From Thermoplasmata archaeon (lineage in GTDB: Archaea > Thermoplasmatota > Thermoplasmata > Lutacidiplasmatales > UBA184): a stretch of DNA of 64,000 nt. The position numbers and the translations under genes were made by a program. The DNA lies in assembly GCA_049802875.1 (NCBI GenBank), contig JBARNH010000007.1, forward strand, positions 67,194-131,193, in the 5' to 3' direction. The number at the start of each line of letters is the position of its first letter. The first letter of the stretch is position 1. Below the pieces are notes generated by a model. That model saw only the letters and a program-made list of their open reading frames with translations, made no database searches and was not told where the DNA came from. Positions 1 through 64,000 of the stretch are shown here, in pieces.

Positions 1-19
1 CCATCGCGGCGACCGTCCG

Positions 20-1396
20 CTAGGGCGCCTCCACCGAGTACATCCGCCACTCCCCTTCCAAGCCTTTCAGGCTTCGCATCCCACGATCCGAGAACCGCAC
101 GTCAGAGCCGACGGAGAGGTCCCGGACGGTGCCGGAAACCAGGACTTCACCGTCAGCGGCCTCCCGGCTGACCCGGGCGGCGATGTGCACGGCTATGCCC
201 TGAACATCCCCATCCTTGAGGACGCACTCGCCTGTGTGGAGACCGGTGCGGATTTCCAATCCGGCCTTCCGAGCTTGGTCTCGGAGCGTGCACGCGCACC
301 GAACAGCCCGGGTTGGGCCGTCGAAGATCGCGAGGATCCCGTCGCCGGTCGTCTTTATCGTCCTGCCTTGGAAGCGGGCGGTTTCGGTGCGCGCATCCTC
401 CAGGAATCGGTTGAGCAGATCGCCCCAAGCCCGATCCCCCAGGTTGGCCGCCCGACGCGTCGACTCGACTACGTCCGTAAAGAGGACGGTGGTCAGGACG
501 CGGTCGGTCTCGGGGACGTCCGACAAGCCCCGAAGGAAATGGTGGATCTCGTCGAAGACAACCTTCGTCTGCTCGGAGGAGAGCCAGAAGAGATGGTCCT
601 GGCCGGGCGTTTCCACTAGTTGTGCACCCGGGATGTGAGCGGCCAGGTACCGTCCGTGCTCCAAGCTCACGGCTCGGTCGCCTTTGCAGTGCAGAATGAG
701 CGTCGGTACGTGCACGGCCCCGAGTACGGGCCGCACGTCGATCTCCATGTTCATCCGGGCGAGCGCCTCCCCGGACGCGGGGGAGCCACCGTTTCGCACC
801 AGTCGACCCAACCACCGCTTGAATTCGGCATCATCCATCCGACTGGGAGCAATCTCCGAAGTCAGCCGGTCGATATGGGCTGGAGACCCCCATTCCCCAC
901 GATCCCTCCGAATGGCGCTCTCCCACTGTTCTCGGGTGGGAGCCCATGGACACTCCGCTGACCAGACCCCTGTGGCGAGCCCACTCATCAGGATCAGCGC
1001 GCGAGTTCGTTCCGGATAGGTGGCGGCGAATAGTATCGCCACAGAAGCGGCGTCCCGAGCCGCGACGAGGATGGCCCGCTTGGAGTCGACCGCGTCCAGA
1101 ACTGCGCGACCGTCGTCCATGCGCTGTTCGAGAGTGGCTACGCCGACGTCTCGGTCGGACAAGCCGGTTCCCCGCTTGTCGAATACGATCAGTCGCCCGA
1201 GAGAGGCGAGGGCCTGGTGGTAGCGAGCATTCAGGGGATGGTCCCAAGCAACCTCCAGATGGTAGACGCCGCTGCGGGCGAGAAGAAAGTCAACCGGGCC
1301 AGTTCCGAGGACCTGGTAGGCGATATTGACCTCCCCACTCGTCGCGTACTTCACCTCGGGCTGTTCCATGGAAAGGGAGGCGTTCGGGACAGGCAT
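20..1396 (-). CDS. alpha/beta-hydrolase fused to class III adenylate/guanylate cyclase catalytic domain
   Basis: 458-aa ORF. The N-terminal half has an alpha/beta-hydrolase fold (VFDKRGTGLSD, HG). The C-terminal half is a CHD cyclase domain (VLFTDVVEST...KTTGDGILAIF...GLHTGECV...GIAVHIAARV). Confidence 0.75.
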   Translation of the reverse strand: MPVPNASLSMEQPEVKYATSGEVNIAYQVLGTGPVDFLLARSGVYHLEVAWDHPLNARYHQALASLGRLIVFDKRGTGLSDRDVGVATLEQRMDDGRAVLDAVDSKRAILVAARDAASVAILFAATYPERTRALILMSGLATGVWSAECPWAPTREQWESAIRRDRGEWGSPAHIDRLTSEIAPSRMDDAEFKRWLGRLVRNGGSPASGEALARMNMEIDVRPVLGAVHVPTLILHCKGDRAVSLEHGRYLAAHIPGAQLVETPGQDHLFWLSSEQTKVVFDEIHHFLRGLSDVPETDRVLTTVLFTDVVESTRRAANLGDRAWGDLLNRFLEDARTETARFQGRTIKTTGDGILAIFDGPTRAVRCACTLRDQARKAGLEIRTGLHTGECVLKDGDVQGIAVHIAARVSREAADGEVLVSGTVRDLSVGSDVRFSDRGMRSLKGLEGEWRMYSVEAP

Positions 1397-1552
1397 TCCC
1401 GACCAATTTAATTGTAGGTCGGTCTGAACTTGGTGGCGGGCGGATGCGAGGGTCCACCCATGGCCGATTCCGGAACGAAGTGGGACGCGGAGATCGGTCG
1501 GTCTGACCGTGGCTGAGCGTACGCGGGGCCGCCCCCCGACACCGAGCGTAGC

Positions 1553-2929
1553 CTATCGGGCGGGTTGGATGTTCTGGTTGACGTGGAAAAAGTTCTTCGG
1601 GTCGAACTTCTGTTTTAGCGACGCCAATCGCTTGTAGTTTTCGCCGTAGGTCGCCTTGACGCGATCCTGCCCCTCGTCCATCATCATGTTCACGTACGCT
1701 CCCCCCATAGAGAACGGGTGGAGGGCCTCCCAGTAGCCCACGGTCCAGTCCCGGATCCTGTTGGCATTCGCCGGGTCCGGGTCGACGCCGATGATCGTCT
1801 CGGCCCAGCGAGCGTCGCGGTACGCCCACGGAGTGGCGCGCTTTCCGATCTTGGACGCAGCCCCGTCAATCGGGTAGAGGTGCATCGAGGATTGCATCGT
1901 CGGGGTTTTCGAGCCGTGCTGAACGTGCTGCGCAATCGCCTCGTCGCTCAACTCCTTGACAAAGTCCGCCCGCCAGTACCACTGGTGGCCGGGAGGGTAG
2001 AGCCCGTCGAAAGCGCTCTGCAGCGCGGGGAAGGGCGCAGAGTGGAGACCCCAGAGGGCTGGCGCTCCCACTTTCCGGAACGGGGCGAGCAGCCGTTCGG
2101 CCTTCTCGAGAGAGCCGAGGTAGCACCAAACCACGCCGCACATTTTCTTCCCGTGCAGAGACTCCGGAAACGGGGGGGCGGGGGGGACTGTGAGGAAAGC
2201 AAAGAATCCGTTCAGTTCTTCGGGAGCCTTTGGGATGAACTCGCGGTAGAACCGAAGGACCTCTCCCGCCTGGTCGATCGGCCACAGGACCGGACCGGCA
2301 GCGACGGTGTCGACCGGGTGGAGACGTAACGAGAACGATGTCACGACACCGAAGTTTCCCCCACCGCCACGGACGGCCCAGAAGAGGTCGGCGTGATGGT
2401 CCGAGTCGGCCGTGACAAAGCTGCCGTCAGCCAAGACGACGTCCACCTCGAGCAGATTGTCGATCGTAAGACCATGCTTGCGCGTTAGGTGGCCGAGGCC
2501 CCCGCCAAGCGTGAGACCACCAACGCCGGTGGTCGAAATCACTCCCGCCGGCGTAGCCATTCCGAAGGCGTGTGTCGCGTGATCCACGTCCCCCCACTGA
2601 CAGCCACCGGCGGCTTGGACAGTACGAGCGGTCGGGTCCACGCGAACGCCCCGCATGAGGGAGAGGTCGATCATCAGCCCGTTGTCGACACTCGCCAGCC
2701 CGCCGCCGTTGTGGCCAGCGCCTCGCACGGCCACTTCGAGGCCGGTCTCATGCCCGAACTTGACGGCAGAGATCACGTCGGCAACATCTCGGCATCGAGC
2801 AATGACGGCGGGTCGCTTGTCAATCATGGCATTGTACAGCTTTCGCGTCTCCTCGTACTCGAGACTCGTCGGCGTGATCACGGGCCCGCGGAGGCTGCTC
2901 TGCAGGTTCGTCACTGCAGCCGGATCCAT
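1553..2929 (-). CDS. FAD-linked oxidase (PCMH/BBE-like FAD-binding oxidoreductase)
   Basis: The ORF-track ORF is 1553..3169. The likely start is the ATG at 2929 (MDPAAV...), not the upstream extension. FAD-binding PCMH motifs: AVRGAGHNGGGLA, GGLTLGGGLGHL, RGGGGNFGVVT. BBE-like C-terminus. Confidence 0.75.
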   Translation of the reverse strand: MDPAAVTNLQSSLRGPVITPTSLEYEETRKLYNAMIDKRPAVIARCRDVADVISAVKFGHETGLEVAVRGAGHNGGGLASVDNGLMIDLSLMRGVRVDPTARTVQAAGGCQWGDVDHATHAFGMATPAGVISTTGVGGLTLGGGLGHLTRKHGLTIDNLLEVDVVLADGSFVTADSDHHADLFWAVRGGGGNFGVVTSFSLRLHPVDTVAAGPVLWPIDQAGEVLRFYREFIPKAPEELNGFFAFLTVPPAPPFPESLHGKKMCGVVWCYLGSLEKAERLLAPFRKVGAPALWGLHSAPFPALQSAFDGLYPPGHQWYWRADFVKELSDEAIAQHVQHGSKTPTMQSSMHLYPIDGAASKIGKRATPWAYRDARWAETIIGVDPDPANANRIRDWTVGYWEALHPFSMGGAYVNMMMDEGQDRVKATYGENYKRLASLKQKFDPKNFFHVNQNIQPAR

Positions 2930-3224
2930 CGAGGGCCCCAAGAGCGGGAGGGGCACTTGATACCTTGGGTTACATCCGGCACTATTCGGACTCCGGAGGT
3001 TCGCGGCGCGGTGTCTGCAATGGTCATTGCACTTCAGCCCACTTTCGCCGAGAGGGGTAGACCAGTCATTGCTCTGGGTATCCTCGCAGCGGCGTCGGTC
3101 GATCGGATGCGACCTCCAGTTCGTTTGGTGTTGTCCAACTCGAGGGTTTGGTATTCTAGATGCGTTCAATTCCGAGAGCGACTCCGAAAGCGAGGATGTC
3201 GTTGGGCACGGAGGTCAACGCATC

Positions 3225-4841
3225 TTACGAGACGAATCCCAACAAGCACCGAGGATCACCTAGGGACACGGGTGATAACCCCCCTAGCCAGGGCAATGGG
3301 TGTTCGGAGTGGAGGACACACGGAAGGTAAACTAGGTCCAGGACACGCGGCGAACTAGCTCGAAGCTGAGTCGAGGCCTTCGGGTTAGTTGCCCGGACGT
3401 CGTTGACGTAGAGCTGCACGAGCCTCAACGCCTCGGCTTCCGTCGTCAACGGCGGAATGGCCTGTTGCCCAGGAATTGAGTACGACCCCACCCCCTGCAA
3501 AATCGCGGACAACCCTCCGCTCTGACTGATCTTCTGCTCCTTACCCGAAACACGACCATAGTAACCGGTGAGCGGTCGATTTCCACCGCGGGCAGAGAAG
3601 ACGTCTGTCAGGACCCGGAAGCTGCCCGCACCGGCCAGCGTGGTTACGTCGGTGGAGAAAGTGGCGGCAACGAGCAACACCTCGGGAACCTCTTTTCCCC
3701 GCTTCGTCCAGAGGACTCCGGTTTCGAAGGTATACGGAAGCTCCACGACCCAGAAGGGGACGAAAGTTCCGCCTCCGACGTTCAACAACTTAACTGCCCC
3801 TCTCCCCGACTGTGCGGCGCGAACCTCGGCTGCGCGTCGAAATATTTCCTCCTGGAATTTCAGGGACCGAAACGAAGTGGTCCAATCGCTCGGGGCGCTC
3901 CGTGAGAGCCAATCTACCACCGAGCCAAGTCTTTGGAGATACGCCAGTGGATGCGGGGGCACATTCAGAGAGTTTTCGGAGAGGTTGATCATGGAATTAA
4001 CCATCCGGATGACAGTCAGTTCCTGATCGACCGCCGTGGTCATGTACCCTAGTTCGGGGATCGATGACAAAGCTGTTCGCGCCGTTTTTAGTTCGCCCTC
4101 CGCCGCTCCGAGCAGTTTGCGGGGTAGTTCGAATTCCCGCCCTGTTACCAACTGGTCGACCGCCTTGCACTCCTCAGTAAGCCCGGCCAGCCGAGTCGAT
4201 AGGGCCGGCCAACGGCCTATGCTGGCGATTGCCTCCGAAGCCGTTGCGAGATTCTGCGAGATAAGATGAAAACGCTCGGGGTGGTTGCTCTGAGAAAGCT
4301 TCTCGACGACCAGGAGTGATTGATAGCAGGATGCCAGTCCGCTGGCTCGACGGATGAGCTCTCGAGCAGTCTCATCTACGGCCAGAGCTGAAATGGATTG
4401 TACTTTCGCATTGAAAACGGACACGGCTGCCGGGTTTTCACCCGAAGATGGGCGAAGGCTCGATATGAACGGAAGTGAGGCCAGCGGGGACGAGAGAAGT
4501 TGGAAGCAACGAAACCGGTACTGATCGCTTTCAGTGCTAAGGTGGGGCCGAATACCCGTGTTGAAGGCGGCGAGACGTGCCATTGGGTCCACATACTGCG
4601 ATCCCGAGACATCGAGACCCGGTGGAACCGTTTGTCGAACGAACGCTGTGACCTGGGCCATGAAATGGTCGAGAAATTGACGGGCATCGACGATTCTCTG
4701 CGATGTCCCGCAATAATCGCACGTTAGTATCTCTCCCTCGGAACGCGGGGAATAGGGAGCGCCGCATGCACTGCACCTTAGCCTATATTCGGAGAACATC
4801 GCGTCGGGCGCGAGCTGGCTGGTCGCTCCTACTCCCGTCAT
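3225..4841 (-). CDS. hypothetical protein with N-terminal CxxC-N13-CxxC zinc ribbon
   Basis: 538-aa ORF. The N-terminus reads CSACGAPYSPRSEGEILTCDYCGTS. No recognisable catalytic motifs. GC is lower than the surrounding DNA. It lies 33 bp downstream of ORF 4874..5968 on the same strand. Confidence 0.6.
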   Translation of the reverse strand: MTGVGATSQLAPDAMFSEYRLRCSACGAPYSPRSEGEILTCDYCGTSQRIVDARQFLDHFMAQVTAFVRQTVPPGLDVSGSQYVDPMARLAAFNTGIRPHLSTESDQYRFRCFQLLSSPLASLPFISSLRPSSGENPAAVSVFNAKVQSISALAVDETARELIRRASGLASCYQSLLVVEKLSQSNHPERFHLISQNLATASEAIASIGRWPALSTRLAGLTEECKAVDQLVTGREFELPRKLLGAAEGELKTARTALSSIPELGYMTTAVDQELTVIRMVNSMINLSENSLNVPPHPLAYLQRLGSVVDWLSRSAPSDWTTSFRSLKFQEEIFRRAAEVRAAQSGRGAVKLLNVGGGTFVPFWVVELPYTFETGVLWTKRGKEVPEVLLVAATFSTDVTTLAGAGSFRVLTDVFSARGGNRPLTGYYGRVSGKEQKISQSGGLSAILQGVGSYSIPGQQAIPPLTTEAEALRLVQLYVNDVRATNPKASTQLRASSPRVLDLVYLPCVLHSEHPLPWLGGLSPVSLGDPRCLLGFVS

Positions 4842-4873
4842 AGCTTCCTCTCTACGTACTGCAATCCCGGCCC

Positions 4874-5968
4874 CTAAGACCCCGATGCATGCTGCAATCG
4901 ATGCTCCATCGCACGCATTTCACGCATTAGCCGATCTTCAACCTGGCTCACTCGTTGAACTGCGATCCGGTCCGCCAGGTCGCCGATCGCCGAGTAGCAG
5001 CCCTTGCAGACGTAGACATACCGGCCGGACCGATCCATTGAAGGGAGTGGCGACGTGCCATGGAGGTTCAATCCAGTGGCTTCCTTGTCGACTGTGAGTG
5101 AAACGAATTGGACACCATGACCAGTCCCCTCCCTTCCGCACACCCAGCATTTGGCTTTCAACGCAAGATTGCCTGATTTGATCGCCGCACTCTGGGCGTT
5201 GTCATCGTAGCCCGCCTGCGCCCAGTACTGCTGGGCAGTTTGGAAGTGCTCGGCGGCAGTCATTGGGTCGGTGCCTTCGAGAGATTTCCCCAATACCTCG
5301 AACGACAGGGCCATCAATATCGGCGCTTGAAAATCCGCCGGAATGGCTCGATGCTCAAGAAGTTCAGGGAGGTAAAGGACCTTGTTTCCCAACTGGCGAT
5401 ATTCGTCGGCGAGGCTCTGGAGGCCCTGTGCCAAACTCTCGGGATTGCCAGACTGGGAGCGAGCCATGGCCGTCAGGCTGGCGTACCGTGCAGTCAGCTG
5501 CAATTCGTTCGCCAATTCACTAGAACTGGTCCCTCTCGCCCCAAGTTTGAGCTCAATCGTTCCGGGAATGTTTTGGAGCAGCGAAAATAGTGCCATCAGC
5601 GAGGATGGATCCGAGTTTCTCACTGCGCTCGAAAGTAGGTTGGTGTAGGCCGTCGCGACGTTGGCGTACAAGAGGTTACCCTCTCGCGAAAACTTTCGAG
5701 TTGCATCGATGAACTTCTCACTGGCCCTCGAATGATCGCCGCGTCGGGCAAGGTCGAGGCCTTGCTCCAACGTCGCAGCCCCATCCTTGATGATCGGCAC
5801 AGGCAGAGGACCGACCATAGAATCTGTCTCTTCCAGCGTATAAAAGGCACTGAAGCTCAGGTCGTATCGTTCCCTGGGCTGAATCGAGCCCCGGAGGGGT
5901 TCCTGCATCTCGGATGAAGCGGACCACTCTGCTCCCGCGCTGGTGCGGCACGGGCACGATCGGTGCAA
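4874..5968 (-). CDS. hypothetical helical protein with C-terminal CxxC-N35-CxxC zinc ribbon
   Basis: 364-aa ORF. Alternative starts are at 5908 (MQEPL) or 5818 (MVGPL). The body is alpha-helical (TPR-like); the C-terminus has CWVCG...YVCKGC followed by a charged tail. It is probably co-transcribed with 3225..4841. Confidence 0.55.
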   Translation of the reverse strand: MHRSCPCRTSAGAEWSASSEMQEPLRGSIQPRERYDLSFSAFYTLEETDSMVGPLPVPIIKDGAATLEQGLDLARRGDHSRASEKFIDATRKFSREGNLLYANVATAYTNLLSSAVRNSDPSSLMALFSLLQNIPGTIELKLGARGTSSSELANELQLTARYASLTAMARSQSGNPESLAQGLQSLADEYRQLGNKVLYLPELLEHRAIPADFQAPILMALSFEVLGKSLEGTDPMTAAEHFQTAQQYWAQAGYDDNAQSAAIKSGNLALKAKCWVCGREGTGHGVQFVSLTVDKEATGLNLHGTSPLPSMDRSGRYVYVCKGCYSAIGDLADRIAVQRVSQVEDRLMREMRAMEHRLQHASGS

Positions 5969-5982
5969 TCAACCGCGCAGCC
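5961..5982. repeat. palindromic motif copy (degenerate)
   Basis: CGGTGCAATCAACCGCGCAGCC. Confidence 0.3.
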
Positions 5983-6010
5983 AGTCCTGACGACAAGGGT
6001 CCCTCGGGTG

Positions 6011-6029
6011 GGTGCAACGGTCGTTGCAC
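6011..6029. repeat. GGTGCAA-Nx-TTGCACC family palindromic motif
   Basis: GGTGCAACGGTCGTTGCAC (N4 spacer variant), upstream of the Zn-ribbon gene pair. Confidence 0.5.
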
Positions 6030-6489
6030 GCATCTGGCTATCGCCCGCGCTGGGATCGCGTATCCGAATCCCGTTTTCGAGCGGTTAACGAGACCCTTGC
6101 TCGCCAGGTATTTATTCCGGGTAGCTCTTCGCACTGTTGGAGGGCACAGAATCGAAGTAGATGCGGGGAGGCGGGAGCTTCTCAACTGGACCCCGGGAAC
6201 GGCCCGGGTTACGCCTTGGTTGGGGCGAGAATCCGGTCTGCTAATATCAATTGTTAAAATCAACTTTGAGCCCGATTAACGGGGCGTAAAACCTGAACTA
6301 AATCTGGACCACTTCTACGTGTGCTTCTGTAAGGAAGCTTCCGAGACGATTCACTAATCGACCCTTATTCCGATAACCATCTTAGCAAACAGGGAAGACT
6401 TCGAAACACAACCGCGCCTCGACCGTCCGAGCGAGAAGGATCTCTCGACTCTAGCGTCGCCCAAGGTTCGAGCCCGAAGGAAGCAGAAT

Positions 6490-6906
6490 ATGGCGACGAG
6501 GATTGGAGAAGAGGGAGAGCGCGAGACACCGCCGCCCGAGCAGAGGGGGAGACTTCTGCGCCCAAGCACCGTAGCAGTGCTGAAACAAGCCCTTCAGCAC
6601 TACTTGGAGCACGAGCGTGACTTCGTGGACGCTTACTTCCCCGAAGTCGCGAGACGCGGATACGTGACATGGGGGGATGTGTTTGGACTGAGCGACCGAC
6701 AAGCGGATGCATGCCGCCCAATATTGTTGGAAAGCATCCGACACTTCTTGAAAGAGGATGCCAGAGAGCGGAACCGCAACGTCCACCTGTTGACCCGCGA
6801 ACCGGTCGATCCAAACTTCGTTTCTTTCCCCGCCCGAAAGGCGAAGGCTTGGACAGAGGCGCTTCGCGACCTCTGCAACGTTTTCGGGCTGGAGTGCTTG
6901 GGATAA
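6490..6906 (+). CDS. hypothetical protein
   Basis: 138-aa ORF with balanced amino-acid composition. GGAAG lies 8 nt upstream of the ATG. It is followed immediately by a perfect hairpin plus T-tract. Confidence 0.5.
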   Translation: MATRIGEEGERETPPPEQRGRLLRPSTVAVLKQALQHYLEHERDFVDAYFPEVARRGYVTWGDVFGLSDRQADACRPILLESIRHFLKEDARERNRNVHLLTREPVDPNFVSFPARKAKAWTEALRDLCNVFGLECLG

Positions 6907-6923
6907 ATCGGACGGCGGGCCAC

Positions 6924-6960
6924 GGGACCCTCCCTGAGGGAGGGTCCCATTATTTTCCCG
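6924..6960 (+). terminator. intrinsic-terminator-like hairpin (GGGACCCTCCCT-G-AGGGAGGGTCCC) followed by ATTATTTTCCC
   Basis: A perfect 12-bp inverted repeat at 6924-6948, then a T-rich tract, 18 nt after the stop of ORF 6490..6906. Confidence 0.5.
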
Positions 6961-7535
6961 CTAAATCTGTGCTCTCTCTACCCCACTGATTAAGATCTGT
7001 TGGAAGGGTTTGAACCCATGTATGTTGAATGCCTATTGCACCCAATGATCCCTCGTGTGAACTGTGCCGTGTTCCAAACGGGCCCGTTAATCACGCGGGC
7101 AACTTCGGTGGAGGGGAACTTGGGGCCAGTAGTCCTCGCACATACTCGGCTGTCCCGCTCCGACAAACGGTGGTCGAGCGTCGCCCTGACTCTATCAGGA
7201 ACTGGTAGACACTCGGCGGACACCAGTGTCAGGCTATCCGGCCAAAGACGACCCCGAATGCGTGCCCTAGCACCCCATTAAATCCAGAGCCCTAGCAACG
7301 AAGCCCTGGACGATCAATGCGACCCTGCTGGTAAAAAATGGGTAGAAGGTCACGCCGAGGGGGAAGACGGCGACACCTCCCATGTACCCGACGATGGTGG
7401 TCCGGCTCGAATCAGACCGGCCCAGGCGTTGTTCCCGATAATTGGGAAATCATCCCGGTGCCGAACGGAGGGACTTCCTATCGGAGATAGCAAGACCCGG
7501 GTCCGTGTCGTCCAGGAACCATGACGTCGCCACGG

Positions 7536-9155
7536 CTAACTTGCGTCGACCGAGACCATGCTCACGCTGTGCTGGAAGGAGTTGGTGACAAGGAGCTCTC
7601 CATTCCCATTGTCAGACGCCTCGCCATAGGAGCCGCTATCTACCGGGACGATGGCGAGGACCTGGTTCGTCGCAGCCGAGATTATACTCAGCAAGTTACC
7701 TGTCGCGAAGACGTCTCCTGTCACGCTGTCATAGGCGACCGCGAAGGGATTGGGCTCGACCGCTATGGTTGCCACCACCGTGTTCGTCACGTCCGAGATC
7801 ACGCTCAGGTTGGCTGAGCCGGCGTTCGAGACAAAGATCTCTCCCTGGCTACTGTCATACGCGACGCCGAATGGATAGTCTCCCATCGGGATAGTAGCCG
7901 CCACCTCATTCGTCGTGGCTGAGATGACGCTCACACTGTCCGAACCCGGGCTGGCTACGAAGAGCTCGCCCTTTCCACTGTCGTACGCGACGGCTACCGG
8001 TCCACTTGCCACGGCGAGGTTCGCCACCACCTGGTTGGTCGCGTCCGAAATCACGGTCACGTTGTTGCCGCTCGTGACGAACAACTCCCCATTCGCGGGG
8101 TCATACGCCACGCCCATGGGATAGGAGCCCACGGAGATCGTCGAAACCACTTTGTCCGTCAGGGCGGAGATCACCGTGACGAGGCTCGCGCCCCACTCCG
8201 TTACGAACACCTCTTATTTCGCGCTATCGTAAGCGGCGTAACTGGGAAATTCTGGGTACGGTACCGGGATCGACGTCACGACTTTGTTGGTGGTCGCGCT
8301 AATTACGGTCACCTCGTCCACGTCGCTGACCGCAACGAAGAACTCGCCCTTCGCCGGATCGTACGCAACACCGCTGGGGAGATACCCCACGGGGATACTC
8401 GTCACGACTCGGTACGCCGGCTCCCGATCGATGAAACCGGCGCGGGAGTTGGAGAACGCAAAGATCCCCAGGACGTCCGCCCGATTCTGGCCGCCGCCGT
8501 CGTGATTAGTCGAAGTTTCCGTGAAGGAGTAGGTTCCGGACGCGAGCTGCGACTCGCCAATCAGCACCCCCGACCAGGTGCCGCCGGTCCCATTTGACTC
8601 AATCACCAGCCCCGGAACGCCGCTCATAAGGATAGTGTTCTGCCCGCCACTCAGTGCGATCAGCACGACGAACGCAGACTCGGGCAAAACCAGTTTCTCG
8701 GTGAGGGTAGTGGTCGCTTGGACCGGTGGGATCGAGACCTTTGTCTTTTCCCCGTAGTACTGGAAACCGCTGACGGCAAAGCCTCCGATGGAAAATTGAG
8801 AGTCACTGGTCGTGTAGTTGTCGGAGGTCTCCTGAGTGACCGCGAGGGCCGCTGCGACGTTCCCATCCCGATCGACAGCGTTGACAAGGTCTCCAGACGA
8901 GAATCCGGTAGAGGGCTGGGTTCCCCCGTTGGCCATTCCGAACACGCTCAGCACGCCGGGGTACGCGAGCGTCTGAGAGTCCGCCCGGTTATGAACCGAG
9001 GGTCCAATGAGATGGGGAGTCGACGAGGTCGCACTGGTCAGTCCGGAGGTCGAGAGATCACGAACCGGTCCTGGGGCCGGGAGGGTGCCGGTCGACTGCG
9101 CAGACACGGACGGCAGTAGCATGACGCCGACAATCGCTACGACTGCGAGCAACAC
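7536..9155 (-). pseudogene. secreted YVTN beta-propeller repeat surface protein interrupted by an in-frame TAA (8214-8216)
   Basis: ORFs 8214..9155 (signal peptide MLLAVVAIVGVMLLPSVSA) and 7536..8210 are in the same frame, separated only by TAA-GAG-GTG. The YVTN repeat (VAYDxxxGE[LIF]FVxxxxxxxVSVISATTNxV) runs straight across the stop: AAYDSAK*EVFVTEWG. The stop sits where the conserved Gly falls. Confidence 0.55.
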
Positions 9156-9489
9156 GGCCGAATGAGCGACTCCACGTCGAGACGGGACCTTCCGCCGTCA
9201 TATCGTCACTTACATGTTCCTTTCGGACCCGAAGCGTCTCGGCGGCGGAGACGAAGTCGACCTTAATAAATCCCGTTGGCGGATCCTGTCGGCTGCGTGC
9301 TAACATGCCATGACCTCCCTTGACTATCGTCGGGCCGTCTAACGCTACCCTTGATGCTCGCCGCGGACCGAACCCACCCCGGCGTTCGAATCGGGTCGTT
9401 TCCGCCCACTGTAGGTCCGTCGCCATCGGTCGGCGCAAAGGAAGCCGGCCTAGTGTCCTTAAGGTAGGCTATCGAATACAGCAGTTCGG

Positions 9490-10593
9490 ATGCGCGCGGT
9501 CTTCGCGGCTGTCATCGCCCTAGCGTTGATCTTGTTGACCGGCTCGACGCTTGTGAGTCCGACGGCGCACGATGCTGCCAGTGTTTATACGAACATGGCC
9601 ACGGTCGCGGGTTTCTCTGGGACTGGGACGAACTCCGCTGAGCTAGACACCTACCCGCTGACCTTCACGGAGAGCGGGCTGCCATCGGGAACGAACTGGT
9701 CGGTTAGTCTCAACGATACAACACGGAGCGCGGCGTTGCCTACGATTACCATCGCGGAACCGAATGGGACCTATCAGCTCTACACTTGGGATGTAAAGGG
9801 TTACACGAGCTACTCCAACGTGACGACTCTCAAGGTCAGTGGCGCTCCGATGGACATCACGGTGTACTACACGCCGCCGCCGGCCGGCTTTTACTTTGTA
9901 ACGTTCGTTCAGACAGGGCTGTCCTTTAACGTCGTTTGGGAGGTCCAGCTTTCCGCTATCATCAACGGGACCACCGAACCTGGCGGATTCGGCCAGAATT
10001 ACTTCGGCCCGACCCATACTCCCTCCGCGCCCTACGGAGTCGAAAACGGCACATTCGCTTGGACGGCCTTCCACCCCAGCGTACCAGAGTACCCCATCCC
10101 CACGTACTTTCCGTTTCCGTCTAGTGGGACGGTGGTCGTTAACGGGTCCAGTGTGCTCATCGACCTCGCGTACCGCTACTCCTATCCGTTCTACTTCGAC
10201 GTAGAGGGACTCCCGACCACCGTCCCATTGACCCTACAGATACTCAACGAAACGACAACCGGAAGCGGCAGCGCCGAGTACCTCCTCATGATTCCGAACG
10301 GCACGTTCGAGTGGAACGCCACTGCGCCAGGGTACCAACCGCAAAACGGAACTATCTCCATTCAGGGCATGCCGGAATTCAACGTCAAGGGGATCTCCTT
10401 CGAGGCACTTCCTTCGGCGACGAACCCGCCGTGGGCATGGGTCGAGATCGGTGTGGTCATCGCGGCAATCGGCGTAGGCGCGGCAGCCTTCCTTTTGAGG
10501 TGGCGCAAGGGCGGCGGTCGAATGCGCGAGGGTCAATCTACACCAATCGCTTCTACTCCACCGCCCTCACAACAGCCGCCGTCTCCCCCGTAG
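9490..10593 (+). CDS. secreted, C-terminally membrane-anchored glycoprotein (hypothetical)
   Basis: Signal peptide MRAVFAAVIALALILLTGS. More than 10 N-x-S/T sequons. A TM helix near the C-terminus (WAWVEIGVVIAAIGVGAAAFLL) is followed by a basic and then Pro-rich tail. Confidence 0.65.
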   Translation: MRAVFAAVIALALILLTGSTLVSPTAHDAASVYTNMATVAGFSGTGTNSAELDTYPLTFTESGLPSGTNWSVSLNDTTRSAALPTITIAEPNGTYQLYTWDVKGYTSYSNVTTLKVSGAPMDITVYYTPPPAGFYFVTFVQTGLSFNVVWEVQLSAIINGTTEPGGFGQNYFGPTHTPSAPYGVENGTFAWTAFHPSVPEYPIPTYFPFPSSGTVVVNGSSVLIDLAYRYSYPFYFDVEGLPTTVPLTLQILNETTTGSGSAEYLLMIPNGTFEWNATAPGYQPQNGTISIQGMPEFNVKGISFEALPSATNPPWAWVEIGVVIAAIGVGAAAFLLRWRKGGGRMREGQSTPIASTPPPSQQPPSPP

Positions 10594-10750
10594 CGCATTG
10601 CATCAGGGCCGGGCTTTTCTGGATGAGCGCGTATCGGACCTTTTGAAAGCGCCTGCGCCTCTTCAAACCATTCACGCCCTTTCGAACGAGGCGGGGTTTA
10701 CACCCTGGGGGAGTGTCGACTGCTGTATGGGCGCACCTCGGCGGTGACTC

Positions 10751-10770
10751 GGTGCAATGAAGTTTGCAAC
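10751..10770. repeat. GGTGCAA-N6-TTGCACC family palindromic motif
   Basis: GGTGCAATGAAGTTTGCAAC. First of a tandem doublet. Confidence 0.6.
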
Positions 10771-10787
10771 TGCTAGATCCGCCGATT

Positions 10788-10807
10788 GGGTGCAAAGTGT
10801 TTGCGCC
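10788..10807. repeat. GGTGCAA-N6-TTGCACC family palindromic motif
   Basis: GGGTGCAAAGTGTTTGCGCC. Second of the doublet. Confidence 0.5.
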
Positions 10808-11242
10808 GCTTTTCGAGGACCCGATCCTCGCACTGAAGAGTTGGTCTCGCTGGTCCCAAATAGGAAGGGCGGGCTAAACGTGCCGTCGTTAACATTCTGT
10901 TCCGAACAGCGTTAATTAACGATTTCTCGTTAGTCAACTTCATCAGCTTCTTCGAGGCCTAAGAGGCGAACTTCCCCTTGGGGAATCGAAGCTGCGACCG
11001 AGACTCCGCATCGAAGGGGAAGCAGCTGTCCCCGCCGACGTGTTTGGTGGGCCTTGTGCAACGCGCCTCGCGCCAAAGACCTGCCCAGGAGCGCCCCCGT
11101 CGACGTGAATCCCTCGCAAAGCGTCCGACCTAATCGCAGTTGGGAGTTCCGCCTCTGAAGCGCGGCCAACAACGGGATCATCAAGGGGGCATCGTTCATT
11201 TGCTTACCTAAGCTTATGTAAGGAAACTATTGTGTCCCCACC

Positions 11243-12367
11243 GTGCAGCCCTACGATCCACAACGTCCGGCGAGCCCCGGGACGTTTGCCGGACGTCACG
11301 AACTGTTGGAGTTCGCCGGCAATGCTCTGCGGGTCGCCGCGACACTTCATCGCGGGAGCGCGATTCTGCTTTACGGGTACCGGGGGAGTGGTAAGACCTC
11401 GGCCCTCCGAAAGATTCAATCCATTGTTAGAGACACTACCCCACACGGCGTTGTTATTGAAGTTCCACTCCGTGTGCCTAGCACAGAAGCGATGCTGGTC
11501 CACAGCATCGCCGAGATGGTACGTCGCGAAGTGACGTCCCAGGAAAAACTCACAAGCCGGATGAAGAAAGCGCTCGGAAACCTGAGCGCGGTAACGGTTC
11601 TGGGGAGCGGGATCGAGCGAACGAAACCACTACCCTTCACGCCCTCCACACTCCTCACAGTGTGGAAGGACGCACTCCTTGCACTCGGGGATCTGCCCCT
11701 TTTGGCAATCAGCATCGACGACGCCGAGCTTCTCAAGGCCGGCGAAATTGGGATTCTCAAGACGATGGTTGAAACAGACTCTCCAGTGCCGATTCTGATG
11801 GTGGTTGCTGGTGGACCTGAGCTCATCGAGAAACTCTCTCTTCGCGAAGCGTCACCAATCCTTCGGTCGTTCTCGGGTGCAGTCTTTGACATCGGCCAGT
11901 TCTCGGAGGTGGAAACTCTGGAGGCCCTGGAAGCCCCCGTTAAACAGATCAAGGGGACCGGACGGTGGGACGCCTCGGCGGTTAAGGCGATTCACCATCT
12001 GACACACGGATACCCCTACCTGGTGCAATGCTTCGCGGCGGCGGCATATCAAGACAGTCGACGCATCAAGGGTGAAGACGTTCAACGGGCGATCCCTGGA
12101 GCCATGCAACTGGCTTCGAGCTGGCTCGAACGCGAGCTTCCGGAAGCCTCAGACGAAGACATCAGGGCATTCGCCAAAATCGCCACTTCAGGCAAAGTCG
12201 AGTTTCGAAGTTCCGACGCCATCCGGATGGGCATCAATCACATCTATCTCTCAAGGCTCACTACTCAAGGAGTCCTCAAGCGGCTGGCCCGGGGTCATTA
12301 CGAGCTTCGAATGGCGCCCGCGATCGCATACTTTCACGCGCTGAGGCGAGGGCTAAGCGCAGTCTGA
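11243..12367 (+). CDS. AAA+ ATPase of the archaeal-ATPase (Arch_ATPase-like) family with C-terminal winged-helix-like region
   Basis: Walker A YGYRGSGKTSAL. Walker B LLAISIDDAEL. Overall architecture resembles orphan archaeal ATPases. An AT-rich region lies upstream. Confidence 0.65.
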   Translation: MQPYDPQRPASPGTFAGRHELLEFAGNALRVAATLHRGSAILLYGYRGSGKTSALRKIQSIVRDTTPHGVVIEVPLRVPSTEAMLVHSIAEMVRREVTSQEKLTSRMKKALGNLSAVTVLGSGIERTKPLPFTPSTLLTVWKDALLALGDLPLLAISIDDAELLKAGEIGILKTMVETDSPVPILMVVAGGPELIEKLSLREASPILRSFSGAVFDIGQFSEVETLEALEAPVKQIKGTGRWDASAVKAIHHLTHGYPYLVQCFAAAAYQDSRRIKGEDVQRAIPGAMQLASSWLERELPEASDEDIRAFAKIATSGKVEFRSSDAIRMGINHIYLSRLTTQGVLKRLARGHYELRMAPAIAYFHALRRGLSAV

Positions 12368-12537
12368 GTCACTGTAGGCGGTAGCTTCGAAGCGGCCAAG
12401 ACCAGAGCTTGAGTGGGCATGCGGCCGCCTAACCGATTGTTAGGAAAGATTAGGTAAGGAAATGTTGGACTTGCCCGTCGACCCCCGTCCTAGCTTCGGC
12501 GTTTGAGGGATGGCTCGTGGGCACTCAAAGCGAGAGT

Positions 12538-12559
12538 GGGTGCAATGAAGCTTGCACCC
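12538..12559. repeat. GGTGCAA-N6-TTGCACC family palindromic motif
   Basis: GGGTGCAATGAAGCTTGCACCC. Between convergent genes. Confidence 0.65.
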
Positions 12560-12633
12560 ACTCCGAATCTGCTGACTCGTTGCGAGGCTGCATCAGGCGT
12601 TCGGAAAGGGGTCCCTTTCGTGTGGGCGTGAGG

Positions 12634-13146
12634 TCACAACGTTGGTGCCGAGTAACTGTAACTCAGGCTTCCACTGACGGTCACCACCGAGAAGGGGCAG
12701 GGCACTACGGGTGAGTTTGCCATAATCTCCAGACAGAAGACGTAGATCGACGCCGTGGAATCGACTCCGAATCTTCCCGCCTGGCCCCCATAGGTCAATC
12801 CATGGTAGAGCGTTGCCCGAGTTGAGTTGTTGGTGGAGTTGTAGACTGTCAGGTACGTCGGATTGCCGTTCGGCACGTACCAGGTGAAGCTGTAAATCCC
12901 GGTTTGGTAGAAGACCGTACCTTGACAGGAAGGCGCGGAAGTGTTCGAGGGAATCGTAATGAGGATCACGTAGTCTGCGGTCGCCGGGTGCGAGACAGGG
13001 ACGATGAAAAGAAATCCCAAGACCGATCCGATGACGACCCCAACCGCGATCGCGTAAGTCCATCTGGGTCGTTTGGGGGGCCGTCGCCACCAACCCCCCG
13101 GCGCACCTTGATGAGAGTCCTCCATCGTTGGGCAGGGTAAGGACAC
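12634..13146 (-). CDS. hypothetical membrane-anchored extracellular protein
   Basis: 170-aa ORF with an N-terminal TM segment (YAIAVGVVIGSVLGFLFIV) and N-x-S/T sequons. The overlapping alternative frame 12593..13168 is less protein-like. Confidence 0.45.
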   Translation of the reverse strand: MSLPCPTMEDSHQGAPGGWWRRPPKRPRWTYAIAVGVVIGSVLGFLFIVPVSHPATADYVILITIPSNTSAPSCQGTVFYQTGIYSFTWYVPNGNPTYLTVYNSTNNSTRATLYHGLTYGGQAGRFGVDSTASIYVFCLEIMANSPVVPCPFSVVTVSGSLSYSYSAPTL

Positions 13147-13267
13147 AGACCCGCTTGGCGTCTTGCATTAAATGGGCTGGTTTCCGAATGGATGGTCCTC
13201 GTCACGGAGCATCGAACCGGTTTGTAACGAGCGAATTGCGTAATGGGAAGCTCGTTCGGGTTGAGGT

Positions 13268-13289
13268 GGGTGCAATAGCACTAACACCC
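13268..13289. repeat. palindromic motif copy (degenerate 3' half)
   Basis: GGGTGCAATAGCACTAACACCC. Confidence 0.4.
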
Positions 13290-13570
13290 ATCACTCAGCA
13301 TTAGGTGTAATCGAGCCTGCGGCCAAAACTCTGATTCGCGCGAGAAGCCATTCTCGGGAGCGGAGTGCGGCAGACCGCCAACCCAGCGTTGACAATCCGC
13401 GTAAATTCCATTCGTTTCGTTCGGGAATCTGATTGGCGCCTCTGACCGCGTATTCGGCCACACACCCCCGCGCCAGAGTTGTGACGCGGATCAGAAGCAT
13501 GGCCGCCACAACCGACCGCTGCGTTCTAATAATATGAAACCGCATCAATGCGCATCATCCGGGCTTCCAT

Positions 13571-15301
13571 GTGGCTCCCTCGCGTCCCCTAGCCAGCGAC
13601 CCAGCTCGCCATCTCGGCCGGTTCGGGACTGGTACAAAGTTCGCCGCGATCGCTTTCACCTTGCTGCTGATTGTAGTCGGAGCGTGGTGGGGGCTCAGCG
13701 AACGCCCTTCGGCGGGAGCTGGTGGCCAGCCCGTCGGCCCTCCCGCCGCCGCATCTCCGCCCGAAATCAAGCGCTTCCTTTGGGCACCCTCCAGCTTCGA
13801 GGTCAACAATACAACCAAGGGAGTGGTCACCACATCAGCGGGTCAGGGGCCCTACTCGTACGTTTGGTATGGCCTGCCCGACCCGTGTACGTCCCAGAAT
13901 TCATCCAATCTCTCTTGCGCCCCTTCCGTCGCCGGGACCTACAATGTGACGGTCACCGTGAGCAACGTGGCGGGATTCGCGTCAGATTCCGCCGCAATGA
14001 CTGTCAGCCCCTCCTCCCGTAACGTAACGCCGCCGCGTCCCAGTGGGCTGAATGTGACGTTGGTTAGTGGCAGGGAGATCGACGCAGCGGGTCAATCCTA
14101 TTTCGGGGTGGTGGCCCAAACGAACTGCTACAACTGTATCGCGGGGGCGGACGGACTCTATCTGAACGAGACCCCCTACGATGACATTCGGTACGGGCAG
14201 GGGGGCGATTCCTGTGACGTGGTCAACAATTCGTTCTACCAGAACGGAATCGTCGTGGGCCACTGTCCCTTTTCCATCAGCGCCCTCAAGCAATGGTGCT
14301 ACTCCACCACCCCCCACTGCAACTGGTATGTCGGAATGCCGGCCGAGATCAACAACCCGGGTTACGCGGGGTACGAAGCCAAGTGGCTGGTGGATACCAT
14401 GGGTTTTCCTCCCACGTACTGGTCGATCGGGAACGAACCTGAGAGCTATACGAACTGGAACTGTGCTTGGACCACGTGGGCGACCTGCAAGGGTACTCCC
14501 ACCGCGGAACAATGGGCGACGGAGGTCCTAGCGTACTCGCAAGCAATCCGGGCGGTCGTTCCCTCTGCGAAGATCATCGGCATCCAGGCGGTCGGTTCGT
14601 ACTCCACTTTCATTCCAACGCTCGCGGCGTCGCCCGCGGCGAAGTATCTGTACGCCATCGCTTTTCACGATTATCCGCCCCCGGCGGGAAGTAGCGAGAC
14701 CGACTACCTCTCCTCAATCACCGGCCAATACGCGCTGACCAACGAGGTGCAGGAGGTCCGGGCGGGGATCACCGCAGTGAATGCCTCGATGGCGAACCTG
14801 CCCATCTTCGTGGGTGAGTTCAACGGCGGGCCGTGTCCCATCCCTTCTCCCTTTGACCAAGGTTTCCCGGACGTTCTGCTGTACATGGGAACGGTGATCC
14901 AGGGGCTCCAGGCCAATCTGTCCGAGCTCGACTACTTTGCCTTGGCGAATGACGGTTTCTCGTTGGTGGGCACGAATTTCACTCCTTATCCCACCGGAAC
15001 GTGGATGACGGAGATGCACGGAGTTCGGTACGGTGACGCATACGACTACACCATCACCGGGGATGTGCCCGACGTCTGGTCGATCGAGTGGCGGGATGGA
15101 ACAAACGAGACTTTGATGGTGGTCAATGCCAACACGTCCGAACAATTGTCGCTCAGTGTCGGCACGAATTTCACCGAGGGATCCTTGGGCCACACGGTCT
15201 TCTGGAACGGGACCACCAGTGAACCGGAGGTGTCCGCTCTGCCGCTCCCGCAATACTACGCCGTTCCCCCAGAGTCCATTCTTCTAGTGGAGAACTACTG
15301 A
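13571..15301 (+). CDS. membrane-anchored extracellular glycoside-hydrolase-like protein (clan GH-A-like TIM barrel)
   Basis: GTG start. N-terminal signal anchor FAAIAFTLLLIVVGAWWGL. A PKD/Ig-like segment. WSIGNEPE (acid/base NEP motif) and FVGEFNGG (nucleophile GE[FY]). Many N-glycosylation sequons. Confidence 0.55.
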   Translation: MAPSRPLASDPARHLGRFGTGTKFAAIAFTLLLIVVGAWWGLSERPSAGAGGQPVGPPAAASPPEIKRFLWAPSSFEVNNTTKGVVTTSAGQGPYSYVWYGLPDPCTSQNSSNLSCAPSVAGTYNVTVTVSNVAGFASDSAAMTVSPSSRNVTPPRPSGLNVTLVSGREIDAAGQSYFGVVAQTNCYNCIAGADGLYLNETPYDDIRYGQGGDSCDVVNNSFYQNGIVVGHCPFSISALKQWCYSTTPHCNWYVGMPAEINNPGYAGYEAKWLVDTMGFPPTYWSIGNEPESYTNWNCAWTTWATCKGTPTAEQWATEVLAYSQAIRAVVPSAKIIGIQAVGSYSTFIPTLAASPAAKYLYAIAFHDYPPPAGSSETDYLSSITGQYALTNEVQEVRAGITAVNASMANLPIFVGEFNGGPCPIPSPFDQGFPDVLLYMGTVIQGLQANLSELDYFALANDGFSLVGTNFTPYPTGTWMTEMHGVRYGDAYDYTITGDVPDVWSIEWRDGTNETLMVVNANTSEQLSLSVGTNFTEGSLGHTVFWNGTTSEPEVSALPLPQYYAVPPESILLVENY

Positions 15302-15437
15302 TCCCACACGTAGCTCCTCTCGCGAACAATGCGCATAGTGGTCAGCGCGCGACGAATTCAACTTCCGAACTGCACCAATCCTCCGTTCGAAGGTTAAGTG
15401 GTGCATCACCTACAAGTTGGATTTCCGCGCATACCTT

Positions 15438-15459
15438 GGGTGCAAAGCCGCTTGCAACC
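15438..15459. repeat. GGTGCAA-N6-TTGCACC family palindromic motif
   Basis: GGGTGCAAAGCCGCTTGCAACC. First of a tandem doublet. Confidence 0.6.
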
Positions 15460-15475
15460 ACTCACCACGCCGGCT

Positions 15476-15497
15476 GGGTGCAATAGTACTTGCTCCC
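15476..15497. repeat. GGTGCAA-N6-TTGCACC family palindromic motif
   Basis: GGGTGCAATAGTACTTGCTCCC. Second of the doublet. Confidence 0.55.
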
Positions 15498-15590
15498 ACC
15501 AGCGAGGGGATGCCAGGATATGGGGGGAGTTCACGACCACTTAGCGGAATGCCAAGGTTGGTCTCGACTGCCCAGAGACTCAGTGCGAAG

Positions 15591-16313
15591 TCATGCTGGT
15601 TCAATCGAACTGACAGGAATGCAACTCTGGACCATGTTGGCGAAACGCGACCAGCGAGAGAGGTTTGTCCGGCTTTCAGGGCTGCCTTGAAGCAATCTCG
15701 ATAACGTGTCGACATACGTCTTCCGATCGTTGACGCGACTCAGCACCAACTTGAACTTCCTCAGAGCAACTGACTGGAGGAACCGGCCGAACAGCTCACG
15801 GACCTCTCCTAGATTGACTTCCTGACTCATGATGCCGAAGAGATCGGTGAGGTCGTGGGGGCGTCCGGCTAGGAGCTTCGTCGCCCACAGCCCTTCCAAG
15901 CGCACCACATCCACCTGACTGCTTAGGGGCCCGGAGAGAAGCTCGAGGCGAACGGACCGTGGGCTACGAAGCAGCCAATCTCCGGGGATGGTCACGCCCG
16001 AGTCTCTGTCGCGCACCCCGCCTATCATCAGGTCTAGCGTGATCGCCCGATATTCCCATCGTTGAACCTCGAGGCTGGCTCTCCCTTGGTGGAAAACACG
16101 ATGCCCCGGGGCCAACAGTAGGTGGTGAGATTTTAGCCAGTCGGCCCAATCAACCCTACTCCGTTCGGAGACGACGACGTCGACATCAACCGAGTACCGT
16201 GGGGTGCCGTAGGCGGCGACCGCGTAGCCACCCACAACCACGCCATCGAGCTCCGTCGGCCAAGCCTCGAGCAGCCTGGCTACCTGGAGCTCACGCTGAT
16301 CCGCGTCGATCAT
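15591..16313 (-). CDS. abiEii: AbiEii-like nucleotidyltransferase (type IV toxin-antitoxin toxin candidate)
   Basis: The ORF-track ORF is 15591..16454. The likely start is the ATG at 16313 (MIDADQ...). It has the pol-beta NTase motif GG-x13-DVDV (VVGGYAVAAYGTPRYSVDVDVVV). It overlaps the upstream wHTH gene by 23 nt. Confidence 0.55.
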   Translation of the reverse strand: MIDADQRELQVARLLEAWPTELDGVVVGGYAVAAYGTPRYSVDVDVVVSERSRVDWADWLKSHHLLLAPGHRVFHQGRASLEVQRWEYRAITLDLMIGGVRDRDSGVTIPGDWLLRSPRSVRLELLSGPLSSQVDVVRLEGLWATKLLAGRPHDLTDLFGIMSQEVNLGEVRELFGRFLQSVALRKFKLVLSRVNDRKTYVDTLSRLLQGSPESRTNLSRWSRFANMVQSCIPVSSIEPA

Positions 16314-16875
16314 GCACGAGTTCCGCAGCGTTCGCGAAGATGGCGGGGTGCGCACGTATGAGCTCCAACACGTCGGATCTCGGAATGACGGGCTCCCCGG
16401 CGTGAAACGCCACCTTGACTTCCTCGAGAGGCACGAGCTCGATCCGCGGTCCAATTCGTCGCCTCGACCGTCGCGAAAGTCCCTTTGCGCGCAAGTAACG
16501 GTCCCAGCGCTCCAATGAAGTCGCCGGAACCGCGAGCGTGTAAACGCGAACGAAGACGGAAGGCGACGTTCGGTATCGTCCGCCGGTCCACACCTCGACC
16601 GCGTTCGCTCCCGCCCAGGCCTTCGTCCCCGGACCCCTCAGGAGGGTTTCCCGGATGCGTCGCCACTCGAACCGCCTGAGATCTGGCCGCTCCGTTGGGC
16701 CAAGCCGACGGTACCGCCCTCTCCCGACACGTGCGATGTGCCCGCGCGCCTTCAGTTCGCTGAGCACCTTGCCTGCACGGGGATTGGCCACGCGACTCGC
16801 GAAGTCTCGCACAGTGAATTCTGAGATCCCGTACAGATGGTCAATGGCATCGACGTACGCGGTCGCCATGGTCAC
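16291..16875 (-). CDS. abiEi: AbiEi-like winged-helix antitoxin/transcriptional regulator
   Basis: 194 aa with an N-terminal wHTH (FTVRDFASRV..GKVLSELKARGHIARVGRGRY). GTG start at 16875 (ATG at 16869). It sits directly upstream of the NTase gene with overlapping ends. Confidence 0.55.
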   Translation of the reverse strand: MTMATAYVDAIDHLYGISEFTVRDFASRVANPRAGKVLSELKARGHIARVGRGRYRRLGPTERPDLRRFEWRRIRETLLRGPGTKAWAGANAVEVWTGGRYRTSPSVFVRVYTLAVPATSLERWDRYLRAKGLSRRSRRRIGPRIELVPLEEVKVAFHAGEPVIPRSDVLELIRAHPAIFANAAELVHDRRGSA

Positions 16876-16879
16876 TTAT

Positions 16880-16915
16880 TATCGGAACTATTATTTAATA
16901 ATTGTTATCATTGGG
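16880..16915 (-). promoter_or_regulatory. AT-rich TATA-like promoter element for abiEi-abiEii
   Basis: TTATTATCGGAACTATTATTTAATAATTGTTATCA lies immediately upstream of the minus-strand start codon, in an otherwise ~65% GC background. Confidence 0.45.
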
Positions 16916-17023
16916 AGGTCGATTTCTCGCCGGAGGCTGCGCCACGCGATAGCCGAAGTCGAGACGCTCCGATGAGGGCGGCTCACGGGTCGGAAAGGTG
17001 CAACGCCCATTGCGCCCGGGTCT

Positions 17024-17632
17024 CTACTTTCGACGCGAGGTTCCGGCCCTGCCTCGGGATAAGTTCCAGGGAAAAGAACGTTCGGGTTGGTCTCTAGAGG
17101 ACAGACGAGACGCCGCCGTCTCGATCGCTAACTGAGCCGAAGCCACCGAGCCAGAGAAGCGGGGCGCTCGAGCGCTTGCACTCCACATTGCCCAGCTTTC
17201 TGCTTCGAGCGCGTGCGCGCCGGAGCTGGTATGCACAGACCGGGTGACGACCAACAACCGCTGTTCGAGAGCACGTAGAGCGGGTCGGAACCCTTGAGAT
17301 CTCGCCCCAAAGTTGGCTGGCAGGTGGTCGCTCCGTAAGGTTCCATCGCGATCGATTCGGGCCAAGAGTTGTTGTGCAACGACACTGAGTCCGGCCATCT
17401 GCCAGGATGTCCGAGCTTCTCCTACTCTAACTAGCGCCGGCCAGAGTCGCCGATGGACCATTGTGAGCTTTCTGTTCCAGATCCGCAGGACTAGAACGTC
17501 GGGATCGGCCTCGAGAGCCTCAGCCACCTGATAGATCAACCGTCCGGTCGGATGCCCCCACCACGACCCGGAGACGGGCGCGCCCACGACTATCGAGACG
17601 AGAGATGGAACGGTCGAATCCGAAACAGGCAT
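17024..17632 (-). CDS. hypothetical protein
   Basis: The ORF-track ORF is 17024..17875. The start at 17632 (MPVSDS...) is preferred. The longer version overlaps the SRPBCC gene and contains a palindromic-motif half-site at 17756-17780. Confidence 0.4.
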   Translation of the reverse strand: MPVSDSTVPSLVSIVVGAPVSGSWWGHPTGRLIYQVAEALEADPDVLVLRIWNRKLTMVHRRLWPALVRVGEARTSWQMAGLSVVAQQLLARIDRDGTLRSDHLPANFGARSQGFRPALRALEQRLLVVTRSVHTSSGAHALEAESWAMWSASARAPRFSGSVASAQLAIETAASRLSSRDQPERSFPWNLSRGRAGTSRRK

Positions 17633-17813
17633 CAGGCCAATTCTGCGGAGTTCCTTCTTGACACGAGATTGGGCCTGTTGGACGTCACTTGCGACCACAC
17701 CCTCGGAATCGTCGCCTAAGAGATGAAAGATTGGACTCAGATACTTTCGTTCAGGTAGGTGTAACGAGTCTTGCACCCACAACGAAGAGCGGGTGGCGAG
17801 GTGAGCTGAGTAC

Positions 17814-18323
17814 TCACTTGGATCGCTTGGCACTCGATATTGGACGAGCAGGCTGCTTCGTCTTGCCCTTGTCATTCGCGGTAGTGCGGGTTTTGCCTTG
17901 CTTGGAAATCAGTACCCGCAGAGGTCCTTTCACGTAGTATCCCCAAGCGCTCGAACAATCTCCGTAACATTCGACGTCAGGGACCAGGCCGACGTGCGTG
18001 AAACGGAGCTCGGTCTTGTCGCCCTTCTTCGCAATCTCGAAAGTGATCTTGCTCCCGTTCCATTCCGTTTGGTCCTTAACGAAACTGAGCTTGCTGTCTA
18101 GGACCAGCCAGACAACTTTCTTCCCGGGAACGAACTCCGTGATCCTTTGTTTGGTGTAGTGGAGATCCTTGAACTGATATGTCCACACTGCGCCGAGCTT
18201 GTCGGTTGCACCTTTCGCCCCTGGTTCTCCTGTCCACCACCCGCGAACGTCATTGATGGCGCTGAAAACCTCTTCCGGGGTTCGACTCACGGTGTAGGCG
18301 ACACTGAAGTTTGGGCCGCTCAT
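17814..18323 (-). CDS. SRPBCC-family protein (AHSA1/Aha1-like domain)
   Basis: 169 aa: FSVAYTVSRTPEEVFSAINDVRGWW...ITFEIAKKGDKTELRFTH. Typical Aha1-domain pattern. Confidence 0.7.
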   Translation of the reverse strand: MSGPNFSVAYTVSRTPEEVFSAINDVRGWWTGEPGAKGATDKLGAVWTYQFKDLHYTKQRITEFVPGKKVVWLVLDSKLSFVKDQTEWNGSKITFEIAKKGDKTELRFTHVGLVPDVECYGDCSSAWGYYVKGPLRVLISKQGKTRTTANDKGKTKQPARPISSAKRSK

Positions 18324-18382
18324 GGTCTTCCTCCCTATCGCAACTGCAACTTCCGCTCTAGAATAAACTTGACTCGATTATC

Positions 18383-18403
18383 GTTGCAACGCTACTTGCA
18401 CTC
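18383..18403. repeat. GGTGCAA-N6-TTGCACC family palindromic motif
   Basis: GTTGCAACGCTACTTGCACTC. Confidence 0.55.
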
Positions 18404-18456
18404 TCCCGGCGCTCCCTCCCTCTAAGAGAGACGGAGGCCCGAGTCCCCGTGTCGAA

Positions 18457-18858
18457 CTACGCGAAGACTCGGACCGCCCCGTTGGAGACCTCGATTGGAA
18501 GTGGAGTGAGCGGACGACACTCCGTTCGAGCAAAGATCGGCGCCATCGATGCCATCCGTTCCAGAAACTCGGGGGGGAGCTTGTCCATCCCCGCCATCGC
18601 CAAGACCGGTTGCCCACGGACCTCACCGGTGCGCGCATCAAAGACTGCACTGTGTTGGGCGCATTTCACGACTCCGCTCTTGAACGTGCCGAGATCCAGA
18701 GGGGCGTTCATGTGGCCGCAGCGATTCACAAACGCGTGCAGTTCGCCCGACTGATTTAGCACGAGGACGTCTTCACCGCCGGCGCGCCCGTGGGTCATTT
18801 CTCCAGGCTTCAGGGACTTCGCTTCGTTGATTTCGTACCAGGCTTGCACGGAGGTCAC
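18457..18858 (-). CDS. Rieske [2Fe-2S] domain protein
   Basis: CGHMNAPL...CAQHSAVF (CxH-x17-CxxH). GTG start at 18858, chosen by alignment with the paralog 36901..37299 (WYEINEAKSLKPGEM vs WYKAADAKELPQGSM). Confidence 0.7.
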   Translation of the reverse strand: MTSVQAWYEINEAKSLKPGEMTHGRAGGEDVLVLNQSGELHAFVNRCGHMNAPLDLGTFKSGVVKCAQHSAVFDARTGEVRGQPVLAMAGMDKLPPEFLERMASMAPIFARTECRPLTPLPIEVSNGAVRVFA

Positions 18859-18946
18859 CGCTGCAGACCAGTTAATGCTCCTACTTAAAGTTTGAAATAT
18901 AAAGTGCAGCAATCCTTTTGAACCCCTCGCTGATGCGCCCGACTCG

Positions 18947-19270
18947 ATGGTCGGGTCGAGATCGGAGTCCAAGGCTCCCCACTGCGATTTCGAGGCGACG
19001 TTCCGGCTGCTGGGTCAGAAGCACGTCCTCACCATTCTTTGGGCATTGGTGCAAAAGAGTCCCCAGAGGTTCAATGAGCTCCGGGAGAGCGTCGGGGCTA
19101 ACACGGCCACCGTTACGATTCGACTCAGACAGATGCAGAGTCTTGGGCTGGTCCAACGCGCGGTGATCCGCGTGGTCCCGCGTCGTGTGGAGTATCGACT
19201 CACCCCGATGGGGAGTGACCTCGTGCGGATCTTCCGCCCGATCGTCGAATGGCGGGAGAAGTACTCATGA
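18947..19270 (+). CDS. HxlR-family transcriptional regulator
   Basis: CDFEATFRLLGQKHVLTILWAL...YRLTPMG. The stop overlaps the MFS start (ATGA at 19267-19270). Confidence 0.7.
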   Translation: MVGSRSESKAPHCDFEATFRLLGQKHVLTILWALVQKSPQRFNELRESVGANTATVTIRLRQMQSLGLVQRAVIRVVPRRVEYRLTPMGSDLVRIFRPIVEWREKYS

Positions 19271-20790
19271 CGAAGGTTACCGACGAGTCGCCCGCGACCC
19301 CGACCATCAGCTTCGAGCTTGTGGTCACAATTGGAATCCTCCTCGCCCTCCTCATGGGAGCACTCGACCAATTCGTGGCCCTCACGGCGCTGCCGACCAT
19401 ACTCGCGCAATTTGGTCAGCTGAACGGCGGCACGTTCGTGATCAGCGCCTATGTCATCGCCTCCACGACGGCCATCCCAATCTTTGCCAAGCTCTCCGAC
19501 CTCTGGAGCCGACGCAATGTTTTCCTGGGCGGACTCGTCGTATTCATCATAGGCTCCATCTTCTCGGGACTGAGCCAGAACCTTCCCGAACTCATTCTCT
19601 TCCGAGCTGTACAGGGGTTCGGCAGCGGCGGCTTCTTCCCCGTTGGAATTGCGATCGTAGCGGTCGTATTCCCGCCGGAGACTCGTTCGAGGATCGTCGG
19701 CGCCCTCTCGGGGGTCTTCGGGATCGCGGTCGTAGCAGGACCACTCATTGGGAGCGCGATCGTTGACTACACGACCTGGCGTTGGGTGTTCTACGTGAAC
19801 ATCCCCATCGGGATCGTGGGATTCATACTGATCGCGACGACCCTTGGTCCGCTACGCCCGGAGCTGGTTCGAAAATTCGACGTCGTCGGGGCGGGACTGT
19901 TGACCGCTTGGGTCGCAGCCATCATGTTCCCCCTCTATCAAATCGTGGACGCCGGCTGGGGATGGGCGGACCCGCGGGTACTCGTTCTGCTCGGCTTGGG
20001 GGCGGTTCTCGTCGTTGCCTTCGTCCTCTGGGAGCTCCGGCAGAACAACCCGCTGGTCCCGCTGCGGCTCCTGGCTCGTCGCGTGATGGCGGCGGGTGGG
20101 GGTGCGACCTACTTCATCGGGATGGTCTTCTTTCCGGTCGCGACGTTCCTTTCGCTGGTGGTCGGTCTCGCCCTCGCTCCCGGCAACCCGAACATCGTCC
20201 GGGACATCCTCTACTATCTAGTAATCCCGCTCGTGGTCGGTGCCGCTTTCGGAGGACAGCTCCTGACCAAATTGTCGTACCGGGCGGTCGCCATCACGGG
20301 TCTCGTGATTGGGATCATCGGAATGGCGAGCCTTACTACCCTTTCCACGAGCACACCAATCTGGATCTTGGTCTTCCTTTTCATCCCCGTCGGAGGGGTG
20401 GTGCTTCCGTTAGTCCCCCTCGGTTTCGGGATCGGGATGACCTTCCCGGTCTTCCTGCTCGCCGCCCAGAATCAGGTCGGCACGGCCGATGTCGGGGAAG
20501 CGGGCGGGTTCATTCAGTTCCTCCAATCGCTAGGGGGCGCGGTCGGACTCTCGGTGCTCGCATCGTATCAAGCCACTCGGCTCGCCGCTCTCGGCCCTTC
20601 GCCGAGCTCGCTCCTCACGTCCTACGACCAGACTTTCGCTGTCATGACGGGCCTACTGGTCGTGGCGCTCCTATTCGTCCTGTTCTTGACGGGTCACATT
20701 CCCAAGGCGGTTCCCAAGCCACTCACCGCTGATTCGGCACCGGCCCATGAAGCGGTGGAATCGGCGCCCGCTCCCGTTCCGCTCCCCTGA
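19267..20790 (+). CDS. MFS transporter (DHA2-like, ~14 TM)
   Basis: Many TM helices. MFS motifs FAKLSDLWSRRNVFLGG and GFGSGGFFPVG. Translationally coupled to the hxlR-like gene. Confidence 0.8.
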   Translation: MTKVTDESPATPTISFELVVTIGILLALLMGALDQFVALTALPTILAQFGQLNGGTFVISAYVIASTTAIPIFAKLSDLWSRRNVFLGGLVVFIIGSIFSGLSQNLPELILFRAVQGFGSGGFFPVGIAIVAVVFPPETRSRIVGALSGVFGIAVVAGPLIGSAIVDYTTWRWVFYVNIPIGIVGFILIATTLGPLRPELVRKFDVVGAGLLTAWVAAIMFPLYQIVDAGWGWADPRVLVLLGLGAVLVVAFVLWELRQNNPLVPLRLLARRVMAAGGGATYFIGMVFFPVATFLSLVVGLALAPGNPNIVRDILYYLVIPLVVGAAFGGQLLTKLSYRAVAITGLVIGIIGMASLTTLSTSTPIWILVFLFIPVGGVVLPLVPLGFGIGMTFPVFLLAAQNQVGTADVGEAGGFIQFLQSLGGAVGLSVLASYQATRLAALGPSPSSLLTSYDQTFAVMTGLLVVALLFVLFLTGHIPKAVPKPLTADSAPAHEAVESAPAPVPLP

Positions 20791-20796
20791 TAGAGT

Positions 20797-20818
20797 AGGT
20801 GCGATCTGACTCGCACCT
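20797..20818. repeat. palindromic motif variant (TGCGA..TCGCA)
   Basis: AGGTGCGATCTGACTCGCACCT, 7 nt after the MFS stop. Confidence 0.5.
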
Positions 20819-20863
20819 CGCGGTGCCGAACCGGTAGTTGGAGGAGTCTCGAAACCACGAGAC

Positions 20864-22828
20864 TTACTTCGGAGCCTGAACGGGTCGGCCGTACGTCGAC
20901 ATGAGCTCCACGAATCTTCGGTCCCTCCTCGCCCCCGCGAACAGGGGGGACATGCGGAGCCGAGCGGCCTGCATCGTATGCGCTTTCGCCGTGGCAAACA
21001 TGACCTCGAAGAAACGGTCGAGATCGCCCAGTGCAAAGAAGATGAACCCGACCGACGATTGGCGCGCGTACCCCTCGCGAGAAGTTTCCTGAAGCCTCTC
21101 GATCATCTTCATGGCCGTCGGACGATCCCCCCGCAGCGCCGACAGCCACCCGCGGCAGAGGAGGGCGAGGTCGCTCGATGGAGCGAGTCGTTCCAACTCC
21201 TTCACCATCAGTTCCGCCTGATCGAAATCTCCCTTCAACATGTAGTACTCGACCATTCCACGGTGGGAATCCAGCGGGGCCTGCTCCATCGTCTTCCTCC
21301 AGTGGGCCAGAGCCTCCTCCAGCCGACCCGAGAAGAAGTAGGCGTTCCCCAGGGATCGGATCGTCTGCGGCGAAAGAGGGTCCAGCCGGTACGCCTCCTC
21401 GCTCTCGGTGGCGTACGCCTCCGCGATTGCGAGGGATCCCGCCAGCGCTGACAATATGATATGCGCCTGAGCCAAGTTGGGATTCAACTCGAGCGCCTTT
21501 CGCACTTCGCGGTCGAGGATGTCGGCCGGCTCGTCGGCCATGAATGCGATCTCGGCCCGTAGCGCATGAGCTTCAGCCAGATACGGCTCAATTGCTATCG
21601 CCTTCTCGGTTGCCGCCCGACCGAGATTGCAGGCGTCGAGCCATGACATAAAATCCTCCCTTCCGAGCTCGATGTACGCACGTGCCGTGCCCGCATAGGC
21701 TCGCGCAAACGTCGGGTCGGTCTGAAGTGCCTTTTTGAAGAATTCGAGAGAACGACGCAACGAATCCTCGTCGGTCCTCCACATTAGCGCCTGGCCCTGA
21801 AGGTAGAGAAGGTAGGCTTCCGTTTCAGTGGGTTTCGCGAGCTCGTGAATCGGGCTCCTCTCCCTCTTCAACCCTCCAGGGAGGGCAGTGGAGACCTTCG
21901 TTGCGATGTCTCCTTGCACAGCGAAGATGTCGTCGAGGTCGTCGTCGTACTTCGCCGTCCAAATATGTTCTTGGGAATCCACGTCGATTACCTGGACCGT
22001 CACACGGATTCGGTTTGCGGATCTGCGAACGCTTCCCTCCACGACCGTCCCAACCCCGAGCTCCTTTCCGATCATGGCTACGGACTTCTCTGTCTTCTTG
22101 TAGCCGATGACCGACGTCCGAGCGATCACCTTCAGGCCCGGCACGAGAGAGAGACTCGCAATCAGTTCCTCGGTGAGCCCATCGGCGAAATATTCGTCCG
22201 AGGGGTCAGGGCTAATGTTAGCGAACGGAAGGACTGCGAGACGGCTTTTGTCGGCGGAACGCGACTCGTCAACGACTTGTTCGCTGTTGTTGTTTATCCA
22301 GGGAAAAAGCACCCGATAGACGTCGACCGGAACTTCGATCCCCTTCAACGCTTTCGGCGGAAGCTTCTCGAACCTGTCAGCAACCTTGGATCGAACCTGA
22401 TCGTAGATGGCGCTGGAAACGCACACTCCACCGGGCTCGGCAAGGGGTTCGATTCGGGCTGCGATGTTCACTGCATCTCCGAGGATGTCGCCCCCGTTTT
22501 GGACCACGTCCCCTAGATGGACTCCGATTCGAATTCGGATGGGTGTCTGACCACCTTCGGAATTCCGGTCGTTTATCCGGCGCTGGATGTTCACCGCGCA
22601 TTGAACGGCCTTAAGCGCGCTGTCGAATTCCACGAGGAAGCCGTCACCCGTCGACTTGATTTCTCGACCCTGGTGGAGTGCGAGCAGTGGTCGAAGCAAT
22701 TCAGCCTGCTGGCGCAACACATCTAGGGTACGACCTTCGTTCGCCTGGGTGGACGCCGTGAACCCAACAGTGTCGGTGAACATGACGGCGGCGAGGCGGC
22801 GGCCCTGTTCCACGAACGTCGGAAGCAC
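20864..22828 (-). CDS. class III adenylate/guanylate cyclase with C-terminal TPR-repeat region
   Basis: N-terminal CHD domain (AVMFTDTVGFT...KSTGDGFLVEF...GVHLGDVV...AVNIAARIE), followed by ~400 aa of TPR-like helical repeats. Confidence 0.75.
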   Translation of the reverse strand: MLPTFVEQGRRLAAVMFTDTVGFTASTQANEGRTLDVLRQQAELLRPLLALHQGREIKSTGDGFLVEFDSALKAVQCAVNIQRRINDRNSEGGQTPIRIRIGVHLGDVVQNGGDILGDAVNIAARIEPLAEPGGVCVSSAIYDQVRSKVADRFEKLPPKALKGIEVPVDVYRVLFPWINNNSEQVVDESRSADKSRLAVLPFANISPDPSDEYFADGLTEELIASLSLVPGLKVIARTSVIGYKKTEKSVAMIGKELGVGTVVEGSVRRSANRIRVTVQVIDVDSQEHIWTAKYDDDLDDIFAVQGDIATKVSTALPGGLKRERSPIHELAKPTETEAYLLYLQGQALMWRTDEDSLRRSLEFFKKALQTDPTFARAYAGTARAYIELGREDFMSWLDACNLGRAATEKAIAIEPYLAEAHALRAEIAFMADEPADILDREVRKALELNPNLAQAHIILSALAGSLAIAEAYATESEEAYRLDPLSPQTIRSLGNAYFFSGRLEEALAHWRKTMEQAPLDSHRGMVEYYMLKGDFDQAELMVKELERLAPSSDLALLCRGWLSALRGDRPTAMKMIERLQETSREGYARQSSVGFIFFALGDLDRFFEVMFATAKAHTMQAARLRMSPLFAGARRDRRFVELMSTYGRPVQAPK

Positions 22829-22894
22829 CCGGCCCCTTAAACCTGCGTGCGAGAGATCGACCTGGGTCTGACCACCTCTTTATTCGCGAGCGCA

Positions 22895-22915
22895 GTTGTA
22901 AGGGTACTTGCACCC
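22895..22915. repeat. GGTGCAA-N6-TTGCACC family palindromic motif
   Basis: GTTGTAAGGGTACTTGCACCC. Confidence 0.5.
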
Positions 22916-22929
22916 CCGGACTCCTTTGA

Positions 22930-23418
22930 TTATTTCAGTTTCGAGACTCTGCTCCAGATCACCTCGGCGGCGACTTGGCGACCGCCGGCGAGAACGGATT
23001 TTGTCTTCATATTGAGCCGATCCCCGATGAGCACGTAGGGACGCTCCTCGTCCTGACCGACCCAGTTTGGAAACAGAGAGGTCTTGATGTGAATGAGGAG
23101 CCGATCGCCTCGGTGCTCCCACGTACCCGAGTACGCGGAGTATCCCTGCATCGCCCCGGCCTTTTCAACTAAGGTTGACCCAAACACGTCACCCGAGGGA
23201 AAGGAGGGTCTGCGGGGATCCATCACCTGAAGTGAGAAGTAACCGTCCGCTGAAATTACCATTAGCCCGGCAGGGTTGGGACCGAAGGGCTGGATGGTTT
23301 GGCCAGATTCGCTGCGAAACTCGACGGAGACTAACGCCCAGATCCCCACCACCGAATCCGGCATCCCGCTCGGAAGGGGTCCAGCTGAATAAGGCATCTT
23401 CGAGCCGGCGACTGGCAA
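22930..23418 (-). CDS. lipocalin-like domain protein (hypothetical)
   Basis: 162 aa with a G-x-W-x-L-V-S...DGY pattern (VVGIWALVSVEF...ISADGYFSLQV), as in lipocalin-like (PF13924-type) proteins. Confidence 0.5.
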   Translation of the reverse strand: MPVAGSKMPYSAGPLPSGMPDSVVGIWALVSVEFRSESGQTIQPFGPNPAGLMVISADGYFSLQVMDPRRPSFPSGDVFGSTLVEKAGAMQGYSAYSGTWEHRGDRLLIHIKTSLFPNWVGQDEERPYVLIGDRLNMKTKSVLAGGRQVAAEVIWSRVSKLK

Positions 23419-23541
23419 GAGGTGATGGGTGGCTGAGCGCGGAACCGCTTTCAGCAGTGTCCGGCCCCAAATTCATCTCACCATGTTCGCCCTTACGATC
23501 CATACGCTCCGTTCGTCGAGGGCAGAGTCGACGCGACAGGT

Positions 23542-23561
23542 GGGTGCAATCGACATTGCAC
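23542..23561. repeat. GGTGCAA-N6-TTGCACC family palindromic motif
   Basis: GGGTGCAATCGACATTGCAC. Confidence 0.65.
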
Positions 23562-23620
23562 GGAGAAGGGCAAGCAGCCTGCGTGGTCGACGCGTTTTTG
23601 GCGGTCGTGCGAGCCGACGC

Positions 23621-24001
23621 TTAGACTTTCGGAATCGGGGAGGAGAACCACCATTCGTTCTCCCACTTGTCCTTCACGCCACCCCTCCGGAGACCGTCGG
23701 GGGAGTCGATCGGCGGACGTACCTGTGTAGCTCCCGCGTCCAGGGCGCGACGGTGGGCCGCGTCAGAGTCCTGCACATAGAGATGAAGCATCGCGGGGAA
23801 CGGGCTCCGGCCCTGCGGTGCTTCACCGACCATTACGAATCCATCCTCGATCTGTATCTCGGCATGAGCGATTCGACCGTCACGGTCAGCCTCCTTGAAT
23901 GACAATTTACCGCCGATTGCTTTCTCGATGAACGCAATCAAGCCAGGGGCGTCTCGGGCCAGAATGTAGGGGGCGAGTTTCGGAGTCAGGATCGGTTCCA
24001 T
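23621..24001 (-). CDS. VOC-family (glyoxalase/bleomycin-resistance, PhnB-like) protein
   Basis: 126 aa: LAPYILARDAPGLIAFIEKAIGG...HAEIQIEDGFVMVGEA, a typical PhnB-like VOC pattern. Confidence 0.65.
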   Translation of the reverse strand: MEPILTPKLAPYILARDAPGLIAFIEKAIGGKLSFKEADRDGRIAHAEIQIEDGFVMVGEAPQGRSPFPAMLHLYVQDSDAAHRRALDAGATQVRPPIDSPDGLRRGGVKDKWENEWWFSSPIPKV

Positions 24002-24339
24002 GACGCACGGAGGCTGAGGCGGGTTTTATGTCTACCCTTGTCGGGAGACAAGCCAAGACCGGCTCAGAAGGATCCCTTTGCCGGCGGGCGTGTGCTCTTT
24101 GATTACTTGACCTTCTTCTAACGGGGGGGTTGAGTAAGGACCTGTATATCGCCGCCGGGTTGAGCTAGCCGAATGTCACGTTAGTACAACGCATCGCGGA
24201 CCCGGCTGGCCCCAGTCGACGCTGTACCCAAGCTGGGTGAAACCGCGATCGCGTCCCCGGGGGGCCCTCTCTCCGAGCCCGTTTCAGCCAACGGCCCAGA
24301 TGCCCCGATAGCAGACTGCGGACACACATATGTCATCGC

Positions 24340-24347
24340 TTATATAT
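24340..24347 (+). promoter_or_regulatory. TATA-box-like element (TTATATAT) upstream of the arsR-like gene
   Basis: An AT-rich octamer ~25-35 bp upstream of candidate start codons (GTG 24369 or ATG 24384). This is archaeal-type spacing. Confidence 0.45.
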
Positions 24348-24383
24348 TATTCAACATATGCCTCGATCGTGCCCACTCCGGGA

Positions 24384-24722
24384 ATGGCCTTCGAGGTCCT
24401 GTCAGATCCGACACGACTCCGTATTGTTGAACAGCTCCGGTGCGGCGAGCGGTCGGTAGGCACTCTCGTCTCTACGCTCTCCGTCTGCCAACCCGGGATC
24501 TCGCGCCACCTTCGGATTCTTCACGACCGCGGATTCGTTCGAGTCCGCGCCGACGGCCAGCGACGACTGTACTCCTTGCGGCCGCAACCTTTCCGGGATA
24601 TCGATCGGTGGATGAACGACTATCGCGACCTCGTTGAGGACCGCTTGGATCGGCTCGAGCAGCTGGTCGAATCTGACCGGTCGAAATCACACTCCCCTAA
24701 GCGAGAACCGCGGAGGGGCTGA
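24384..24722 (+). CDS. ArsR/SmtB-family transcriptional regulator
   Basis: FEVLSDPTRLRIVEQLRCGERSVGTLVSTLSVCQPGISRHLRILHDRGFV (HTH ArsR). Alternative starts at 24330 or 24369. Confidence 0.75.
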   Translation: MAFEVLSDPTRLRIVEQLRCGERSVGTLVSTLSVCQPGISRHLRILHDRGFVRVRADGQRRLYSLRPQPFRDIDRWMNDYRDLVEDRLDRLEQLVESDRSKSHSPKREPRRG

Positions 24723-24725
24723 ACG

Positions 24726-25253
24726 ATGTCAGCAGCCAGTAGTGACCGCAGACGCCCCCATGAGCCGATCACGTTCTCCCGTCCCAGCCCGGTGGACAGG
24801 GAAGTGACCCGGGTATTCCGAGCTCCGATCGAACGAGTTTTTCACCTGTTCACGGACCCCGCGACACTCCCCTACGTGATGGCGCCAGACCATCGCGCGG
24901 TCACGATCGAGCAGCTCGAGTTTCGTAAGGGAGGAAAGTACTCAATCCGGGTCATGCAAACCGATGGTTCGTCGATACGGGTCCACGGGGAGTACCGGGA
25001 AGTGGACCCTCCCCGCCGAGTAGTCAACACATTCGAGGTTGACACGTTGCCCGGCTTTTCGGCGTTAGAGACCGATGAGTTCGAGCCGGTGGGCGATTTC
25101 ACCCGCCTGACCGTCCGGTGGAAGTACCAGCGACCGGAAGACGTGGCCAAGATGGCCGGCCCCTCGCTGGAACGGGCAGTCACCACAATGTGGGAGACCG
25201 TTGACGACCTCCTCGAGAATGGGCTGCCGACGGCGACCCCTACCGAGGCGTGA
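24726..25253 (+). CDS. SRPBCC-family protein (AHSA1-like), partner of ArsR
   Basis: 175 aa. Its start is 3 nt after the arsR stop. The ArsR-Aha1-domain gene pair is a common arrangement. Confidence 0.7.
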   Translation: MSAASSDRRRPHEPITFSRPSPVDREVTRVFRAPIERVFHLFTDPATLPYVMAPDHRAVTIEQLEFRKGGKYSIRVMQTDGSSIRVHGEYREVDPPRRVVNTFEVDTLPGFSALETDEFEPVGDFTRLTVRWKYQRPEDVAKMAGPSLERAVTTMWETVDDLLENGLPTATPTEA

Positions 25254-25263
25254 GGGAAGGTCC

Positions 25264-25887
25264 ATGACGCGAAAGATCACCGCGAATCTCTTCATGAGCA
25301 TCGACGGCCGCGGCGGGTTCCCCGACTACATTGGCTCCGCCCGACCACCGAGTGATCCCAACGAGCTCACCGACCTCTGGCGGGAGTTCTGGTTCAAGCG
25401 GTTTGACGATGTGACCACGGTCATCATGGGCCGACGGTCCTTTCTGGGCCACCGAAAGGTCTGGAGCGAAAGGGCTCGGAAGAAGGGCGACCCTCAGTAC
25501 ATGTGGGATTACTCGCGCTACATGGACAGGGTCGAGAAGATTTGCCTGTCAAATCGCTTGAAGTCGACGGACTGGGAGAACACCCGGATCATGAAGGGTG
25601 ACCTTTCCGAGATCGTTGCGAAGCTGAAGCGCGAGAAGGGCGGGAACATCATCGCGGAGGGGGGCCCGCGGCTCATCCAGGAGTTCATGCGGCATCAGTT
25701 GGCCGACGATTACTGGATGGTCGTGCAGCCGGTGGTCTGGGGCCAGGGTCCCCAGTACTGGGGTGCCATGAAGAAACAGCTCACCCTCAAGCTCCTCTGG
25801 TCGAAGGTCCTGGAGGACGGAGAATTGATCCTCCACTACGAGACGGTCCGAAAGAAACTGACGAAGCGGGACCTCGAGGGGGCGTAG
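25264..25887 (+). CDS. dihydrofolate-reductase-family protein (RibD C-terminal domain-like)
   Basis: MTRKITANLFMSIDGRGGF...GRRSF...GGNIIAEGGPRLIQEF. The ORF-track ORF starts at 25201; the ATG at 25264 is preferred. Confidence 0.7.
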   Translation: MTRKITANLFMSIDGRGGFPDYIGSARPPSDPNELTDLWREFWFKRFDDVTTVIMGRRSFLGHRKVWSERARKKGDPQYMWDYSRYMDRVEKICLSNRLKSTDWENTRIMKGDLSEIVAKLKREKGGNIIAEGGPRLIQEFMRHQLADDYWMVVQPVVWGQGPQYWGAMKKQLTLKLLWSKVLEDGELILHYETVRKKLTKRDLEGA

Positions 25888-25933
25888 GCACCGCACTCGC
25901 ACTGAACCTGCTTTGGCAGTCGCTGGCCTGTGC

Positions 25934-25955
25934 GGGTGCAACTGACATTTCACCC
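25934..25955. repeat. GGTGCAA-N6-TTGCACC family palindromic motif
   Basis: GGGTGCAACTGACATTTCACCC, plus a half-site GATTGCACGG at 25971. Confidence 0.55.
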
Positions 25956-26142
25956 ACAGGTTCCAATGGAGATTGCACGGGCCCCAGGAGAAATCATCCG
26001 CTGCCTGGCACAGTAGAGAAACGACTATTCCGGTGCCATCCAGCCGTCGGCCGGGAGTAAGCGGTCGGTCTCGAAAACTCGGGCTACGGCGATAGGACGC
26101 CGTGTAACCCTTCACTAGCGTTGGTCCCAGAATGCCACAGGC

Positions 26143-26700
26143 TTGAGGGTGTACGAGAGAATACGCGAGTTGATCCGCTCCGAAGGAAATGTGCCCGACG
26201 CCACCGAATCACGTACACGCACGGTTCTATGGCAGGACCCGGCACGGTTTGAAGAGCCAATCCGGAGACTCAGCGGCATCGAGTTCATGCGCGCATTCCT
26301 CGCGGGTGGCCTGCCTCCACCCCCGTTCATGCAACTTCTCGGAGTCCGGATCGTATCGGTAGAACCCTCGTCCGTTGCATTCGAGTTCGATCCTGCCGAG
26401 TACATGTACAGCCCACTGGGAAAGGTCCATGGTGGGATTATCACGCTGCTCCTGGACACCGCGATGGGATGTTCGTTTCACACTACCCTCCCGGCTGCGA
26501 GCGGGTACACCACACTCGAGCTGAAATGCAACTTCCTGAGGGCGGTAACCGTCAAAGTTGGTGCGCTACGTGCCGAAGGGCGCGTGATTCACGCGGGCAC
26601 GCGAGTGGCCACAGCAGAGGCTCGACTCGTGGACTCGCGACAGCGATCATATGCGCACGCCACCTCAACATTGTTGGTTCTTGGTCCGGACTCAAGGTGA
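26143..26700 (+). CDS. PaaI/hotdog-fold thioesterase family protein
   Basis: PLGKVHGGIITLLLDTAMGCSFHT...LELKCNFLRAV...AEGRVIHAGTRVATAEARL. It has a paralog at 35538..36047. Confidence 0.7.
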   Translation: MRVYERIRELIRSEGNVPDATESRTRTVLWQDPARFEEPIRRLSGIEFMRAFLAGGLPPPPFMQLLGVRIVSVEPSSVAFEFDPAEYMYSPLGKVHGGIITLLLDTAMGCSFHTTLPAASGYTTLELKCNFLRAVTVKVGALRAEGRVIHAGTRVATAEARLVDSRQRSYAHATSTLLVLGPDSR

Positions 26701-26727
26701 ACTAGACCTAGATCCGACTACTGGGCT

Positions 26728-26748
26728 GAGTGCTACGCGACTCGCACC
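26728..26748. repeat. palindromic motif variant (TGCTA..TCGCA)
   Basis: GAGTGCTACGCGACTCGCACC. Confidence 0.4.
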
Positions 26749-26787
26749 TTATGCTTCCACCCTAGGGCGGACTACTGCGCGCCCCAC

Positions 26788-27066
26788 TTAGTGCGGTGGT
26801 GCCGAAGGTGATGCGGCCTGTTGCTCCCCCGCCTTCGCCTGCTTCGGGAAGTATCGGTAGACGAGGTAGGCGAGGATGGCAACATAGAGGATCACACCTC
26901 CCACTATGGCGAGCGCCACGTTTTCCCAGACACGGGAGGTCCCGACGTCTTGAAGGTATCCAAGCAGTCCGGACAGGACTATGGTAAAGACGAGCCCAAG
27001 ACTAATCTGAAGCGCGCCGGGACGACGCCGATAGAAAACGGCCGAGATTAGCCCTGGCAGGATCAT
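26788..27066 (-). CDS. small membrane protein (2 TM), hypothetical
   Basis: 92 aa with two hydrophobic helices. Confidence 0.4.
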   Translation of the reverse strand: MILPGLISAVFYRRRPGALQISLGLVFTIVLSGLLGYLQDVGTSRVWENVALAIVGGVILYVAILAYLVYRYFPKQAKAGEQQAASPSAPPH

Positions 27067-27250
27067 TGGTCACCGCAGTCCCCGCCGACTACTAAACGAG
27101 CTTGGGCCAAGATTAGAACGATGTGGGCACCCGGAAAACTACGGCTGCCCGTTACGATGGTGGGTGGGTGCATCGCCCCTCCTGCCCGACGAGGGAACGG
27201 AAGAGTCGCTACCTGAGGGATGGAAGGCACCCGCGATAAAGCCACGAAGG

Positions 27251-28846
27251 TCAGCGCGCAAACCGGCTGAAAAAGCTCTCAGGCTTCCAGGAGGGCCGAT
27301 CGTCCGAGTCCGCGACCTTCAAGACGAGCTTGCGCTGCAGGTCAATGAATCGCGCGACCGCCGCTGAATCGACGGGCTGTTTCGCGTCATCCGCCGGGCT
27401 GTGATACCGGACCAACGTCCACTCGTGCGCGAGCTTTTCCTCGGGGGACCCTGGGGAGTATCCGATTCCCGGAAACAGCGCCGGGACTCCCCGCTTGATG
27501 AAGTTGTACTGATCACTTCGGATGAACAGCACGCGGTCGGGGTCGTACGAGGGGTGAACCTCGACCCCCGCCTCGGCGGCGAGTGCTCGAATATCGTCAC
27601 CGAGAGTTGACTCCTCCACCCCGAGCACTTCAAGCGCCCGCATCGGGAAGTTCGACCAAACTCCGTCGATGTTGACATTGGCGACCAGAGGCCCCGACAC
27701 CGTAGGGTGCGCGGCGAAGTACTCGGAACCGAGGAGATGCTTCTCTTCCCCCGTCAGCGCGAGGAAAAGGGTGGACCGTCGAGGGCTAGCACCCGAGTCG
27801 TGGATCGTCCGAGCGATCTCGAGTATCGAAGCCACTCCCGAGGCGTTGTCGATTGCACCGTGGTAGACTGGGTCGCCATTGACCGGGGTGCCGATGCCCA
27901 AGTGGTCGAGGTGCGCGCTGACGACAACGTATTCGTTCCTCAGCTGAGGGTCGCTCCCCGGCAATACTCCCACGACATTGTGGCACTTCGCTGTTCCTTC
28001 GGTAAATCCAACTCGCACCCGGATCCGGATGGCCAGCGGAAACCGTGGCAAGGGTGCCTTCGTGCCGAGCCCTGCCGCGATTTCCTGCCACGTGTGCCCA
28101 CTACCGTCGAACAGGGTTCCGGCCGAATCGGGATTGAAATTAATCACCACCGACAGAGGTCGGTATCCCTCGGGACCCGAGTCACTCAATTCCATTACCG
28201 GCATCAAGAGGCCCGAGACTAACCGCGGCCACGGTAGCTCGGGGATTGTAGGATTGAGAATCCTGACAAGCCCGATCGCGCCAGCCCTTCGCAGCGCGTT
28301 GGAGCGTTCCTCCGGGGATGAAAAGTGCGCCTTGATGGCGGCAGGCATGTCGGTGGGCCCACCGCTGACGAAGACCGCGAGCTTCCCATGGAGGTCGAAT
28401 CCCGAGAGATCATCGTAGTTGAGGTCAGGGACGGAGAGGCCGTATCCAACGAAGACAGCCTCGGCCTCGCACTGTTCAGCAGTCGCCGAGGTCACGACGT
28501 GACAGGCATCTTGCCCAAGAGCAACGGTGTGGACCTTTCCACCCCGTACGAACTCGAGTGAGCTGCGAGCCGGGTCGAGCTGCCTGACCAGAAAATCCAT
28601 CGATTGCAAAAACCCACGCGTCCCCGCGGGTTGCAGACCGGACGCACGGAACTGCTGGATCACGTAGTCGGCCGCGCGTGCGTAACCTTGGCTTCCGGTT
28701 TCGCGTCCCTCCATGCGGTCGTCCGCGAGCACCTCGACATGTGACCACCACCGTCGCCCGAGGGCATCCCAATCCGGGTCGCCCGAAGCTCCCGTCGGCG
28801 GCGCAATCGCGGCGAGCGAAGCCAGTACAACCGAGTTCCGCAACAT
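27251..28846 (-). CDS. M28-family Zn aminopeptidase with PA domain, secreted
   Basis: Signal peptide MLRNSVVLASLAAIAPPTGASG. M28 motifs VVVSAHLDHLGIG, HGAIDNASGVA, LALTGEEKHLLGSEYF. Confidence 0.75.
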   Translation of the reverse strand: MLRNSVVLASLAAIAPPTGASGDPDWDALGRRWWSHVEVLADDRMEGRETGSQGYARAADYVIQQFRASGLQPAGTRGFLQSMDFLVRQLDPARSSLEFVRGGKVHTVALGQDACHVVTSATAEQCEAEAVFVGYGLSVPDLNYDDLSGFDLHGKLAVFVSGGPTDMPAAIKAHFSSPEERSNALRRAGAIGLVRILNPTIPELPWPRLVSGLLMPVMELSDSGPEGYRPLSVVINFNPDSAGTLFDGSGHTWQEIAAGLGTKAPLPRFPLAIRIRVRVGFTEGTAKCHNVVGVLPGSDPQLRNEYVVVSAHLDHLGIGTPVNGDPVYHGAIDNASGVASILEIARTIHDSGASPRRSTLFLALTGEEKHLLGSEYFAAHPTVSGPLVANVNIDGVWSNFPMRALEVLGVEESTLGDDIRALAAEAGVEVHPSYDPDRVLFIRSDQYNFIKRGVPALFPGIGYSPGSPEEKLAHEWTLVRYHSPADDAKQPVDSAAVARFIDLQRKLVLKVADSDDRPSWKPESFFSRFAR

Positions 28847-29005
28847 TGTCAGATATCCCCGAGATTTGCCCTCAGGTCACGCGCCTCGTGGCGGTGGGAG
28901 AGAACGTCCTACACAAAAGACCCGCCCACGGATCTCGGAGCGCACCCGACCTGCAGGTTCCCGAGATCCAGGAGGTGAGACAAGTCGACGGATGGAACCA
29001 CGCCG

Positions 29006-29027
29006 CACTCGGTGTGGGGTCAACTGA
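29006..29027. repeat. GGTGCAA-N6-TTGCACC family palindromic motif
   Basis: GGGGTCAACTGACATTGCACCC. Confidence 0.55.
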
Positions 29028-29103
29028 CATTGCACCCTTCTGTGGCGGGCAGTAGACAGGACTTAAGTGACCCACCACTAGCGGCGCGCCGAAGGTTCGG
29101 AAC

Positions 29104-30234
29104 GTGGGATACCGACCGGTCTCCTACAGCCACATCGTAGTTGGCGCGGGAGCCGTGGGGGCTTCGTCGGCCTACCACCTCTCGAACGACCAAGGTCGAA
29201 CGCTCGTGCTAGAGCGGTTCGAGGAGAACCATGCATTCGGATCCTCCCATGGCCGAACCAGAATCCTTCGTACTGCGTACGCCGAGGGTTCCTCCTACGT
29301 TCCCCTTGTCTTACGGGCTCGCAATCTCTGGAACGGTCTCGGCGAGGCTGCCGGTGTGGAGATCTTTCGACCGACCGGAGCGATCCTGGCTGGTCGTTCG
29401 GATTCCATCCCGCTCAGCCAAGCCCGTGCCAGCGCGCGACATTGGAAACTTCCCCATGAGGTGATGGATTCTGACGCGTCTCGGAGGCGTTTTCCAGCCT
29501 TCCGGTTTGGTACGGGCGATCGGGTGTTGTGGGATCCGAAAGGCGGTGTCCTGTTCCCCGAGAGGGCCATCAGCGCCTTTCGCCGGATCGCACATGACCG
29601 CGGTGTGGTCTTCCGGTGGAACTCGCCAGTCACCGGATGGGAACCTCGTTCGGACGGACGCATCCTGGTCCGCACCGCTTCTCGAGAGTATCTCACCGAC
29701 AAACTCGTCCTCTCGGCGGGCGCCTGGATGTCGTCCTTGGTCCGAAATCTCCGCCTCCCGCTGATCGTCGAGCAGCAGACTGTCTACTGGTTCCGGCCGG
29801 GGGAGGGAAGGCCGGAGTCGTTCCGGGGGATGCCCGCCTTCGTTTGGTACGTCCCTCAGGGCGGCTATTACTACGGACTTCCGGATGTGGGGGACGGAGT
29901 GAAGATCGGTGGTAACCGTGGCCAAATCGTCCGAAACCTCAATCGGCGGCCTCCGTCGGCGGCCAGGGAACTGCGCTCGATTCGAGCGTTTCGAGCGAGG
30001 CGCCTCCCCGGATTGGCTTCGAATCCGGATCGGCACGTGACTTGCTTGTACACGAACACCCCCGACAAGAACTTCATCGTCGACTTCCACCCGGATTCCC
30101 ACAGTGTCGTCGTCGTGAGCGCGTGCTCCGGACACGGCTTCAAGTTCGCGAGCGTGATGGGAGAACTGGTGGCCCGAGGGGTAACGACGGGCAAGCTTTC
30201 GTCGCTTCTTGCGCCGTTCCGTCTCCGAAACTAA
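29104..30234 (+). CDS. FAD-dependent monomeric sarcosine oxidase / N-methyltryptophan oxidase (MSOX/SolA family)
   Basis: GTG start. Dinucleotide-binding motif IVVGAGAVGASSAYHL. C-terminal SACSGHGFKF (covalent-FAD Cys motif). Confidence 0.75.
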   Translation: MGYRPVSYSHIVVGAGAVGASSAYHLSNDQGRTLVLERFEENHAFGSSHGRTRILRTAYAEGSSYVPLVLRARNLWNGLGEAAGVEIFRPTGAILAGRSDSIPLSQARASARHWKLPHEVMDSDASRRRFPAFRFGTGDRVLWDPKGGVLFPERAISAFRRIAHDRGVVFRWNSPVTGWEPRSDGRILVRTASREYLTDKLVLSAGAWMSSLVRNLRLPLIVEQQTVYWFRPGEGRPESFRGMPAFVWYVPQGGYYYGLPDVGDGVKIGGNRGQIVRNLNRRPPSAARELRSIRAFRARRLPGLASNPDRHVTCLYTNTPDKNFIVDFHPDSHSVVVVSACSGHGFKFASVMGELVARGVTTGKLSSLLAPFRLRN

Positions 30235-30287
30235 CCCCGACCAGCAGTAGGAGCAAACCAGTCCGATCGATTGTTACGAAGACTGGC

Positions 30288-30309
30288 GGCTGCAACGCGT
30301 CTTGCGCCC
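30288..30309. repeat. GGTGCAA-N6-TTGCACC family palindromic motif
   Basis: GGCTGCAACGCGTCTTGCGCCC. Confidence 0.5.
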
Positions 30310-30318
30310 ACTAAGAGC

Positions 30319-30858
30319 CTACGCGACGCGGGTCCGGTTTTCCAGCTGCTCAGAAGACCAATCCTCATAGACGTAGATCCGGCGAGGGAAGTAGGCTTCA
30401 ACCTCCTCCACGCCCTCATTCTCTCGAATAAGTCGATCTGAGTCCTCGACCTCTCCGGGCGAAGTCAGCTGCAAAAAGACGGAGAGGAGCCGGACCGCCT
30501 TGGGCCCCGCGTCGGGGCGACCGCTCTGATCCTCGAGCAGAATGTAGGACGAGAAGCTACTCTCCAATCGACCCAGGATTCGCTGGGAGTCTGTCTTCGG
30601 GCCGAGCAAGACGAGGAAGCGAACCACGCTCGCCCCTTGATACCGCGTGAAGTCGAGTCGAGGGACGGACCAGACGGCACAGTCCCGCACGAGAGAGTTG
30701 TAGCGCCGGGCGAAGGTCTTCGCCGTGATGCCAGTCTTCCGCGCGCACTCCGCGATGGACGTTGTCGGATGCCCATGGAGGATTTCGAGAATCCGCCAGT
30801 CGAGTCGGGACGGCGCAACCGTCGTCGAGGGACAGCGAAAGAGGAGGCACGGGTCCAT
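30319..30858 (-). CDS. Lrp/AsnC-family transcriptional regulator
   Basis: HTH asnC-type (LDWRILEILHGHPTTSIAECARKTGITAKTFARRY) followed by a RAM-like domain. ATG at 30858 preferred over the ORF-track start at 30954. Confidence 0.6.
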   Translation of the reverse strand: MDPCLLFRCPSTTVAPSRLDWRILEILHGHPTTSIAECARKTGITAKTFARRYNSLVRDCAVWSVPRLDFTRYQGASVVRFLVLLGPKTDSQRILGRLESSFSSYILLEDQSGRPDAGPKAVRLLSVFLQLTSPGEVEDSDRLIRENEGVEEVEAYFPRRIYVYEDWSSEQLENRTRVA

Positions 30859-30884
30859 CTCGGCGACCCCCGGTAACCTGCGAG

Positions 30885-31265
30885 TCAGACCCGAGCATCG
30901 TTGCAGGCCGCGGTCGGACTGGAAAACAAACATGACCGCAACCCAAGGACCCACTTGATCAACCGCAAACGCGGCTCCTTCGACGAGAGCAAATCCCGGA
31001 AAAATCGCTCCTTCGCTCGAGAGTCTGCAATCCTAACACTTCCGCCCGCGAGTCCGGCGCCGAAGAGGGTGGGGTTGGGCACCACTGAATAGCCCAACAG
31101 AAATCCGTTTCGCTGCCAGGAGCGAAGTCGGCTCCAGACAGTGGTCGGGTCCAATCGTAATCGGCGGGCCACTTCCCGCGTGGAAATTCGGGGGTCAAGG
31201 CTACCCCACCACATCACTCGCCCTCGGGAAGTCTCCCGAAGAATCTTCAGATCGAGAGAGTCCAC
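30885..31265 (-). CDS. Lrp/AsnC-like HTH regulator (short)
   Basis: LDLKILRETSRG...RISTREVARRLRLDPTTVWSRLRSWQRNGFLLGY. In tandem with the previous gene. Confidence 0.5.
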   Translation of the reverse strand: MDSLDLKILRETSRGRVMWWGSLDPRISTREVARRLRLDPTTVWSRLRSWQRNGFLLGYSVVPNPTLFGAGLAGGSVRIADSRAKERFFRDLLSSKEPRLRLIKWVLGLRSCLFSSPTAACNDARV

Positions 31266-31417
31266 GGACCCGACAACGCTTCCCTCCCAGAAAAGCGTCG
31301 GTGGTTCCGGTTTGTTGGAATTTCCTCGACAAACCAGAAGGAGGAGTCGGGAACGCGACCGTCCGTTGAGGGATTCGGAACGTCGAACTAACTTCTCACA
31401 TGCGGTGATTCACTCCG

Positions 31418-31899
31418 ATGTCAGCGACCACTGCCCCCACAAACCTGGTGCCCGCCAAAGAGCCGAATAGTCGAGCGGCCGGTTCTCCGAGCTCAAGTGA
31501 GGAGAACATGGAGATCGCACGACGGTTGATCGAGCAGGGGTTCAAACGCGGCAACCTGCAGGTGTTGGACGAAATCCTCGACCCAGCGTTTGTAGAGCAT
31601 CAAACGATCGCCCCCGGGGTTCCGCCCACGCGGGGTGCTGTCGCTGCGATCATCCAGTCTCTGAAAAACGGATTCCCGGACATTCACCTTTCGATCGAGG
31701 AGATCGACGCGGTCGGAGACCGGGTCTGGATGCGGATCCGAGCTACCGGCACGAACAAGGGTCCCTTCATGGGGAATCCGCCCACCGGCCGCCCAATGAC
31801 GATCACGGTGTTCGACCTGGTCCGTTGAGAAATCGCCGAATCGTGGAACACTGGGGAGTGCCTGACCACGGAGCCCTCGCGGTCCAGCTCGGCTGGTAG
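31418..31899 (+). pseudogene. SnoaL-like ester cyclase with -1 frameshift near 31826
   Basis: ORF 31418..31828 ends ...ITVFDLVR*. The hallmark C-terminus of this family (RIVEHWGVPDHGALAVQLGW) is encoded in the -1 frame at 31828..31899. A single-base indel (or base-calling error) restores the full protein. Confidence 0.55.
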
Positions 31900-31968
31900 C
31901 GGTCCGCGATTTCAGAGGAGAATCTCCGGGGGCCATTCGAGGGATTCGATTCGCCCGCCCCGTCACAT

Positions 31969-31990
31969 GAGTGCAACGCTGCATGCACCC
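31969..31990. repeat. GGTGCAA-N6-TTGCACC family palindromic motif
   Basis: GAGTGCAACGCTGCATGCACCC. Confidence 0.5.
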
Positions 31991-32033
31991 AGACCCCAGC
32001 TGGTCGCTACGGGACCTCAGGTGCTGGACTCGA

Positions 32034-32723
32034 CTATGTGGGTGGCTTCGACTCCTTGGGTGGAAGTCCGCCCTTCGCGAGGCTTTCGTTCAATTGCCGT
32101 AGGCGCCGCGGAACCAGCACTGCTAGGGCGACCACGCCGGCTGCGATTGCGATGATTGCCCCCATGAACACTATCACGAGGATGAGGCCGATCGTGAGGA
32201 AGCCGCTAGGAATCAACGAACTGAGGCTGTTGTTTCCGTTGTTGGAATTGTTCCCGTTTCCGTTCCCACTCCCGTTGCTACCAGATTCGACGTTCAGGGT
32301 CGCCGTTTGAGATGCCTTTGTGGCAGGGGTCGAGCTATCGACCACCTCGAGTTGAATGGAGTAAGATCCCGTCGAGGTCGGGGTGCATTGAAAGGTGAAT
32401 GTGGTCGACGATGACATCACCGGGTTGTTCGAGGGAGAACAATCGGGCGGGGTGTTGTTGAACCAGAGGTAGTAAGGCGCCGTTCCTCCCGACAAGCCGA
32501 CCGTCCCGGTGACTTGCGTCCCGGGGTTTGCGTTCGAGGGCTGGAAGGAAAACTGTGAGATCGTGACCGAGCCGCTCGCGAGTTCAAGTCCGCCCGAGGG
32601 TCCTGAGACGCGGGGGGCTCCCGCGGAATACGCCGCCAGGGTGGCTAGCAGGATCAGCAAGGTTGCGGCGATTGCGAATCGTCCACCTCGCAACGAGAAC
32701 GGGCTGTCTCGGTCGTGGCGCAT
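32034..32723 (-). CDS. secreted surface protein with C-terminal TM anchor (hypothetical)
   Basis: Signal peptide, an Ig-like beta-rich region, an Asn/Ser/Gly low-complexity linker (SGSNGSGNGNGNNSNNGNNS), a TM helix, then a basic tail. Confidence 0.6.
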   Translation of the reverse strand: MRHDRDSPFSLRGGRFAIAATLLILLATLAAYSAGAPRVSGPSGGLELASGSVTISQFSFQPSNANPGTQVTGTVGLSGGTAPYYLWFNNTPPDCSPSNNPVMSSSTTFTFQCTPTSTGSYSIQLEVVDSSTPATKASQTATLNVESGSNGSGNGNGNNSNNGNNSLSSLIPSGFLTIGLILVIVFMGAIIAIAAGVVALAVLVPRRLRQLNESLAKGGLPPKESKPPT

Positions 32724-33030
32724 CGTGTGAGCATGCGAGGGGACTGTTCTTCAAGGTATGCTTGCGCCGGATGCACGGTTCGATCGGGCCAAGGCAGCTT
32801 GCGTGTTCGGACCGACCCGCTACTCAATTTTGGTTCCAATTATACATGCACTCAGGCTCCAGCGGATCGAATGCGCTTCGGAAGGACGCGGTCGGTACCC
32901 GGCCGGGGCGCAAGGACCGCCAGCCCGCGAACGCACTCTGCCCCCTCCCACCGGTTTCGTCCAGCGGCGCATGATCCGAGTGCGGGGGGGCGTCCGTCGA
33001 CCCGTCTCCGCCGCTGGTGGCTCGGGAGGG

Positions 33031-34944
33031 TTAGCCCGTTTCTCCCAGCGCCTTATCGAGATTTACCGCGGCGCTGATGAGGGCGAGGTGTGTGAATGCT
33101 TGCGGGAAGTTGCCCAGCGACTCGCCCGCCGGGCCGAGCTCCTCGGCGTAGAGGCCGAGTCGACTCGCGTAACCCAGTACCTTCTCGAACATGAGCCGGG
33201 CCTCGTCTAGCCGGCCCGCCCGGGTGAGGGCCTCGACGAGCCAGAAGCTGCACAGGCTGAACGTGCCTTCTCGACCTGGGAGACCATCGGAGGTCTCGTC
33301 GAGGCTGTACCGGCGAACGAGGCTGTCGGACACCAGCTCCGCCCGGATCGCTTCGATTGTCGCCGTCATCCGGGGGTCCTTCGCCGAGACAAAGAAGACC
33401 AGGGGCATGAGGAGGGCGCTCGCGTCCAACGCGCTACCCCCGTAGCACTGGACGAAGGAACCGCGCTTTTTGTCCCAGCCTTTGCGCATGATCCGCTCAT
33501 AGATCTCGTCGCGGGTCGCCCGCCAATTCTCTAGGTCCGCCGGGAACCCCCGCTTCTCGGCGATCCGGATGGCCCGGTCGAAAGCGACCCAGCACATCAT
33601 GTTCGAGTAGACGAATTGGCGCGGCTTGCCTCGGACCTCCCAGATACCGCGGTCCGGCCGCTGCCAGTTCTCGGTGAGCCAGTCAAGGATCCGACGCAGG
33701 CTGGTCCAGAGGTCGTGCGAGATTGGGACGCCGTGCTTGTTGTAGAGGTAGACGGCATCTAAGAGCGCGCCGTAGATTTCCAACTGTAGCTGGTCGACCG
33801 CCGCGTTGCCGATCCGGACCGGCCGGGACCCGAGGTACCCCTCGAGGTGATCAAGGACCTCCTCGGGGAGGTCATGGCCACCGCGGATCCGATAGACCGG
33901 GCGAAGGGAACCGTCGGGCTCAAGATCTGAGGTCCGGGCGAGCAGCCAATCCATGAACGCGCGAACTTCGTCGATATACCCTAGACGCAAGAATGCGTAG
34001 AGGGTGAACGCCGCGTCCCGGATCCACGTATACCGGTAGTCCCAGTTCCGGGCGCCTCCGATGACCTCGGGAAGTCCGAGGGTCGGTGCGGCGACAATCG
34101 CCCCCGTAGGCTCGTACGTGAGCAACTTGAGTACGAGAGCGGAGCGGTTCACCATCTCGCGCCAGCGACCGCGGTAGGTCGAACCAGCGCTCCAACCGCG
34201 CCAGAAGCGCATCGTTTCCTGGAGCGCGTCCTTCATCTGTTCCTCACCGACGGCCGGGAGTCGGCGGCTCCGCGAGGTCGAGAGAGCCCGAAGAAGGAAC
34301 CACGTTGAGTCGCCTTCCGCCAGCGCGAACCTTCCGATCGCCGCGTGTCCCCTGACCGTGAGCGGCACCTTCGTGGCGAGCCCGAGTCGGAGCGAGCGGC
34401 CCTCGAAGACGGCTCCCCCGGGACGGAGCCGGGGCTCGGGAATCTCCCGGGCGTAGTCGAAGGCGGGATCGCACGTCAACTCGAAGTCGACTTTCCCGCG
34501 AACCACTGCCACACGACGGACCAGACAGTCCGCGGGCACCCGTTCGCGCACCACCGCGAGCGGCATGAAATCCGTCACCTCGGCAACGCCTTTTTGACTG
34601 AGGAAGCGGCTGATGAGGACGTTGGTCTCCGGTAAGTAGAGCTGCTTTCGGGTCGACACCTCAGTCGGGCTGATCTGGAAACGGCCTCCCTTGTCTCGGT
34701 CGAGGAGGGCCGCGAACACGCTCGGGGAATCGAAATTCGGGAAGCAGAACCAGTCCACGGAGCCATCCATCCCCACGAGTGCGACGGTCCGTAGGTTCCC
34801 GATGACCCCGTAGTCACTGAGCGGTTTGTACCGGACCTGCCCGGGGAGCGCCGGAACTCGCGGGGCCCGTCTCGCCCGTCGTCCCGGAACCCGAGGCGGG
34901 TTCCGTGCGCCTTCGACGCTGACAGCCTTTGCGTGATTGGTCAT
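33031..34944 (-). CDS. glycoside hydrolase family 15 (glucoamylase/glucodextranase-like) with N-terminal beta-sandwich domain
   Basis: YKPLSDYGVIGNLRTVALVGMDGSVDWFCFPNFDSPSVFAALLD (GH15 N-domain). NWDYRYTWIRDAAFTLYA (catalytic region). The ATG at 34944 is preferred over the ORF-track start at 34983. Confidence 0.8.
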   Translation of the reverse strand: MTNHAKAVSVEGARNPPRVPGRRARRAPRVPALPGQVRYKPLSDYGVIGNLRTVALVGMDGSVDWFCFPNFDSPSVFAALLDRDKGGRFQISPTEVSTRKQLYLPETNVLISRFLSQKGVAEVTDFMPLAVVRERVPADCLVRRVAVVRGKVDFELTCDPAFDYAREIPEPRLRPGGAVFEGRSLRLGLATKVPLTVRGHAAIGRFALAEGDSTWFLLRALSTSRSRRLPAVGEEQMKDALQETMRFWRGWSAGSTYRGRWREMVNRSALVLKLLTYEPTGAIVAAPTLGLPEVIGGARNWDYRYTWIRDAAFTLYAFLRLGYIDEVRAFMDWLLARTSDLEPDGSLRPVYRIRGGHDLPEEVLDHLEGYLGSRPVRIGNAAVDQLQLEIYGALLDAVYLYNKHGVPISHDLWTSLRRILDWLTENWQRPDRGIWEVRGKPRQFVYSNMMCWVAFDRAIRIAEKRGFPADLENWRATRDEIYERIMRKGWDKKRGSFVQCYGGSALDASALLMPLVFFVSAKDPRMTATIEAIRAELVSDSLVRRYSLDETSDGLPGREGTFSLCSFWLVEALTRAGRLDEARLMFEKVLGYASRLGLYAEELGPAGESLGNFPQAFTHLALISAAVNLDKALGETG

Positions 34945-35272
34945 GGAGCGCCCCGCGAGGGAGCCTCCGACACGCACTGTCACAATTGAGTTTTATTCCT
35001 CCGGTCACGACCATCTCGGCACGATGGGCGGGAACTAGCCGCTGACTCTGCGGCGAACATCATCGCAGCGAGGAGATGCGACAGGGCCACGGCTATGCGA
35101 AAATTTGAGCTAGATTAGGATCAAGGCAACTCCCCCGCAGAGTACGCGCGGGTCCGGGTCGAATCTGCCCACTTTCCAACGGGCTCGCACCCCCTCGATT
35201 GCTCAGATGTCTTTCTTACCGGGGCTTATCAGATGGCCCCCCGGCCAGTGCGGAGCTTTACTCTCGGAACGT

Positions 35273-35292
35273 AGGTGCAATACTACTTGCAC
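35273..35292. repeat. GGTGCAA-N6-TTGCACC family palindromic motif
   Basis: AGGTGCAATACTACTTGCAC. Confidence 0.65.
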
Positions 35293-35537
35293 ATTGAAGG
35301 TGAAGATGGGGCAAGCCGCAACTGAGACTACGCCCGGGGGGGCACTTTCACAGGGATTTGAAGCCGAGACGAGCGAGGCTGCAGCCGACATTACACCCGC
35401 CAACCGACGAGCTCCGGCACCAGTGATCCGCTTCACGGGGTAGCCGACCTGCGTGAAACTTCGGTGAGAGCGTTTGGGAGAAGCCAAGGCTTGATGCTTG
35501 AGGATCCCCATACCGAGCTGACAATCCGGGGGGGACC

Positions 35538-36047
35538 ATGGGAAGCGGTTTGGACCCACGAACACGGACGACTTCGTGGCAGGACCCAGCACAGTTTGAG
35601 GGCCCAATCCGGAAACTGAGCGGAATCGATTTCATGCGTGCGTTTCTCACCGGCGAATTGCCTCCACCCCCGTTCGTGCAATTACTCGGAATCCGGATCG
35701 TTTCGGTGGAGCCTTCCTCGGTCGCCTTCGAGTTCGATCCCGCTGAGTATATGTACAGTCCGTTAGGGAACGTGCATGGAGGAATCGTCACAGTGTTGCT
35801 TGACACTGCGATGGGGTGTTCGTTTCACACAACCCTACCCGCTGGGACAGGCTACACGACGCTCGAGCTCAAAGTCAACTTCGTGAGATCGATGACCGCA
35901 AAGGTGGGCACACTGCGTGCCGAAGGCCACGTCATTCACTCCGGATCTCGCGTTGCCACCTTAGAGGCTCGCCTGCTGGATAGCGGACAGCGGTTGTACG
36001 CCCACGCGACCTCGACTGTGATGATTCTCCAACCAAGCTCGCCCTGA
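35538..36047 (+). CDS. PaaI/hotdog-fold thioesterase family protein (paralog of 26143..26700)
   Basis: About 80% identical at protein and DNA level to 26143..26700: PLGNVHGGIVTVLLDTAMGCSFHTTLPAGTGYTTLELKVNF. Confidence 0.7.
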   Translation: MGSGLDPRTRTTSWQDPAQFEGPIRKLSGIDFMRAFLTGELPPPPFVQLLGIRIVSVEPSSVAFEFDPAEYMYSPLGNVHGGIVTVLLDTAMGCSFHTTLPAGTGYTTLELKVNFVRSMTAKVGTLRAEGHVIHSGSRVATLEARLLDSGQRLYAHATSTVMILQPSSP

Positions 36048-36263
36048 GTTCGTGACCGCGCATCCCGGCCGCTCTCTGCCATGAAGACTCATCGGGGCAA
36101 ATGGTGCGAGCCGGGATTTCGGATAATCGTACCCAGCGTGTGTGGAACGTGCCTACAGCGAGATTGAGTATGATCGCGCCTTCGCCCGCGACCACTGGGT
36201 GATTAGTGGGTGCAAGGCTAGTTGAGCCCAGTGCCCAAGTTGACCGAAGTCAGCCAATGAAAA

Positions 36264-36629
36264 CTATCCCGGAACTAGAGTGATGGCTTCTTCCGGGCAG
36301 GCGGCAACGCAGAGTCCGCATGCCCTACAATCTTCGGCCAGGGGGGTACGGGCTGTCTTCCGCTCGTGACTTCGAGCCTTCAATCGGCCCACGAATCCGA
36401 GGGCACCATATTCCGATTCCGTCAGGGTACCGAGCTCGAACACCGAGTACGGGCACACTTGCACGCACTCTTCTTTCCCTTCACACTTCTCCCGGTTTAC
36501 GAATGGAACGAATCGGCCGGGAGGGGCGAGACATTTTTCCCCCGTTCGACGCTGGCTGACGGCAGCCGCCCGAGCTTTTGCGGGGTCTCGAGATCCCTTC
36601 GGTAGCCCGAGTTCCCCGTCTGCAGTCAT
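36264..36629 (-). CDS. 4Fe-4S ferredoxin-type protein
   Basis: CEGKEECVQVCP and CRACGLCVAACP cluster motifs. Divergent from the Rieske gene at 36901. Confidence 0.6.
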   Translation of the reverse strand: MTADGELGLPKGSRDPAKARAAAVSQRRTGEKCLAPPGRFVPFVNREKCEGKEECVQVCPYSVFELGTLTESEYGALGFVGRLKARSHERKTARTPLAEDCRACGLCVAACPEEAITLVPG

Positions 36630-36754
36630 CTTCGCAGTTGTGGAAGGGCACCGCCCACTTTAGCGCTTGAGGCCGCGGGTGAAATCGCGCCCCTCCTTCA
36701 CCTAGAAAAGCCACGCCGCCTCGGGGGTCGGAAACACTTTCCACCGACCCAAAG

Positions 36755-36778
36755 TGGTTGCAATCAACATTGCAGCCA
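36755..36778. repeat. GGTGCAA-N6-TTGCACC family palindromic motif
   Basis: TGGTTGCAATCAACATTGCAGCCA. Between the divergent ferredoxin and Rieske genes. Confidence 0.6.
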
Positions 36779-36900
36779 CATCCGGGGGGTCAGGGGCGGT
36801 CGAAATGAAACCTGCGATACTGCGGCGATTACTCGACGGTTAGCAGGTGCAGTCGCCGTCGCTAACCCGTTAACCGCCCTCGCACGCATTCCGCCGTGAG

Positions 36901-37299
36901 GTGGTCGAGATGACTGGCTGGTACAAGGCTGCGGACGCGAAGGAGTTGCCGCAGGGTTCGATGAAGGGCTTTGAGGTAGGGGACGCGAAGGTCCTCTTGG
37001 TGCATGGCCCGTCAGGGATTCGGGCTTTCGAGGATCGATGCGGGCACATGTCCGCCCCGCTCAGTCTCGGCGTATTCAAGAGCGGGGTGATCAAGTGCGC
37101 TCTTCACTCAGCGGTATTCGGCGCGGAGACCGGTCAAGTGCGTGGCCAGCCCGTCATGCACGCGCCCTCCGGCAACCTACCGCCCGAATTCATGGAGGCG
37201 ATGGCCAAGATGGGGCAAATCATGGGCCAGATCCGATGCGAGACGATACGGCCCTACCCGGTCGCCGTCGAGAACGGCGAAGTGATGGTCTTCGTCTGA
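36901..37299 (+). CDS. Rieske [2Fe-2S] domain protein (paralog of 18457..18858)
   Basis: CGHMSAPL...CALHSAVF. 132 aa. Confidence 0.7.
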   Translation: MVEMTGWYKAADAKELPQGSMKGFEVGDAKVLLVHGPSGIRAFEDRCGHMSAPLSLGVFKSGVIKCALHSAVFGAETGQVRGQPVMHAPSGNLPPEFMEAMAKMGQIMGQIRCETIRPYPVAVENGEVMVFV

Positions 37300-37377
37300 G
37301 AGATTCTGGTGGTCCGGGCTCAGCGGACCGGTTCGCGGCCGCTCGGTGTAATCGACGTTTGGACGAGAGCCCCTACG

Positions 37378-37403
37378 GGGGTGCAAGGTTGCTCACGCTT
37401 ACC
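37378..37403. repeat. palindromic motif copy (degenerate)
   Basis: GGGTGCAAGGTTGCTCACGCTTACCC. Confidence 0.35.
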
Positions 37404-37443
37404 CACGTGACCACCCTCTGGAGAAGTGTGTTTTTTGGAACTC

Positions 37444-37956
37444 CTAACTTCGAAGAAGCCTCTCTGTATCACGAATCTGACCCAAGTAAACCGCCCGGTC
37501 CTCGCGGTCCAACGACAGAGCTGCTAGATGCTGCCGGGCCTTTCGAAGATACTCTCTCCCCGACTTAGGGTCATCGGCCACCGCATAGGCCCGAGCAATT
37601 GCCTCGTAGGCCGAGCACAGAATCTCCGACAAATCGTTCTTTTCGCACGTCGCGAGACAGGACTTTGCGAATCGGAGGGACAGGTCGGGCTGACCAAGCG
37701 AGGCGTATGCTCGGGAGATCTGCCTATCCCCGACGGCCTGGTTCTCGGGGGTCCCAACGATCCCCCAGTGATATCGAGAAGCGTGCACCAGGTTCAGGAG
37801 CCGACTCCGATCATCGCCGATCAGAACTCGCTTCTCCAAGTACGCGCACGCCTCATTGAAGCAGCGGGCTGCGGTCTTTCGGTGAAATTCACGTTCGCCC
37901 CTTGGAGGCGCCATTGACCTCGGAAGGGTACGAGGACTCGAAAAGGTTGGCTTCAA
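37444..37956 (-). CDS. hypothetical helical protein
   Basis: 170-aa ORF, alpha-helical and TPR-like. Alternative start MAPPRGE. Confidence 0.4.
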   Translation of the reverse strand: MKPTFSSPRTLPRSMAPPRGEREFHRKTAARCFNEACAYLEKRVLIGDDRSRLLNLVHASRYHWGIVGTPENQAVGDRQISRAYASLGQPDLSLRFAKSCLATCEKNDLSEILCSAYEAIARAYAVADDPKSGREYLRKARQHLAALSLDREDRAVYLGQIRDTERLLRS

Positions 37957-38047
37957 CGGACGGGTTTCCGGTCAGATGATGCTCGGGACGACCCCTCGAA
38001 CCGATTTGTATCAAGGGGGTTGTGTGAGGCGAGGCTTGTTGCACCGA

Positions 38048-39049
38048 CTATCGGGAGGCCTCGACTCTCTTCAACACGGTGAGCGCTTTGAGAGTGATCC
38101 ACTTGCTGGGCTTACCCGGCCCCTCGATTATGAGCGGCTTGACGCCCTTCTGATACTGTGCGGCCTTCGGCCCCGAAACGTCCGGATGGATGCGGTCCAT
38201 CCACCAGGTGCCGTCTCGTCGCCGCTTTTCCTTAAGGATCTCGAGTGCCGGCCGAAGTCGTCGGTCCCCCGCGAAGCCGAGCTGCGTGAGCACGTCGAGG
38301 CCGACCAGGATGTCGTAGTAATAGTGGTTAGGATAGTGCAGCCTCAGCCAGGGGGGATAGGGTCTGCCCTCCTTGAAGAGCCGCCTTTCGAGATAGAACT
38401 CCGCACCCTTCGCGGCCGCCTCCTCCATCTTGGCTGAGCGCTTGGACTTCGGTAGCGACGCGAAGGCGGCGAGGGGTTCCCAGACGTCCAAGGTGCCGAG
38501 CGTATCTTGAGAGCAATTCCAGCCACCGTCTTTTCGCTGGTCCTCTACCATCCAATCAAAGAGCTTCCGAATTCGACCATCGTCGGCGTACCCGAACCGT
38601 GTCATCGTCCGGGCAGTGTTCCCGACCACGCACATCTCTTCGTAGAAAAAATTGAACGGGGAGCTGAGGCGCAGTTTGTACTTGAACAGAAGCTCGGCGA
38701 CCTTCTTAATCTGCGGATTGGTCGCGTCGAGACCGAAGTCTGAAAGGACCAGCGCTCGCCAATTCGTGGAGTGGTACTTCGGATAGTAGAGGAAGTCGAT
38801 CCACTCCTTGAGATTCCTCGGCTCGCGACGTTCCCAAAATCCCTTCGGCCCCTGTTGACGAAGCTGTTCGGCCGCCCATCCGGCGCGGGCAATCATTGAC
38901 TTGGCATCCTTGACTTCGGAATCGTCCACCCGACGATCGAGAAGGTTGAGAAGCGCGTGATAACGGACGGCCGGCTGATACGGTTCGATCAGCCAGTCGA
39001 GTACTTTCTTGTCGCGCTCGCGGGATTCCGAAGGCGGTCTCGAGCCCAT
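38048..39049 (-). CDS. hypothetical protein (possible alpha/alpha-toroid repeat fold)
   Basis: 333 aa. Recurring aromatic/Gly-Trp motifs (RKDGGWNC, RRRDGTWWMD). No firm family assignment. Confidence 0.5.
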   Translation of the reverse strand: MGSRPPSESRERDKKVLDWLIEPYQPAVRYHALLNLLDRRVDDSEVKDAKSMIARAGWAAEQLRQQGPKGFWERREPRNLKEWIDFLYYPKYHSTNWRALVLSDFGLDATNPQIKKVAELLFKYKLRLSSPFNFFYEEMCVVGNTARTMTRFGYADDGRIRKLFDWMVEDQRKDGGWNCSQDTLGTLDVWEPLAAFASLPKSKRSAKMEEAAAKGAEFYLERRLFKEGRPYPPWLRLHYPNHYYYDILVGLDVLTQLGFAGDRRLRPALEILKEKRRRDGTWWMDRIHPDVSGPKAAQYQKGVKPLIIEGPGKPSKWITLKALTVLKRVEASR

Positions 39050-39156
39050 GGTCGAGTGGATCCAACGTTGTCAGGCGCCGGTCGGTATATGTCCGCTGCT
39101 GAAGGTTGATTAATCGGTCCCCACCAGCCTGAGCTCACTGGTCAGTCCGAAACGGG

Positions 39157-39178
39157 TGGTGCAACGCAGCTTGCACAC
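39157..39178. repeat. GGTGCAA-N6-TTGCACC family palindromic motif
   Basis: TGGTGCAACGCAGCTTGCACAC. Confidence 0.65.
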
Positions 39179-39233
39179 GCGAACCCGAGGATGCGGGGCA
39201 CTGATCTCGTGCTCAACGCCTCTGACTCGGAGT

Positions 39234-39255
39234 AGGTGCAATCTCCATCGCACTC
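39234..39255. repeat. GGTGCAA-N6-TTGCACC family palindromic motif
   Basis: AGGTGCAATCTCCATCGCACTC. Second copy within 80 bp. Confidence 0.5.
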
Positions 39256-39742
39256 ACTCGACCCCACCAGCGGTAGCCCGACCGGTCGCCCTCCGATGAC
39301 CCGAATCTGTCCGGGTGGGTTCCATTCGAGAGAGGAACTCCTTGAAGATCCGAATATCAGTCTCCGACCAGCCGTTGAACAGACCCAACCCGCTGCGTAG
39401 GACATGAGCGTGGGTCTGAATGTGCCGGTGCCGTCCGTGCGCCGTGGCCTTGACGTGTACCACCCGGCGGTCCTTCAGATCTCGTTGACGCTTCACGAAC
39501 CCCTCCTTTTCGAGCTGGTCCACGAGTCCGGTGACATGCGCAGAACTGACGCCGAGAAACTCGGCGAGCTCGGTCTGCGTCACGCCCCCCCGCTGCAGCG
39601 CGGCGTGGAGTGCCATGTGATGGAGCAGCGGAATGTTACCGATCCTGAATGATGCACCGAAGGAGGCCCGCGCCTGCGTCATCACCCGGCGCATCTGGCC
39701 GACGGTCTCCTCGATGAGTTGGGTGCGTTCCTCGGTCGACAT
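39254..39742 (-). CDS. MarR-family transcriptional regulator
   Basis: LLHHMALHAALQRGGVTQTELAEFLGVSSAHVTGLVDQLEKEGFVKRQRDLKDRRVVHV. Confidence 0.75.
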   Translation of the reverse strand: MSTEERTQLIEETVGQMRRVMTQARASFGASFRIGNIPLLHHMALHAALQRGGVTQTELAEFLGVSSAHVTGLVDQLEKEGFVKRQRDLKDRRVVHVKATAHGRHRHIQTHAHVLRSGLGLFNGWSETDIRIFKEFLSRMEPTRTDSGHRRATGRATAGGVE

Positions 39743-39816
39743 CGGCGCAGAGACCCATCCCCTATCTTCCTCAAGAAGGTTGTCCAGTCAACCATTCACT
39801 AGAAAATGATTTAATA

Positions 39817-40932
39817 GTGAACGATTATGCACTTCCCATGGCCGCCGCGCTGCCCGCGACTCAAAGCTCCTCACTGACCCATACCAGAGCTTCTGGTTCT
39901 CGACCGATCATCGAGGTCCGTGACCTCGTCAAAGTCTATGGAGCGGGTCGCGGCTTCGCGACTGCCCAATCGGTCCGGGCGGTGGACGGAATCAGTTTCT
40001 CGATTGCCGAGGGGGAGTTCTTCGGGTTTCTCGGACCGAACGGTTCGGGTAAGACCACGACTATCAAGATCGTCACCACACTCCTGGGCCGCACGAGCGG
40101 CTCCGTGTCGGTCGCTGGATTTGACCTCGACCGAGACGGTCCCACCATCCGACAGCGGATCGGCTACGCCGGTCAGTCGATCGGGGTGGATGGCGATCTC
40201 ACGGGGCGAGAGAACCTCACCTTGATGGGCCATCTCTACCATCTGCCCCGCGACCTGATCAAAGAACGCGTCAACGAACTCCTCAACGTTCTCCAGCTAA
40301 CGGAGGCGGCGGATCGACCAGCGTACACCTATTCGGGCGGGATGCGACGTCGGCTCGACCTAGGTTCCGGTCTCGTCCACCGACCGAAAATCCTCTTCCT
40401 GGACGAACCGACGACCGGGCTCGACCCCCAGACCCGCAACGCGGTCTGGGAGTACCTGCGGCGCGTCCATCGGGAGGACGGCGTGACCGTGTTCCTTACC
40501 ACTCAGTACATGGAGGAGGCCGATCAACTGTGCGAGCGAGTCGCCATCATCGATCACGGCCGCATCGTCGCGGGCGGGACTCCGGCCGAACTGAAGGCCG
40601 ATATCGGGGCGGACAGCGTGACGATCCGCCTCCCCCAGGACGAGAAGTTCGAGCTCCACCGAACCCAGGCGCTCGAGGTCGTTAGTTCGGTGGCCGGGGT
40701 TGCGGATGTTGCACCCTCCGAACAGGGGGTCACCGTTCATGCGCACAACGGCGGCGCGACACTCGTGGAGATTCTCCGCCTGCTCGAAGCGCGGCACATC
40801 CCCGTCAAGGAGGTCGCGGTCTCGCCGCCCACTCTCGACCAGGTCTTCCTCAAGCACACCGGCCGGGAGATGCGAGTCGAGGAAGTCAAACCGATGACAC
40901 GGCCCGGTATGCCGCGGCGGGGAGGACGGTAG
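39817..40932 (+). CDS. ABC transporter ATP-binding protein (ABC-2/DrrA-like exporter)
   Basis: Walker A GPNGSGKTT. Signature YSGGMRRRL. Walker B ILFLDEPTTGLD. An AT-rich promoter (AAAATGATTTAATAGTGAA) lies just upstream. Confidence 0.8.
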   Translation: MNDYALPMAAALPATQSSSLTHTRASGSRPIIEVRDLVKVYGAGRGFATAQSVRAVDGISFSIAEGEFFGFLGPNGSGKTTTIKIVTTLLGRTSGSVSVAGFDLDRDGPTIRQRIGYAGQSIGVDGDLTGRENLTLMGHLYHLPRDLIKERVNELLNVLQLTEAADRPAYTYSGGMRRRLDLGSGLVHRPKILFLDEPTTGLDPQTRNAVWEYLRRVHREDGVTVFLTTQYMEEADQLCERVAIIDHGRIVAGGTPAELKADIGADSVTIRLPQDEKFELHRTQALEVVSSVAGVADVAPSEQGVTVHAHNGGATLVEILRLLEARHIPVKEVAVSPPTLDQVFLKHTGREMRVEEVKPMTRPGMPRRGGR

Positions 40933-40933
40933 C

Positions 40934-41800
40934 GTGGCGACCGAGACGGGCCATGGTCAGGACTTTGTTTCGATCTCGGTCCCCACGACCGGTCTTGCCA
41001 ATCTGTTCTCCGACATCGGATGGGTCTGCTACCGGAGCCTCCGCAAGCTGAGCCGAAATCCGTTCCTTCTGATGTTCACCCTCATCATGCCCCTCATCTG
41101 GCTGGGATTGTTCAGCCAGACGTTCGGCACGTTGTTCGCACGGGGGGCCTCGCTCCCGGGCGGCGCCCCACTTCCCTACGACTACATCGCGGTCCTACTG
41201 CCCGGCATTGCGGTTTTGACGGCCATCCAAGCCGCCTCCCAGTCCGGGTTTGGCATGGTTACGGACATCGAAACCGGGTTCATGGACAAGTTCTTCGTGG
41301 CCCCGATTCATCGTGCGTCGGTCCTGATCGGCAAACTACTCGCTGACGGACTGCGGATGGCCGCTCAGGCCGGCATCGTACTCCTGATCGCCTACATCTT
41401 CACTCTGGCGTTCGGATGGAGGATCCCATTTGCCACGGGCCTGCCGGGTGACCTGATGATCGCCGCGTTGGCCGCCTTGTTTGGGGTGGCCTTCTCCGGG
41501 CTATCGAATTCGGTGGCATTGTTCACCAAGAGCACCGAATCGACGATGATGGTGAGTTTCACGCTGACGTTCCCGCTGCTCTTCCTGTCCACGGCGATGG
41601 TACCGATCAACCTCCTGCCGAGCTGGGTCCAGACCTTCTCCACGTACAATCCGGTGAGCTACGTCGCCACCGCCTCGCGCTCGATGATCCTGACCGGATT
41701 CAACTGGTTCGAGATCGGCCAGGCATTCCTCGCCATCGCGATCGTCGGATTCCTGCTCAACTTGCTCGCGGTCATCGCCTTCCGGCGTCAGGGCCGTTGA
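40934..41800 (+). CDS. ABC-2 type transporter permease
   Basis: 288 aa with 6 TM segments. Its start is 2 nt after the ATPase stop. Confidence 0.75.
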   Translation: MATETGHGQDFVSISVPTTGLANLFSDIGWVCYRSLRKLSRNPFLLMFTLIMPLIWLGLFSQTFGTLFARGASLPGGAPLPYDYIAVLLPGIAVLTAIQAASQSGFGMVTDIETGFMDKFFVAPIHRASVLIGKLLADGLRMAAQAGIVLLIAYIFTLAFGWRIPFATGLPGDLMIAALAALFGVAFSGLSNSVALFTKSTESTMMVSFTLTFPLLFLSTAMVPINLLPSWVQTFSTYNPVSYVATASRSMILTGFNWFEIGQAFLAIAIVGFLLNLLAVIAFRRQGR

Positions 41801-42008
41801 TTCCGGCCCAGAGGACCTCCCGAGCCCCGCTGCGAGCAATCACCGACCCACCCACTCGCCTGACCCCCTCCGGAAAAGGGTCAGTTGTGGAGGGATTACG
41901 CCCGGGCGAGGTCGATGCGCCTCTTGACCTCCGTCCATCCCTGTTCAGCGGTCGAGGAGGTCGTCGGGAGAGGGGGCGTCCGGCCTCGGCTGAACCGATA
42001 CGAAGGAC

Positions 42009-42500
42009 CTAGCGCAGCTCTCTCTGCAACCTATCGAAAGTCTGTCCCCATCCACCCTGGAACCCCTCTTCGAGGGATCCGACGCCCCCTGGGAAAGAGC
42101 CCGTTGCGAGAACTTTCACAAGGACAGTCACTCGCGTCCTCTTGGGGCTGAGCTTCCCGAAAGTCACCGTTTGAAGCGCCTCGAAAGGGACGGTGCCCTC
42201 CCCGGGTGTTGTGGCGCTCCTGAATACCAGAAGTTCTGGAACGACAATCTCCACAATGGTCCCAGCCGTTTCGAAGGTGATCCCCTCGGTGTTTCGGTCA
42301 TGAATTCTTATCGCACCTCCGGGCCTCGGATCCAACTCGAAGACGAGAGTGACGGCGCCCTCGGGGCCCCAAAACTTCGCTGCTTTCTTTGGGTCGGTGA
42401 ACATATTGAAGACCGACTCCCGCGGGAAGTCGAAGTCCCTCGATATCTTCACGGCGCTACGCTCTCCGTCCGTTGATTCCTTCCTCCACTTTTGGTTCAT
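42009..42500 (-). CDS. SRPBCC-family protein (AHSA1-like), partner of ArsR
   Basis: 163 aa. It overlaps the arsR stop by 4 nt. Second ArsR-Aha1 pair in the window. Confidence 0.7.
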   Translation of the reverse strand: MNQKWRKESTDGERSAVKISRDFDFPRESVFNMFTDPKKAAKFWGPEGAVTLVFELDPRPGGAIRIHDRNTEGITFETAGTIVEIVVPELLVFRSATTPGEGTVPFEALQTVTFGKLSPKRTRVTVLVKVLATGSFPGGVGSLEEGFQGGWGQTFDRLQRELR

Positions 42501-42805
42501 ACTGTTTCCTCTTTGAGCGTCTTCTCACGCCGGTCGAGCCTGCTGTTCCACCTCTTGGCCATATCGGCAGCCCACACTTGGATTTGGTTCACTGACTGCG
42601 GATTGAACGCGTACAGCCTTCGCTGGGCTCGCTTCTCCATATGAATCACGTTCGCCTCCCTGAGCACTCTGAGGTGTTGCGAAATCGCCTGCGGAGTCAC
42701 GTCGAACTCGTCGCAGATCTGGGACGCGCTGAGCCTGCCCCTCTGGGCAAGAATCTCCACTACTCTGCGCCTGCGCGGTTCTGCCAGGACAGAGAAGGCG
42801 TCCAT
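42497..42805 (-). CDS. ArsR-family transcriptional regulator
   Basis: FSVLAEPRRRRVVEILAQRGRLSASQICDEFDVTPQAISQHLRVLREANVI. An AT-rich promoter region lies at 42806-42860. Confidence 0.75.
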   Translation of the reverse strand: MDAFSVLAEPRRRRVVEILAQRGRLSASQICDEFDVTPQAISQHLRVLREANVIHMEKRAQRRLYAFNPQSVNQIQVWAADMAKRWNSRLDRREKTLKEETV

Positions 42806-43006
42806 AGCAGAGTGATAAAGTAACCACTTAATAAAGTTGTCACTTTAGTTAAATGGCATGAATAACTCCTACTCTTCCCGACCAGCACCTATTCCGGGAA
42901 GTGAGCGCTCCGCCGAGCAGAGCCGAGAGGGTTGCGCGAGCCGATCGGCTGATTCCCGCGGGTCGGTGATTCCACTCTCATAGCCCCACCGGGCAGCGTT
43001 CGGCTC

Positions 43007-44161
43007 CTATCCGCCGAGTCGGGCTCCCTCAGCCAGAGCCTTGAGCTTGCGAAGCCCGACCGCGTGGGTTACATTTTGGAACGCGGCGAACGTCTCGAAA
43101 CCGCAATCGGTCCCTCCCCAGGCGTTCGAGTGACCCACGGCCGCACCGAGGTGCTCGAGCCTCAGTCGGATGGTATCCGGAGTCTCGACGATGGGGGTCT
43201 TTACGTCCACGACGCCCCCGACGAAGGCGAGATTGTTGGGCCAGCCATGGTCCTTGACATATTTCGCTAAGGTGCGAACGTCCCCCTCGTGGTGAGGGTT
43301 CGCCAGCTCGCCGACGACGGCGGAAACCTTCAGACGAGCGATCTCGGGTAGGACCCGACTGAAGTCGGCGTCCGTCATGTGGGACGCGGTGTAGTTTCCG
43401 TAGCAGTAGTGCACGCGAATCCGCTCCTTGGGGAGTCCCTTGATCGCCTCGTTGATGGCATCCACGTGGTGCGGGAGTGCCGAGTAGAAGTCCATCCCCC
43501 AATCCGTGGCAGTCTGTTTCCCCATGGCGAGGTCCGGCGCGTCGATCTGCAACGTGATTCCGGGGACATTCAGGATCGCCTCATACTCGTGACGCAGCTC
43601 CTGAGTCAGGGCTCGGAGGTAGCTCAGATGGTCCGGGTACACCGCGGTGTTGTTCGGATAGAAGATCGTGATGACACCGGGCGAGGCCGACGGCTGAAAG
43701 ACGCTCGGCGCTCCCTCTTCCTTCGCGATCCGAACCGCGTCTCGAGCTTCGCGTGCGGCCCGCTCGCCCCCGGTATAGCGGAGGGGTGCCACGATCTTCG
43801 GCAGCGCGAAGACCGATGCCATTGCGCCCATCTGCGCCGCCATGGCCGGATTCGATTCGACGAACTCGGCGATCATCTCGGGGCTCATTTGCATAGGGAT
43901 CCGTTCGGTGGGGGAGAATCCCTCGAAACGGTTCGGCAGGTAGCTCGTATAGCCGGCGAGCCGTTGCTCGCCGTTCGACACTTGATCAAGGCCGATTTCC
44001 GAGCCCATCGGATGGAGTTGGTCGCGAATCGCCCCCCGTTCCGCCTCCAGATACGCCTGCTCGTGGTCTGTTGACAATTCCCCGGTGGGGCTCTGCGCCA
44101 GCAGTCCAATCAGGTCCTTCGACCGGAACCAGCTCCCCGTCATCGTTGTACGATACGCCAT
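43007..44161 (-). CDS. cobalamin-independent methionine synthase (MetE C-terminal domain / UROD-like) family protein
   Basis: 384 aa. RVHYCYGNY and GTDCGFE motifs, typical of the MetE-like Zn-binding catalytic domain. Confidence 0.55.
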   Translation of the reverse strand: MAYRTTMTGSWFRSKDLIGLLAQSPTGELSTDHEQAYLEAERGAIRDQLHPMGSEIGLDQVSNGEQRLAGYTSYLPNRFEGFSPTERIPMQMSPEMIAEFVESNPAMAAQMGAMASVFALPKIVAPLRYTGGERAAREARDAVRIAKEEGAPSVFQPSASPGVITIFYPNNTAVYPDHLSYLRALTQELRHEYEAILNVPGITLQIDAPDLAMGKQTATDWGMDFYSALPHHVDAINEAIKGLPKERIRVHYCYGNYTASHMTDADFSRVLPEIARLKVSAVVGELANPHHEGDVRTLAKYVKDHGWPNNLAFVGGVVDVKTPIVETPDTIRLRLEHLGAAVGHSNAWGGTDCGFETFAAFQNVTHAVGLRKLKALAEGARLGG

Positions 44162-44294
44162 ACGTCTCGAACCCGAGACCGGGAGGCGAGAAGGGTCTAA
44201 AGCGCCTTTGAATCTGGCCGCTCTTGCATGGAGTGAAACTAGTCACCTCCCGATGTAATTCTGCGCGGGTGTTCGGTAGAAGCCGGGAAGGAGG

Positions 44295-44316
44295 AGGTGC
44301 AATTGCCCTTGCACAC
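44295..44316. repeat. GGTGCAA-N6-TTGCACC family palindromic motif
   Basis: AGGTGCAATTGCCCTTGCACAC. Confidence 0.65.
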
Positions 44317-44514
44317 ACTCCCGGTGAGATCCTCCGCCGTTTCGCCGGACCCTTCATTCAAACGCGGTAGGTCCTGACATCGGAGTCTCTGCCACGAGTT
44401 TTTGCCCGGCACCGATCCGGTAAACGCTATTCTCGGGAGTAAACCGACTAACCGGCGCGCCGAATCGTTTAGATAGACCTTCCTTGGCTATACGACGGGG
44501 GTTCGGCCTCTAGT

Positions 44515-46803
44515 TTGCCCCCACACCGGATGAAACACCGTAGCCGTATTGTGCCACTGCTATCAGTAATCCTCGCCTGTGCGGCGTTAGTCCTGGCTTC
44601 CCTCTTGATCATGCCCACGTTCATTGGTGACAATACGGGCGCCGCGGCGCCCGAAGGTCACGCCGGCGGGCCGCTTTCACCAGCCATCAAGCAAGGGGCC
44701 AGTGTTGCTGCGGCGTGCGACGACGATACGACCTGCACGACGGGTGCCATTACGAATGTGGACGCAGGGGACACCCTGGTTGTGGTAGTGACGGAATTCA
44801 CCACCTCGCGAGGGGCCCCTTCCACGGTAGAGGAAGTGACTGCTGGCGGTGACCACGCTCTCGCTCTTCTCGGGTCCACCCCCTGCATCACGGGCAGCGG
44901 TCATGGAGTGACCGCCATCTATGGGCTAGCCAACGTCGCGGCGCAAACATCGATAACATTCACGGTCAATTACACTTCGGCCTCGTACTACACCATCCAT
45001 GGCCTCGACGTAGAGGGGGCAGCGGCCGCTCCGTTCGAGACCGCGGGCACGGGCGTCTGCTCGAGCGCTGCTGGCACGACGGGTGCTTCGAGTGTGTCCA
45101 CCACCGTGCCGGACGATTTGGTCATCCTGGGTGTGGAGGTCAGGGCTTCGACGACCTTTGCTGAGAGCGGCGGTGACACACTCGTGACTCAGGCTGCAAC
45201 CACCGGGGCGGACCTGGATTCCGGAGCGATGCTCGACGAGACCGACGCTTCCACAGGATCGATATCCCTCGCGGCGACCTTCACGAGTGCGTCCTGGTCG
45301 TCGATCGCGGTGGCACTGAAGACCTCGCCCCTCGTGTCCGGAACGGTCACCCCGTCCACCGCGGCCATTGACGCTGGTGAATCCATAGGCCTGGAAACGA
45401 CCGCAGCCACGGGTGGAACTCCTCCCATCACGTACCAGTGGTACGCCGCTACGTCGACCAGTAGTTGCAGCTCCGGGACATTGATTGGCGGCGCGACCGG
45501 TCTATCCTACTCCACTCCGGCGCTGTCGATCGGGAGCTACTACTACTGTGTCTGGGCTACGGACAACAGCACGCCAACCAACGAAGTCGCCTATTCCAAC
45601 GTCGCAAACGTCAGTGTTGACCCAGCCCTCGCGGTCACGATTACCCCCAACGCTCCCACCATTGCCGGCGGACAGACGGTGCAGTTGACTGCCAACCCGT
45701 CGGGAGGCACCGGAGCGGACAGTTACGCCTGGTATTCGGGGACCGCCTGCTCGGGCACGGTACTATCCACTTCCCAGGTCTACACGACCCCCGCATTGAC
45801 AGCCACGACGACGTTCTGTGTGTCGGTTACGGACAGTTCGTACACTCCATCGACCGCGTCGGCCAACGACACAGTGACCGTGGCGGCGCCCTCCTCACCG
45901 CTCACGGTCACGATCGCTCCGGCGACTCCCTCCATCGATTCAGGTCAATCCGTAGTACTCACCGCCAACCCTTCGGGAGGCACCGCGCCTTACACTTACG
46001 CGTGGTACTCGGGAGGCGCGTGCTCCGGTAGCCAACTGGCGAGCACACCAGCCTACACAACCCCAGCCCTCACGGCGACCACCGCCTACTGTGTGGCAGC
46101 GACGGACAGCGAGACCTCGCCGGTCACTGCGACGGCCGTGGCTACGGTCACGGTGAGCGCGTCGCCACTCTCGGTGACGATCACTCCCAGCGCCCCCACG
46201 ATCGATAACGGGCAGACGGTGAGCCTGACCGCCAACCCCTCGGGAGGCACCGGCGCGGACACGTACGCATGGTACTCGGGAGGCAGCTGCGCAGGTTCCG
46301 TATTGGCCGTCACCAAGGACTACACGACACCCACGCTCGCGGCCAACACAACGTACTGTGTCGCCGCCACCGACAGCGCATACCTGCCGGTCACTGCGAC
46401 GGCCCGCGCCACGGTGACGGTGGCCGCCGCGGCGTCAGTTCCGCCGACCACTCCGCCCCCGTCGGGATCATCGGCGACGCTGCCTTCGTACGTGTATCCG
46501 GTGGTCGGAGTTCTAATCGCGGCTTTGCTCGCAGCGCTCTTACTCGCGCTTTTGGCCCGCCGTGGTAGGAAAGTGAAATTCTTGGAGATAGGGCTCCCGG
46601 AGAATACCCTATGGTCCGTGACGCTGAAGGAAGCGGCCCTGAGCTCGACGAGCTCGAGCATCACCTTTAGCGCATCGAAGGGTGAGCATCCGTACGTCGT
46701 AAAACCTGTAGCCGGTTACGTCCCGTCCCCCGCGTCGGGGACCGTGAAGGTGGGTAAGGATCCGGCCGAAGTGAAGGTCACCTTTACGCCGCTCCCCCCA
46801 TAG
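44515..46803 (+). CDS. large surface protein with four tandem ~90-aa Ig/PKD-like repeats, a TM helix and a short cytoplasmic tail
   Basis: N-terminal signal anchor. Repeats share LTANPSGGTxxxYxWYSGxxCSGxxLxxTxxYTTPALTATTxYCVxxTDS. A TM helix (VVGVLIAALLAALLLALLA) is followed by a ~85-aa tail. Confidence 0.75.
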   Translation: MPPHRMKHRSRIVPLLSVILACAALVLASLLIMPTFIGDNTGAAAPEGHAGGPLSPAIKQGASVAAACDDDTTCTTGAITNVDAGDTLVVVVTEFTTSRGAPSTVEEVTAGGDHALALLGSTPCITGSGHGVTAIYGLANVAAQTSITFTVNYTSASYYTIHGLDVEGAAAAPFETAGTGVCSSAAGTTGASSVSTTVPDDLVILGVEVRASTTFAESGGDTLVTQAATTGADLDSGAMLDETDASTGSISLAATFTSASWSSIAVALKTSPLVSGTVTPSTAAIDAGESIGLETTAATGGTPPITYQWYAATSTSSCSSGTLIGGATGLSYSTPALSIGSYYYCVWATDNSTPTNEVAYSNVANVSVDPALAVTITPNAPTIAGGQTVQLTANPSGGTGADSYAWYSGTACSGTVLSTSQVYTTPALTATTTFCVSVTDSSYTPSTASANDTVTVAAPSSPLTVTIAPATPSIDSGQSVVLTANPSGGTAPYTYAWYSGGACSGSQLASTPAYTTPALTATTAYCVAATDSETSPVTATAVATVTVSASPLSVTITPSAPTIDNGQTVSLTANPSGGTGADTYAWYSGGSCAGSVLAVTKDYTTPTLAANTTYCVAATDSAYLPVTATARATVTVAAAASVPPTTPPPSGSSATLPSYVYPVVGVLIAALLAALLLALLARRGRKVKFLEIGLPENTLWSVTLKEAALSSTSSSITFSASKGEHPYVVKPVAGYVPSPASGTVKVGKDPAEVKVTFTPLPP
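45340..46440 (+). repeat. intragenic tandem DNA repeats (~270 bp unit x4) encoding the Ig-like modules
   Basis: Near-identical segments such as CCAACCC(G/T/C)TCGGGAGGCACCG...TACGC(C/G/A)TGGTA(T/C)TCGGG occur at ~45700, ~45962 and ~46232. Confidence 0.6.
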
Positions 46804-46869
46804 CTTTCTCGGCGCTCGAGACCCTCGATTGGCCGGTGCCGGAACAGTGTACGCCCGGGAAGGTAACCG

Positions 46870-47157
46870 CTATCGGGAGGCGGTCCAAACTACCGCACCG
46901 AGTCCGGTGGCCTCACATAGTCCAATCGCAAACAAGAACGGTGCGAAGGAGTCCGGGATAATCGGCATGGAGTTCAGGTAGGAGTAGACTGTGAGGGCGC
47001 TCTGCACCACAAACGCCGCCGCGAAGATGAGTAGGGCAAGTCCGAAGCCGGTCTGGGTATGCGTATACAGTCGTCGGTAGAGCGCGAAAAGGACGGCGGC
47101 GAGAGCGATGCTGATCACGCCCAGAACGACGCTTGCCTCCATGAGAAGGTCGCTCAT
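46870..47157 (-). CDS. small membrane protein (3 TM), hypothetical
   Basis: 95-aa hydrophobic ORF whose start overlaps the stop of the upstream wHTH gene. Confidence 0.5.
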   Translation of the reverse strand: MSDLLMEASVVLGVISIALAAVLFALYRRLYTHTQTGFGLALLIFAAAFVVQSALTVYSYLNSMPIIPDSFAPFLFAIGLCEATGLGAVVWTASR

Positions 47158-47507
47158 CGGAAACCCATCGCGCCGGCGTGAGAGTGGGCTCTCCCAGGAA
47201 TAGGGCCCGATCCGGGTCGCCGGGCGGTCAAAAGCTGTCTCAAATCTTGGAAGTTCTCCGAAAGGTAGGGGGAGAGTTCGTACGGAGCTGCGTATGCGTC
47301 TCCGACCGGACGGGCGACGGTCCCATGCCGCTCGAGCAATAGGAGGTGGTGGCGTACGGTTCGGTAGTCGAGTCCGAGCGACGACGAGAGCTGGTGCGCG
47401 TTAGCGGGGGACCGTTCGAGCCGCTCGAGGATCCGGAGGCGGTTCGGTCCGCCTCGGGTACCACAAAGAAGGTACCACATGAGCGAGCGGAAGCCCGGAC
47501 TCATCAT
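47154..47507 (-). CDS. winged-helix (ArsR-like) DNA-binding protein
   Basis: PNRLRILERLERSPANAHQLSSSLGLDYRTVRHHLLLLERHG. Start uncertain (ORF-track 47543). Confidence 0.5.
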   Translation of the reverse strand: MMSPGFRSLMWYLLCGTRGGPNRLRILERLERSPANAHQLSSSLGLDYRTVRHHLLLLERHGTVARPVGDAYAAPYELSPYLSENFQDLRQLLTARRPGSGPIPGRAHSHAGAMGFR

Positions 47508-47578
47508 GTCTCGCGAACGAGGGACCCTCCCTTTATCAACCAAACCCCCGGGTCGACTCCCTCCGCCGCACCGCCTGG

Positions 47579-48721
47579 CTAGAACGCGGCAAGGCCTTCC
47601 GCGGTCGCTGGGAGCGCAAAGGCAGCGTACTCGAGGGTCAGGGTGCCGCCCGACCCGATCGCGAACGATTCGATCTCTCCAGCGCCCGCGTCATAGACGA
47701 ACAGGAACTGGCCGTGCGATCCGCCCACGGCGAGGTCGGTGTCCGCAGCTCCGGTCGACGCGGCCACCGGCTCGAGCAGGGTCAACCCGCCGTTAGAGGC
47801 CACTCCGTAAGTTGAGATCGAGTTGCTGTGGGCGTTCGAGGTGAATGCGATCTGGCCGCGATCGGTCGTGGCGACCCAGCACGGAGCGAGCTGCCCATCC
47901 GAAACCGCGCCGCTCACCACGTTCAGAGCCCCGGACGGTGCGACGGCGTACGAGGAGAGGGCCCCTGGCCCTGCGTCACTCACGATTAGACTGCCCGCTG
48001 CTCCGAAGGTAAACCCGTACGGAGTCGCGCCATTCGAGGGGGTCACGATTGGGCCGCGAGCGTACCCTTGGGAACCCACCCTGTAAGTGTCTAGGACGCT
48101 CGTGTTCTTTTCGGAGACTACGAGGACCGAACCCGAGGGGTTGAAGGCGATCTCCGCGGGGGCGGTGGAGGCGCTGGTGCTCAGGGCGCGGCTCGATCCG
48201 GGCAGCGGAAAGAGAATTCCGTGGTCGCCAAGGAAAAACCCGAAGATATTGCCGGCGACGGCCGACGTGCCTGCGTTGAGGACATAGACGATCGAACCGT
48301 GCACAGCGACGCTTACGGGAAGGATTCCGTGAGAGCTCACCCGGTCCACGAAGGTCAGCAGAGGCCCGCCGCCGCCCAGCGAGTTTACATGGAAAACGGT
48401 GACCGCGTTGCTGCCGGCGTCCACGACAAGGAGCCAGTGACGGTCGGAGGTCAATGCGAGCGATCCGGAGTCGGCGAGACTCACTCCCGTTCCCAACCCG
48501 TGAGTGCTGAATTGGCCAGCGGGGATGAGCGACCCGCCGGGGCCAACCTCGTAGGCCACCACCGCGTTGCCGTCCGGACTGTTCGTCGCCGTGAACACAG
48601 CTCCCTGCGCCCACTTTCCTGTGTCGGGACCCACCGCCGGGTGTGCGAAGGCACTGCTCGACAGCACCAGCAGAAGCACGGCAGCGATCGGCAGAGCCCA
48701 CAACATTCTCATTCGCGTCAT
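47579..48721 (-). CDS. secreted lactonase-like 7-bladed beta-propeller protein
   Basis: Signal peptide MTRMRMLWALPIAAVLLLVLSSSAFA. Repeated ...SPDG/ G..LYV.NAGS.. blades resembling the 6-phosphogluconolactonase-like family. Confidence 0.6.
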   Translation of the reverse strand: MTRMRMLWALPIAAVLLLVLSSSAFAHPAVGPDTGKWAQGAVFTATNSPDGNAVVAYEVGPGGSLIPAGQFSTHGLGTGVSLADSGSLALTSDRHWLLVVDAGSNAVTVFHVNSLGGGGPLLTFVDRVSSHGILPVSVAVHGSIVYVLNAGTSAVAGNIFGFFLGDHGILFPLPGSSRALSTSASTAPAEIAFNPSGSVLVVSEKNTSVLDTYRVGSQGYARGPIVTPSNGATPYGFTFGAAGSLIVSDAGPGALSSYAVAPSGALNVVSGAVSDGQLAPCWVATTDRGQIAFTSNAHSNSISTYGVASNGGLTLLEPVAASTGAADTDLAVGGSHGQFLFVYDAGAGEIESFAIGSGGTLTLEYAAFALPATAEGLAAF

Positions 48722-48937
48722 CGGAACCGCAGACGGGCTTGGCCCCGATAATGAGAGAGCAGTTTCGCACCACAACCTGGCCCTAAGCCCGCCCGAATTC
48801 AGCACTAACCGGGTGCTCTGGGCAGAAGGGGGAATTCCAGCACGTCACAGTCCGGCGCTCTATGCACCGTTCGCCCCAGTCGCTCGAGGCTCCATCACAC
48901 GGAGAGGCGGGCTCGCCGGCATCCTCTCGGGTAACGG

Positions 48938-49567
48938 CTACTGAATCGACCAGTAGTGGTGCTGCGCGGTGTTGCCAGTTATCCGTTGGAGCGCGACCGC
49001 GTGATCGAGGACCAGGTGCGCGAAAAATCGTCCGTGTTCGTCGGCCTCCGGCGGGTCATGGGCGAAATAAAATCCGTCGTTCTCCAGCGCCTCCCAGAGC
49101 AGTTCCGGCGTGAGCGGGTGGTCCAGTGTGTGGTCTCGAGCGACGACTACCGCCACGTCGAGGGCACGCCCAATCGGATCCGAGTACTCCTTGTGGAGCA
49201 GCTGCACGGCCCCGGTGATTTCGCAGAACGCTATTAACCCGCCACCCCGGGCAGGAGTCGGGGTTAGGGGAGACCTACGGTGGACAAGGCCGCCCCCGCC
49301 TCGTTGCAATGTTGAGTTCAGCCGGTCTTCGGCGCTGGCTGCGAGAGTTCTCTCGCGAGGGCGGCGGAGAACTGTGCCCAGAGGTGAGAATCCTCGCGCT
49401 TGAGTTCCTGCGCTCGACGCTGAATCGATGTTCGATTCGGCCGACCCTTGAGGAGTTCCACCTGGTTCCCGGTGAAGTGCAGAGTGGAGGCAGTGGGCCC
49501 GCGGGCGGTCAGCTGGTAGAGGAACTGCGAGTACTTGGCGGGGCCGGCAACGTGAGTTGACGTCCAC
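48938..49567 (-). CDS. hypothetical protein (uncertain gene model)
   Basis: 209-aa ORF, but its N-terminal 250 nt overlap the better-supported SRPBCC gene (49318..49821) in another frame. Only the C-terminal ~100 aa look protein-like. Confidence 0.3.
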   Translation of the reverse strand: MDVNSRCRPRQVLAVPLPADRPRAHCLHSALHREPGGTPQGSAESNIDSASSAGTQARGFSPLGTVLRRPRERTLAASAEDRLNSTLQRGGGGLVHRRSPLTPTPARGGGLIAFCEITGAVQLLHKEYSDPIGRALDVAVVVARDHTLDHPLTPELLWEALENDGFYFAHDPPEADEHGRFFAHLVLDHAVALQRITGNTAQHHYWSIQ

Positions 49568-49821
49568 ATCCAGCGGTCCGGAAATAGGTGGACTAACTTC
49601 ACTTTCACCGTCCGTGCCCCCTGCCGAGAGTCGAACGGATCATCGTCGAATGAATCGGTAAGAAGGATGAGGTCATCTGTCAGCTTTTCGACCTTGCGGC
49701 GGCCCTTGACGTCCGAAAGGTCGAAATCATTCGAACGGTAGTCGGTGGCCCAGCGATATGCGTGCGGCCGCGACGCCGCCAATTCGGTGGCGAAGTGGTA
49801 CGTCAGTCGCTGGAAAGGCAT
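49318..49821 (-). CDS. SRPBCC-family (polyketide cyclase/dehydrase-like) protein
   Basis: C-terminal 167 aa of the 418-aa ORF 49318..50574, starting at MPFQRLTYHF. The N-terminal part of that long ORF is antisense to the DinB-like gene and judged spurious. Confidence 0.5.
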   Translation of the reverse strand: MPFQRLTYHFATELAASRPHAYRWATDYRSNDFDLSDVKGRRKVEKLTDDLILLTDSFDDDPFDSRQGARTVKVKLVHLFPDRWMWTSTHVAGPAKYSQFLYQLTARGPTASTLHFTGNQVELLKGRPNRTSIQRRAQELKREDSHLWAQFSAALARELSQPAPKTG

Positions 49822-50034
49822 GATGAGGCGGTGAGCGGGTGAGGGGGGATAAACTCGGCGAGAACGCGACGGGCTGAATGACCGAAAGGATCGGGCATCG
49901 GTGGCCGTCCGTCCAGAGCGAGCCTCGTTTACCGGATCCGAGCCGGTTCCAGTTCGGAGGGGAGAGTATCCCGGGAATGCGCGCGGGGTCGGCGCTTGAG
50001 AGCTTATTTGTCGAAACGGGATGGACGCGCGTCT

Positions 50035-50640
50035 ATGGTCACAACGATCGATCTCATGGACTTCGTCCACGAACTGAGGGAGGATTTTTTCGAACGTGCG
50101 GCAAAGCTCGGCTGGAAGGAGTTCTCCAAGGACCGAGGCGTCAGCATGCACTCCTTTCGCAACGTCTTTCTCCACCTGGCCTACGTGGAAGAGCAACACG
50201 TCACCGAATTCTGCGAGGGGAGACCGACACCTTGGATGCCCGAAGTGATGAGGATCCCCCGGGACCGATACCTCACGATCGCTTCGGTCCGGAAGCGGCT
50301 CCGAGAAGTTCGAGCGATGGGAGATCAACGGTTCAAGAGATGGAACAGTCCCGAAGAGCTGGAGAAGCCCGCTGTTTGGGTCGCCGCCGAGAAGTACCCC
50401 CTGCGCTTGTCCCGGGACTCCGCCCTCGCGCAGTGTTTGACTGAGCACTTGCTGCACCTTGGCGAAGTGGAGGCCATGCTCTGGCAGTTGGATGTGGAGC
50501 CACCCACGACGTTCTGGATCGATCGAAGAGTTCTCCTTGGGAAGTGGCCTCCTCCCAAGTCGGCCCTCTTCCAAGGTCGCATCCTACCGAGACGACGAGC
50601 CGTACGCCGCTCGGTGAAGGGAGCGAAACGTCGTCGTTAA
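50035..50640 (+). CDS. DinB/YfiT-like metal-dependent four-helix-bundle protein
   Basis: MHSFRNVFLHLAYVEEQH...LTEHLLHLGEVEAMLWQ (His-rich DinB motifs). ORF-track start 49996. Confidence 0.6.
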   Translation: MVTTIDLMDFVHELREDFFERAAKLGWKEFSKDRGVSMHSFRNVFLHLAYVEEQHVTEFCEGRPTPWMPEVMRIPRDRYLTIASVRKRLREVRAMGDQRFKRWNSPEELEKPAVWVAAEKYPLRLSRDSALAQCLTEHLLHLGEVEAMLWQLDVEPPTTFWIDRRVLLGKWPPPKSALFQGRILPRRRAVRRSVKGAKRRR

Positions 50641-50880
50641 ACGACTTCGCAAGATCCTTTTTCGGTCCTCGCCCGGCGAAAACCACACCGCCGTCTCTTG
50701 ACTCCCCCGAGACGAGGTACCATCGACCCCCCGAGTTCTGGGGGCAAATGCGATTGTGCCTACCGCATGAGAGAGGTTTCGCCGATCTCAGAGTCCCCTT
50801 GGACTGCCGGCGCAAGCGATCTCGGCCGCCTTCGGTTGACAGACTGCACCCGGTTTCAAGCCTTCACCGGTGGAAGCGAC

Positions 50881-51762
50881 TCAAAAGTGGGAAACGAGCC
50901 ACTCGTGAACCTCCGGGATCCTTCTGACGAACAGCGAGATGTGACCCTCCCCCGGTTCCAGGTGGACGTCCGCACCGGGGAGATGGTCGGCCAGCCACCT
51001 CGCGTGCGAAAGTGGAACAAGTTGATCGTCCGTCCCATGCCAGAGCTGAACGGGGACTTTGATCGAGCTGAGCTCGAATCCCCATGGCTTGATATCGGAG
51101 AGACTGTCGTCGATGAAGCCATCGGGTCCCTGCGATAGCCCGTCTTGCATCTGGGCGTGGGCGAACGAGAGAAGCTCGGGAGTGAGAACTGCCCGATCAA
51201 CGTCGGGCGAGGAGTCGAAGAGAGACTCGTTTAGACGTTCCTGAGAAATTTCTCTCATTTCCTTGACCTCCTCGGCCAATTTACGCTTCCATGCATCGGG
51301 ATCGTAGCTGAACAATTGAAATCCGGCGACAGCGGTTTCGGCAACGCCGGCGAACCAGTCGAGTCCGTCCGCGGCATATGGCGCGACCGCTCCCAGGCTC
51401 GCGACAGCGACCAAGCGATCCGGGAGGAGTGCCGCGCACGCAAGGGCGTACGACGCTCCCTTGGAGTGACCCCACAGGGCGAACCGGTCGACCCCCAAAC
51501 TATCGGCGATCGCCCGAACGTCCGATGCCTCGTCAGCAACGATTCGGCCAGGTCTTGCCGTCGATCCCCCGTAGCCCGCGGGGTCAAAACTGATCAGGCG
51601 GATTCCTCGTCGAGCGGCATCGGCGACGTGCTGCGCGTAAAGCAGTTTTGAACCAGGGCAGGTGTGGAGAACGAAAACCGGCGGGCCACGTGGGTCCCCA
51701 CTCTCGTTAATCCTGAGGGTTCGTCCGTCCGCCAGGGCGATGTCCTTCGCTGACTGAGGCAT
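50881..51762 (-). CDS. alpha/beta hydrolase
   Basis: VFVLHTCPGS, nucleophile elbow WGHSKGA (GxSxG), acid/His region GEGHISLFV. Confidence 0.75.
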   Translation of the reverse strand: MPQSAKDIALADGRTLRINESGDPRGPPVFVLHTCPGSKLLYAQHVADAARRGIRLISFDPAGYGGSTARPGRIVADEASDVRAIADSLGVDRFALWGHSKGASYALACAALLPDRLVAVASLGAVAPYAADGLDWFAGVAETAVAGFQLFSYDPDAWKRKLAEEVKEMREISQERLNESLFDSSPDVDRAVLTPELLSFAHAQMQDGLSQGPDGFIDDSLSDIKPWGFELSSIKVPVQLWHGTDDQLVPLSHARWLADHLPGADVHLEPGEGHISLFVRRIPEVHEWLVSHF

Positions 51763-51916
51763 TGGATATCACGGGAGAGATAGGTCGGAACCCGCGATAA
51801 TACTCCCGTTGCAATCAACCACTGACCGGCCCGCACCTCAGTTGCTAGTGGCAGAATTCGGCAGTGGGACAATCCACAATAGTATCACAGACTATCCCCC
51901 CTTCCGGCTGCGCTTC

Positions 51917-53152
51917 TCACGCACGCCTCACCGTAGTTTGGCCAGTAGACTTGGTTCTACCCGAACTTTTGGCCTGCAGATTCGTCGACACGGCCCCGAC
52001 CTCGCGGAAGACACGGAGAGTGTTGGCGCCCAGTATCTTGCGGCAGTCCTCTGCGGAGTAGCCACGTTCCAACAGGACCTCGGTGATTTTGGGGAGGTCG
52101 GCGGACGAGTCGAGGGCCTTCGGCAACTGGCCGCTTACGCCGTCAAAGTCGGATCCGAGTCCGACATGGTCGACGCCTCCCACCTTGGCAATGTGGTCGA
52201 TCTGGTCGATGAGCGCGGAAAGCGGTGGACGGGGAATCTTGTCCATAAGACGACGCCGAATCCGTTCTTTGTCGGCGTGGGTGAACTCGCGACCCGCCTT
52301 CGCGGCCTTCCGCTTGGCAGCCGTGTCTGCTCGTTCCACTTCGGTCTCTCGCGATTTCCAAGCGTCCCGATAGGCTTGGGAGACAAAACCGGAGAAGAAG
52401 TTGACCTGAACCACGCCGCCTTTCGAGTCGGGCCGGCCTGAGCGGGCTACGGTACGTATCATGTCGTCGGTCATGTTGCGGGGGTGGTCGCATAGAGCGC
52501 GCGCCCCGGAGTGGGAGGCGATCACGGGGGCGTGGCTCGTCGCCACCGCGCGGTAGAACGTGCGGTCGGCGACGTGCGAGATATCCACCATCATTCCCAG
52601 ACGGTTCATCTCGCGGACCACATCCTCCCCAAATTCGGTAAGTCCGTTCCTGGTGTGCAGGACGGTCTTGTTGTCGATGTCGCCGGAGGAGTCGGCCCAG
52701 TCGTTAGAATTGGACCATGTGAGTGTCATGTAGCGCACACCGAGGTCGTAGTACTGCCGGAGCAGGCCGAGCGAGTTTTCGATCGAGTGACCGCCTTCGA
52801 TGCCCATCAAGGCAGCGAATTTGTGTTCCCGATGGGCGGTCTCGATGCCCTCGGGACTGGCTTCAAAGACAACTTGGTCGGAATGTTTGGCCACTTGGAG
52901 CCGGACGGAATCGATCAGCTCCAGCGTGCGCCGCGCGTACTGTCCCTTGTAGAGCGCGGGTTCCACCCAGATCGAGAAAAACTCCGCGCCTAGGTTGCCC
53001 TTGCGAATGGAATCGAGGTTGAGTTGTCCCCCCTCCAAAGGGTTCGCGAGGTCGAAGTGCTCGTCCAAGAATCGCTGTGTCGTGTCGGCATGGGTGTCGA
53101 CAACGATGGCGGATTTGTGTACCTGGGCCGCGGTAAGGAGTTTCTGGGTCAT
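51917..53152 (-). CDS. membrane dipeptidase (peptidase family M19)
   Basis: AIVVDTHADT...GIEGGHSIENSLGLLRQYYDLGVRYMTLTWSNSN, typical renal-dipeptidase-family motifs. Confidence 0.8.
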   Translation of the reverse strand: MTQKLLTAAQVHKSAIVVDTHADTTQRFLDEHFDLANPLEGGQLNLDSIRKGNLGAEFFSIWVEPALYKGQYARRTLELIDSVRLQVAKHSDQVVFEASPEGIETAHREHKFAALMGIEGGHSIENSLGLLRQYYDLGVRYMTLTWSNSNDWADSSGDIDNKTVLHTRNGLTEFGEDVVREMNRLGMMVDISHVADRTFYRAVATSHAPVIASHSGARALCDHPRNMTDDMIRTVARSGRPDSKGGVVQVNFFSGFVSQAYRDAWKSRETEVERADTAAKRKAAKAGREFTHADKERIRRRLMDKIPRPPLSALIDQIDHIAKVGGVDHVGLGSDFDGVSGQLPKALDSSADLPKITEVLLERGYSAEDCRKILGANTLRVFREVGAVSTNLQAKSSGRTKSTGQTTVRRA

Positions 53153-53251
53153 GTCGGGGGCAGTTGATTCGGAGACAAAAGTGGGCGGGCGAGCAGCAGG
53201 ATAGTGATGGAGACACTCCGTTCAGATAGCTCCGGTTCCCCCAGTCAGGTT

Positions 53252-53272
53252 GGTTGCGATGGACATTGCACC
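53252..53272. repeat. GGTGCAA-N6-TTGCACC family palindromic motif
   Basis: GGTTGCGATGGACATTGCACC. Confidence 0.55.
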
Positions 53273-53363
53273 TGCGTTCCCCTTCTCGGGTGTCGCCCTG
53301 AGTGATCCACGGGACCATCAACGATCCTCTTGTTAGGAAGGCGGGCGCCAGGTCACCAATTGG

Positions 53364-53378
53364 TTAGATATAACCTAA
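53364..53378 (+). promoter_or_regulatory. imperfect palindrome TTAGATATAACCTAA resembling a DtxR/IdeR-type operator
   Basis: Similar to the TTAGGTTAGCCTAACCTAA consensus. It lies just upstream of the TATA element of the metalloregulator gene. Confidence 0.4.
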
Positions 53379-53391
53379 TAATTAGGGTCAC

Positions 53392-53399
53392 ATATATAT
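53392..53399 (+). promoter_or_regulatory. TATA box (ATATATAT) ~24 bp upstream of the ATG at 53423 (leaderless mRNA predicted)
   Basis: A sharp AT-rich octamer in GC-rich context with no Shine-Dalgarno. This is archaeal-type geometry. Confidence 0.5.
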
Positions 53400-53422
53400 G
53401 CGACCGGAGCGTGACCACTCCC

Positions 53423-53854
53423 ATGGAGCCGCTCCAGAGACTGACTCGCCGACAACTCGACACCCTCCAGACGATCGGAGCGAAGGAGTCGCCCGAACGA
53501 GGAGTGGCACTCAAACTGGTTGCGGCATCACTCCACCTCAGCGCGCCCTCGGCTCTGGGCCACATGACGCCACTTGAGCAGCTCGGGTTGGTCGAGCGCC
53601 ATCGCGGCAAGAGCCGCCTGACAAACAAGGGCCGAAACACCTTGCTCGAGTACGAGCGACATCACAGAGTCGCAGAGAGCCTGTTCGGTAGTCTCGGCCT
53701 TTCTCCTTCGGAGACCTGTGCCGCCGCCCGGGAGATCGATCTCGCAATCACGCACCGCACCGTCGAGGAGGTCTGTCGGGCGCAGGCGCACCCGTCCACC
53801 TGTCCTCACGGGCAGCCGATCGCTGCGTGTTCGACCGAACGGGGAGCTCGCTGA
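53423..53854 (+). CDS. DtxR/MntR-family metal-dependent transcriptional regulator
   Basis: LTRRQLDTLQTI...GVALKLVAASLHLSAPSALGHMTPLEQLGLVERHRGKS..LTNKGRNTLLEYERHHRVAESLF. Confidence 0.75.
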   Translation: MEPLQRLTRRQLDTLQTIGAKESPERGVALKLVAASLHLSAPSALGHMTPLEQLGLVERHRGKSRLTNKGRNTLLEYERHHRVAESLFGSLGLSPSETCAAAREIDLAITHRTVEEVCRAQAHPSTCPHGQPIAACSTERGAR

Positions 53855-53856
53855 GA

Positions 53857-55068
53857 ATGGCGGGGGAGGCTCCGGAGTCACCACCCGACCCCTCGGCTTC
53901 CGACTTGTCCGTAGGGCAGCCGGCGTCCCCGACATCGCCCGGTGTTCGGGCTTCCCGCAAACCCCCTCGGACGGGAAGGTCGACGTTGGCGATCGCCGCC
54001 ATCGTGGCGGTGGTCATCATTCTCGTGGGGGGCGCGGTCGCCTATGAAGTAGTGACCAGCAAGGCCGCAGGCAACCCCTGTGCTGCCTTCACGCCCCAGC
54101 AGCTCGGAGCGAACGCCACCCCGGGTCAAGTCTCGGGGAACACGACCCCGAACTACGCGCAGGCCACCTCGTTGACCAACGGACCCCTTGCCACGGTGTC
54201 CGTGGGGCAGACAATCCAGGTGGTCGCGGGGGAAAACTTCTGGGGTAGTCTTGTCAGCCAGATGGGCGGAAACCTGACGAACGTGCTGAGCATCGTGAGC
54301 GACCCGAACGCGGACCCCCACGAATACGAGGCGAACGCCTCGGACGCGGCCGCGATCACTCACGCGAATTTCGTGATCGTCAACGGCGTCGGCTACGACG
54401 ACTGGGCCCTCCAACTGATTGGAGCGGCGGACAGTCCCGGTCAGGAAGTGTTGAATGTAGGTACACTGAACGGCGTCTTCGTCACGGGAGGGATCGTCAC
54501 GGGCAACCCCCACCAGTGGTACAACCCGCTCTACGTGAACCACACTCTGTTGGCGATGTACTCCGACCTTGTCGCCCTTCAGCCGGCCTCGAAAGCGATC
54601 TTCCAGCAGAACTTCGCGAACATCAACTCCTCCGCGGGCGGGGGGGCCGGGGGGGTTTCGATCGATCAGCTCTACGCCCGCGCCAACCAGATCCGGGACG
54701 ATTTCGCCGGCACGGTCGTGGTCTCGACGGAGAGCATCTTCGTCTATCTCGCCAACTACACGGGGCTCGACCTGATCGCGCCCCCAGAGTTCATGGAGGC
54801 CATCGCGGAAGGGAACGACCCGCCGGCGTCCAGCGTAGCCTTGTTCGAGTGTCAGCTCGAGAGCGGTTACGTGAAGGTGCTGGTGTACAACATTCAGACG
54901 GTGACCCCCATCACGACCACAGTCGAGGGAATCGCCGGGGTGAACAACGTGACGGTCACCTACGTGAGCGAGACCATCCAGCCCCCGGACACGAGCTTCC
55001 AGGATTGGATGTACGGGGAGTACAACTCCCTCATCAACGCGCTCAACTCCGAACAGCTGGGGAAATGA
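53857..55068 (+). CDS. metal (Zn/Mn) ABC transporter substrate-binding protein (ZnuA/TroA-like, cluster A-I)
   Basis: N-terminal TM anchor (TLAIAAIVAVVIILVGGAVAY). The ...DPHEYE... metal-binding region is typical of TroA-like SBPs. The start immediately follows the regulator's stop. Confidence 0.7.
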   Translation: MAGEAPESPPDPSASDLSVGQPASPTSPGVRASRKPPRTGRSTLAIAAIVAVVIILVGGAVAYEVVTSKAAGNPCAAFTPQQLGANATPGQVSGNTTPNYAQATSLTNGPLATVSVGQTIQVVAGENFWGSLVSQMGGNLTNVLSIVSDPNADPHEYEANASDAAAITHANFVIVNGVGYDDWALQLIGAADSPGQEVLNVGTLNGVFVTGGIVTGNPHQWYNPLYVNHTLLAMYSDLVALQPASKAIFQQNFANINSSAGGGAGGVSIDQLYARANQIRDDFAGTVVVSTESIFVYLANYTGLDLIAPPEFMEAIAEGNDPPASSVALFECQLESGYVKVLVYNIQTVTPITTTVEGIAGVNNVTVTYVSETIQPPDTSFQDWMYGEYNSLINALNSEQLGK

Positions 55069-55074
55069 CGGCCG

Positions 55075-55959
55075 GTGGACGCTGACCTCCCCCACCCACC
55101 GGTGTTCCAGTCGACGGCGAGCCGTCTCGCCCGATCCGGTCCGCCGGCGATCCGGGCCGAACGCCTCGAAGTACGGTACCGGAACAAGCTCGTGTGGAAG
55201 GACGCTACGTTCGATGTCCAGCCCGGCGAGTTCGTCGCGGTCATCGGCCCCAATGGGGCGGGCAAGACGACGCTCTTCCGCATGCTGCTCGGACTCCACT
55301 GGCCGTCGAGCGGGCACCTTTCCGTCTTCGGCTCCCCTCCCCGCCGGGGCAACTACCGGATCGGCTACGTCCCGCAACGGCACACGATCGACCGAGAGAC
55401 GCACCTCGAGTGCGACAAACTCGTCCGCCTGGGCTACCCGGGGACCCGATGGGGGCCGGGGAAGCGCTGGGCCCCTTTGCAGTGGGGTCCCCGATTCCGA
55501 TTGGGGGCGGAGCGCGAGGCGGCGGCCCGAGCGCTCGAGGATGTTGGGGCTTCCGACCTCGGCTCCAAATCGCTGGGCGCGCTCTCCGGCGGGGAGTTGC
55601 AGCGGATCTTCCTGGCCGAGGCGCTGGTGGGGAGCCCCGACATGCTGTTGCTCGACGAGCCGCTCTCTAACCTCGACCTTCGCCGGAGCCGGGAGTTGGT
55701 CGAGACGATCCACGGGTTGGTCGTCTCTCGCGGGGTGACGACCCTCCTCGTCGCCCACGACATCAATCCGATGATCAAGTGCCTCGACAAGGTGATCTAC
55801 ATCGCCAACGGCCACGTCGCGGTGGGAGCCCCGGACGACGTCCTCTCTTCGGAGCGGCTCTCGGCGCTTTACGGGGTCCACGTCGAAGTGCTGCACGATT
55901 CCCGGGGCAACCTGGTGATCGTGGGCGGAGAGGACGAACGCGGGGAGGAAGGGGCATGA
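55075..55959 (+). CDS. metal ABC transporter ATP-binding protein (ZnuC-like)
   Basis: GTG start. Walker A GPNGAGKTT. Signature LSGGELQRI. Walker B MLLLDEPLSNLD. Confidence 0.8.
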   Translation: MDADLPHPPVFQSTASRLARSGPPAIRAERLEVRYRNKLVWKDATFDVQPGEFVAVIGPNGAGKTTLFRMLLGLHWPSSGHLSVFGSPPRRGNYRIGYVPQRHTIDRETHLECDKLVRLGYPGTRWGPGKRWAPLQWGPRFRLGAEREAAARALEDVGASDLGSKSLGALSGGELQRIFLAEALVGSPDMLLLDEPLSNLDLRRSRELVETIHGLVVSRGVTTLLVAHDINPMIKCLDKVIYIANGHVAVGAPDDVLSSERLSALYGVHVEVLHDSRGNLVIVGGEDERGEEGA

Positions 55960-57449
55960 GCGGGGGCTGGAGCGGCATTCCCTGGAGCTGGAACTTCATC
56001 ACCGACGTGCGGACCCTCTGGTCGTACGAGTTCATGCGCAATGCGGTGGAGGCCGGAACGATCATCGCGATCATGGCCGGCATCATCGGCTACTTTGTCG
56101 TCCTGCGCCGTTCGTCCTTCGCCAGTCATGCCCTCGGCCACACGGGATTCTCGGGAGCGGCCGCCGCCGTCCTGGTCGGAGCCCAGCCGGTCTTCGGTCT
56201 CTTGATCTTCACCATCGCGGCGGCGAGTGGCATGGCCGTCCTGGGCACCCGTACGTCGAGCCGGGATGTCGAGATCGGGACGGTGCTCGCCTTCTCCCTG
56301 GGACTCGGATTGCTGTTTCTCAGCCTCTATCAGGGGTACGCCCAGGAGGCGTACTCGATCCTCTTTGGGGAGGTGCTGGGCATCAGCACCGCCGAAGTGG
56401 CCTTCACGTTCTGGAGCTGCTTGGGGGTCCTCGCGATCCTGGCGCTGATCTACCGCCCGCTACTGTTCGCGTCGCTTGACGAAGATGTCGCGGAGGCGAA
56501 GGGATTGCCCCTGGTCGGGCTCAACCTCGCGTTCCTGATTCTCCTCGCGGTGACGATCTCGTTCGCGGTCCAGATCATCGGTGTTCTGCTCATCTTTGCG
56601 CTGACGGTCACACCCGCCGCCATCGCAGTGCGCTTGACCAAACGGGCCCTGTGGGCGGTGGTGGTCTCCATCCTCGTGGCCGTGACCTCCGTCTGGGGGG
56701 GGTTGTTCGTCGCGCTTTGGACGAACTATCCCGCGAGTTTCTTCATCGTGGGCATCGTCTTCGTCGAGTACGTGTGCATCCGGGGCGTCGGCGTGCTCCG
56801 GGAAACGGCCCTCCTGCAAGCGGTCGATGCGTCCGAGCGGGAGGGAGTGCGATCGCTCCGGGACGCTTCGCTCACCGCGTCCATCTCCCAGGGGTTGTTC
56901 CTCGGTGGCGCTGCCTTCCTGACGGTGAGCCTGCTTGCGTACCCGGGGGCAGCGTGGAACCCCGCCGGCCTCTACGCGCACGCGGTCTGGGCGATTCTCT
57001 GCCTCGCATCAGGAGCGATCGTCGGGACGGCCTCCTTTCTCCTCTACTTCTCGGGGTTTCGAAAGATGGCCACCTCCTCCCGAGAGTTCACCCCTCCCGC
57101 CTTCCTGACTCTCGTAGGACTTCTGGGGTTTGCCCTGACTGCCGGGGGGCTCGGGCTCTATCTCTCGGGGGTAGCCCTCACCGCGACCTCCTACGGCCTC
57201 GCTCCAGTGGCGGTCCTGTTCGGCGCTCCGCTGCTCTTCCTGGGGGTGATCCTCTCCGTGGTGGGCCTCTTCGGCCAGGCGATGGGCAGCTGGCGCGCAG
57301 GATTCAGGTACCAGGACGGCACGCTGCGGGCCGGCGCGATTCTCATGATCCTCCCGGCGGTCGGACACGGGGTCTCCTACGTTGGTTACCGTCGAGCGCT
57401 CGCTCGCGAACCGAGCCTCGCCGCGCCTCCTTTGAGCGCATCCGCCTGA
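55956..57449 (+). CDS. ABC-3 family (ZnuB-like) permease with ~200-aa C-terminal multi-TM extension
   Basis: ATGA overlap with the ZnuC-like stop. The N-terminal ~280 aa match ABC-3 permeases. The C-terminal part adds about 5 more predicted helices. Confidence 0.7.
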   Translation: MSGGWSGIPWSWNFITDVRTLWSYEFMRNAVEAGTIIAIMAGIIGYFVVLRRSSFASHALGHTGFSGAAAAVLVGAQPVFGLLIFTIAAASGMAVLGTRTSSRDVEIGTVLAFSLGLGLLFLSLYQGYAQEAYSILFGEVLGISTAEVAFTFWSCLGVLAILALIYRPLLFASLDEDVAEAKGLPLVGLNLAFLILLAVTISFAVQIIGVLLIFALTVTPAAIAVRLTKRALWAVVVSILVAVTSVWGGLFVALWTNYPASFFIVGIVFVEYVCIRGVGVLRETALLQAVDASEREGVRSLRDASLTASISQGLFLGGAAFLTVSLLAYPGAAWNPAGLYAHAVWAILCLASGAIVGTASFLLYFSGFRKMATSSREFTPPAFLTLVGLLGFALTAGGLGLYLSGVALTATSYGLAPVAVLFGAPLLFLGVILSVVGLFGQAMGSWRAGFRYQDGTLRAGAILMILPAVGHGVSYVGYRRALAREPSLAAPPLSASA

Positions 57450-57638
57450 CATCCGGAGCCGGACTCGCTCCACACTCCCTACCCACATTCCCGACCCACC
57501 CGAACGACCTTGTTCGAGTTTGCGCTGCCACTTAGGGTGAAGCTGACCGTAGATTCGATGACCGCAAGCCGATAGGGCACCCCAACCGGTGTGCGGTGGG
57601 AAGTGGTTGTCTCTGCCCTCGGACGTCGGTCGAGGGGC

Positions 57639-58091
57639 CTACGCCGCGCTCCCCAGCGGTTTGGAGGGGGATTCCCCGGACGCCGAAGCCATCGCCATCT
57701 CGGGGCTTTCGACGATCTGGTCGATCTGCTGGATGACTCCCTTTTCGACGTGGGTCGTCCAGAGCATCTCAGGGACATCGACGGCGAGGAAAAGACCCGA
57801 GATGAGGATCACTTCGACCGCGGTGACCGCAAGGTTCTGGACGAACTTGCCGATCCCGACGCGGATCGAGAAGTCGCTCGGCTGCCCCGTGATCAGGATC
57901 GTGAATGCGCGGTCGGCGCTGATGATGTCCCGGAGGATACCCGCCTTTTGGGCTTGAATCACAGTTCCGCTCGAGTCCGACTTCGACTGAACCTTGTACC
58001 CTTGGCTCTGAAGCTTCTGGGCGATCGCCTGTCCGAGTGCGCCGAGGTCCTTGTTCTTTCCCTGGTAGTGCTGCGTCTTCTCTGCGACCAT
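57639..58091 (-). CDS. hypothetical protein (one TM segment)
   Basis: 150-aa ORF, Gln/Lys-rich, with an internal hydrophobic helix. Confidence 0.45.
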   Translation of the reverse strand: MVAEKTQHYQGKNKDLGALGQAIAQKLQSQGYKVQSKSDSSGTVIQAQKAGILRDIISADRAFTILITGQPSDFSIRVGIGKFVQNLAVTAVEVILISGLFLAVDVPEMLWTTHVEKGVIQQIDQIVESPEMAMASASGESPSKPLGSAA

Positions 58092-58308
58092 GTAGTCACC
58101 TTACCGGTTTCTACTCGCCGGGGGATATCTCTCGTAGCTGTCAGACGAGTGACGGCGTAACCGGTCGGTAAGGTTCCCTGCGCCGCCCCCCGAGAGTCGA
58201 ACGGAGAACGGTGGGCATCCCCGCCAATCGGACAAACCTGGGGCCGGACTGAAGTCTGCATCTCCATCGGACACGGAGGATCCTCTTTCCGGAGAGGGTC
58301 AGCTACGT

Positions 58309-58330
58309 GGGTGCACGTACCATCGCACCC
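58309..58330. repeat. palindromic motif variant (TGCAC..TCGCA)
   Basis: GGGTGCACGTACCATCGCACCC. Confidence 0.4.
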
Positions 58331-58446
58331 ACGCGAGATCTCGTCCAACCATACTCGGTAGCTCCGCGTGTACCTGGTGAGCAACTCACGGTGCCCTGGC
58401 CAATCCTAATACGACCCCAGGAGCTTTTCGTCGTCGCGAATCCTCG

Positions 58447-58968
58447 ATGAAAGAGATGGTTGTTTGCACCCGCCAAACCTTCGAGTGCCCGGCGAGGACA
58501 ATCTGGTCGTTGATGTGCAATTCGCAGATGGACGACTCAACTTCGCTGCTTTTCAAGTTAGGCGTTCCGCAACCTGTGCAGTGCCGCGTCGCCGACGGCC
58601 GCCCGGGGGTCGGCAGCGAGCGAGAGTGCATCTCGGACCAAGGAGTGGTTCATCAGCGGATCCTGGTTTGGGAGCCCGACACGTGCCTATCATTCCGGAT
58701 GGAGAGCACGGATATGTCGTTCGGCCGACACATCCGCGACCTCGTCGATACGTTCGATCTCCGGGCGACACCCCGTGGAGTCGAGGTAACTCGAACGACC
58801 CAGATCCGGACCCAAGGGCTCTTCCAAGTTCTGACGAGATTCGCCCTCTACTTCAGTTTGAAGAAGGTACACCGCTACGTTTTTCAGAACTGGAAACGGC
58901 TCGCCGCAAGCGGAGCGCCTTCGCCGCCTTCCCTCGAAAGCGGGTCGTCGTCTGCCCTGACCCCTTGA
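58447..58968 (+). CDS. SRPBCC-like hypothetical protein
   Basis: 173 aa with a polyketide-cyclase-like N-terminus (ECPARTIWSLMCNSQ). Weak. Confidence 0.4.
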   Translation: MKEMVVCTRQTFECPARTIWSLMCNSQMDDSTSLLFKLGVPQPVQCRVADGRPGVGSERECISDQGVVHQRILVWEPDTCLSFRMESTDMSFGRHIRDLVDTFDLRATPRGVEVTRTTQIRTQGLFQVLTRFALYFSLKKVHRYVFQNWKRLAASGAPSPPSLESGSSSALTP

Positions 58969-59082
58969 GGCGCAGTTGCATCCAAGTAGGACACTGCAGC
59001 TCCAGTTGTGCTCTATCCTCGACGACTCGCTCCGACCTGGCCAGCGCACGGCTCCGGCCGTACCGATGGTGTGTGCACTCGA

Positions 59083-59538
59083 TCACCGGACGACAGCAGC
59101 GATCGGCAGGGCACGGAGAAAATCGTCGATGGCGGGCGCCGGACCCGGAATTCGCCAGAACATCGTGCCCTCGCTCCCGGGACGGAGAGGCATTGCCCCA
59201 AGCGCGGTGGTGCGGCTTCCGTCCGACCGTGCCTTGATGGCCAGGTCGCAGACGTCCGGATCTGGGGAGAGGCCGTGCTCCTTGCCCACATGGACCGCGA
59301 TCGTCGCGGAGTTGTCGAATTCCCACGCGGGCGCCTCGGTTCCGGCCACCCATGGGCCGTTCAGGACTCGAGTCCGAGGAAGGGTGGGTATCGCCCCCTT
59401 CCAGGCCATGTAGACGCGTTTACTCGGAAGGAACTGGTGCGGACCGGTCCACGGGACCAGGATTCGCTGGTCAGTGAACGCAATCCGGACCGGGCCGTAG
59501 CCTAGGGTGACTTCGAACGCCGTAGGAATATCCCCCAA
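59083..59538 (-). CDS. hypothetical protein
   Basis: 151-aa ORF, and the only protein-like frame in a 770-bp gap. Confidence 0.35.
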   Translation of the reverse strand: MGDIPTAFEVTLGYGPVRIAFTDQRILVPWTGPHQFLPSKRVYMAWKGAIPTLPRTRVLNGPWVAGTEAPAWEFDNSATIAVHVGKEHGLSPDPDVCDLAIKARSDGSRTTALGAMPLRPGSEGTMFWRIPGPAPAIDDFLRALPIAAVVR

Positions 59539-59690
59539 CAGGAGCTCTGGTACTGTGAAGGACGGCTCAGCCGAGAGAACTAGGGGAGAACCTCAGGCCT
59601 CGCAGAACGCCGCTCCCGAGGTCGATAGAGCACCGCACCGTGGACAATTGGGGGTCACGACCTCGGAGAAGTCTCGAGGACTAAAGGAGT

Positions 59691-59710
59691 AGGTGCAAGG
59701 CCGATTGCAC
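59691..59710. repeat. GGTGCAA-N6-TTGCACC family palindromic motif
   Basis: AGGTGCAAGGCCGATTGCAC. Confidence 0.65.
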
Positions 59711-59740
59711 AGAGAGCCGTCGCGGCACCGGAGAGTTTGG

Positions 59741-60193
59741 TTAGGCGGACTTCCCGCTTCCGCCAGTCGCTCCGAGTGCAGCAATCTGGGCACGCGCCGC
59801 CTGCGCGATGTCAGAGCCGGTGTTCGCGTGGCCATTGATCCCCCAACCTCCTTCCGGGGATTCATAGATCAGTACCCACGTTCGCTCCGCGAGCGACGGA
59901 TCGGCTGCCGCCTTCGCGATGATCGCCGTTAGCTCAGCGACCACTCCGAGTTGCTTCTCGCGGTCCAGAACGCCAACCGGTGTCAACACTTGGACTCGCA
60001 CGTAGTTACTGTCCCCATCAACGTTCGATATTGAATCCGCGGGGAGGTCGTGCACGAAGGCCGCCGTGTTCTTCCGGAAGAGTGGGAGCGGGGGGACCTT
60101 CTCCCACTTCATCACCGCGGCCGCGAGATCCTTCGCGAGCGTGAGCCGGTCGGCGAATGTCCCGGTCTTCGCGTACACATCAATCATCGGCAT
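59741..60193 (-). CDS. tautomerase-family protein (tandem 4-OT-like domains)
   Basis: Begins MPMIDVYAKTG (Pro1 after Met removal). About 150 aa. Divergent from the TetR gene. Confidence 0.55.
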   Translation of the reverse strand: MPMIDVYAKTGTFADRLTLAKDLAAAVMKWEKVPPLPLFRKNTAAFVHDLPADSISNVDGDSNYVRVQVLTPVGVLDREKQLGVVAELTAIIAKAAADPSLAERTWVLIYESPEGGWGINGHANTGSDIAQAARAQIAALGATGGSGKSA

Positions 60194-60301
60194 GGGTCGA
60201 ATCAAGCATTATGATGGTCATCATATAATGGTTGGCCAAGGGCGTCGGGTGAAACCGAATGCGGTGGCTTAACAAACCCTGAAGCGCCTCCGCGAAGCGA
60301 A

Positions 60302-60889
60302 ATGGCTAGGGATAGTAGAGATCGGATGGTGGTGACTGCGGCGTCGCTCCTTGGATCCCGTGGGGCCGGGGGCGTCTCTCTGACCGACATCTTGGAGGGT
60401 AGCAAGGCACCTCGTGGGTCGATCTATCACCATTTCCCCGGCGGGAAACGCGAACTCGTCGAGGATGCGATGCGATGGACCTCGGAACAGGTACTGGGTT
60501 ACCAGCGCAGATGCACCGGCCGCACGCCGGCCGACGTGTTGGAACACTTCGTCGACTTTTTCCGCCAATCGATGATCTCGTCGGGGTGTGCGGCAGGATG
60601 CCCGGTGGCGGGCGTCATCCTCGATACTTACGGGTCGAAAGGGAGCCTCAAGCAAGCGGGTCGCGCGAGTTTTCGAGCGTGGGTCACGCTTCTCGCGAAA
60701 CAGCTCGAAGCAGCCGGAACTCCCCGTGGGAAAGCGCCTGATCTTGCCGCGATGGCGTTGGCGTCGGTCGAGGGGGCATTGATCCTCTGCCGGGCGGAGG
60801 GCAACATTCGTCCTCTGGAGCTTGTCGCGGAACAGCTTCGCTTCTTGGCCCGCCGGTTCAGCACCACCCGTCCCTTGAGATCGCACTAG
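60302..60889 (+). CDS. TetR/AcrR-family transcriptional regulator
   Basis: MVVTAASLLGSRGAGGVSLTDILEGSKAPRGSIYHHFPGGKRELV (TetR HTH). Confidence 0.75.
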   Translation: MARDSRDRMVVTAASLLGSRGAGGVSLTDILEGSKAPRGSIYHHFPGGKRELVEDAMRWTSEQVLGYQRRCTGRTPADVLEHFVDFFRQSMISSGCAAGCPVAGVILDTYGSKGSLKQAGRASFRAWVTLLAKQLEAAGTPRGKAPDLAAMALASVEGALILCRAEGNIRPLELVAEQLRFLARRFSTTRPLRSH

Positions 60890-60950
60890 CAATGCGCTGG
60901 GCGACGGTGAACATGCTTAGACCAACCTCTGACCCCGTTTCAGGACCCCG

Positions 60951-61871
60951 GTGAGCCGTTATATCAAGGGATTCCGACGAAGGGACATGCCGAACACACC
61001 TCGATATGCGGTGGTGACCAGCGCAACCCGCGGGGCGGGAAAGGCCGTCGCTATCGAGCTTGGGGGAGCGGGTTGGACGATCGCAGTGACCGGCAGAAGC
61101 ACCCGCGAGACTCCCAGCCGGGAAGGGATCGGGGGCACCCTTGAGGACACGGCAACGGCGGTCGAGCATGCGGGGGGAAGATGCCTGCCCACCCGATGCG
61201 ACCTCTCCCGCGAAGAAGACTTGACGACGTTGACAGAGAAGGTGAAGAGAGAATTCCCGACGCTTGACCTCCTCGTGAACTGCGCCTGGGGAGGTTACGA
61301 GGAACACGACCTCGAAAATTTCGTTCGACCGTTCTGGGAGCAGCCGACTCATCATTGAGATCGGATGTTCAATTCTGGAGTCCGTCTCACACTTCGGACT
61401 TCGGCCCGTCTCACCCCACTCCTGATGCCTAACCGCCGTGGTTGCATCTTCAATATTGTGGCCTGGTTGGAGGGAGAGTACCTGGGAAACCTCTACTACG
61501 ACACGGCAAAGTCCGCCATTATCCGAATGACTGAGGGGATGGCAAAGGAGCTCCGTCCCTACGGGGTTGCGGCCATCGCGTTGGTTCCCGGGTTCATGCG
61601 CACGGAACGCGTCACGGCATCGCATGCCGTGCATCCCTTCGACCTCAGCTCGACGGAATCGCCCTCGTATCTTGGGAGAGCCGTGGCGGCGCTGGCCAGC
61701 GACCCAGATATCCTCGCAAAATCCGGCCAGCTCCTTTACGTGGGGAATCTGGCGAAAGTCTACGGGTTCACCGACATCGACGGGACTCAGCCGCCCGTAT
61801 TCCGACCCGGCGATTTGGAACGTGCCTACGGAGAATCGCAATCGGGCGAGCCCCCGTCAGATCCTCCCTGA
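60951..61871 (+). pseudogene. short-chain dehydrogenase/reductase (SDR) interrupted by in-frame TGA at 61356-61358
   Basis: ORFs 60951..61358 (TGxxxGxG: VVTSATRGAGKAVA) and 61365..61871 (YDTAKSAI = YxxxK) are in the same frame. The junction reads ...EQPTHH*DRMFNSGV, where the SDR consensus has Trp (E.WDRVF.VN). This fits a TGG to TGA change. Confidence 0.6.
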
Positions 61872-62092
61872 GCGCGAGCGCGCTCACCCAGGCAAGCCGT
61901 GAGGGCCACCGAAGGTGCAGCCCCAATTACGCGCCCGACTTCCCATTGGAAGAGAGGATTCCGGTAACCCACGTCAAGAAGCTTGTGAACGCGATCAGAG
62001 GCCCATGAGCGGACTGGCATGAGACAGCGGTCGCCAGTACCCCTGGGGGTACAGTATTACTCCCCGTAGCCGTTCCGTCGTGGGATTCAGGG

Positions 62093-62386
62093 ATGGCGAC
62101 GTACGCGCTTTTCGAGGTCGATTGGCACGATCAGAATATGGCCAAGGAGTATCGGGAGAAGTTCGGACCGGTTCTCGATAAATATCGGGGCAAGACCCTC
62201 TGCGCCGGCCCGCCTCAGGTGATCGAAGGGAGCTGGAATCCGGCGAGAGTGGTCATACTCGAGTTTCCGACCACCGACGACTTTCGCACCTGGTATGCCT
62301 CTCCGGAGTATGCGCCCGTGCTCAAACTTCGTAAGGAAGGCGCGACCACCAAGACGGTGGTGGTCGTCGAAGGGCCGACTCGCTAA
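62093..62386 (+). CDS. DUF1330-family protein
   Basis: 97 aa: YALFEVDWHDQNMAKEYREKFGPVLDKYRGK...VVILEFPTTDDFRTWYASPEY. Confidence 0.7.
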   Translation: MATYALFEVDWHDQNMAKEYREKFGPVLDKYRGKTLCAGPPQVIEGSWNPARVVILEFPTTDDFRTWYASPEYAPVLKLRKEGATTKTVVVVEGPTR

Positions 62387-62522
62387 CCGGCCCGGAACGG
62401 TCCCCGACCTGTCCGCCGCTGTTGCGGCTTCCGTGAGCGCTTCCTAAGAGCCGCCCCTCCTTCGCCAATCGCGAACAATGCCGGCTCCGAGGAGGCGAGC
62501 GGGGGCGCGTCGCCCGACCGGT

Positions 62523-63188
62523 ATGCCTGCATCGGCCCGTGCTTTCTGGACTCGATTATACGCGGAGATCCCTACTCAAGGCCTCCCGTGGGCCAACACG
62601 GGTCCGTTCCCGCCACTGGTTCGAGCGGTGGAGAACGGCTGGTTGAGTACGCCAGGTCCCGTGCTCGATGTTGGGTGTGGAGTCGGCACGAACACCCTCT
62701 GGCTCGCCAGTCAGGGTTTCCAAGCGACCGGGATTGATATCGCCCCCGGGGCGGTCGCGGCGGCGGTATCGAATCGGGGGGCGACACTTCGGAATCCAAA
62801 TTTCTTGGAGGATGACGTGCTCGTCAGTTCTCTACCCACGGCGAAATTCCGATCTGCGGTTGACGTGGGATGTTTCCAGACCCTTCCCCCGCGTACGCGA
62901 AGGGCGTTTTCGGCCGGCCTTGCCCGCCTGCTCTCACCGGGAGCGCCCTATCTTCTCTTTTGGGTCGCCCGAGAGGAGACGGGACCATGGGGTCCTCCCC
63001 ACCGCCTGTCGGTCGGCGAGGTCGTCGACACCTTCGAGTCGTTGTTCCTCGTCGAGCAGGTCGAGTATCGACCCCGCACCGTTCGCCTCACGCGCCAACT
63101 GATGCGGTCGGCTCGCCCCCTGGCGACTCTCTCCGGATACACCGCCCGACTCGTGCGCCGGCGCGCTCCCCAACCTCCGGCCAAATGA
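62523..63188 (+). CDS. class I SAM-dependent methyltransferase
   Basis: Motif I VLDVGCGVGTNTLWLA. Acidic post-I motif GIDIAP. ORF-track start 62478. Confidence 0.65.
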   Translation: MPASARAFWTRLYAEIPTQGLPWANTGPFPPLVRAVENGWLSTPGPVLDVGCGVGTNTLWLASQGFQATGIDIAPGAVAAAVSNRGATLRNPNFLEDDVLVSSLPTAKFRSAVDVGCFQTLPPRTRRAFSAGLARLLSPGAPYLLFWVAREETGPWGPPHRLSVGEVVDTFESLFLVEQVEYRPRTVRLTRQLMRSARPLATLSGYTARLVRRRAPQPPAK

Positions 63189-63681
63189 CCTGATTTTGGC
63201 GTGATCGAGCGTGATCGAACGAACACCGGATCTTGGGTTAGGCCAGGTTCATCGCCTTCCGAACTGATCCAGATCTCGGATCCCTTCCTAGTTGGGGGAC
63301 CTGATTCGATCGGATTTCCGACGGGATCGACTGGCGCCCGCTGCTGGGGGTTTAGGAAGGTACGTGACGTCAAATGTCGGGTTCAATGGTCGCGGTTTCC
63401 CATCCGCTGCGTCAGCGCGAGGGTTCCACTTCGAGGTACGACGCCGACGCTCCCGTGATTCGAGCTCAAGCCTCGAAGAGGAAATGAGCCGTCGACGGGG
63501 CGCTGGCGCACCCCGGACCTGGTGATCAACCGTTTTGGGGTGAAACGTACGCGGCCGCCCGACTCCGGTGCTCGAGGATTCGACCCTGGTGTCACCCGAG
63601 CCCCGGCGCGGATCCCCTCTAGAGTGTGACGACGACCCTTCCCAGGGCGCGGCCCTGAATCGAATGGATTTCGGGTGGAAA

Positions 63682-63702
63682 GGGTGCAACCGACATTGCA
63701 CC
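63682..63702. repeat. GGTGCAA-N6-TTGCACC family palindromic motif
   Basis: GGGTGCAACCGACATTGCACC. Confidence 0.65.
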
Positions 63703-63770
63703 TCCCGAAGTAGCGGGGCGAGTGAGCCCTTGCAGAACCGCTTAATCCCGAAGTGAGGTCCGATGTTCCG

Positions 63771-64000
63771 ATGAGTGACGTCAACCCCGCGATGGCCGCC
63801 GTGTTCCAAAGGTTCATCGAGGCGTGGAATCTCCGCGATCCCGCGGAGCGTCGCCGAGTACTCGAAGAAACGTGCGCACCTGAGATCGAGATATCGAGCC
63901 CGTACGGTCACTATCGAGGTATCGACAAACAATTCGATGAAATCTCTCAGTTTCGAAAGCAGTTCCCTGAGGGTCATTGCGTCAGCCGGATCGTCTCTCA
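63771..64000 (+). CDS. partial CDS (5' end), NTF2/SnoaL-like small protein, runs off window
   Basis: ATG at 63771 preceded by GAGGT. MSDVNPAMAAVFQRFIEAWNLRDPAERRRVLEETCAPEIEI... Confidence 0.4.
   Translation, partial: MSDVNPAMAAVFQRFIEAWNLRDPAERRRVLEETCAPEIEISSPYGHYRGIDKQFDEISQFRKQFPEGHCVSRIVS

Follow-up and report, generated by a model that had tools for sequence, protein, structure and literature searches.

We observed that the window, the 64-kb stretch of DNA analysed here, carries two genes for class III cyclase domains (CHDs), Cyc1 and Cyc2. We consider it likely that, in an uncultured Thermoplasmata archaeon of soil or peat, the two genes specify soluble adenylate cyclases of class III that are coupled to non-catalytic input modules, are expressed from their own TATA-type promoters and belong to families that expanded after an old exchange with soil bacteria. 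A preliminary description had placed two such cyclases between positions 20 and 22828, one fused to an alpha/beta-hydrolase and the other to TPR repeats. Both ORFs are indeed present and intact on the minus strand, at opposite ends of this interval, and both match PF00211 above its gathering score of 21.9 bits; Pfam likewise identifies the hydrolase fold in Cyc1 and the TPR repeats in Cyc2. A phmmer search of all six-frame ORFs found no third CHD in the 64 kb. At NCBI both proteins already go by the generic 'adenylate/guanylate cyclase domain-containing protein'. They add new members to known families, and their interest lies in their distribution, with class III cyclases abundant in an archaeal lineage. 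The two genes comprise the following features.

20..1369, minus strand: Cyc1 gene, 449 aa; alpha/beta-hydrolase fold followed by a C-terminal class III CHD
527..1348, minus strand: Cyc1 alpha/beta-hydrolase-fold domain, about residues 8-281 (Pfam Hydrolase_4, Abhydrolase_6, Abhydrolase_1)
29..490, minus strand: Cyc1 CHD, about residues 294-447 (PF00211 and PDB match 1ybt)
1406..1411, minus strand: Cyc1 TATA-like box TTAAAT, 42 nt upstream of the ATG; conserved
20864..22813, minus strand: Cyc2 gene, 649 aa; N-terminal CHD, small alpha/beta domain and C-terminal TPR superhelix
22313..22801, minus strand: Cyc2 CHD, about residues 5-167 (Pfam, PDB 3mr7 and invariant columns)
21884..22252, minus strand: Cyc2 middle alpha/beta domain, about residues 188-310; beta-alpha-beta-alpha-beta-beta-beta-alpha (AlphaFold)
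20888..21829, minus strand: Cyc2 TPR-like helical repeat region, about residues 329-642, about 18 helices (Pfam TPR_17, TPR_19, TPR_11, TPR_2)
22836..22841, minus strand: Cyc2 TATA-like box TTTAAG, 28 to 23 nt upstream of the GTG start; conserved

The mechanical ORF of Cyc1 extends to 1396 (458 aa) and begins at an ATG that is not conserved among orthologues; an orthologue alignment, together with orthologues of 449 aa, places the start at Met10, window position 1369. PF00211 (Guanylate_cyc) scores 40.3 bits over residues 303-456 of the 458-aa ORF, and the top PDB match of the CHD is that of Mycobacterium tuberculosis Rv1900c (1ybt, E 8.7e-39). The metal-binding Asp pair, D299 and D343, is invariant in 35 sequences, and the adenine-specificity residues are K339 and D388. 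At the transition-state site the Asn-Arg feature is partly present, with R399 kept and H395 in place of Asn. This His is nearly invariant across the family and common to Rv1900c, which speaks for a functional variant that has been conserved, not for a decayed site.

The hydrolase-fold domain of Cyc1 has lost its nucleophile. In the family alignment an Arg replaces the Ser ('VAARDAAS') and the Asp and His of the triad are kept; aligned with the esterase Est1 (8v16), the same Arg ('ARDAA') faces the Ser of 'GVSMGG'. The intact Ser-Asp-His triad required for an esterase label is thus absent. 'ARDAAS' also occurs in the Cyc1 orthologues aligned at ≥75% identity, and the nucleophile position is occupied by Gln, Ala, Leu, Thr or Ser in other archaeal Cyc1 paralogues. 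Because the Ser is replaced by Arg, the domain is probably a sensor, a small-molecule-binding pseudo-enzyme and not an enzyme. The missing nucleophile strengthens, for Cyc1, the earlier suggestion that the fusion partners place cyclic nucleotide synthesis under ligand or protein control.

For Cyc2, the mechanical ORF runs to a GTG at 22828 (654 aa) that is not conserved in orthologues, and orthologue comparison sets the start at the conserved GTG at window position 22813. Pfam detects PF00211 with 52.7 bits at residues 13-148 of the 654-aa ORF. All six canonical adenylate-cyclase residues are present (D14 and D57 for the metals, K53 and D109 for adenine, N116 and R120 for the transition state), and none of 41 homologues deviates at any of them, nor does any paralogue clade, the thaumarchaeal ones included. 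The CHD finds 3mr7 as its top PDB sequence match (E 1.3e-31), and its AlphaFold model matches 3mr7, Ma1120 and Rv1900c with target-normalised TM values of 0.73-0.83 (Foldseek). The middle domain contains the invariant motif 'AVLPFANISPDPxDEYFADGLTEELI' and is modelled with moderate confidence (pLDDT ~60-79); it has no PDB match by sequence. JGI names its relatives 'TolB-like', a label otherwise supported solely by the alpha/beta topology of this moderate-confidence model. The TPR region, with pLDDT mostly 80-96, matches consensus TPR proteins and the OGT TPR domain in Foldseek. No membrane segment is predicted in Cyc2.

Class III cyclases with Lys and Asp at the specificity positions use ATP, and those with a Glu and Cys/Ser-type pair use GTP. 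Since both proteins hold Lys and Asp, the product predicted for both is cAMP and not cGMP, which answers the A versus G question raised by the preliminary description; the metal-binding Asp pair, on which it had made the cyclase assignment depend, is likewise kept in both CHDs (FTD and GDG). Judged by these residues, both genes apparently encode active adenylate cyclases. Each would act as a head-to-tail homodimer with two active sites at the CHD interface, where the two Asp would bind the metals, Lys and Asp would read the adenine, and Asn (His in Cyc1) and Arg would stabilise the transition state, converting ATP into 3',5'-cAMP and pyrophosphate. The nucleophile-less hydrolase fold would serve as the input module of Cyc1, and in Cyc2 the small alpha/beta domain and TPR superhelix, which resemble the CadC sensor, would probably bind a protein or ligand.

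Upstream of both genes we found conserved TATA-like boxes. The Cyc1 box is kept as TTAAAT, CTAAAT or TTAAAG in the other orthologue contigs aligned, while the flanks diverge; besides the window this alignment holds three distinct sequences, loci L086 and L087 being identical over the stretch. The position of the box implies a short Cyc1 mRNA leader of perhaps 12-16 nt. The Cyc2 box is conserved in the aligned upstream regions of 11 orthologues. Across 54 distinct Cyc2-type upstream regions, TTAA, TTTA or TTAT starts at -28/-27 in 50, compared to 0-2 in control windows; A+T content at -27 to -24 reaches 96-100%, and 51 of the 54 genes start with GTG. These patterns identify the Cyc2-type promoter as archaeal TATA-type, with a predicted leaderless mRNA. 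TATA-like tetramers at -31 to -27 from candidate starts are also in 2-3 fold excess among 563 non-cyclase genes of the lineage; within the window genes alone the signal is weak. Each cyclase gene would thus be transcribed alone from an archaeal TATA-type promoter, Cyc2 leaderless from its GTG and Cyc1 with a short leader.

Cyc1 and Cyc2 are two separate monocistronic genes and not one locus, because the DNA between them is unrelated and their context is not conserved. The 19.5 kb that separates them holds a BBE/FAD oxidase, beta-propeller proteins, an AbiE-like pair, a Rieske protein and an MFS transporter, and relatives of the two genes lie in other surroundings. At 39% identity between their CHDs, the two genes did not arise by a recent duplication. 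Searches of the window and of 1.18 Mb of related loci turned up neither a cAMP receptor nor a phosphodiesterase, the search for CRP being an insensitive one.

The preliminary description had suggested, from the TATA/leaderless architecture, that the replicon is archaeal, and this assignment stands: the replicon is that of a Thermoplasmata archaeon. The 458-aa form of Cyc1 is identical to MGA8302217.1, MGC2359834.1 and MGC2788622.1, and Cyc2 is deposited as 649-aa MGA8303884.1 and MGC2360679.1 and as 654-aa MGC2788638.1, all under 'Thermoplasmata archaeon' at NCBI. Three MAGs of that name hold the identical cyclase proteins together with five neighbouring window proteins, the taxonomic labels of host and relatives being MAG labels. 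All named homologues are Thermoplasmata or 'archaeon', and an orthologue with 87% identity in MAG UBA184 suggests UBA184/Lutacidiplasmatales as the host group. A bacterial contig mis-binned into archaeal MAGs, with the cyclases as ordinary bacterial genes, might be suspected from the full-length bacterial homologues of both proteins and from the window itself, in which no rRNA, tRNA, ribosomal-protein or other universal marker gene was found and a single Orc1/Cdc6-like match falls far under threshold. Against this, more than 40 archaeal MAGs, assembled independently in different studies, contain orthologues, and the related loci that lie in species genomes of GTDB, on contigs as long as 1.07 Mb, carry archaeal titles in 67 of 67 cases and bacterial titles in none. 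The conserved TATA box at -27/-28 relative to a leaderless start, seen in 50 of 54 genes, also argues against a bacterial contig, as does the separation of the archaeal sequences, with 100% bootstrap, from all labelled bacteria. Furthermore, the contig of an 84% identical Cyc1 orthologue bears a gene for thermopsin, whose family A5 is restricted to archaea (PMC3842238). The bacterial-contig reading is close to refuted, and we give it almost no weight.

Both genes are members of a lineage-specific expansion of two paralogous families. We found 17 extra CHD genes in ~0.85 Mb of flanks of related loci, and one locus (L031) has four within 22 kb. In neighbour-joining trees, which include few taxon-labelled bacterial sequences and have an arbitrary rooting and a backbone without firm support, the archaeal Cyc1-type proteins group together with 100% bootstrap and divide into at least five supported paralogue subclades, and the Cyc2-type proteins form at least five paralogue clades. 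CHD genes are dense in this lineage, and two of them in 23 kb are unremarkable for it. The preliminary description had called CHD cyclases uncommon in archaea and the pair an unusual signalling complement. Their rarity across archaea overall was borne out, but they are abundant in this Thermoplasmata lineage and occur in soil Nitrososphaerales as well, and the pair is ordinary for its genome.

Similarity to bacterial proteins is considerable. Cyc1 shares 48-51% identity over 99% of its length with proteins of Microvirga, Bradyrhizobium, Paraburkholderia and Sinorhizobium, and 46% in colinear alignment with a Dormibacteraceae protein; Cyc2 shares 34-37% identity with rhizobial cyclases over 84-93% of its length. 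These identities fit an old inter-domain transfer. The Cyc1 architecture comprises 4,572 50%-identity clusters at E ≤ 1e-30, and its labelled non-archaeal members belong to Alpha- and Betaproteobacteria, Actinomycetota, Bacteroidota and Dormibacterota. Among archaea, members turned up only in soil/peat Thermoplasmata and, for Cyc2, in Nitrososphaerales, whose sequences nest within the Thermoplasmata diversity. In early censuses, 20 archaeal genomes yielded no class III cyclase (PMC1183210). From distribution and trees, the bacterial origin put forward in the preliminary description is plausible, although the direction of transfer is not proven. The families could instead be anciently archaeal, or have passed from archaea to bacteria, and the archaeal clades are indeed deep and diverse, with the archaeal sequences forming just one clan in an unrooted tree. 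We judge this improbable given the breadth of the Cyc1 architecture across several bacterial phyla, the finding of archaeal members in soil/peat lineages only and the empty early censuses; expansion of two paralogous families within the archaeal lineage, following an old exchange with soil bacteria, would account for the pattern.

One or both proteins might also be something other than adenylate cyclases in vivo, either weak pseudo-cyclase scaffolds or makers of cGMP or of cCMP/cUMP. The His at the transition-state Asn position of Cyc1 would suit this, as would the negative search for a cAMP receptor nearby and the tendency of genomes with many paralogues to include degenerate copies. We regard it as unlikely, though not negligibly so, because the six canonical residues of Cyc2 do not vary in any of the 41 homologues or in any paralogue clade, both proteins have the Lys/Asp pair and not the Glu/Cys type of guanylate cyclases, and the Cyc1 His is a family trait seen also in Rv1900c. 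Far less probable still is a Pycsar-like anti-virus role, with infection prompting the synthesis of a cyclic nucleotide and this in turn switching on a neighbouring effector. Pycsar does use class III-like cyclases, an AbiE-like pair lies between Cyc1 and Cyc2, and an MBL-fold protein near a Cyc1 orthologue shows a faint Apyc1-like match; yet neither the window nor six other contexts has an adjacent gene for a cNMP-binding effector, gene surroundings differ between relatives, both domain layouts are of the sensory-cyclase type (LipJ-like, or CHD with TPR), and the specificity residues point to ATP, with Lys/Asp kept where a Pycsar cyclase would have pyrimidine-selective changes.

Among known systems, Rv1900c (LipJ; 1ybt, 1ybu) is close to Cyc1, which it matches in the hydrolase-then-CHD order, in the His at the transition-state Asn position, and in the Asp and Arg. 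It differs in having Asn at the specificity position where Cyc1 keeps the canonical Lys, and Cyc1 in turn differs from it in the Arg at the hydrolase nucleophile, the archaeal host and the TATA-type promoter. Rv1900c is reportedly an active but slow cyclase. Soil-bacterial hydrolase-CHD proteins (from a Microvirga ossetica plasmid, Bradyrhizobium japonicum WP_304501501.1, Sinorhizobium meliloti pSymA and Candidatus Dormibacteraceae) are colinear with Cyc1 over 99% at 46-51% identity and have the same CHD motifs, including the His. Unlike Cyc1, most retain the Ser in an 'SEGG' nucleophile elbow, several have Asn, Asp or Arg for the specificity Lys, and they fall outside the 100%-bootstrap archaeal clade. 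To our knowledge, none of them has been functionally characterised.

The domain order of Cyc2, CHD followed by a domain labelled 'TolB-like' and TPR, recurs in plasmid-borne rhizobial cyclases (Rhizobium leguminosarum WP_283187719.1, Bradyrhizobium WP_247564416.1), which differ in their low identity, bacterial hosts and uncharacterised functions; 512 plasmid records hold genes of this type. The S. meliloti receptor cyclases CyaD1, CyaD2 and CyaK, which belong to a CHASE2-domain pathway (PMC13001267; a CyaD1 CHASE2 deletion was used in PMC5498481), have an architecture other than that of Cyc2. The best fold matches of the Cyc2 CHD (TM ~0.8) are Ruegeria (Silicibacter) pomeroyi 3mr7 and Mycobacterium avium Ma1120 (4wp3 and related), with 3mr7 best by sequence; both have the canonical Lys/Asp/Asn/Arg set, but they are isolated bacterial catalytic domains that lack the TPR sensor half. 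In the fold search, which returned mostly CHD and TPR matches, the middle region was covered only by the periplasmic sensor domain of E. coli CadC (3ly7/3ly8/3lya), in which an alpha/beta subdomain likewise precedes a helical bundle (3ly7/3ly8: ~330 columns, E ~2e-7, TM 0.41, 13-14% identity). The CadC domain is periplasmic and sits on a ToxR-type DNA-binding domain, in contrast to Cyc2, for which no membrane segment is predicted, and the likeness of the model to CadC is one of fold only, not of membership.

We know of no characterised cAMP-forming enzyme from archaea, and Cyc1 and Cyc2 are candidates for this activity. More tentatively, and with somewhat less than even confidence, we propose that cAMP serves as a major second messenger in soil/peat Thermoplasmata of the UBA184/Lutacidiplasmatales type, with tens of class III paralogues per genome and diversified sensors that include a pseudo-hydrolase receptor clade, part of this repertoire having passed to soil Nitrososphaerales. 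If true, the repertoire would be comparable to that of rhizobia or mycobacteria and unmatched in other archaea, proteins of the Cyc1 and Cyc2 types would be the first tractable archaeal cAMP synthases, and archaeal cAMP receptors yet to be identified would be implied. Earlier candidates for archaeal cAMP synthesis were the 'class IV' CYTH proteins, which once carried adenylate cyclase annotations and are unrelated in fold to Cyc1 and Cyc2; the Sulfolobus CYTH protein is a triphosphatase and not a cyclase (PMC8233210, PMC10249747). A CYTH gene was also observed near one Cyc1 orthologue.

We identified two class III nucleotidyl cyclase genes, Cyc1 and Cyc2, on the minus strand of the window. The open reading frames as first called span 20-1396 and 20864-22828, and both translations carry the class III hallmarks FTD, K-x-x-GDG and N/H-x-x-A-R. 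They match the Pfam Guanylate_cyc family at 40.3 and 52.7 bits, respectively (gathering score 21.9 bits). Further Pfam matches are to alpha/beta-hydrolase families in Cyc1 and to TPR families in Cyc2. This confirmed the preliminary description of two such cyclases with these fusion partners. A search of the 64-kb window for a third cyclase homology domain (CHD) found none. Alignment of orthologues moved the Cyc1 start to a conserved ATG at 1369, giving a protein of 449 aa, and the Cyc2 start to an invariant GTG at 22813, giving 649 aa; NCBI and JGI start calls for Cyc2-family genes conflict (639, 649 or 654 aa). Identity between the CHDs of Cyc1 and Cyc2 is 39%. The genes are separated by 19.5 kb of unrelated genes, an arrangement that was sought in relatives and is not common to them, and Cyc1 and Cyc2 are two independent monocistronic genes.

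The best match to the Cyc1 CHD (residues ~294-447) is Rv1900c/LipJ of M. tuberculosis (1ybt, E 8.7e-39), in which, as in Cyc1, a CHD is fused to an alpha/beta-hydrolase domain. In an alignment of 35 Cyc1 family members, both metal-binding Asp residues and the Arg are invariant, and almost every member has His in place of the canonical Asn. This replacement is common to Cyc1 and Rv1900c, which is reportedly an active family member despite it. The adenine-specifying Lys and Asp are kept in the archaeal members. Alignment of the hydrolase domain to the esterase Est1 (8v16) places an Arg opposite the nucleophile Ser of the G-x-S-x-G motif ('VAARDAAS' versus 'GVSMGG'), with the Asp and His of the triad retained. 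Cyc1 orthologues aligned with ≥75% identity carry the 'ARDAAS' motif; at the nucleophile position, the other archaeal paralogue clades show Gln, Ala, Leu, Thr or Ser, and bacterial relatives mostly retain the Ser. Since Arg stands in for Ser and the position varies between clades, the domain is unlikely, judged from its sequence, to be a serine hydrolase. We infer that it is a ligand-binding regulatory module.

The N-terminal CHD of Cyc2 matches two solved bacterial CHDs, 3mr7 (E 1.3e-31) and Ma1120. Cyc2 has D14, K53, D57, D109, N116 and R120, and none of the six varies among 41 homologues. In the AlphaFold model (mean pLDDT 74), the CHD superposes on solved cyclases with a target-normalised TM of ~0.8. 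It is followed by a small alpha/beta domain at residues 188-310, modelled with moderate confidence, and by ~18 TPR-type helices of high confidence. In a Foldseek comparison, this sensor half aligned with the CadC periplasmic sensor domain (E ~2e-7, TM 0.41); sequence searches of the middle domain against the PDB gave chance-level matches alone. Relatives are putatively 'TolB-like' by their JGI label, and no long hydrophobic stretch is seen in the model or the translation. The preliminary description had named the metal-binding Asp pair and nucleotide specificity as points to check: the pair is invariant in both families (D14/D57 in Cyc2), and the Lys/Asp pair of both proteins predicts ATP, and not GTP, as the substrate. 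Both proteins pass as class III cyclases, with a single variant residue, in Cyc1.

Solved class III enzymes are head-to-tail CHD homodimers with two composite active sites. By analogy, each protein would form such a dimer, with two composite sites, at which ATP would be converted to cAMP. The partner domains would serve as non-catalytic inputs: in Cyc1 a pseudo-hydrolase pocket, and in Cyc2 the alpha/beta and TPR module with its CadC-like fold, probably a protein or ligand binder. Among the ~60 open reading frames of the window, no cNMP-binding family was found. A tblastn search with E. coli CRP, which is insensitive, had no match in 1.18 Mb of related sequence, and a similarly insensitive search for a phosphodiesterase or cNMP-binding protein recognised none in the window or in this related sequence.

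To place the host, we located the same proteins in deposited assemblies. The exact Cyc1 and Cyc2 proteins, plus five other window proteins, are present at NCBI from three 'Thermoplasmata archaeon' MAGs, on contigs of 170,610, 90,798 and 90,482 bp. A Cyc2 scan of one genome per GTDB species returned 67 loci, all 67 with archaeal titles, on contigs that reach 1.07 Mb. Most are from Thermoplasmata (including MAG UBA184), with a main set 61-89% identical to Cyc2 and more distant paralogues at 43-53%, and six are from Nitrososphaerales/Thaumarchaeota at 38-47%. The Nitrososphaerales/Thaumarchaeota loci L055, L058, L059, L061, L064 and L069 carry full-length Cyc2-type genes with intact catalytic residues. 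The UBA184 orthologue is 87% identical, and UBA184 is a member of the order Lutacidiplasmatales, alias TMEG (PMC9287336); from this orthologue we infer that the MAG of the window belongs to the same order. A Cyc1 orthologue with 84% identity shares its 14.6-kb contig with a gene for thermopsin, a member of the only peptidase family confined to archaea (PMC3842238). Together with the TATA-type signals, these data bear out the earlier suggestion that the replicon is archaeal. In the window, tRNA, rRNA, Rfam families and universal markers were sought and none was found. The AAA and winged-helix open reading frame at 11243-12367 was rejected as Orc1/Cdc6 (score 21 bits, cut-off 181) and is more probably one half of an AbiE-like pair. 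A tRNA-Met near the orthologue in locus L046 was rejected as a domain-of-life marker, being of the uninformative elongator type.

Archaeal-type promoters had also been proposed for the window, and this held for the cyclase genes. Of 54 distinct Cyc2-type upstream regions, 50 have a TTAA, TTTA or TTAT tetramer beginning 27-28 nt ahead of the start codon, compared to 0-2 of 54 in control windows, and A+T content reaches 96-100% at -27 to -24. The start codon is GTG in 51 of the 54 genes; across the leaderless Cyc2-type genes (window 22813 and 54 related loci), GTG rather than ATG is nearly always used. In Cyc1 orthologues, a TTAAAT-like box lies 42 nt upstream of the ATG. Cyclase genes were excluded as confounders from a pooled TATA scan of 563 genes from the related loci and the window, which showed a 2-3 fold enrichment of TATA-like tetramers at -31 to -27 from candidate starts. 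In the window alone this signal is weak, and the A+T profile upstream of its longest-ORF starts is uninformative because such start calls are unreliable. These archaeal expression signals are evidence independent of the MAG labels.

Both families are large, with >7,000 clusters at 90% identity reaching E ≤ 1e-10 among the 8,000 candidates examined for each of Cyc1 and Cyc2, and 4,572 clusters at 50% identity for Cyc1 at E ≤ 1e-30. The flanks of the archaeal loci (~0.85 Mb) contain 17 additional CHD genes, and several MAGs have three or four within the ≤44 kb examined; because gene clustering biases these figures, any per-genome count is an extrapolation. Locus L031 (MAG JOPF068, 1-21935) has four CHD genes in 22 kb and locus L018 has three, and in locus L089 (472-4202) a Cyc1-type gene lies next to a Cyc2-type gene in divergent orientation.

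A neighbour-joining tree of 47 Cyc1-type sequences (441 columns, 100 bootstraps) placed every archaeal-labelled sequence in one clade with 100% support, containing at least five well-supported paralogue subclades, each from several MAGs. Outside it are sequences labelled Alpha- and Betaproteobacteria, Mycobacterium, Dormibacteraceae and one Bacteroidota member, on an unresolved backbone. Proteins from Microvirga, Bradyrhizobium, Paraburkholderia and Sinorhizobium share 48-51% identity with the whole of Cyc1, and Dormibacteraceae share 46%, a closeness similar to that of its remoter archaeal paralogues. For Cyc2, identity to rhizobial plasmid cyclases is 34-37%, in alignments covering 84-93% of the protein. 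The thaumarchaeal genes group with 100% support in the Cyc2 tree, within the diversity of Thermoplasmata, a position suggestive of transfer across archaeal phyla in soil; the catalytic residues are retained in every member. The most economical reading is a single ancient exchange with bacteria for each architecture, followed by duplication in Thermoplasmata and onward transfer to Nitrososphaerales; breadth of distribution suggests which way the first exchange went. S. meliloti CyaD1/D2/CyaK were dropped as CHD-TPR homologues because the literature describes them as a CHASE2-domain pathway.

cAMP has been measured in archaea, and according to a 2023 review no archaeal protein making, degrading or binding it has been characterised (PMC10249747). 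CYTH proteins, formerly annotated as archaeal cyclases, are not cyclases (PMC10249747, PMC8233210), a 2005 census found no class III cyclases in 20 archaeal genomes (PMC1183210), and a 2022 paper noted COG2114 in Thaumarchaeota (PMC9289680). The main text of the Lutacidiplasmatales description paper does not mention cyclases or cAMP, and no description of a CHD expansion in this lineage was found in the literature searched. Both architectures are already known from bacteria, both proteins already have generic names in NCBI, and they are ordinary members of known families; the host and copy number are less ordinary. Given intact catalytic residues, archaeal promoters and dozens of paralogues in the lineage, Cyc1 and Cyc2 are concrete, clonable candidates for archaeal cAMP synthesis and an entry point to archaeal cAMP effectors, although the host organisms are uncultured. 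The two families also record exchange of signalling genes among soil bacteria, Thermoplasmata and Nitrososphaerales. For work on archaeal signalling the finding is a helpful lead, but it does not amount to a novel type of system.

Further genes of the window are as follows.
3225-4841, 4874-5968, 9490-10593, 13571-15301, 17024-17875 and 49318-50574: six large open reading frames of 283-576 aa
11243-12367, plus strand: AAA_16/AAA_22 ATPase with a C-terminal AbiEi-type winged helix
15591-16454, minus strand: AbiEii-type nucleotidyltransferase, ~3 kb from the ATPase
44515-46803, plus strand: 762-aa protein with Ig-like CHU_C-associated and SprB-type repeats
53330-57449, plus strand: metal-uptake operon of a DtxR-like repressor, ZnuA, an ABC ATPase and an ABC-3 permease fused to DUF973

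Relatives show no conserved neighbourhood around the cyclase genes, except for a BBE oxidase beside Cyc1 in one relative and occasional cyclase-cyclase adjacency. Locus L088 has two features of interest, at 3473-4411 and 7528-8904: a BBE/FAD-linked oxidase beside the Cyc1 orthologue, as beside Cyc1 in the window (1553-3169), and, two genes upstream of that orthologue, an MBL-fold protein with a faint match to Anti-Pycsar Apyc1, a cyclic-nucleotide phosphodiesterase. Directly downstream of the Cyc1 orthologue in locus L086 (5879-8913) are genes for a CYTH-domain protein and a 617-aa thermopsin. The DtxR-like/ZnuA operon is also found beside a Cyc1 orthologue in L089; a 672-aa open reading frame (53878-55896, minus strand) was rejected as an antisense artefact over this znu-type operon. 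The ATPase and the nucleotidyltransferase may form an AbiE-like pair with a toxin-antitoxin or defence role. The six large open reading frames have coding-like codon-position GC and no Pfam or NCBIfam match, and may be lineage-specific proteins; the 762-aa repeat protein is probably a cell-surface protein. Pairs of an ArsR-type HTH regulator and an AHSA1/SRPBCC protein occur in the window (24330-25253, plus strand; 42009-42805, minus strand) and in loci L001 and L003, and similar pairs adjoin Cyc2 orthologues in other MAGs.

Follow-up and report, generated by a model that had tools for sequence, protein, structure and literature searches.

The segment at 3200–7535 of the 64-kb window (64,000 nucleotides, the entire stretch of DNA analysed) is neither a single island nor a decayed integrated element. 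On balance, we lean towards reading it as two unrelated units that meet in a variable stretch of a Thermoplasmata chromosome, rather than as a foreign island. Unit 1 (3193–5901) is an old, clade-restricted module of two genes, P2 and P1. Unit 2 (5902–7535) is a lineage-specific segment with a small conserved gene, P3, and a putative terminator of its own. The region is mostly ordinary, with modest curiosities and no major surprise.

Unit 1 lies on the minus strand and comprises a putative P2 promoter, P2, P1, and 32 nt of 3′ flank, all contained in a single 2709-bp blastn block with 82.5% identity to L009/L011. P2 (314 aa, 4874–5818) precedes P1 (538 aa, 3225–4841) in this bicistronic module, and each protein contains one zinc ribbon. 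P1 has an N-terminal C4 ribbon (C23, C26, C41, and C44), followed by a TPR/Bro1-like helical domain (residues ~86–344) and a C-terminal alpha/beta domain (~350–538). P2 is composed of an N-terminal TPR/SNAP/Bro1-like helical domain, a C4 ribbon (C220, C223, C267, and C270 in 310-aa numbering), and a long C-terminal helix. This predicted zinc-ribbon and Bro1/TPR-like architecture is taken from confident models of both proteins. In fold, the proteins match generic helical repeats. Foldseek searches with the whole chains of P1 and P2 against the PDB gave no significant match, and neither protein is assigned to a family in Pfam, NCBIfam, PADLOC, or PHROGs. No signal peptides and no recognizable enzymatic or effector domains (nuclease, ATPase, protease, or pore) were found in P1 or P2.

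Several signals can be read directly from the sequence of the module. A TATA-box-like TTTTATA at 5839–5845 (minus strand), 21–27 nt upstream of the P2 ATG, may act as a promoter; the ~100 nt preceding P2, in which it lies, share 82% identity with L009–L011. The 32-nt spacer between the two genes (4842–4873, minus strand) contains a Shine-Dalgarno-like GAGAGGAAG, which ends 2 nt before the P1 ATG, and is consistent with co-transcription. The TATA box probably drives a joint, leaderless mRNA for P2 and P1, with P1 probably translated from the Shine-Dalgarno-like site. Directly after the P1 stop codon, a repeat search located an imperfect 17-nt inverted repeat (3158–3225, minus strand) forming a hairpin, which is likely a 3′-end structure; the 100 nt following the stop fold at −28.3 kcal/mol in ViennaRNA. 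As for function, P2 and P1 may form a complex with an adaptor role. The most likely mechanism is that of a cytoplasmic heteromeric adaptor or scaffold, with helical surfaces that would engage peptides or helices of its partners and zinc ribbons that would attach it to another macromolecule.

Homologues of P1 and P2 are confined to Thermoplasmata, including Methanomassiliicoccaceae and Methanoplasma. The family is small: at 50% identity, 1.84 billion representatives yield 139 clusters. It is found in 25 GTDB species and may be patchy rather than core. Comparison of 29 distinct loci, of which 22 represent GTDB species, shows P2 immediately before P1 in every one, and identities across related loci range from 31% to 91%. 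The GC content of the module tracks that of the host genome over 58–71%. Conserved pairing in every related locus, together with a GC content that follows the host, is a poor fit to recently acquired foreign DNA. A single module locus was found per genome; JOPF123 and UBA8695, in each of which two contigs matched, carry partial copies cut at contig ends. Gene order also suggests a long residence: one subclade has the order UbiA, PcrB, DUF2070, P2, P1, peptidase M20 common to five loci (four GTDB species). Genes that neighbor the module at distances of up to 10 kb in L003 and L014 occur at 19–20 kb and 47–58 kb in the window. Relative to these two loci, P1 and P2 show identities of 52–62% and the other shared genes 45–79%, so that the values for the module are similar or lower, as expected for vertical descent. 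A strictly linked, Thermoplasmata-restricted gene pair without family assignment offers a modest lead for archaeal cell biology.

The limits of homology around the module are sharp. In the closest relative, L009/L011 (86% amino acid identity in P1), blastn aligns only 3193–5901 and nothing on either side. A second, independent close pair, L012/L022 (91% in P1), also shows a module-only match (2636 bp at 82.9%). Homology stops 6–83 nt beyond the module ends in both pairs, and the flanking genes have no match even at the protein level. Since 5902–7535 and both outer flanks differ among relatives, no clean indel can be defined in the synteny comparison that an earlier note on this DNA had proposed. 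The reading in that note holds in a weaker form, in that segments with different histories meet here and relatives share 3193–5901 only; its single island does not hold.

For a stably inherited gene, module-only sharing would be unusual; it is in keeping with relocation or exchange. Because it recurs in the L012/L022 pair, the module may have been relocated or exchanged within the clade, and its being the sole DNA common to close relatives at its locus hints in the same direction. A floating cassette that recombination or horizontal transfer had recently relocated, or brought in from a different Thermoplasmata lineage (~58–59% GC), would account for the GC step at ~3200 as well as for the module-only homology. 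We consider this rather unlikely. It draws on the sharp boundaries in both of the independent close pairs, whose flanks differ entirely, on a module GC content 2.7–3.4 points below the flanks in the window and L022 and 2.6 above them in L009, on the abhydrolase–cyclase gene beside P1 in L011, which is only ~52% identical to the window copy compared with 86% for P1, and on subclade flanks that often carry integrase, restriction, or toxin–antitoxin-type genes. However, no mobility signature such as terminal repeats or a recombinase occurs at the module ends, and the single locus found per genome (the copies in JOPF123 and UBA8695 being partial and cut at contig ends), the stable synteny in another subclade, the amelioration of module GC to that of the host, and the identities to L003 and L014 all count against a cassette.

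Genomic context could also point to a previously undescribed two-gene anti-virus defense or conflict system located in a defense island. TPR and zinc-ribbon modules are common in defense sensors, and the P2–P1 module is compact, with variable surroundings in the window's subclade. Its neighbors in the window include AbiEi-like and AbiEii genes, and HepT with a nucleotidyltransferase partner (on L001), DpnI, SLFN/AlbA, and HEPN genes are found among module neighbors. We nevertheless regard a defense function as improbable. A PADLOC-DB search gave no match for P1, P2, or P3, with the AbiEi-like protein at 11243–12367 matched as a positive control; P1 and P2 lack a recognizable effector domain; the neighborhood in another subclade is of the housekeeping type; and the family has diverged deeply, roughly in step with taxonomy, with ameliorated GC.

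The host is an uncultured Thermoplasmata archaeon, and its 64 kb of sequence served as the reference for GC, tetranucleotide, and GC3 comparisons. The region 3200–7535 has a GC content of 57.8%, compared with 61.4% for the rest of the window and 61.1% for the whole. This deficit of ~3.6 points, ~2 SD below the mean of equal-sized windows, marks the lowest-GC 4.3-kb stretch of the 64 kb; 1.8% of equal-sized windows are as low, with the minimum starting at 3050. The left edge of the dip is a real GC step (63.7% in 1–3200) and the right edge is not sharp (59.6% in 7536–27000, 62.1% in 27001–64000). For GC-normalized tetranucleotide usage, the correlation with the whole window (r = 0.83) is within the range of equal-sized windows (0.86 ± 0.057; 20th percentile), and the most atypical stretch of the window is located at 42.5–49.8 kb instead. 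GC3 values of 0.636 (P1), 0.648 (P2), and 0.676 (P3) are 0.4–1 SD below the window mean of 0.703 (SD 0.064). The compositional analysis proposed in the earlier note thus bears out a low GC content, whereas tetranucleotides are normal and GC3 stays within ~1 SD. The dip it had described is real, but the contrast of 50–55% to 63–65% GC was overstated. One of its spot values, ~40% at 6240–6340, agrees with the measured 40.6%, the lowest 100-bp stretch in the window; two others are off, with 55.4% measured at 4000–4100 (~52% claimed) and 71.3% at 20000–20100 (~66% claimed).

The dip is explained by moderately low third-position GC in three genes together with ~1.3 kb of AT-richer intergenic DNA. 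The latter corresponds to two ORF-free gaps, 5819–6489 (671 nt) and 6907–7535 (629 nt), the first and fourth largest in the window, where other gaps of 500–650 nt are also present. A long non-coding stretch had been noticed before, with the non-coding DNA put at ~1.1 kb. An AT-rich trough at 6220–6340 (no strand assigned; 40–45% GC) contains the lowest 100-bp windows of all 64 kb. It belongs to the spacer that separates the divergent genes P2 and P3, follows immediately on the conserved element described below, and is probably promoter- or terminator-type intergenic DNA.

Relative to the closest relatives, 5902–7535 is wholly lineage-specific. P3 (138 aa, 6490–6906, plus strand) has 15 homologue clusters with 56–74% identity and 25 invariant columns, and its codon-position GC is coding-like (0.65/0.44/0.68). 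The gene is lineage-specific at this position and elsewhere never adjoins P1 or P2. In five of six distinct loci, 459–910 nt of non-coding DNA precede it. Neighbors of P3 relatives on other contigs include resolvase, PD-(D/E)XK nuclease, CcdA-like, PemK, and endonuclease VII genes, and the L015 homologue of P3 has a 4-nt overlap with the stop of a gene whose product has a CcdA-like N-terminus. A type II toxin–antitoxin pairing was considered for P3; in the window and four other loci the gene is solitary, with a long non-coding spacer before it. A terminator scan identified a terminator-like 11-bp GC-rich hairpin followed by ATTATTTTCC at 6924–6957 (plus strand), 18 nt after the P3 stop.

Upstream of P3, we observe a conserved non-coding element of ~105 nt (6137–6242, plus strand), in which three hairpins and a short closing stem are predicted, a candidate small RNA or 5′-leader structure. 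The element is 83% identical to L020 over 98 nt, compared with 71% for the P3 coding sequence, and the remaining spacer is unalignable. With a third copy upstream of the P3 homologue in L051, it accompanies P3 in three of six distinct loci, ~250–350 nt upstream of the gene; a covariance-model search found no further copies. The element is not coding, since its conserved blocks are put out of frame with each other by a 2-nt indel. RNAalifold predicts 28 pairs, mostly invariant; across the three distinct copies the core helices have only one-sided changes and there is almost no compensatory covariation. A TATA-like GGTATTTAT at 6107–6115 (plus strand), ~22 nt upstream of the element, is identical in the window and L020 and not conserved in L051 in our alignments, and may serve as a promoter. 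Most likely, the element is a 5′-leader or small RNA regulating P3, probably structured, with a DNA-level site as a possible alternative. Its conservation above that of the gene downstream provides a modest lead for archaeal RNA specialists.

The spacer between the convergent P3 and YVTN genes (6958–7535, no strand assigned) contains one hydrophobic 38-aa ORF at 7267–7383 (minus strand) with a coding-like GC3 (GC1/GC2/GC3 of 0.54/0.44/0.72); the other spacer ORFs are flat. The YVTN gene itself is interrupted by an in-frame stop. No gene was detected in the spacer, and no blastn or tblastx match to it was found in any compared locus, nor an RNA family, nor remnants of the genes adjoining P3 elsewhere. 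Rfam gave no match at gathering thresholds in the window, and the lone weak match in 5800–7700 (20.8 bits, cutoff 53.1) is hairpin-level only and corresponds to the P3 terminator hairpin.

These results bear on the earlier reading of the region as horizontally acquired DNA or a decayed integrated element. That the whole of 3200–7535 derives from a decayed virus, plasmid, or other mobile element is very improbable, although it is the lowest-GC stretch of the window with 1.3 kb of apparently non-coding DNA, P3 relatives lie beside resolvase, nuclease, and toxin–antitoxin-type genes as listed above, and the neighboring YVTN gene has an in-frame stop. The compositional shift is small with a normal tetranucleotide signature, and 60% of the block (2.6 of 4.3 kb) is the clade-wide P2–P1 pair with host-tracking GC. 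No ORF of 3200–7535 encodes an integrase, recombinase, or other mobility protein, and the 64 kb contain no tRNA and, even at relaxed ARAGORN thresholds, no tRNA fragment, as had already been reported for integrase and tRNA fragments. Flanking att-like direct repeats are absent; the repeats that do occur are short, present in two copies, and no more than chance would produce. The suggested searches of viral and plasmid databases revealed no similarity in phage and plasmid collections (blastn and tblastn) or, for P1 or P3 relatives, in IMG/VR, all of these being collections with a poor representation of archaeal mobile elements; PHROGs gave no match either, and pseudogene remnants of the genes adjoining P3 elsewhere are lacking. 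With a mild dip and no evidence of a foreign element, the region is unsuitable as a candidate for horizontal transfer.

Compared with known systems, the region resembles genomic islands and integrated mobile elements in its local GC minimum, uncharacterized genes, long intergenic stretches, and flanks that vary between relatives. It differs from them in the small deficit of ~3.6 points, in the normal oligonucleotide signature, in consisting mostly of a clade-conserved gene pair, and in lacking an integrase, tRNA target, direct repeats, and virus or plasmid similarity.

The helical domains of P1 and P2 recall Bro1 domains (ALIX, HD-PTP, BROX, and yeast Bro1) and TPR-like solenoids (SNAP and the SRP68 RNA-binding domain), with 7–12% sequence identity, Foldseek probabilities no higher than 0.41, and E > 1; the scores of generic TPR proteins are almost as good. 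Unlike Bro1 proteins, P1 and P2 add zinc ribbons and P1 an alpha/beta domain, additions of which we know no example in that family. The Bro1 domain (Pfam PF03097) was not matched in 42 P1 and 33 P2 family members even at E ≤ 1, and Pfam TPR repeats gave no match above threshold for P1 or P2. It is quite improbable that P2 and P1 are archaeal Bro1/SNAP-like adaptors, a Thermoplasmata-specific two-subunit module recruiting or regulating a membrane-remodelling or AAA-ATPase machine such as a reduced Vps4/ESCRT-III. A parallel novelty, on a smaller scale, would be for the 6137–6242 element to be a novel structured RNA specific to the P3 family. The reduced Vps4/ESCRT-III system of Thermoplasmata has no known adaptors, and no ESCRT genes are seen near the module in loci with domain annotation. 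In Asgard archaea, no Bro1/ALIX orthologue is identifiable (PMC10936438).

The N-terminal CxxC...CxxC ribbon of P1 resembles stand-alone archaeal zinc-ribbon proteins ('RPC12/RpoP-like'), and two P1 homologues are named 'DNA-directed RNA polymerase subunit RPC12/RpoP' by JGI. However, the resemblance covers only ~25 residues of P1, with all Pfam ribbon matches below threshold, and the remaining ~500 residues are unrelated to RpoP, which makes this annotation misleading. The non-coding element differs from cis-regulatory leaders and small RNAs tied to a single gene in having no Rfam match, three distinct copies, and essentially no compensatory covariation. It is like them in being conserved above the adjacent coding sequence over ~105 nt with predicted hairpins, in its fixed orientation and distance upstream of P3, and in having, in two of the three copies, a TATA-like box with the expected spacing.

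The region at 3200-7535 comprises two juxtaposed units rather than a single acquired element. It contains three real genes: the zinc-ribbon genes P1 (3225-4841, minus strand, 538 aa) and P2 (4874-5818, minus strand, 314 aa), and P3 (6490-6906, plus strand, 138 aa). A Logan assembly contig matches the window, whose proteins share 100% identity with NCBI entries WA691_05945, WA691_05950, and WA691_05955, from a MAG named "Thermoplasmata archaeon". Searches of P1, P2, and P3 against Pfam, NCBIfam, PADLOC, and PHROGs returned nothing beyond sub-threshold zinc-ribbon and TPR matches.

The GC content, determined by sliding window and direct counts, is 57.8% in 3200-7535, 61.4% in the remainder of the window, and 61.1% in the entire window. 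The dip described in the earlier note, which reported an island of ~50-55% against ~63-65%, is therefore present, but the deficit is ~3.6 points and not ~10; the site used there for comparison (20000-20100, 71.3% GC) is unrepresentative of the window. The spot estimate for 6240-6340 is accurate (40.6%, the lowest 100-bp stretch of the window), while 4000-4100 has 55.4% GC and not the claimed ~52%. The region is the lowest 4.3-kb stretch of the window, ~2 SD under the mean, and 1.8% of equal-sized windows are as low. GC-normalized tetranucleotide usage correlates with that of the window with r = 0.83, which lies at the 20th percentile of equal-sized windows (0.86 ± 0.057), and the GC3 values of the three genes are 0.636, 0.648, and 0.676, compared with a mean of 0.703 (SD 0.064) for 49 coding-like ORFs. 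The compositional observation is real, yet weak, and was overstated.

The left edge of the dip is a real GC step, with 63.7% in 1-3200, and the right edge is gradual, passing into a broad zone of 59.6% GC that extends up to ~27 kb. Taken as a whole, 3200-27000 has 59.3% GC, against 63.7% in 1-3200 and 62.1% in 27001-64000; this zone contains surface-protein and AbiE-type genes, and the flagged region is merely its lowest part. No stretch of the window is as atypical in GC-normalized tetranucleotide usage as ~42500-49800 (r = 0.65-0.73; mean, 0.86). This stretch, more deviant than the flagged region, includes a 762-aa ORF (44515-46803) with an unusually high second-position GC of 0.63.

We searched the region for hallmarks of a mobile element. 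No meaningful direct or inverted repeats flank it. The window contains no tRNA, and the absence of a tRNA fragment stated in the earlier note was borne out also at relaxed ARAGORN thresholds. A T-arm-like sequence, GGGTTCAAACCC, on the minus strand near 7005-7016 resembled a tRNA 3' half and a possible att remnant. It was ruled out, since ARAGORN gave no prediction at default settings or with -ps and only absurd intron-containing calls at 80-90% thresholds, and the tRNAs of the compared loci gave no meaningful blastn match. An Rfam search of the non-coding stretches, at gathering thresholds and at E<=5, yielded one hairpin match and no RNA family. Phage and plasmid collections searched by BLAST, and IMG/VR scanned with P1 and P3 profiles, contained no match; with the data available, an origin of 3200-7535 as a virus or plasmid remnant is essentially excluded. 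In the comparison with related loci, the block does not behave as a clean indel, with one half conserved throughout and the other unique. The proposal of one horizontally acquired or decayed element gives way to that of two adjoining units.

The first unit, the P2-P1 module, has homologues in 69 clusters for P1 (36-86% identity) and 48 for P2. Its context was analyzed in metagenome contigs and in 25 loci of GTDB species representatives. All of these belong to Thermoplasmata; among them are Methanomassiliicoccaceae and Candidatus Methanoplasma, with 31-33% identity. Where the sequence includes the DNA upstream of P1, a P2 homologue directly precedes P1 in the same orientation in 22 of 22 GTDB loci, and in 29 distinct loci in all. 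A profile search for P1 in 1.84 billion representatives matched 139 clusters at 50% identity, and no distant relative among these matches carries a Pfam domain or a name. The family is small, and to call it core to all Thermoplasmata would overstate the evidence.

Across loci, the GC content of the module ranges from 58% to 71% in step with that of its host, and no consistent offset is seen. In one subclade, the gene order UbiA, PcrB, DUF2070, P2, P1, peptidase M20 is kept in five loci (four GTDB species). Genes within 10 kb of the module in one further locus, L003, encode a Znu-type ABC transporter, an iron-dependent repressor, and an MFS transporter; the module neighbors of L003 recur in the window at 19-20 kb and 53-57 kb, and those of another locus, L014, at 47-48 kb and 57-58 kb. 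The identity of P1 and P2 to these two genomes (52-62%) is similar to or lower than that of other shared genes (45-79%), as vertical descent predicts. Together, the adjacency, the host-tracking GC, the subclade synteny, the recurring neighbors, and the identity levels argue that P2-P1 is an old resident of the lineage and not foreign DNA of recent import. In L045 (7040-9567), from the GTDB representative MFD09222.bin.2.162, the P1 and P2 homologues are each split into several overlapping ORFs or alignment segments, which suggests either errors of long-read assembly or frameshifts in a pseudogenized module.

Between the window and the closest relative (L009-L011), nucleotide homology is confined to a single block, 3193-5901, with 82.5% identity (86% aa for P1, 90% aa for P2). 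It extends from 83 nt ahead of the P2 ATG to 32 nt past the P1 stop. The ~8 kb of flanking sequence in these loci has no other match in the 64-kb window, protein level included, except for an abhydrolase-cyclase gene that adjoins P1 in L011 and is ~52% identical to the gene of the window. A second close pair, L012 and L022, shows the same pattern, with a common block of 2636 bp at 82.9% identity (P1 91% aa, P2 83% aa) and no common flanking genes. Homology limited to the module fits a position of P2-P1 in fast-turnover neighborhoods in this subclade, where the module flanks include integrase, DpnI, SLFN/AlbA, HEPN, AbiEi/AbiEii, and HepT genes. Alternatively, the 2.7-kb module itself would relocate or be exchanged between related lineages, a weaker form in which the horizontal-transfer idea survives as a minority hypothesis. 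A search of the module ends revealed no att-like repeats, terminal inverted repeats, or mobility gene. We keep such intra-clade transfer as a less likely rival.

The window has two genes with adenylate/guanylate-cyclase domains (20-1396 and 20864-22828), fused in one case to an alpha/beta hydrolase and in the other to TPR repeats. Hydrolase-cyclase homologues lie beside or near the module in L011 (~52%) and L014 (55%), and this gene is the sole trace of a conserved module neighborhood in the subclade of the window. Toxin-antitoxin or abortive-infection-type genes are also found near the region: an AAA ATPase with a C-terminal AbiEi-like domain and an AbiEii nucleotidyltransferase toxin in the window (11243-12367 and 15591-16454), and a nucleotidyltransferase/HepT pair just past its left end on the source contig (L001, 19946-20514). 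The neighborhood resembles a variable or defense-rich region.

A TTTTATA box on the minus strand (5839-5845), 21-27 nt before the P2 ATG, lies within ~100 nt that are 82% conserved with L009-L011 and would fit a leaderless archaeal promoter. The 32-nt P2-P1 spacer contains the Shine-Dalgarno-like motif GAGAGGAAG, whose end lies 2 nt before the P1 ATG, and a hairpin with 17-nt arms follows the P1 stop. Promoter box, spacer motif, and 3' hairpin would all fit a single bicistronic transcript of P2 and P1.

The second unit is lineage-specific DNA (5902-7535) that carries P3. P3 is a genuine gene: its codon-position GC is coding-like, and its 15 homologue clusters (56-74% identity) have 25 invariant columns. 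At its end, a GC hairpin of 11 bp precedes a T-rich run (6924-6957), a terminator-like arrangement. P3 was never found beside P1 or P2 in other loci. In L015, its homologue and a 206-aa gene overlap by 4 nt at the stop of the latter. The N-terminus of that gene matches the CcdA antitoxin fold family, which hints at a toxin-antitoxin-like role of the P3 family. Several genes without annotation and an endonuclease VII gene are found on the same contig (P3 homologue and CcdA-like gene at 3096-4135), which could be a mobile element. Other P3 relatives lie near PemK (L018) or adjoin a resolvase and a PD-(D/E)XK nuclease (L047) or a TBP gene (L051).

A stretch of 459-910 nt with no called gene lies ahead of P3 in five of the six distinct loci. 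This spacer contains a ~105-nt block conserved in the window (6137-6242), L020 (2346-2453), and L051 (1802-1908). Between the window and L020, identity in the block is 83% (98 nt), compared with 71% in the P3 coding sequence, and the other spacer DNA is unalignable. A 2-nt indel between conserved sub-blocks shifts the frame, so the conservation is not protein-coding. A TATA-like GGTATTTAT is located ~22 nt upstream of the block in the window and L020, and the 40%-GC trough (6220-6340) directly follows it. In the RNAalifold prediction, a short stem closes three hairpins; the pairs are mostly invariant and the variable ones changed on one side only, which makes the structural support weak. A covariance model run on 44 sources (548 kb) of related loci recovered the three training copies and weak matches that are probably due to chance. 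Exact-pattern scans found the block in no IMG/VR sequence and in one JGI metagenome contig, identical to L020. From these comparisons, we hold with moderate confidence that the block is functional; a P3-linked regulatory leader or small RNA would be a tentative assignment. A different block of ~44 nt (80% identity) occurs in the long P3 upstream spacers of L016 (~660-700) and L047 (~2440-2485), P3 loci without the window-type element, and upstream elements of alternative types may exist in the family. As a small gene preceded by a conserved non-coding element, P3 is of modest interest.

The ORF-free gaps on either side of P3 (5819-6489, 671 nt; 6907-7535, 629 nt) are the largest and fourth largest of the window, which has several others of 500-650 nt. 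Two ORFs called in the Logan assembly, of 121 aa (5914-6279) and 87 aa (7018-7281), have flat codon-position GC and no homologues and were treated as non-genes; the former overlaps the conserved element, where the 2-nt indel breaks its frame. Comparison of 5800-7600 with all loci by tblastx and blastn gave matches limited to P3, 100 nt upstream of P2, and the conserved element. P3-flanking genes from other loci and the surface-protein paralogues of the window were searched against 5800-7700 by tblastn for pseudogene remnants, with nothing convincing. In the spacer 6958-7535, no gene, RNA family, or homologue was detectable; it contains a single 38-aa hydrophobic ORF, MGGVAVFPLGVTFYPFFTSRVALIVQGFVARALDLMGC (7267-7383, minus strand), with coding-like codon-position GC (0.54/0.44/0.72).

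This small ORF, positioned downstream of the YVTN gene, could encode a small membrane protein or be what is left of a detached anchor. The YVTN gene lacks the C-terminal membrane anchor that both the neighboring surface protein (9490-10593) and the YVTN-like protein of L014 have. It consists of two minus-strand ORFs in the same frame: 8214-9155 (313 aa, with a signal peptide) and 7536-8210 (224 aa). Between them, one TAA (8214-8216) interrupts a repeat unit ('...AAYDSAK*EVFVTEW...'; other repeats, 'AYDSGKGELFV'). Either a nonsense mutation has split one surface-protein gene, or the two ORFs are a translationally coupled pair. Since the stop is TAA rather than TAG, it is no pyrrolysine site and read-through of this kind was discarded.

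P2 and P1 form an uncharacterized, strictly linked zinc-ribbon/TPR-like gene pair of modest interest. Their AF2 models are confident (P1, pLDDT 83 and pTM 0.79; P2, pLDDT 87). P1 is modeled with an N-terminal C4 zinc ribbon (invariant C23, C26, C41, and C44), a long helical solenoid (residues ~86-344), and a C-terminal alpha/beta domain with the invariant motif PFW..ELPYTFETG..W. P2 combines a helical solenoid, a C4 ribbon (CWxCGRE...CxxC), and a 40-residue C-terminal helix. An origin of the two as paralogues was rejected, with no relationship detected by hhalign (probability 0.3%). On the basis of the models, both can safely be described as predicted TPR-like helical scaffolds with a zinc ribbon and without a recognizable catalytic domain. 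A Foldseek search of P1 against the PDB gave nothing at E<1; among its weak matches, the Bro1 domain of HD-PTP is the most plausible (probability 0.3-0.4). For Thermoplasmata, one survey (PMC10936438) reports only a minimal Vps4/ESCRT-III system. We take the resemblance to Bro1 as a lead, not as family membership.

Follow-up and report, generated by a model that had tools for sequence, protein, structure and literature searches.

Polar, co-oriented 26-bp palindromes at gene-module borders in Thermoplasmata accessory islands: candidate recombination sites

The dif sites of Xer systems consist of 11-nt inverted repeats around a 6-nt spacer and are cleaved at the spacer ends (PMC8371274), and archaeal dif sites keep the sequence TAA-N6-8-TTA (PMC11840125). 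Plasmid dif (pdif) sites of Acinetobacter occur in many copies, each bordering one to three accessory genes that include toxin-antitoxin pairs and regulators; the flanking sites of a module are inverted, and modules are found in varied orders and contexts (PMC6449649, PMC13141974). Chromosomal integron arrays, archaeal integrons included, hold small accessory genes parted by co-oriented imperfect palindromes (attC), and the order of their cassettes varies among relatives (PMC9668308). The attC sites are structured single-strand substrates of 55-140 bp with R/L boxes and extrahelical bases, and the cassettes are mostly promoterless and same-sense. REP/BIME (REPIN) elements are extragenic palindromes of 20-40 bp, hairpin-capable, locally dense and often near 3' ends; no RAYT is known from an archaeon (PMC3733652, PMC6006769). 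Minimal tyrosine-recombinase sites of the loxP/FRT type have symmetric 13-bp arms and an asymmetric 8-bp core that sets direction and recombination outcome; their cores are identical, and a plasmid or phage carries just one or a few of them.

We analysed a 64,000-nucleotide stretch of DNA from a Thermoplasmata archaeon (the window), in which the first-pass annotation had described a dispersed 20-bp palindrome, GGTGCAA-N6-TTGCACC. The palindrome is real, although loosely described: allowing up to two mismatches over its 14 defined bases gives 27 sites, where first-order Markov simulations predict ~0.07, and only two, at 12539 and 63683, are exact. The coordinates first given hold to within 1-2 nt, except that the site placed at 29006 really lies at 29017 and that at 37378 is only a half-site. 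Placement had been called intergenic save for one half-site. The bias is indeed strong, with 24 of the 27 sites outside called genes in a window that is 21% non-coding (binomial p = 1e-13), but three sites fall in ORFs: 1879 (FAD-oxidase gene), 6011 (a doubtful 121-aa ORF) and 17758 (a doubtful 5' extension of ORF 17024-17875). The sites, with decayed copies and relics, are as follows in window coordinates:

1879..1898: 2 mismatches, in the FAD/BBE oxidase gene; may be chance or a relic; excluded from junctions
3014..3033: decayed intergenic copy, 3 mismatches; similar relics at 25960, 37380, 49303 and 50741
6011..6030: 1 mismatch, 113 bp upstream of minus-strand gene 4874-5908, within doubtful ORF 5914-6279
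10751..10770: 1 mismatch, convergent gap, first member of doublet with 10789
10789..10807: 5-nt-spacer variant (GGTGCAA AGTGT TTGCGCC), second member of doublet with 10751
12539..12558: perfect site agtgGGTGCAA TGAAGC TTGCACCcact, convergent gap, DNA hairpin -14.7 kcal/mol
13269..13288: 2 mismatches, 2 bp from the stop of minus-strand 13291-13545
15439..15458: 1 mismatch, doublet with 15477, spacer polarity shared
15477..15496: 1 mismatch, doublet with 15439
16997..17016: 1 mismatch, 7 bp from the stop of the minus-strand ORF at 17024, adjoins AbiE toxin-antitoxin module
17758..17777: 1 mismatch, 36 bp from the stop of minus-strand AHSA1 gene 17814-18323
18383..18402: 2 mismatches, AHSA1/Rieske gap
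20798..20817: 2 mismatches, a compensated pair (GGTGCGA..TCGCACC), 8 bp past the MFS stop, orthologous to L052 2080
22895..22914: 2 mismatches, other border of minus-strand cyclase module 20864-22813
23543..23562: 1 mismatch, lipocalin/glyoxalase gap
24236..24255: decayed, 4 mismatches, left border of ArsR-AHSA1-RibD_C module; L055 equivalent (4240) perfect
25935..25954: 1 mismatch, 48 bp past the RibD_C stop
26729..26748: 3 mismatches, right border of 4HBT module
29017..29036: 2 mismatches, spacer CTGACA, divergent gap M28/DAO
30289..30308: 2 mismatches, convergent gap DAO/AsnC
31970..31989: 2 mismatches, convergent gap
35274..35293: 1 mismatch, divergent gap GH15/4HBT
35378..35397: 3 mismatches, weaker neighbour of 35274
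36209..36228: 2 mismatches, convergent gap 4HBT/ferredoxin
36757..36776: 2 mismatches, centre ~140 bp from each divergent start
38026..38045: half-decayed, 3 mismatches, 3 bp from the stop of minus-strand 38048-39049; orthologue L055 7540 perfect
39158..39177: 1 mismatch, doublet with 39235
39235..39254: 2 mismatches, abuts the stop of minus-strand MarR gene 39254-39742
44296..44315: 1 mismatch, divergent gap
53253..53272: 2 mismatches, divergent gap M19/metal repressor
58310..58329: 2 mismatches, divergent gap
59692..59711: 1 mismatch, 29 bp from the stop of minus-strand 59741-60193
63683..63702: perfect 20-mer, spacer CCGACA, co-directional gap, next start 78 bp downstream

The conserved unit is longer than the 20 bp first proposed, at ~26 bp, and reads g-T-G-GGTGCAA-[not A]-N4-[not T]-TTGCACC-C-A-c. 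A logo built from 109 sites gives its geometry, 10-bp inverted arms around a 6-bp asymmetric core. The element is discrete (gTG-GGTGCAA-N6-TTGCACC-CAc), with symmetric GTG…CAC flanks on the palindrome, no conservation beyond the unit and no target-site duplication found. The spacer, initially given as N4-6, measures exactly 6 bp in 76 of the 80 sites with at most one mismatch; an N5 variant lies at 10789. The arms are read by sequence, not by pairing, and compensatory pairs are in excess at none of the seven core arm positions. Spacers vary in sequence (only one pair within the window is identical) and show no self-complementarity; their first and last positions are asymmetric, with C…C versus G…G. 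As DNA hairpins the sites fold at -5 to -15 kcal/mol. The logo lacks a U/T tract, and the palindrome has no match in Rfam.

By analogy, this geometry matches that of an Xer/dif-type tyrosine-recombinase site, a short site with two inverted ~11-bp arms around a 6-bp centre (PMC8371274). Unlike in Xer/dif, the two arms are alike, which implies a single, putative recombinase and not XerC plus XerD, and direction is carried by the spacer edges only. The arms end in CAA/TTG, so that the equivalent of the archaeal TAA-N6-8-TTA is CAA-N6-TTG; this departure from the TAA/TTA hallmark of archaeal dif counts against a recombination function. Symmetric arms and an asymmetric core are shared with loxP/FRT-type sites, but here the cores differ between copies.

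The sites are polar. On one strand the spacer edges, positions 8 and 13, are C/C, and by this measure the window splits 17:3 (p = 0.003); leave-one-out orientation of sites gave C41/G11 and C46/G12. Inner spacer positions have no C/G bias, so the edge polarity is not a general skew. Within loci beyond the window, same-sign pairs outnumber opposite-sign pairs 51:14 (permutation p < 5e-5). Neighbouring sites keep one polarity over 8 to 64 kb, independently of gene direction. The tandem doublets that had been listed are borne out at 10751/10789, 15439/15477 and 39158/39235, and they are direct, not inverted. Co-orientation sets the array apart from dif modules, with their inverted flanking sites, and likens it to integron arrays. 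Integration of circles at polar sites would yield co-oriented arrays by its very mechanism. Alternatively, co-orientation could reflect replication direction, in line with a weak link between GC skew and site orientation (18 versus 7 loci).

Every type of gap is occupied, as had been claimed (convergent 7/15, divergent 6/13, co-directional 9/24), but "almost every intergenic region" proved too strong: 22 of the 52 gaps of at least 60 bp (42%) hold a site. Density is regional, with sites in 19 of 32 gaps at 6-44.5 kb versus 4 of 26 at 44.5-73 kb, a span that reaches 9 kb past the end of the window (Fisher p = 0.001). In all three gap types alike, sites mark the borders of modules of one to three genes, usually with one site per border between functional units (HxlR+MFS+Rieske, ArsR+AHSA1+RibD_C, MarR+ABC, the AbiE toxin-antitoxin pair). 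In gaps that include a stop codon, the distance from the centre of the site to the closest stop is 9-104 bp, with 10751, 15439 and 63683 as exceptions (142-307 bp), and the next start is usually much farther away; the six occupied divergent gaps carry the site 77-300 bp upstream of both starts. TATA-like boxes lie ~25-35 bp upstream of the ATG in modules, and sites keep no fixed distance to starts or to these boxes.

At the scale of whole contigs, the motif is concentrated in accessory-gene islands and is not genome-wide. A 2.3-Mb contig holds only two exact 24-mers (18 specified bases), 40 kb apart, and other long contigs hold pairs 24-40 kb apart. The cargo of the islands is cassette-like: GNAT, glyoxalase, lipocalin, SnoaL, 4HBT, Fic/DOC, HepT/MNT, AbiE, hydrolases and small regulators. 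In and around the window there are also several genes for class III cyclases. The many copies bordering small accessory modules resemble Acinetobacter pdif, although the host here is archaeal and the sites lie on large chromosomal contigs. As in integrons, the site often lies directly past a stop codon, cargo includes GNAT, glyoxalase, lipocalin and toxin-antitoxin genes, and sites of one lineage resemble each other more closely in sequence. The present sites are, unlike attC, simple palindromes, and the modules have their own TATA-like promoters and run in either direction; IntI or attI was not found.

At least 16 related species of soil and peat Thermoplasmata, all represented by MAGs, share the motif. 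Beyond what the first-pass annotation had recognised, the host is an archaeon, and the motif is polar and co-oriented, regional and not genome-wide, and common to many species.

Comparison of related loci reveals modules in changing company. The site past RibD_C at 25935 is conserved in five lineages, among them L210 (with the same spacer CTGACA), L212, L213 and L055, and its L030 equivalent has decayed. Alignment conservation is gone immediately past this site, and each context read continues with something else (4HBT, DUF4760, an unknown gene, a w49318 homologue, a w26788 homologue). The 4HBT module (sites 25935-26729) is missing from L030 and L011, where a single decayed site stands instead, and L030 carries the module elsewhere, flanked by two sites. 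The cyclase module is site-bounded both in the window and in L052; its neighbours differ, and homology begins at the site. GNAT, RibD_C and w38048 homologues have a site directly past the stop in several species. At orthologous positions copies have decayed, many of them without replacement, and orthologous sites are kept while flanks diverge. Neither an excision circle nor a within-species empty-site allele was seen in the MAG data. Because almost every long island gap holds a site, breakpoints near sites are partly expected and the observations are not independent. Fragility of the 26-bp palindromes, or homologous exchange between them, could also place breakpoints at sites passively.

We tentatively propose that the palindromes are recombination sites delimiting mobile gene modules, each the recognition core of a sequence-specific dimeric recombinase; judged from sequence, we give this a probability of roughly 0.4. 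Among the explanations first offered, the site of a dimeric DNA-binding protein fits the fixed 6-bp spacing, the arms without covariation, the spacer polarity and the position at module junctions. A recombination signal fits the same spacing, arms, polarity and junction placement, whereas an uptake signal found no support at all.

An unlikely alternative is an archaeal REP-like element, a hairpin palindrome maintained or spread as replication ssDNA by a RAYT-like or other protein, tolerated between genes only and acting as a passive rearrangement hot spot. Its size of 26 bp, 10-bp stem, hairpin energies, strictly extragenic placement, mixture of singletons and doublets and decay at orthologous positions all suit, and gene-blind strand polarity with a weak GC-skew association would suit a lagging-strand ssDNA mechanism (PMC6006769). 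Against a REP or MITE origin, as first listed, the one-sided GTAG/CGTC tag is absent and the GTG…CAC flanks are symmetric; doublets are direct, unlike the inverted BIME/REPIN; the stem lacks covariation, and the loop is rigid in length and free in sequence. TIRs, target-site duplications, internal sequence and a RAYT are likewise missing, the sites are island-confined and not dispersed, and one arm sequence spans at least 16 species. No RAYT subclass is known from archaea (PMC6006769), and a rough motif scan of ~330 kb found no HUH motif. Somewhat less probable still are sites for an abundant architectural or insulator-type dimeric protein that, acting as a silencer, a roadblock or a domain boundary, would keep adjacent transcription units of accessory islands apart and catalyse no recombination. 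Such proteins that shape domains by roadblock exist in archaea (PMC11840125), and fixed spacing, arm conservation across species, orthologous positions kept despite flank divergence and about one site per gap of whatever type are what they would produce. A homodimer on a symmetric site leaves the co-oriented spacer asymmetry unexplained, however, as it does island restriction and scrambled module order with homology ending at sites, and many sites decay without replacement.

We regard an RNA hairpin that forms or protects transcript 3' ends, bidirectional through palindromy, as very improbable. The proximity to stop codons and the sites kept just past the stops of GNAT, RibD_C and w38048 homologues speak for it, but it cannot explain why roughly half the divergent promoter gaps hold a site at a place where transcription is unexpected, nor a polarity blind to gene direction, and U/T tract, stem covariation and Rfam match are all wanting. 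The operator of a global CRP/FNR-type regulator, tied to the many adenylate cyclases, is the least credible of these readings. TGCAA-N6-TTGCA matches the 5-N6-5 geometry of TGTGA-N6-TCACA, and class III cyclase genes are at hand; yet sites are equally common at convergent 3' ends and promoters, keep no set distance to starts or TATA-like boxes, exceed such operators in specificity (18-20 bp) and have a polarity that an operator leaves unexplained.

For the recombination sites that we favour, the enzyme would most probably be a tyrosine recombinase of the Xer type: the host's own XerA, or a specialised paralogue whose gene lies elsewhere. Pfam found no tyrosine or serine recombinase gene in the window and no recombinase among the 25 commonest of 127 families (117 ORFs) at related loci, and a rough motif scan of ~330 kb for recombinases was negative. 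A motif common to at least 16 species is expected if the site is tied to a conserved enzyme. One monomer would bind each of the two 10-bp inverted arms (GTGGGTGCAA), cleavage would fall at the spacer edges, and the non-palindromic edges of the 6-bp core (C…C on one strand) would set direction. Classical two-strand tyrosine recombination requires matching cores. With spacers this variable, single-strand exchange, as in integrons and IMEX elements, or rare events must be assumed. In islands tens of kb long, sites would part modules that have promoters of their own and hold one to three accessory genes; recombination between two sites in direct orientation would release a module and one site as a circle, and the circle's site could recombine with any other site to re-insert the module. 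Such excision and re-insertion would keep the sites of an island co-oriented and shuffle module order between lineages. If this is true, these archaea would reshuffle their modules in much the way known for integron cassettes and the dif modules of Acinetobacter.

The window holds only two exact copies of the 20-mer GGTGCAA-N6-TTGCACC, at 12539 and 63683, and a further 12 and 13 sites carry one and two mismatches, respectively, in the 14 specified bases. First-order Markov simulations predict 0.07 such sites; the 27 present match the copy positions listed in the first-pass annotation. Alignment of the window sites showed that conservation extends past the 20-mer, in the form G-T-(G/A) GGTGCAA … TTGCACC (C/T)-A-C. 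When 109 sites from the window and related genomes were pooled, information was spread over 9-10 positions per arm (g-T-G-GGTGCAA and TTGCACC-C-A-c) and fell to background outside the 26-bp unit, with no AT-rich peak at a fixed offset. The same pool has no flanking direct repeats, which were sought as target-site duplications under a MITE model; with nothing conserved past 26 bp and no TIR-enclosed internal sequence, a MITE was rejected. The spacer is exactly 6 bp long in 76 of the 80 sites with at most one mismatch. A different spacer length is seen in the following window copy:

10789, variant of the site with an N5 spacer

To place the sites relative to genes, we used public gene predictions on near-identical contigs; contigs of the MAGs GCA_049583385.1 and GCA_049800175.1 and of several Logan assemblies match the window at 99.9-100% identity. 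NCBI assigns the RibD_C protein of the window to a Thermoplasmata archaeon. Non-coding sequence makes up only 21% of the window, yet 24 of the 27 sites lie outside called genes (p = 1e-13), so that the intergenic preference reported in the first-pass annotation holds, but not its exclusivity. The statement that the element occupies almost every intergenic region proved too strong, as only 22 of the 52 gaps of at least 60 bp contain a site. All gap types are nevertheless populated, as had been claimed: 7 of 15 convergent, 6 of 13 divergent and 9 of 24 co-directional gaps. Two public gene calls, a 121-aa ORF at 5914-6279 and the 5' extension of the gene at 17024-17875, each hold a good palindromic site; both the ORF and the extension are probably over-predictions. 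Elsewhere in the window, a short-chain dehydrogenase gene at 60951-61871 appears to be split into ORFs of 135 and 168 aa, is left uncalled in two assemblies and called as two genes in a third, and is probably a pseudogene, and the gene at 55956-57449 encodes a ZnuABC-type metal transporter permease (ABC-3) fused to a DUF973 membrane domain. A tRNA scan of the window found none.

Direct reading of the window showed TATA-like boxes (TTTAAG, TTAATA) about 25-35 bp upstream of start codons, a spacing that fits archaeal, largely leaderless genes. The distance from palindrome to start ranges from 69 to more than 800 bp and is never fixed, and the palindrome is therefore not a core promoter, consistent with the lack of an AT peak at a fixed offset. 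A sigma-54 promoter was likewise rejected: the host is an archaeon, and the -24/-12 spacing is not matched.

At each of the seven core arm pairs, Watson-Crick combinations are as frequent as expected after shuffling, and the arms are conserved by sequence rather than by pairing. The three spacer pairs show no complementarity, and single-strand folding energies of -5 to -15 kcal/mol are unremarkable for most copies. The spacer sequence is free, except that position 8 avoids A and position 13 avoids T, and these two edge positions carry a polarity. On the + strand of the window, C prevails over G at the spacer edges in 17 sites and the reverse holds in 3 (p = 0.003). With sites oriented by the other sites of their own locus, position 8 is C in 41 and G in 11 and position 13 is C in 46 and G in 12, whereas the four inner positions have no C/G bias (117 vs 127). 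Outside the window, 51 within-locus site pairs have the same sign and 14 the opposite one (permutation p < 5e-5), and the signs also agree between loci 24-40 kb apart on one contig. This polarity is independent of the direction of the flanking genes. It is shared within doublets 25-80 bp apart, which are therefore direct repeats. Its agreement with the GC skew of 8-kb loci is only 18:7, and the Spearman correlation is not significant. Spacers differ among copies, with a single identical pair among the 27 window sites, and local copying of sites was rejected because the similarity of neighbouring spacers does not significantly exceed that after shuffling (p = 0.10). At one related locus (L037, 1314-5955), the polarity switches cleanly, from two plus to two minus sites, on passing a cyclase gene; the switch may reflect an inversion, a junction of two arrays or a landmark of replication.

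The sites are not spread evenly. A site is present in 19 of the 32 long gaps from 6 to 44.5 kb, compared with 4 of 26 between 44.5 and 73 kb, a stretch that takes in 9 kb beyond the window (p = 0.001); on the left, weaker copies run on for 6 kb past the window edge. A genome with the density of the window would be predicted to hold dozens of exact 24-mers. One 2.3-Mb contig from a related MAG has only two, 40 kb apart, and on further long contigs the members of a pair are separated by 24-40 kb. We conclude that the sites mark islands of tens of kilobases rather than the whole chromosome, with perhaps 50-250 sites per genome.

To determine the range of the element, we scanned one genome per species from 185,579 prokaryotic species for TGGGTGCAA-N6-TTGCACCCA. 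The scan returned 63 loci, 31 of them from 16 Thermoplasmata MAGs of soil and peat, so the motif is present in related genomes and is not confined to the window. Additional degenerate copies, 2.5-7 per 10 kb, accompany the match only in the Thermoplasmata loci; elsewhere the matches are single, except in one rumen Bacteroidales MAG. In this MAG (RGIG8277; L018, L019, L027, L041 with two copies, L057 and L061), the same 24-bp core forms the apex of a dispersed foldback repeat of about 140 bp, whose outer arms, GGCCAAC … GTTGGCC, resemble attC R boxes. The shared core may reflect chance or a shared binding protein. A scan of viral contigs gave 117 matches, nearly all of one conserved single-copy sequence: about 100 IMG/VR contigs (L093-L209), many of about 40 kb and 60-67% GC, have a single conserved GGTGCAA(T/C)AGCT(G/A)TTGCACC, whose flanks, ggttcg…ctt, are conserved as well. 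It is apparently a conserved trait of a single phage group and has no connection with the archaeal arrays. Eighteen metagenome loci with DAO orthologues (61-70% identity), mostly without the motif and with no alternative palindrome, were left out of the conservation tests because they are probably from other lineages.

In the window and in other species, the islands carry what is typical accessory material: ArsR, MarR, TetR and HxlR regulators with their target genes, SRPBCC/AHSA1, RibD_C, 4HBT thioesterases, glyoxalase, lipocalin, SnoaL, GNAT, Fic/DOC, AbiE and HepT/MNT toxin-antitoxin pairs, hydrolases, methyltransferases and many class III cyclase proteins. The class III adenylate/guanylate cyclase-domain family is strongly expanded, which is unusual for archaea, with homologues in 10 of the 31 related loci and fusions to TPR, AAA_16 or alpha/beta-hydrolase domains. 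Its genes include:

window 20-1396, class III cyclase-domain gene
window 20864-22813, class III cyclase-domain gene
locus L088, 19378-20711, class III cyclase-domain gene
locus L214, 19266-21377, class III cyclase-domain gene

Several loci of other species share window genes at 65-86% protein identity in a changed order, and here the sites can be compared with the borders of the rearranged segments. The RibD_C, 4HBT, cyclase and glyoxalase modules, and that of the window gene starting at 38048, are discrete, bounded by sites and found in differing contexts. The cyclase module lies between sites at 20798 and 22895 in the window and at 2080 and 4216 in the comparison locus L052, with different neighbours on both sides; its left site aligns base for base between the two, and the sequence beyond the site does not. 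In the ArsR-AHSA1-RibD_C module, a site follows the RibD_C stop codon by 48 bp in the window, L210, L212/L213 and L055, with the spacer of L210 (CTGACA) identical to that of the window; L030 retains a decayed version, and L011 and L054 have lost the site. In a six-way alignment, the RibD_C 3' untranslated stretch and the site align, conservation ends immediately after the site, and the downstream gene differs in every context. The 4HBT module, about 0.8 kb between sites 25935 and 26729, is missing from L030 and L011, in which only a single decayed site lies between the same neighbouring genes; L030 has a 4HBT gene elsewhere, again between two sites. Decayed window sites at 24236 and 38026 have perfect orthologues in L055, at 4240 and 7540. 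From this comparison, the sites are old, tied to module borders, individually dispensable and coincident with points of gene-order change.

The similarity of the two 4HBT paralogue modules in the window is limited to the coding sequence (76% identity), so they are too old to show borders, and exact-protein look-ups of the window 4HBT gene gave the same context only. An apparent module duplication between 12.5-13.3 kb and 37.3-38.1 kb was rejected, as the two segments have only an 85-90-nt non-coding element in common. This element (consensus AAACGGGCTGGTTTCCGGACGGATGG…CGAACCGATTTGTAACGAGG; 13165-13255 and 37949-38039 in the window and 2901-2989 in L045, a locus of another species; about 75-80% identity) lies just left of a palindromic site or half-site in each copy, has no Rfam match, and may represent a small RNA, a leader or a non-coding cassette. 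In several independent assemblies of this population, contigs stop at about 12507, 13032 and 20469, which suggests structural variation between strains; none of these ends falls exactly at a site, the nearest being 32 bp from site 12539.

We consider site-specific recombination at module borders the most likely function of the element, with a probability of roughly 0.4, and infer its mechanism from the anatomy of the sites. Inverted, sequence-specific arms of about 10 bp, an exact 6-bp core and a direction encoded in the core would together make up the core site of a tyrosine recombinase, a class of site with inverted arms of roughly 9-13 bp around a central region whose length is constant at 6-8 bp. 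Bacterial and archaeal dif sites have 11-nt inverted repeats and a 6-nt spacer, at the ends of which cleavage occurs (PMC8371274). Archaeal dif sites keep TAA-N6-8-TTA (PMC11840125); the counterpart in our element is CAA-N6-TTG, and it is therefore not a canonical dif. A circle with one polar site would integrate at another such site and leave directly repeated sites, so that an island built in this way would have co-oriented sites whichever way its genes face, and co-orientation would be explained without replication. Recombination would also account for the restriction to islands, the presence of one site per border in all gap types, the gain and loss of a module together with a site, and the shuffled order.

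Several points weaken this reading. No tyrosine or serine recombinase gene was found in the window with Pfam or in about 330 kb of related loci with a rough motif scan, and the ten unannotated window proteins include no recombinase or DNA-binding candidate (Pfam, E <= 1). The differing cores would hinder classical two-strand exchange. Moreover, breakpoints at sites could have arisen passively at fragile or repeated palindromes, and some coincidence of sites and breakpoints is expected because nearly every island gap has a site. A protein encoded at 11243-12367, close to the AbiEii/AbiEi pair at 15591-16869, has an Orc1/Cdc6-like layout (374 aa, AAA_16/AAA_22 and a C-terminal, AbiEi_4-like winged helix); as an Orc1/Cdc6-like binder it was rejected, having no PDB relative.

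Among the other explanations, a REP-like element is unlikely, though it ranks ahead of those that follow. It would share the size, the extragenic location and possibly a single-strand polarity with our sites, but REPs are defined by a GTAG or CGTC tag at one end only (PMC3733652), and the flanks here, GT(G/A)…(C/T)AC, are symmetric. The stem has no excess of compensatory changes, the doublets are direct rather than inverted as in BIME/REPIN, and the sites are clustered rather than dispersed. RAYT (Y1 HUH) classes are not known in archaea (PMC6006769), and a motif scan of about 330 kb found no HUH/Y motif. Binding by an architectural or insulator protein would account for conservation and placement; we regard it as somewhat less probable still, since it leaves the polarity, the island restriction and the scrambled gene order unexplained.

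Readings tied to transcription fare considerably worse. The proximity of sites to stop codons would suit a bidirectional RNA 3' hairpin, which is nonetheless very improbable given that half of the divergent gaps hold sites, that T is not enriched after the site and that the polarity is independent of genes; searches against Rfam families at gathering thresholds gave no match. Even more improbable is a CRP-like operator, for which only the 5-N6-5 geometry speaks: convergent gaps are equally populated, and the distances to starts vary too widely for a CRP/FNR-type operator. Two further candidates were rejected, a CRISPR array because genes lie between the sites, at intervals of 0.04-9 kb, as opposed to short spacers and a regular spacing of about 60-80 bp, and an uptake sequence because its defining features are absent.

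The closest known parallels are dif modules on Acinetobacter plasmids and the cassette arrays of integrons, which have been reported in archaea as well. An integron attC has R''/L''/L'/R' boxes over 55-140 bp and extrahelical bases, whereas the element described here is 26 bp long with flanks neither conserved nor structured. Integron cassettes are mostly promoterless and in one orientation; here, genes with TATA-like boxes face both ways. Neither an intI integrase nor an attI was found in the 83 kb read around the window, a span that stops short of the island ends. Compared with both systems, the site is minimal with symmetric arms, takes its direction from two core-edge bases and is co-oriented rather than alternating, and the modules are self-expressed in both orientations on an archaeal chromosome. 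The literature searched contained no paper on this motif or on a comparable archaeal system, and searching it with the two half-site strings returned unrelated primer matches only. Slightly more tentative than the function of the sites is a fuller proposal: soil and peat Thermoplasmata may have a native gene-cassette system, with islands of self-expressed modules of 1-3 genes, 26-bp dif-like sites (10-6-10), a common direction set by the asymmetry of the core and one Xer-type tyrosine recombinase, possibly the housekeeping XerA, that moves the modules. Integrons and the dif modules of Acinetobacter would thus be joined by a third cassette platform, the first of its kind described for archaeal chromosomes.

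Even without recombination, the element is unusual: few prokaryotes have a palindrome that is conserved in sequence and keeps one polarity over tens of kilobases regardless of transcription, and the literature searched describes none in archaea. If the sites do recombine, they would offer a compact 26-bp site for experiments, much simpler than an integron attC, with a testable direction rule in the two edge bases of the core. Module mobility of the Xer type would then be known from archaeal chromosomes as well as from Acinetobacter plasmids. Uncultured, widespread archaea of soil and peat would also have their own platform for collecting and reshuffling accessory genes, among them detoxification enzymes, acetyltransferases, toxin-antitoxin pairs, signalling cyclases and small regulators.
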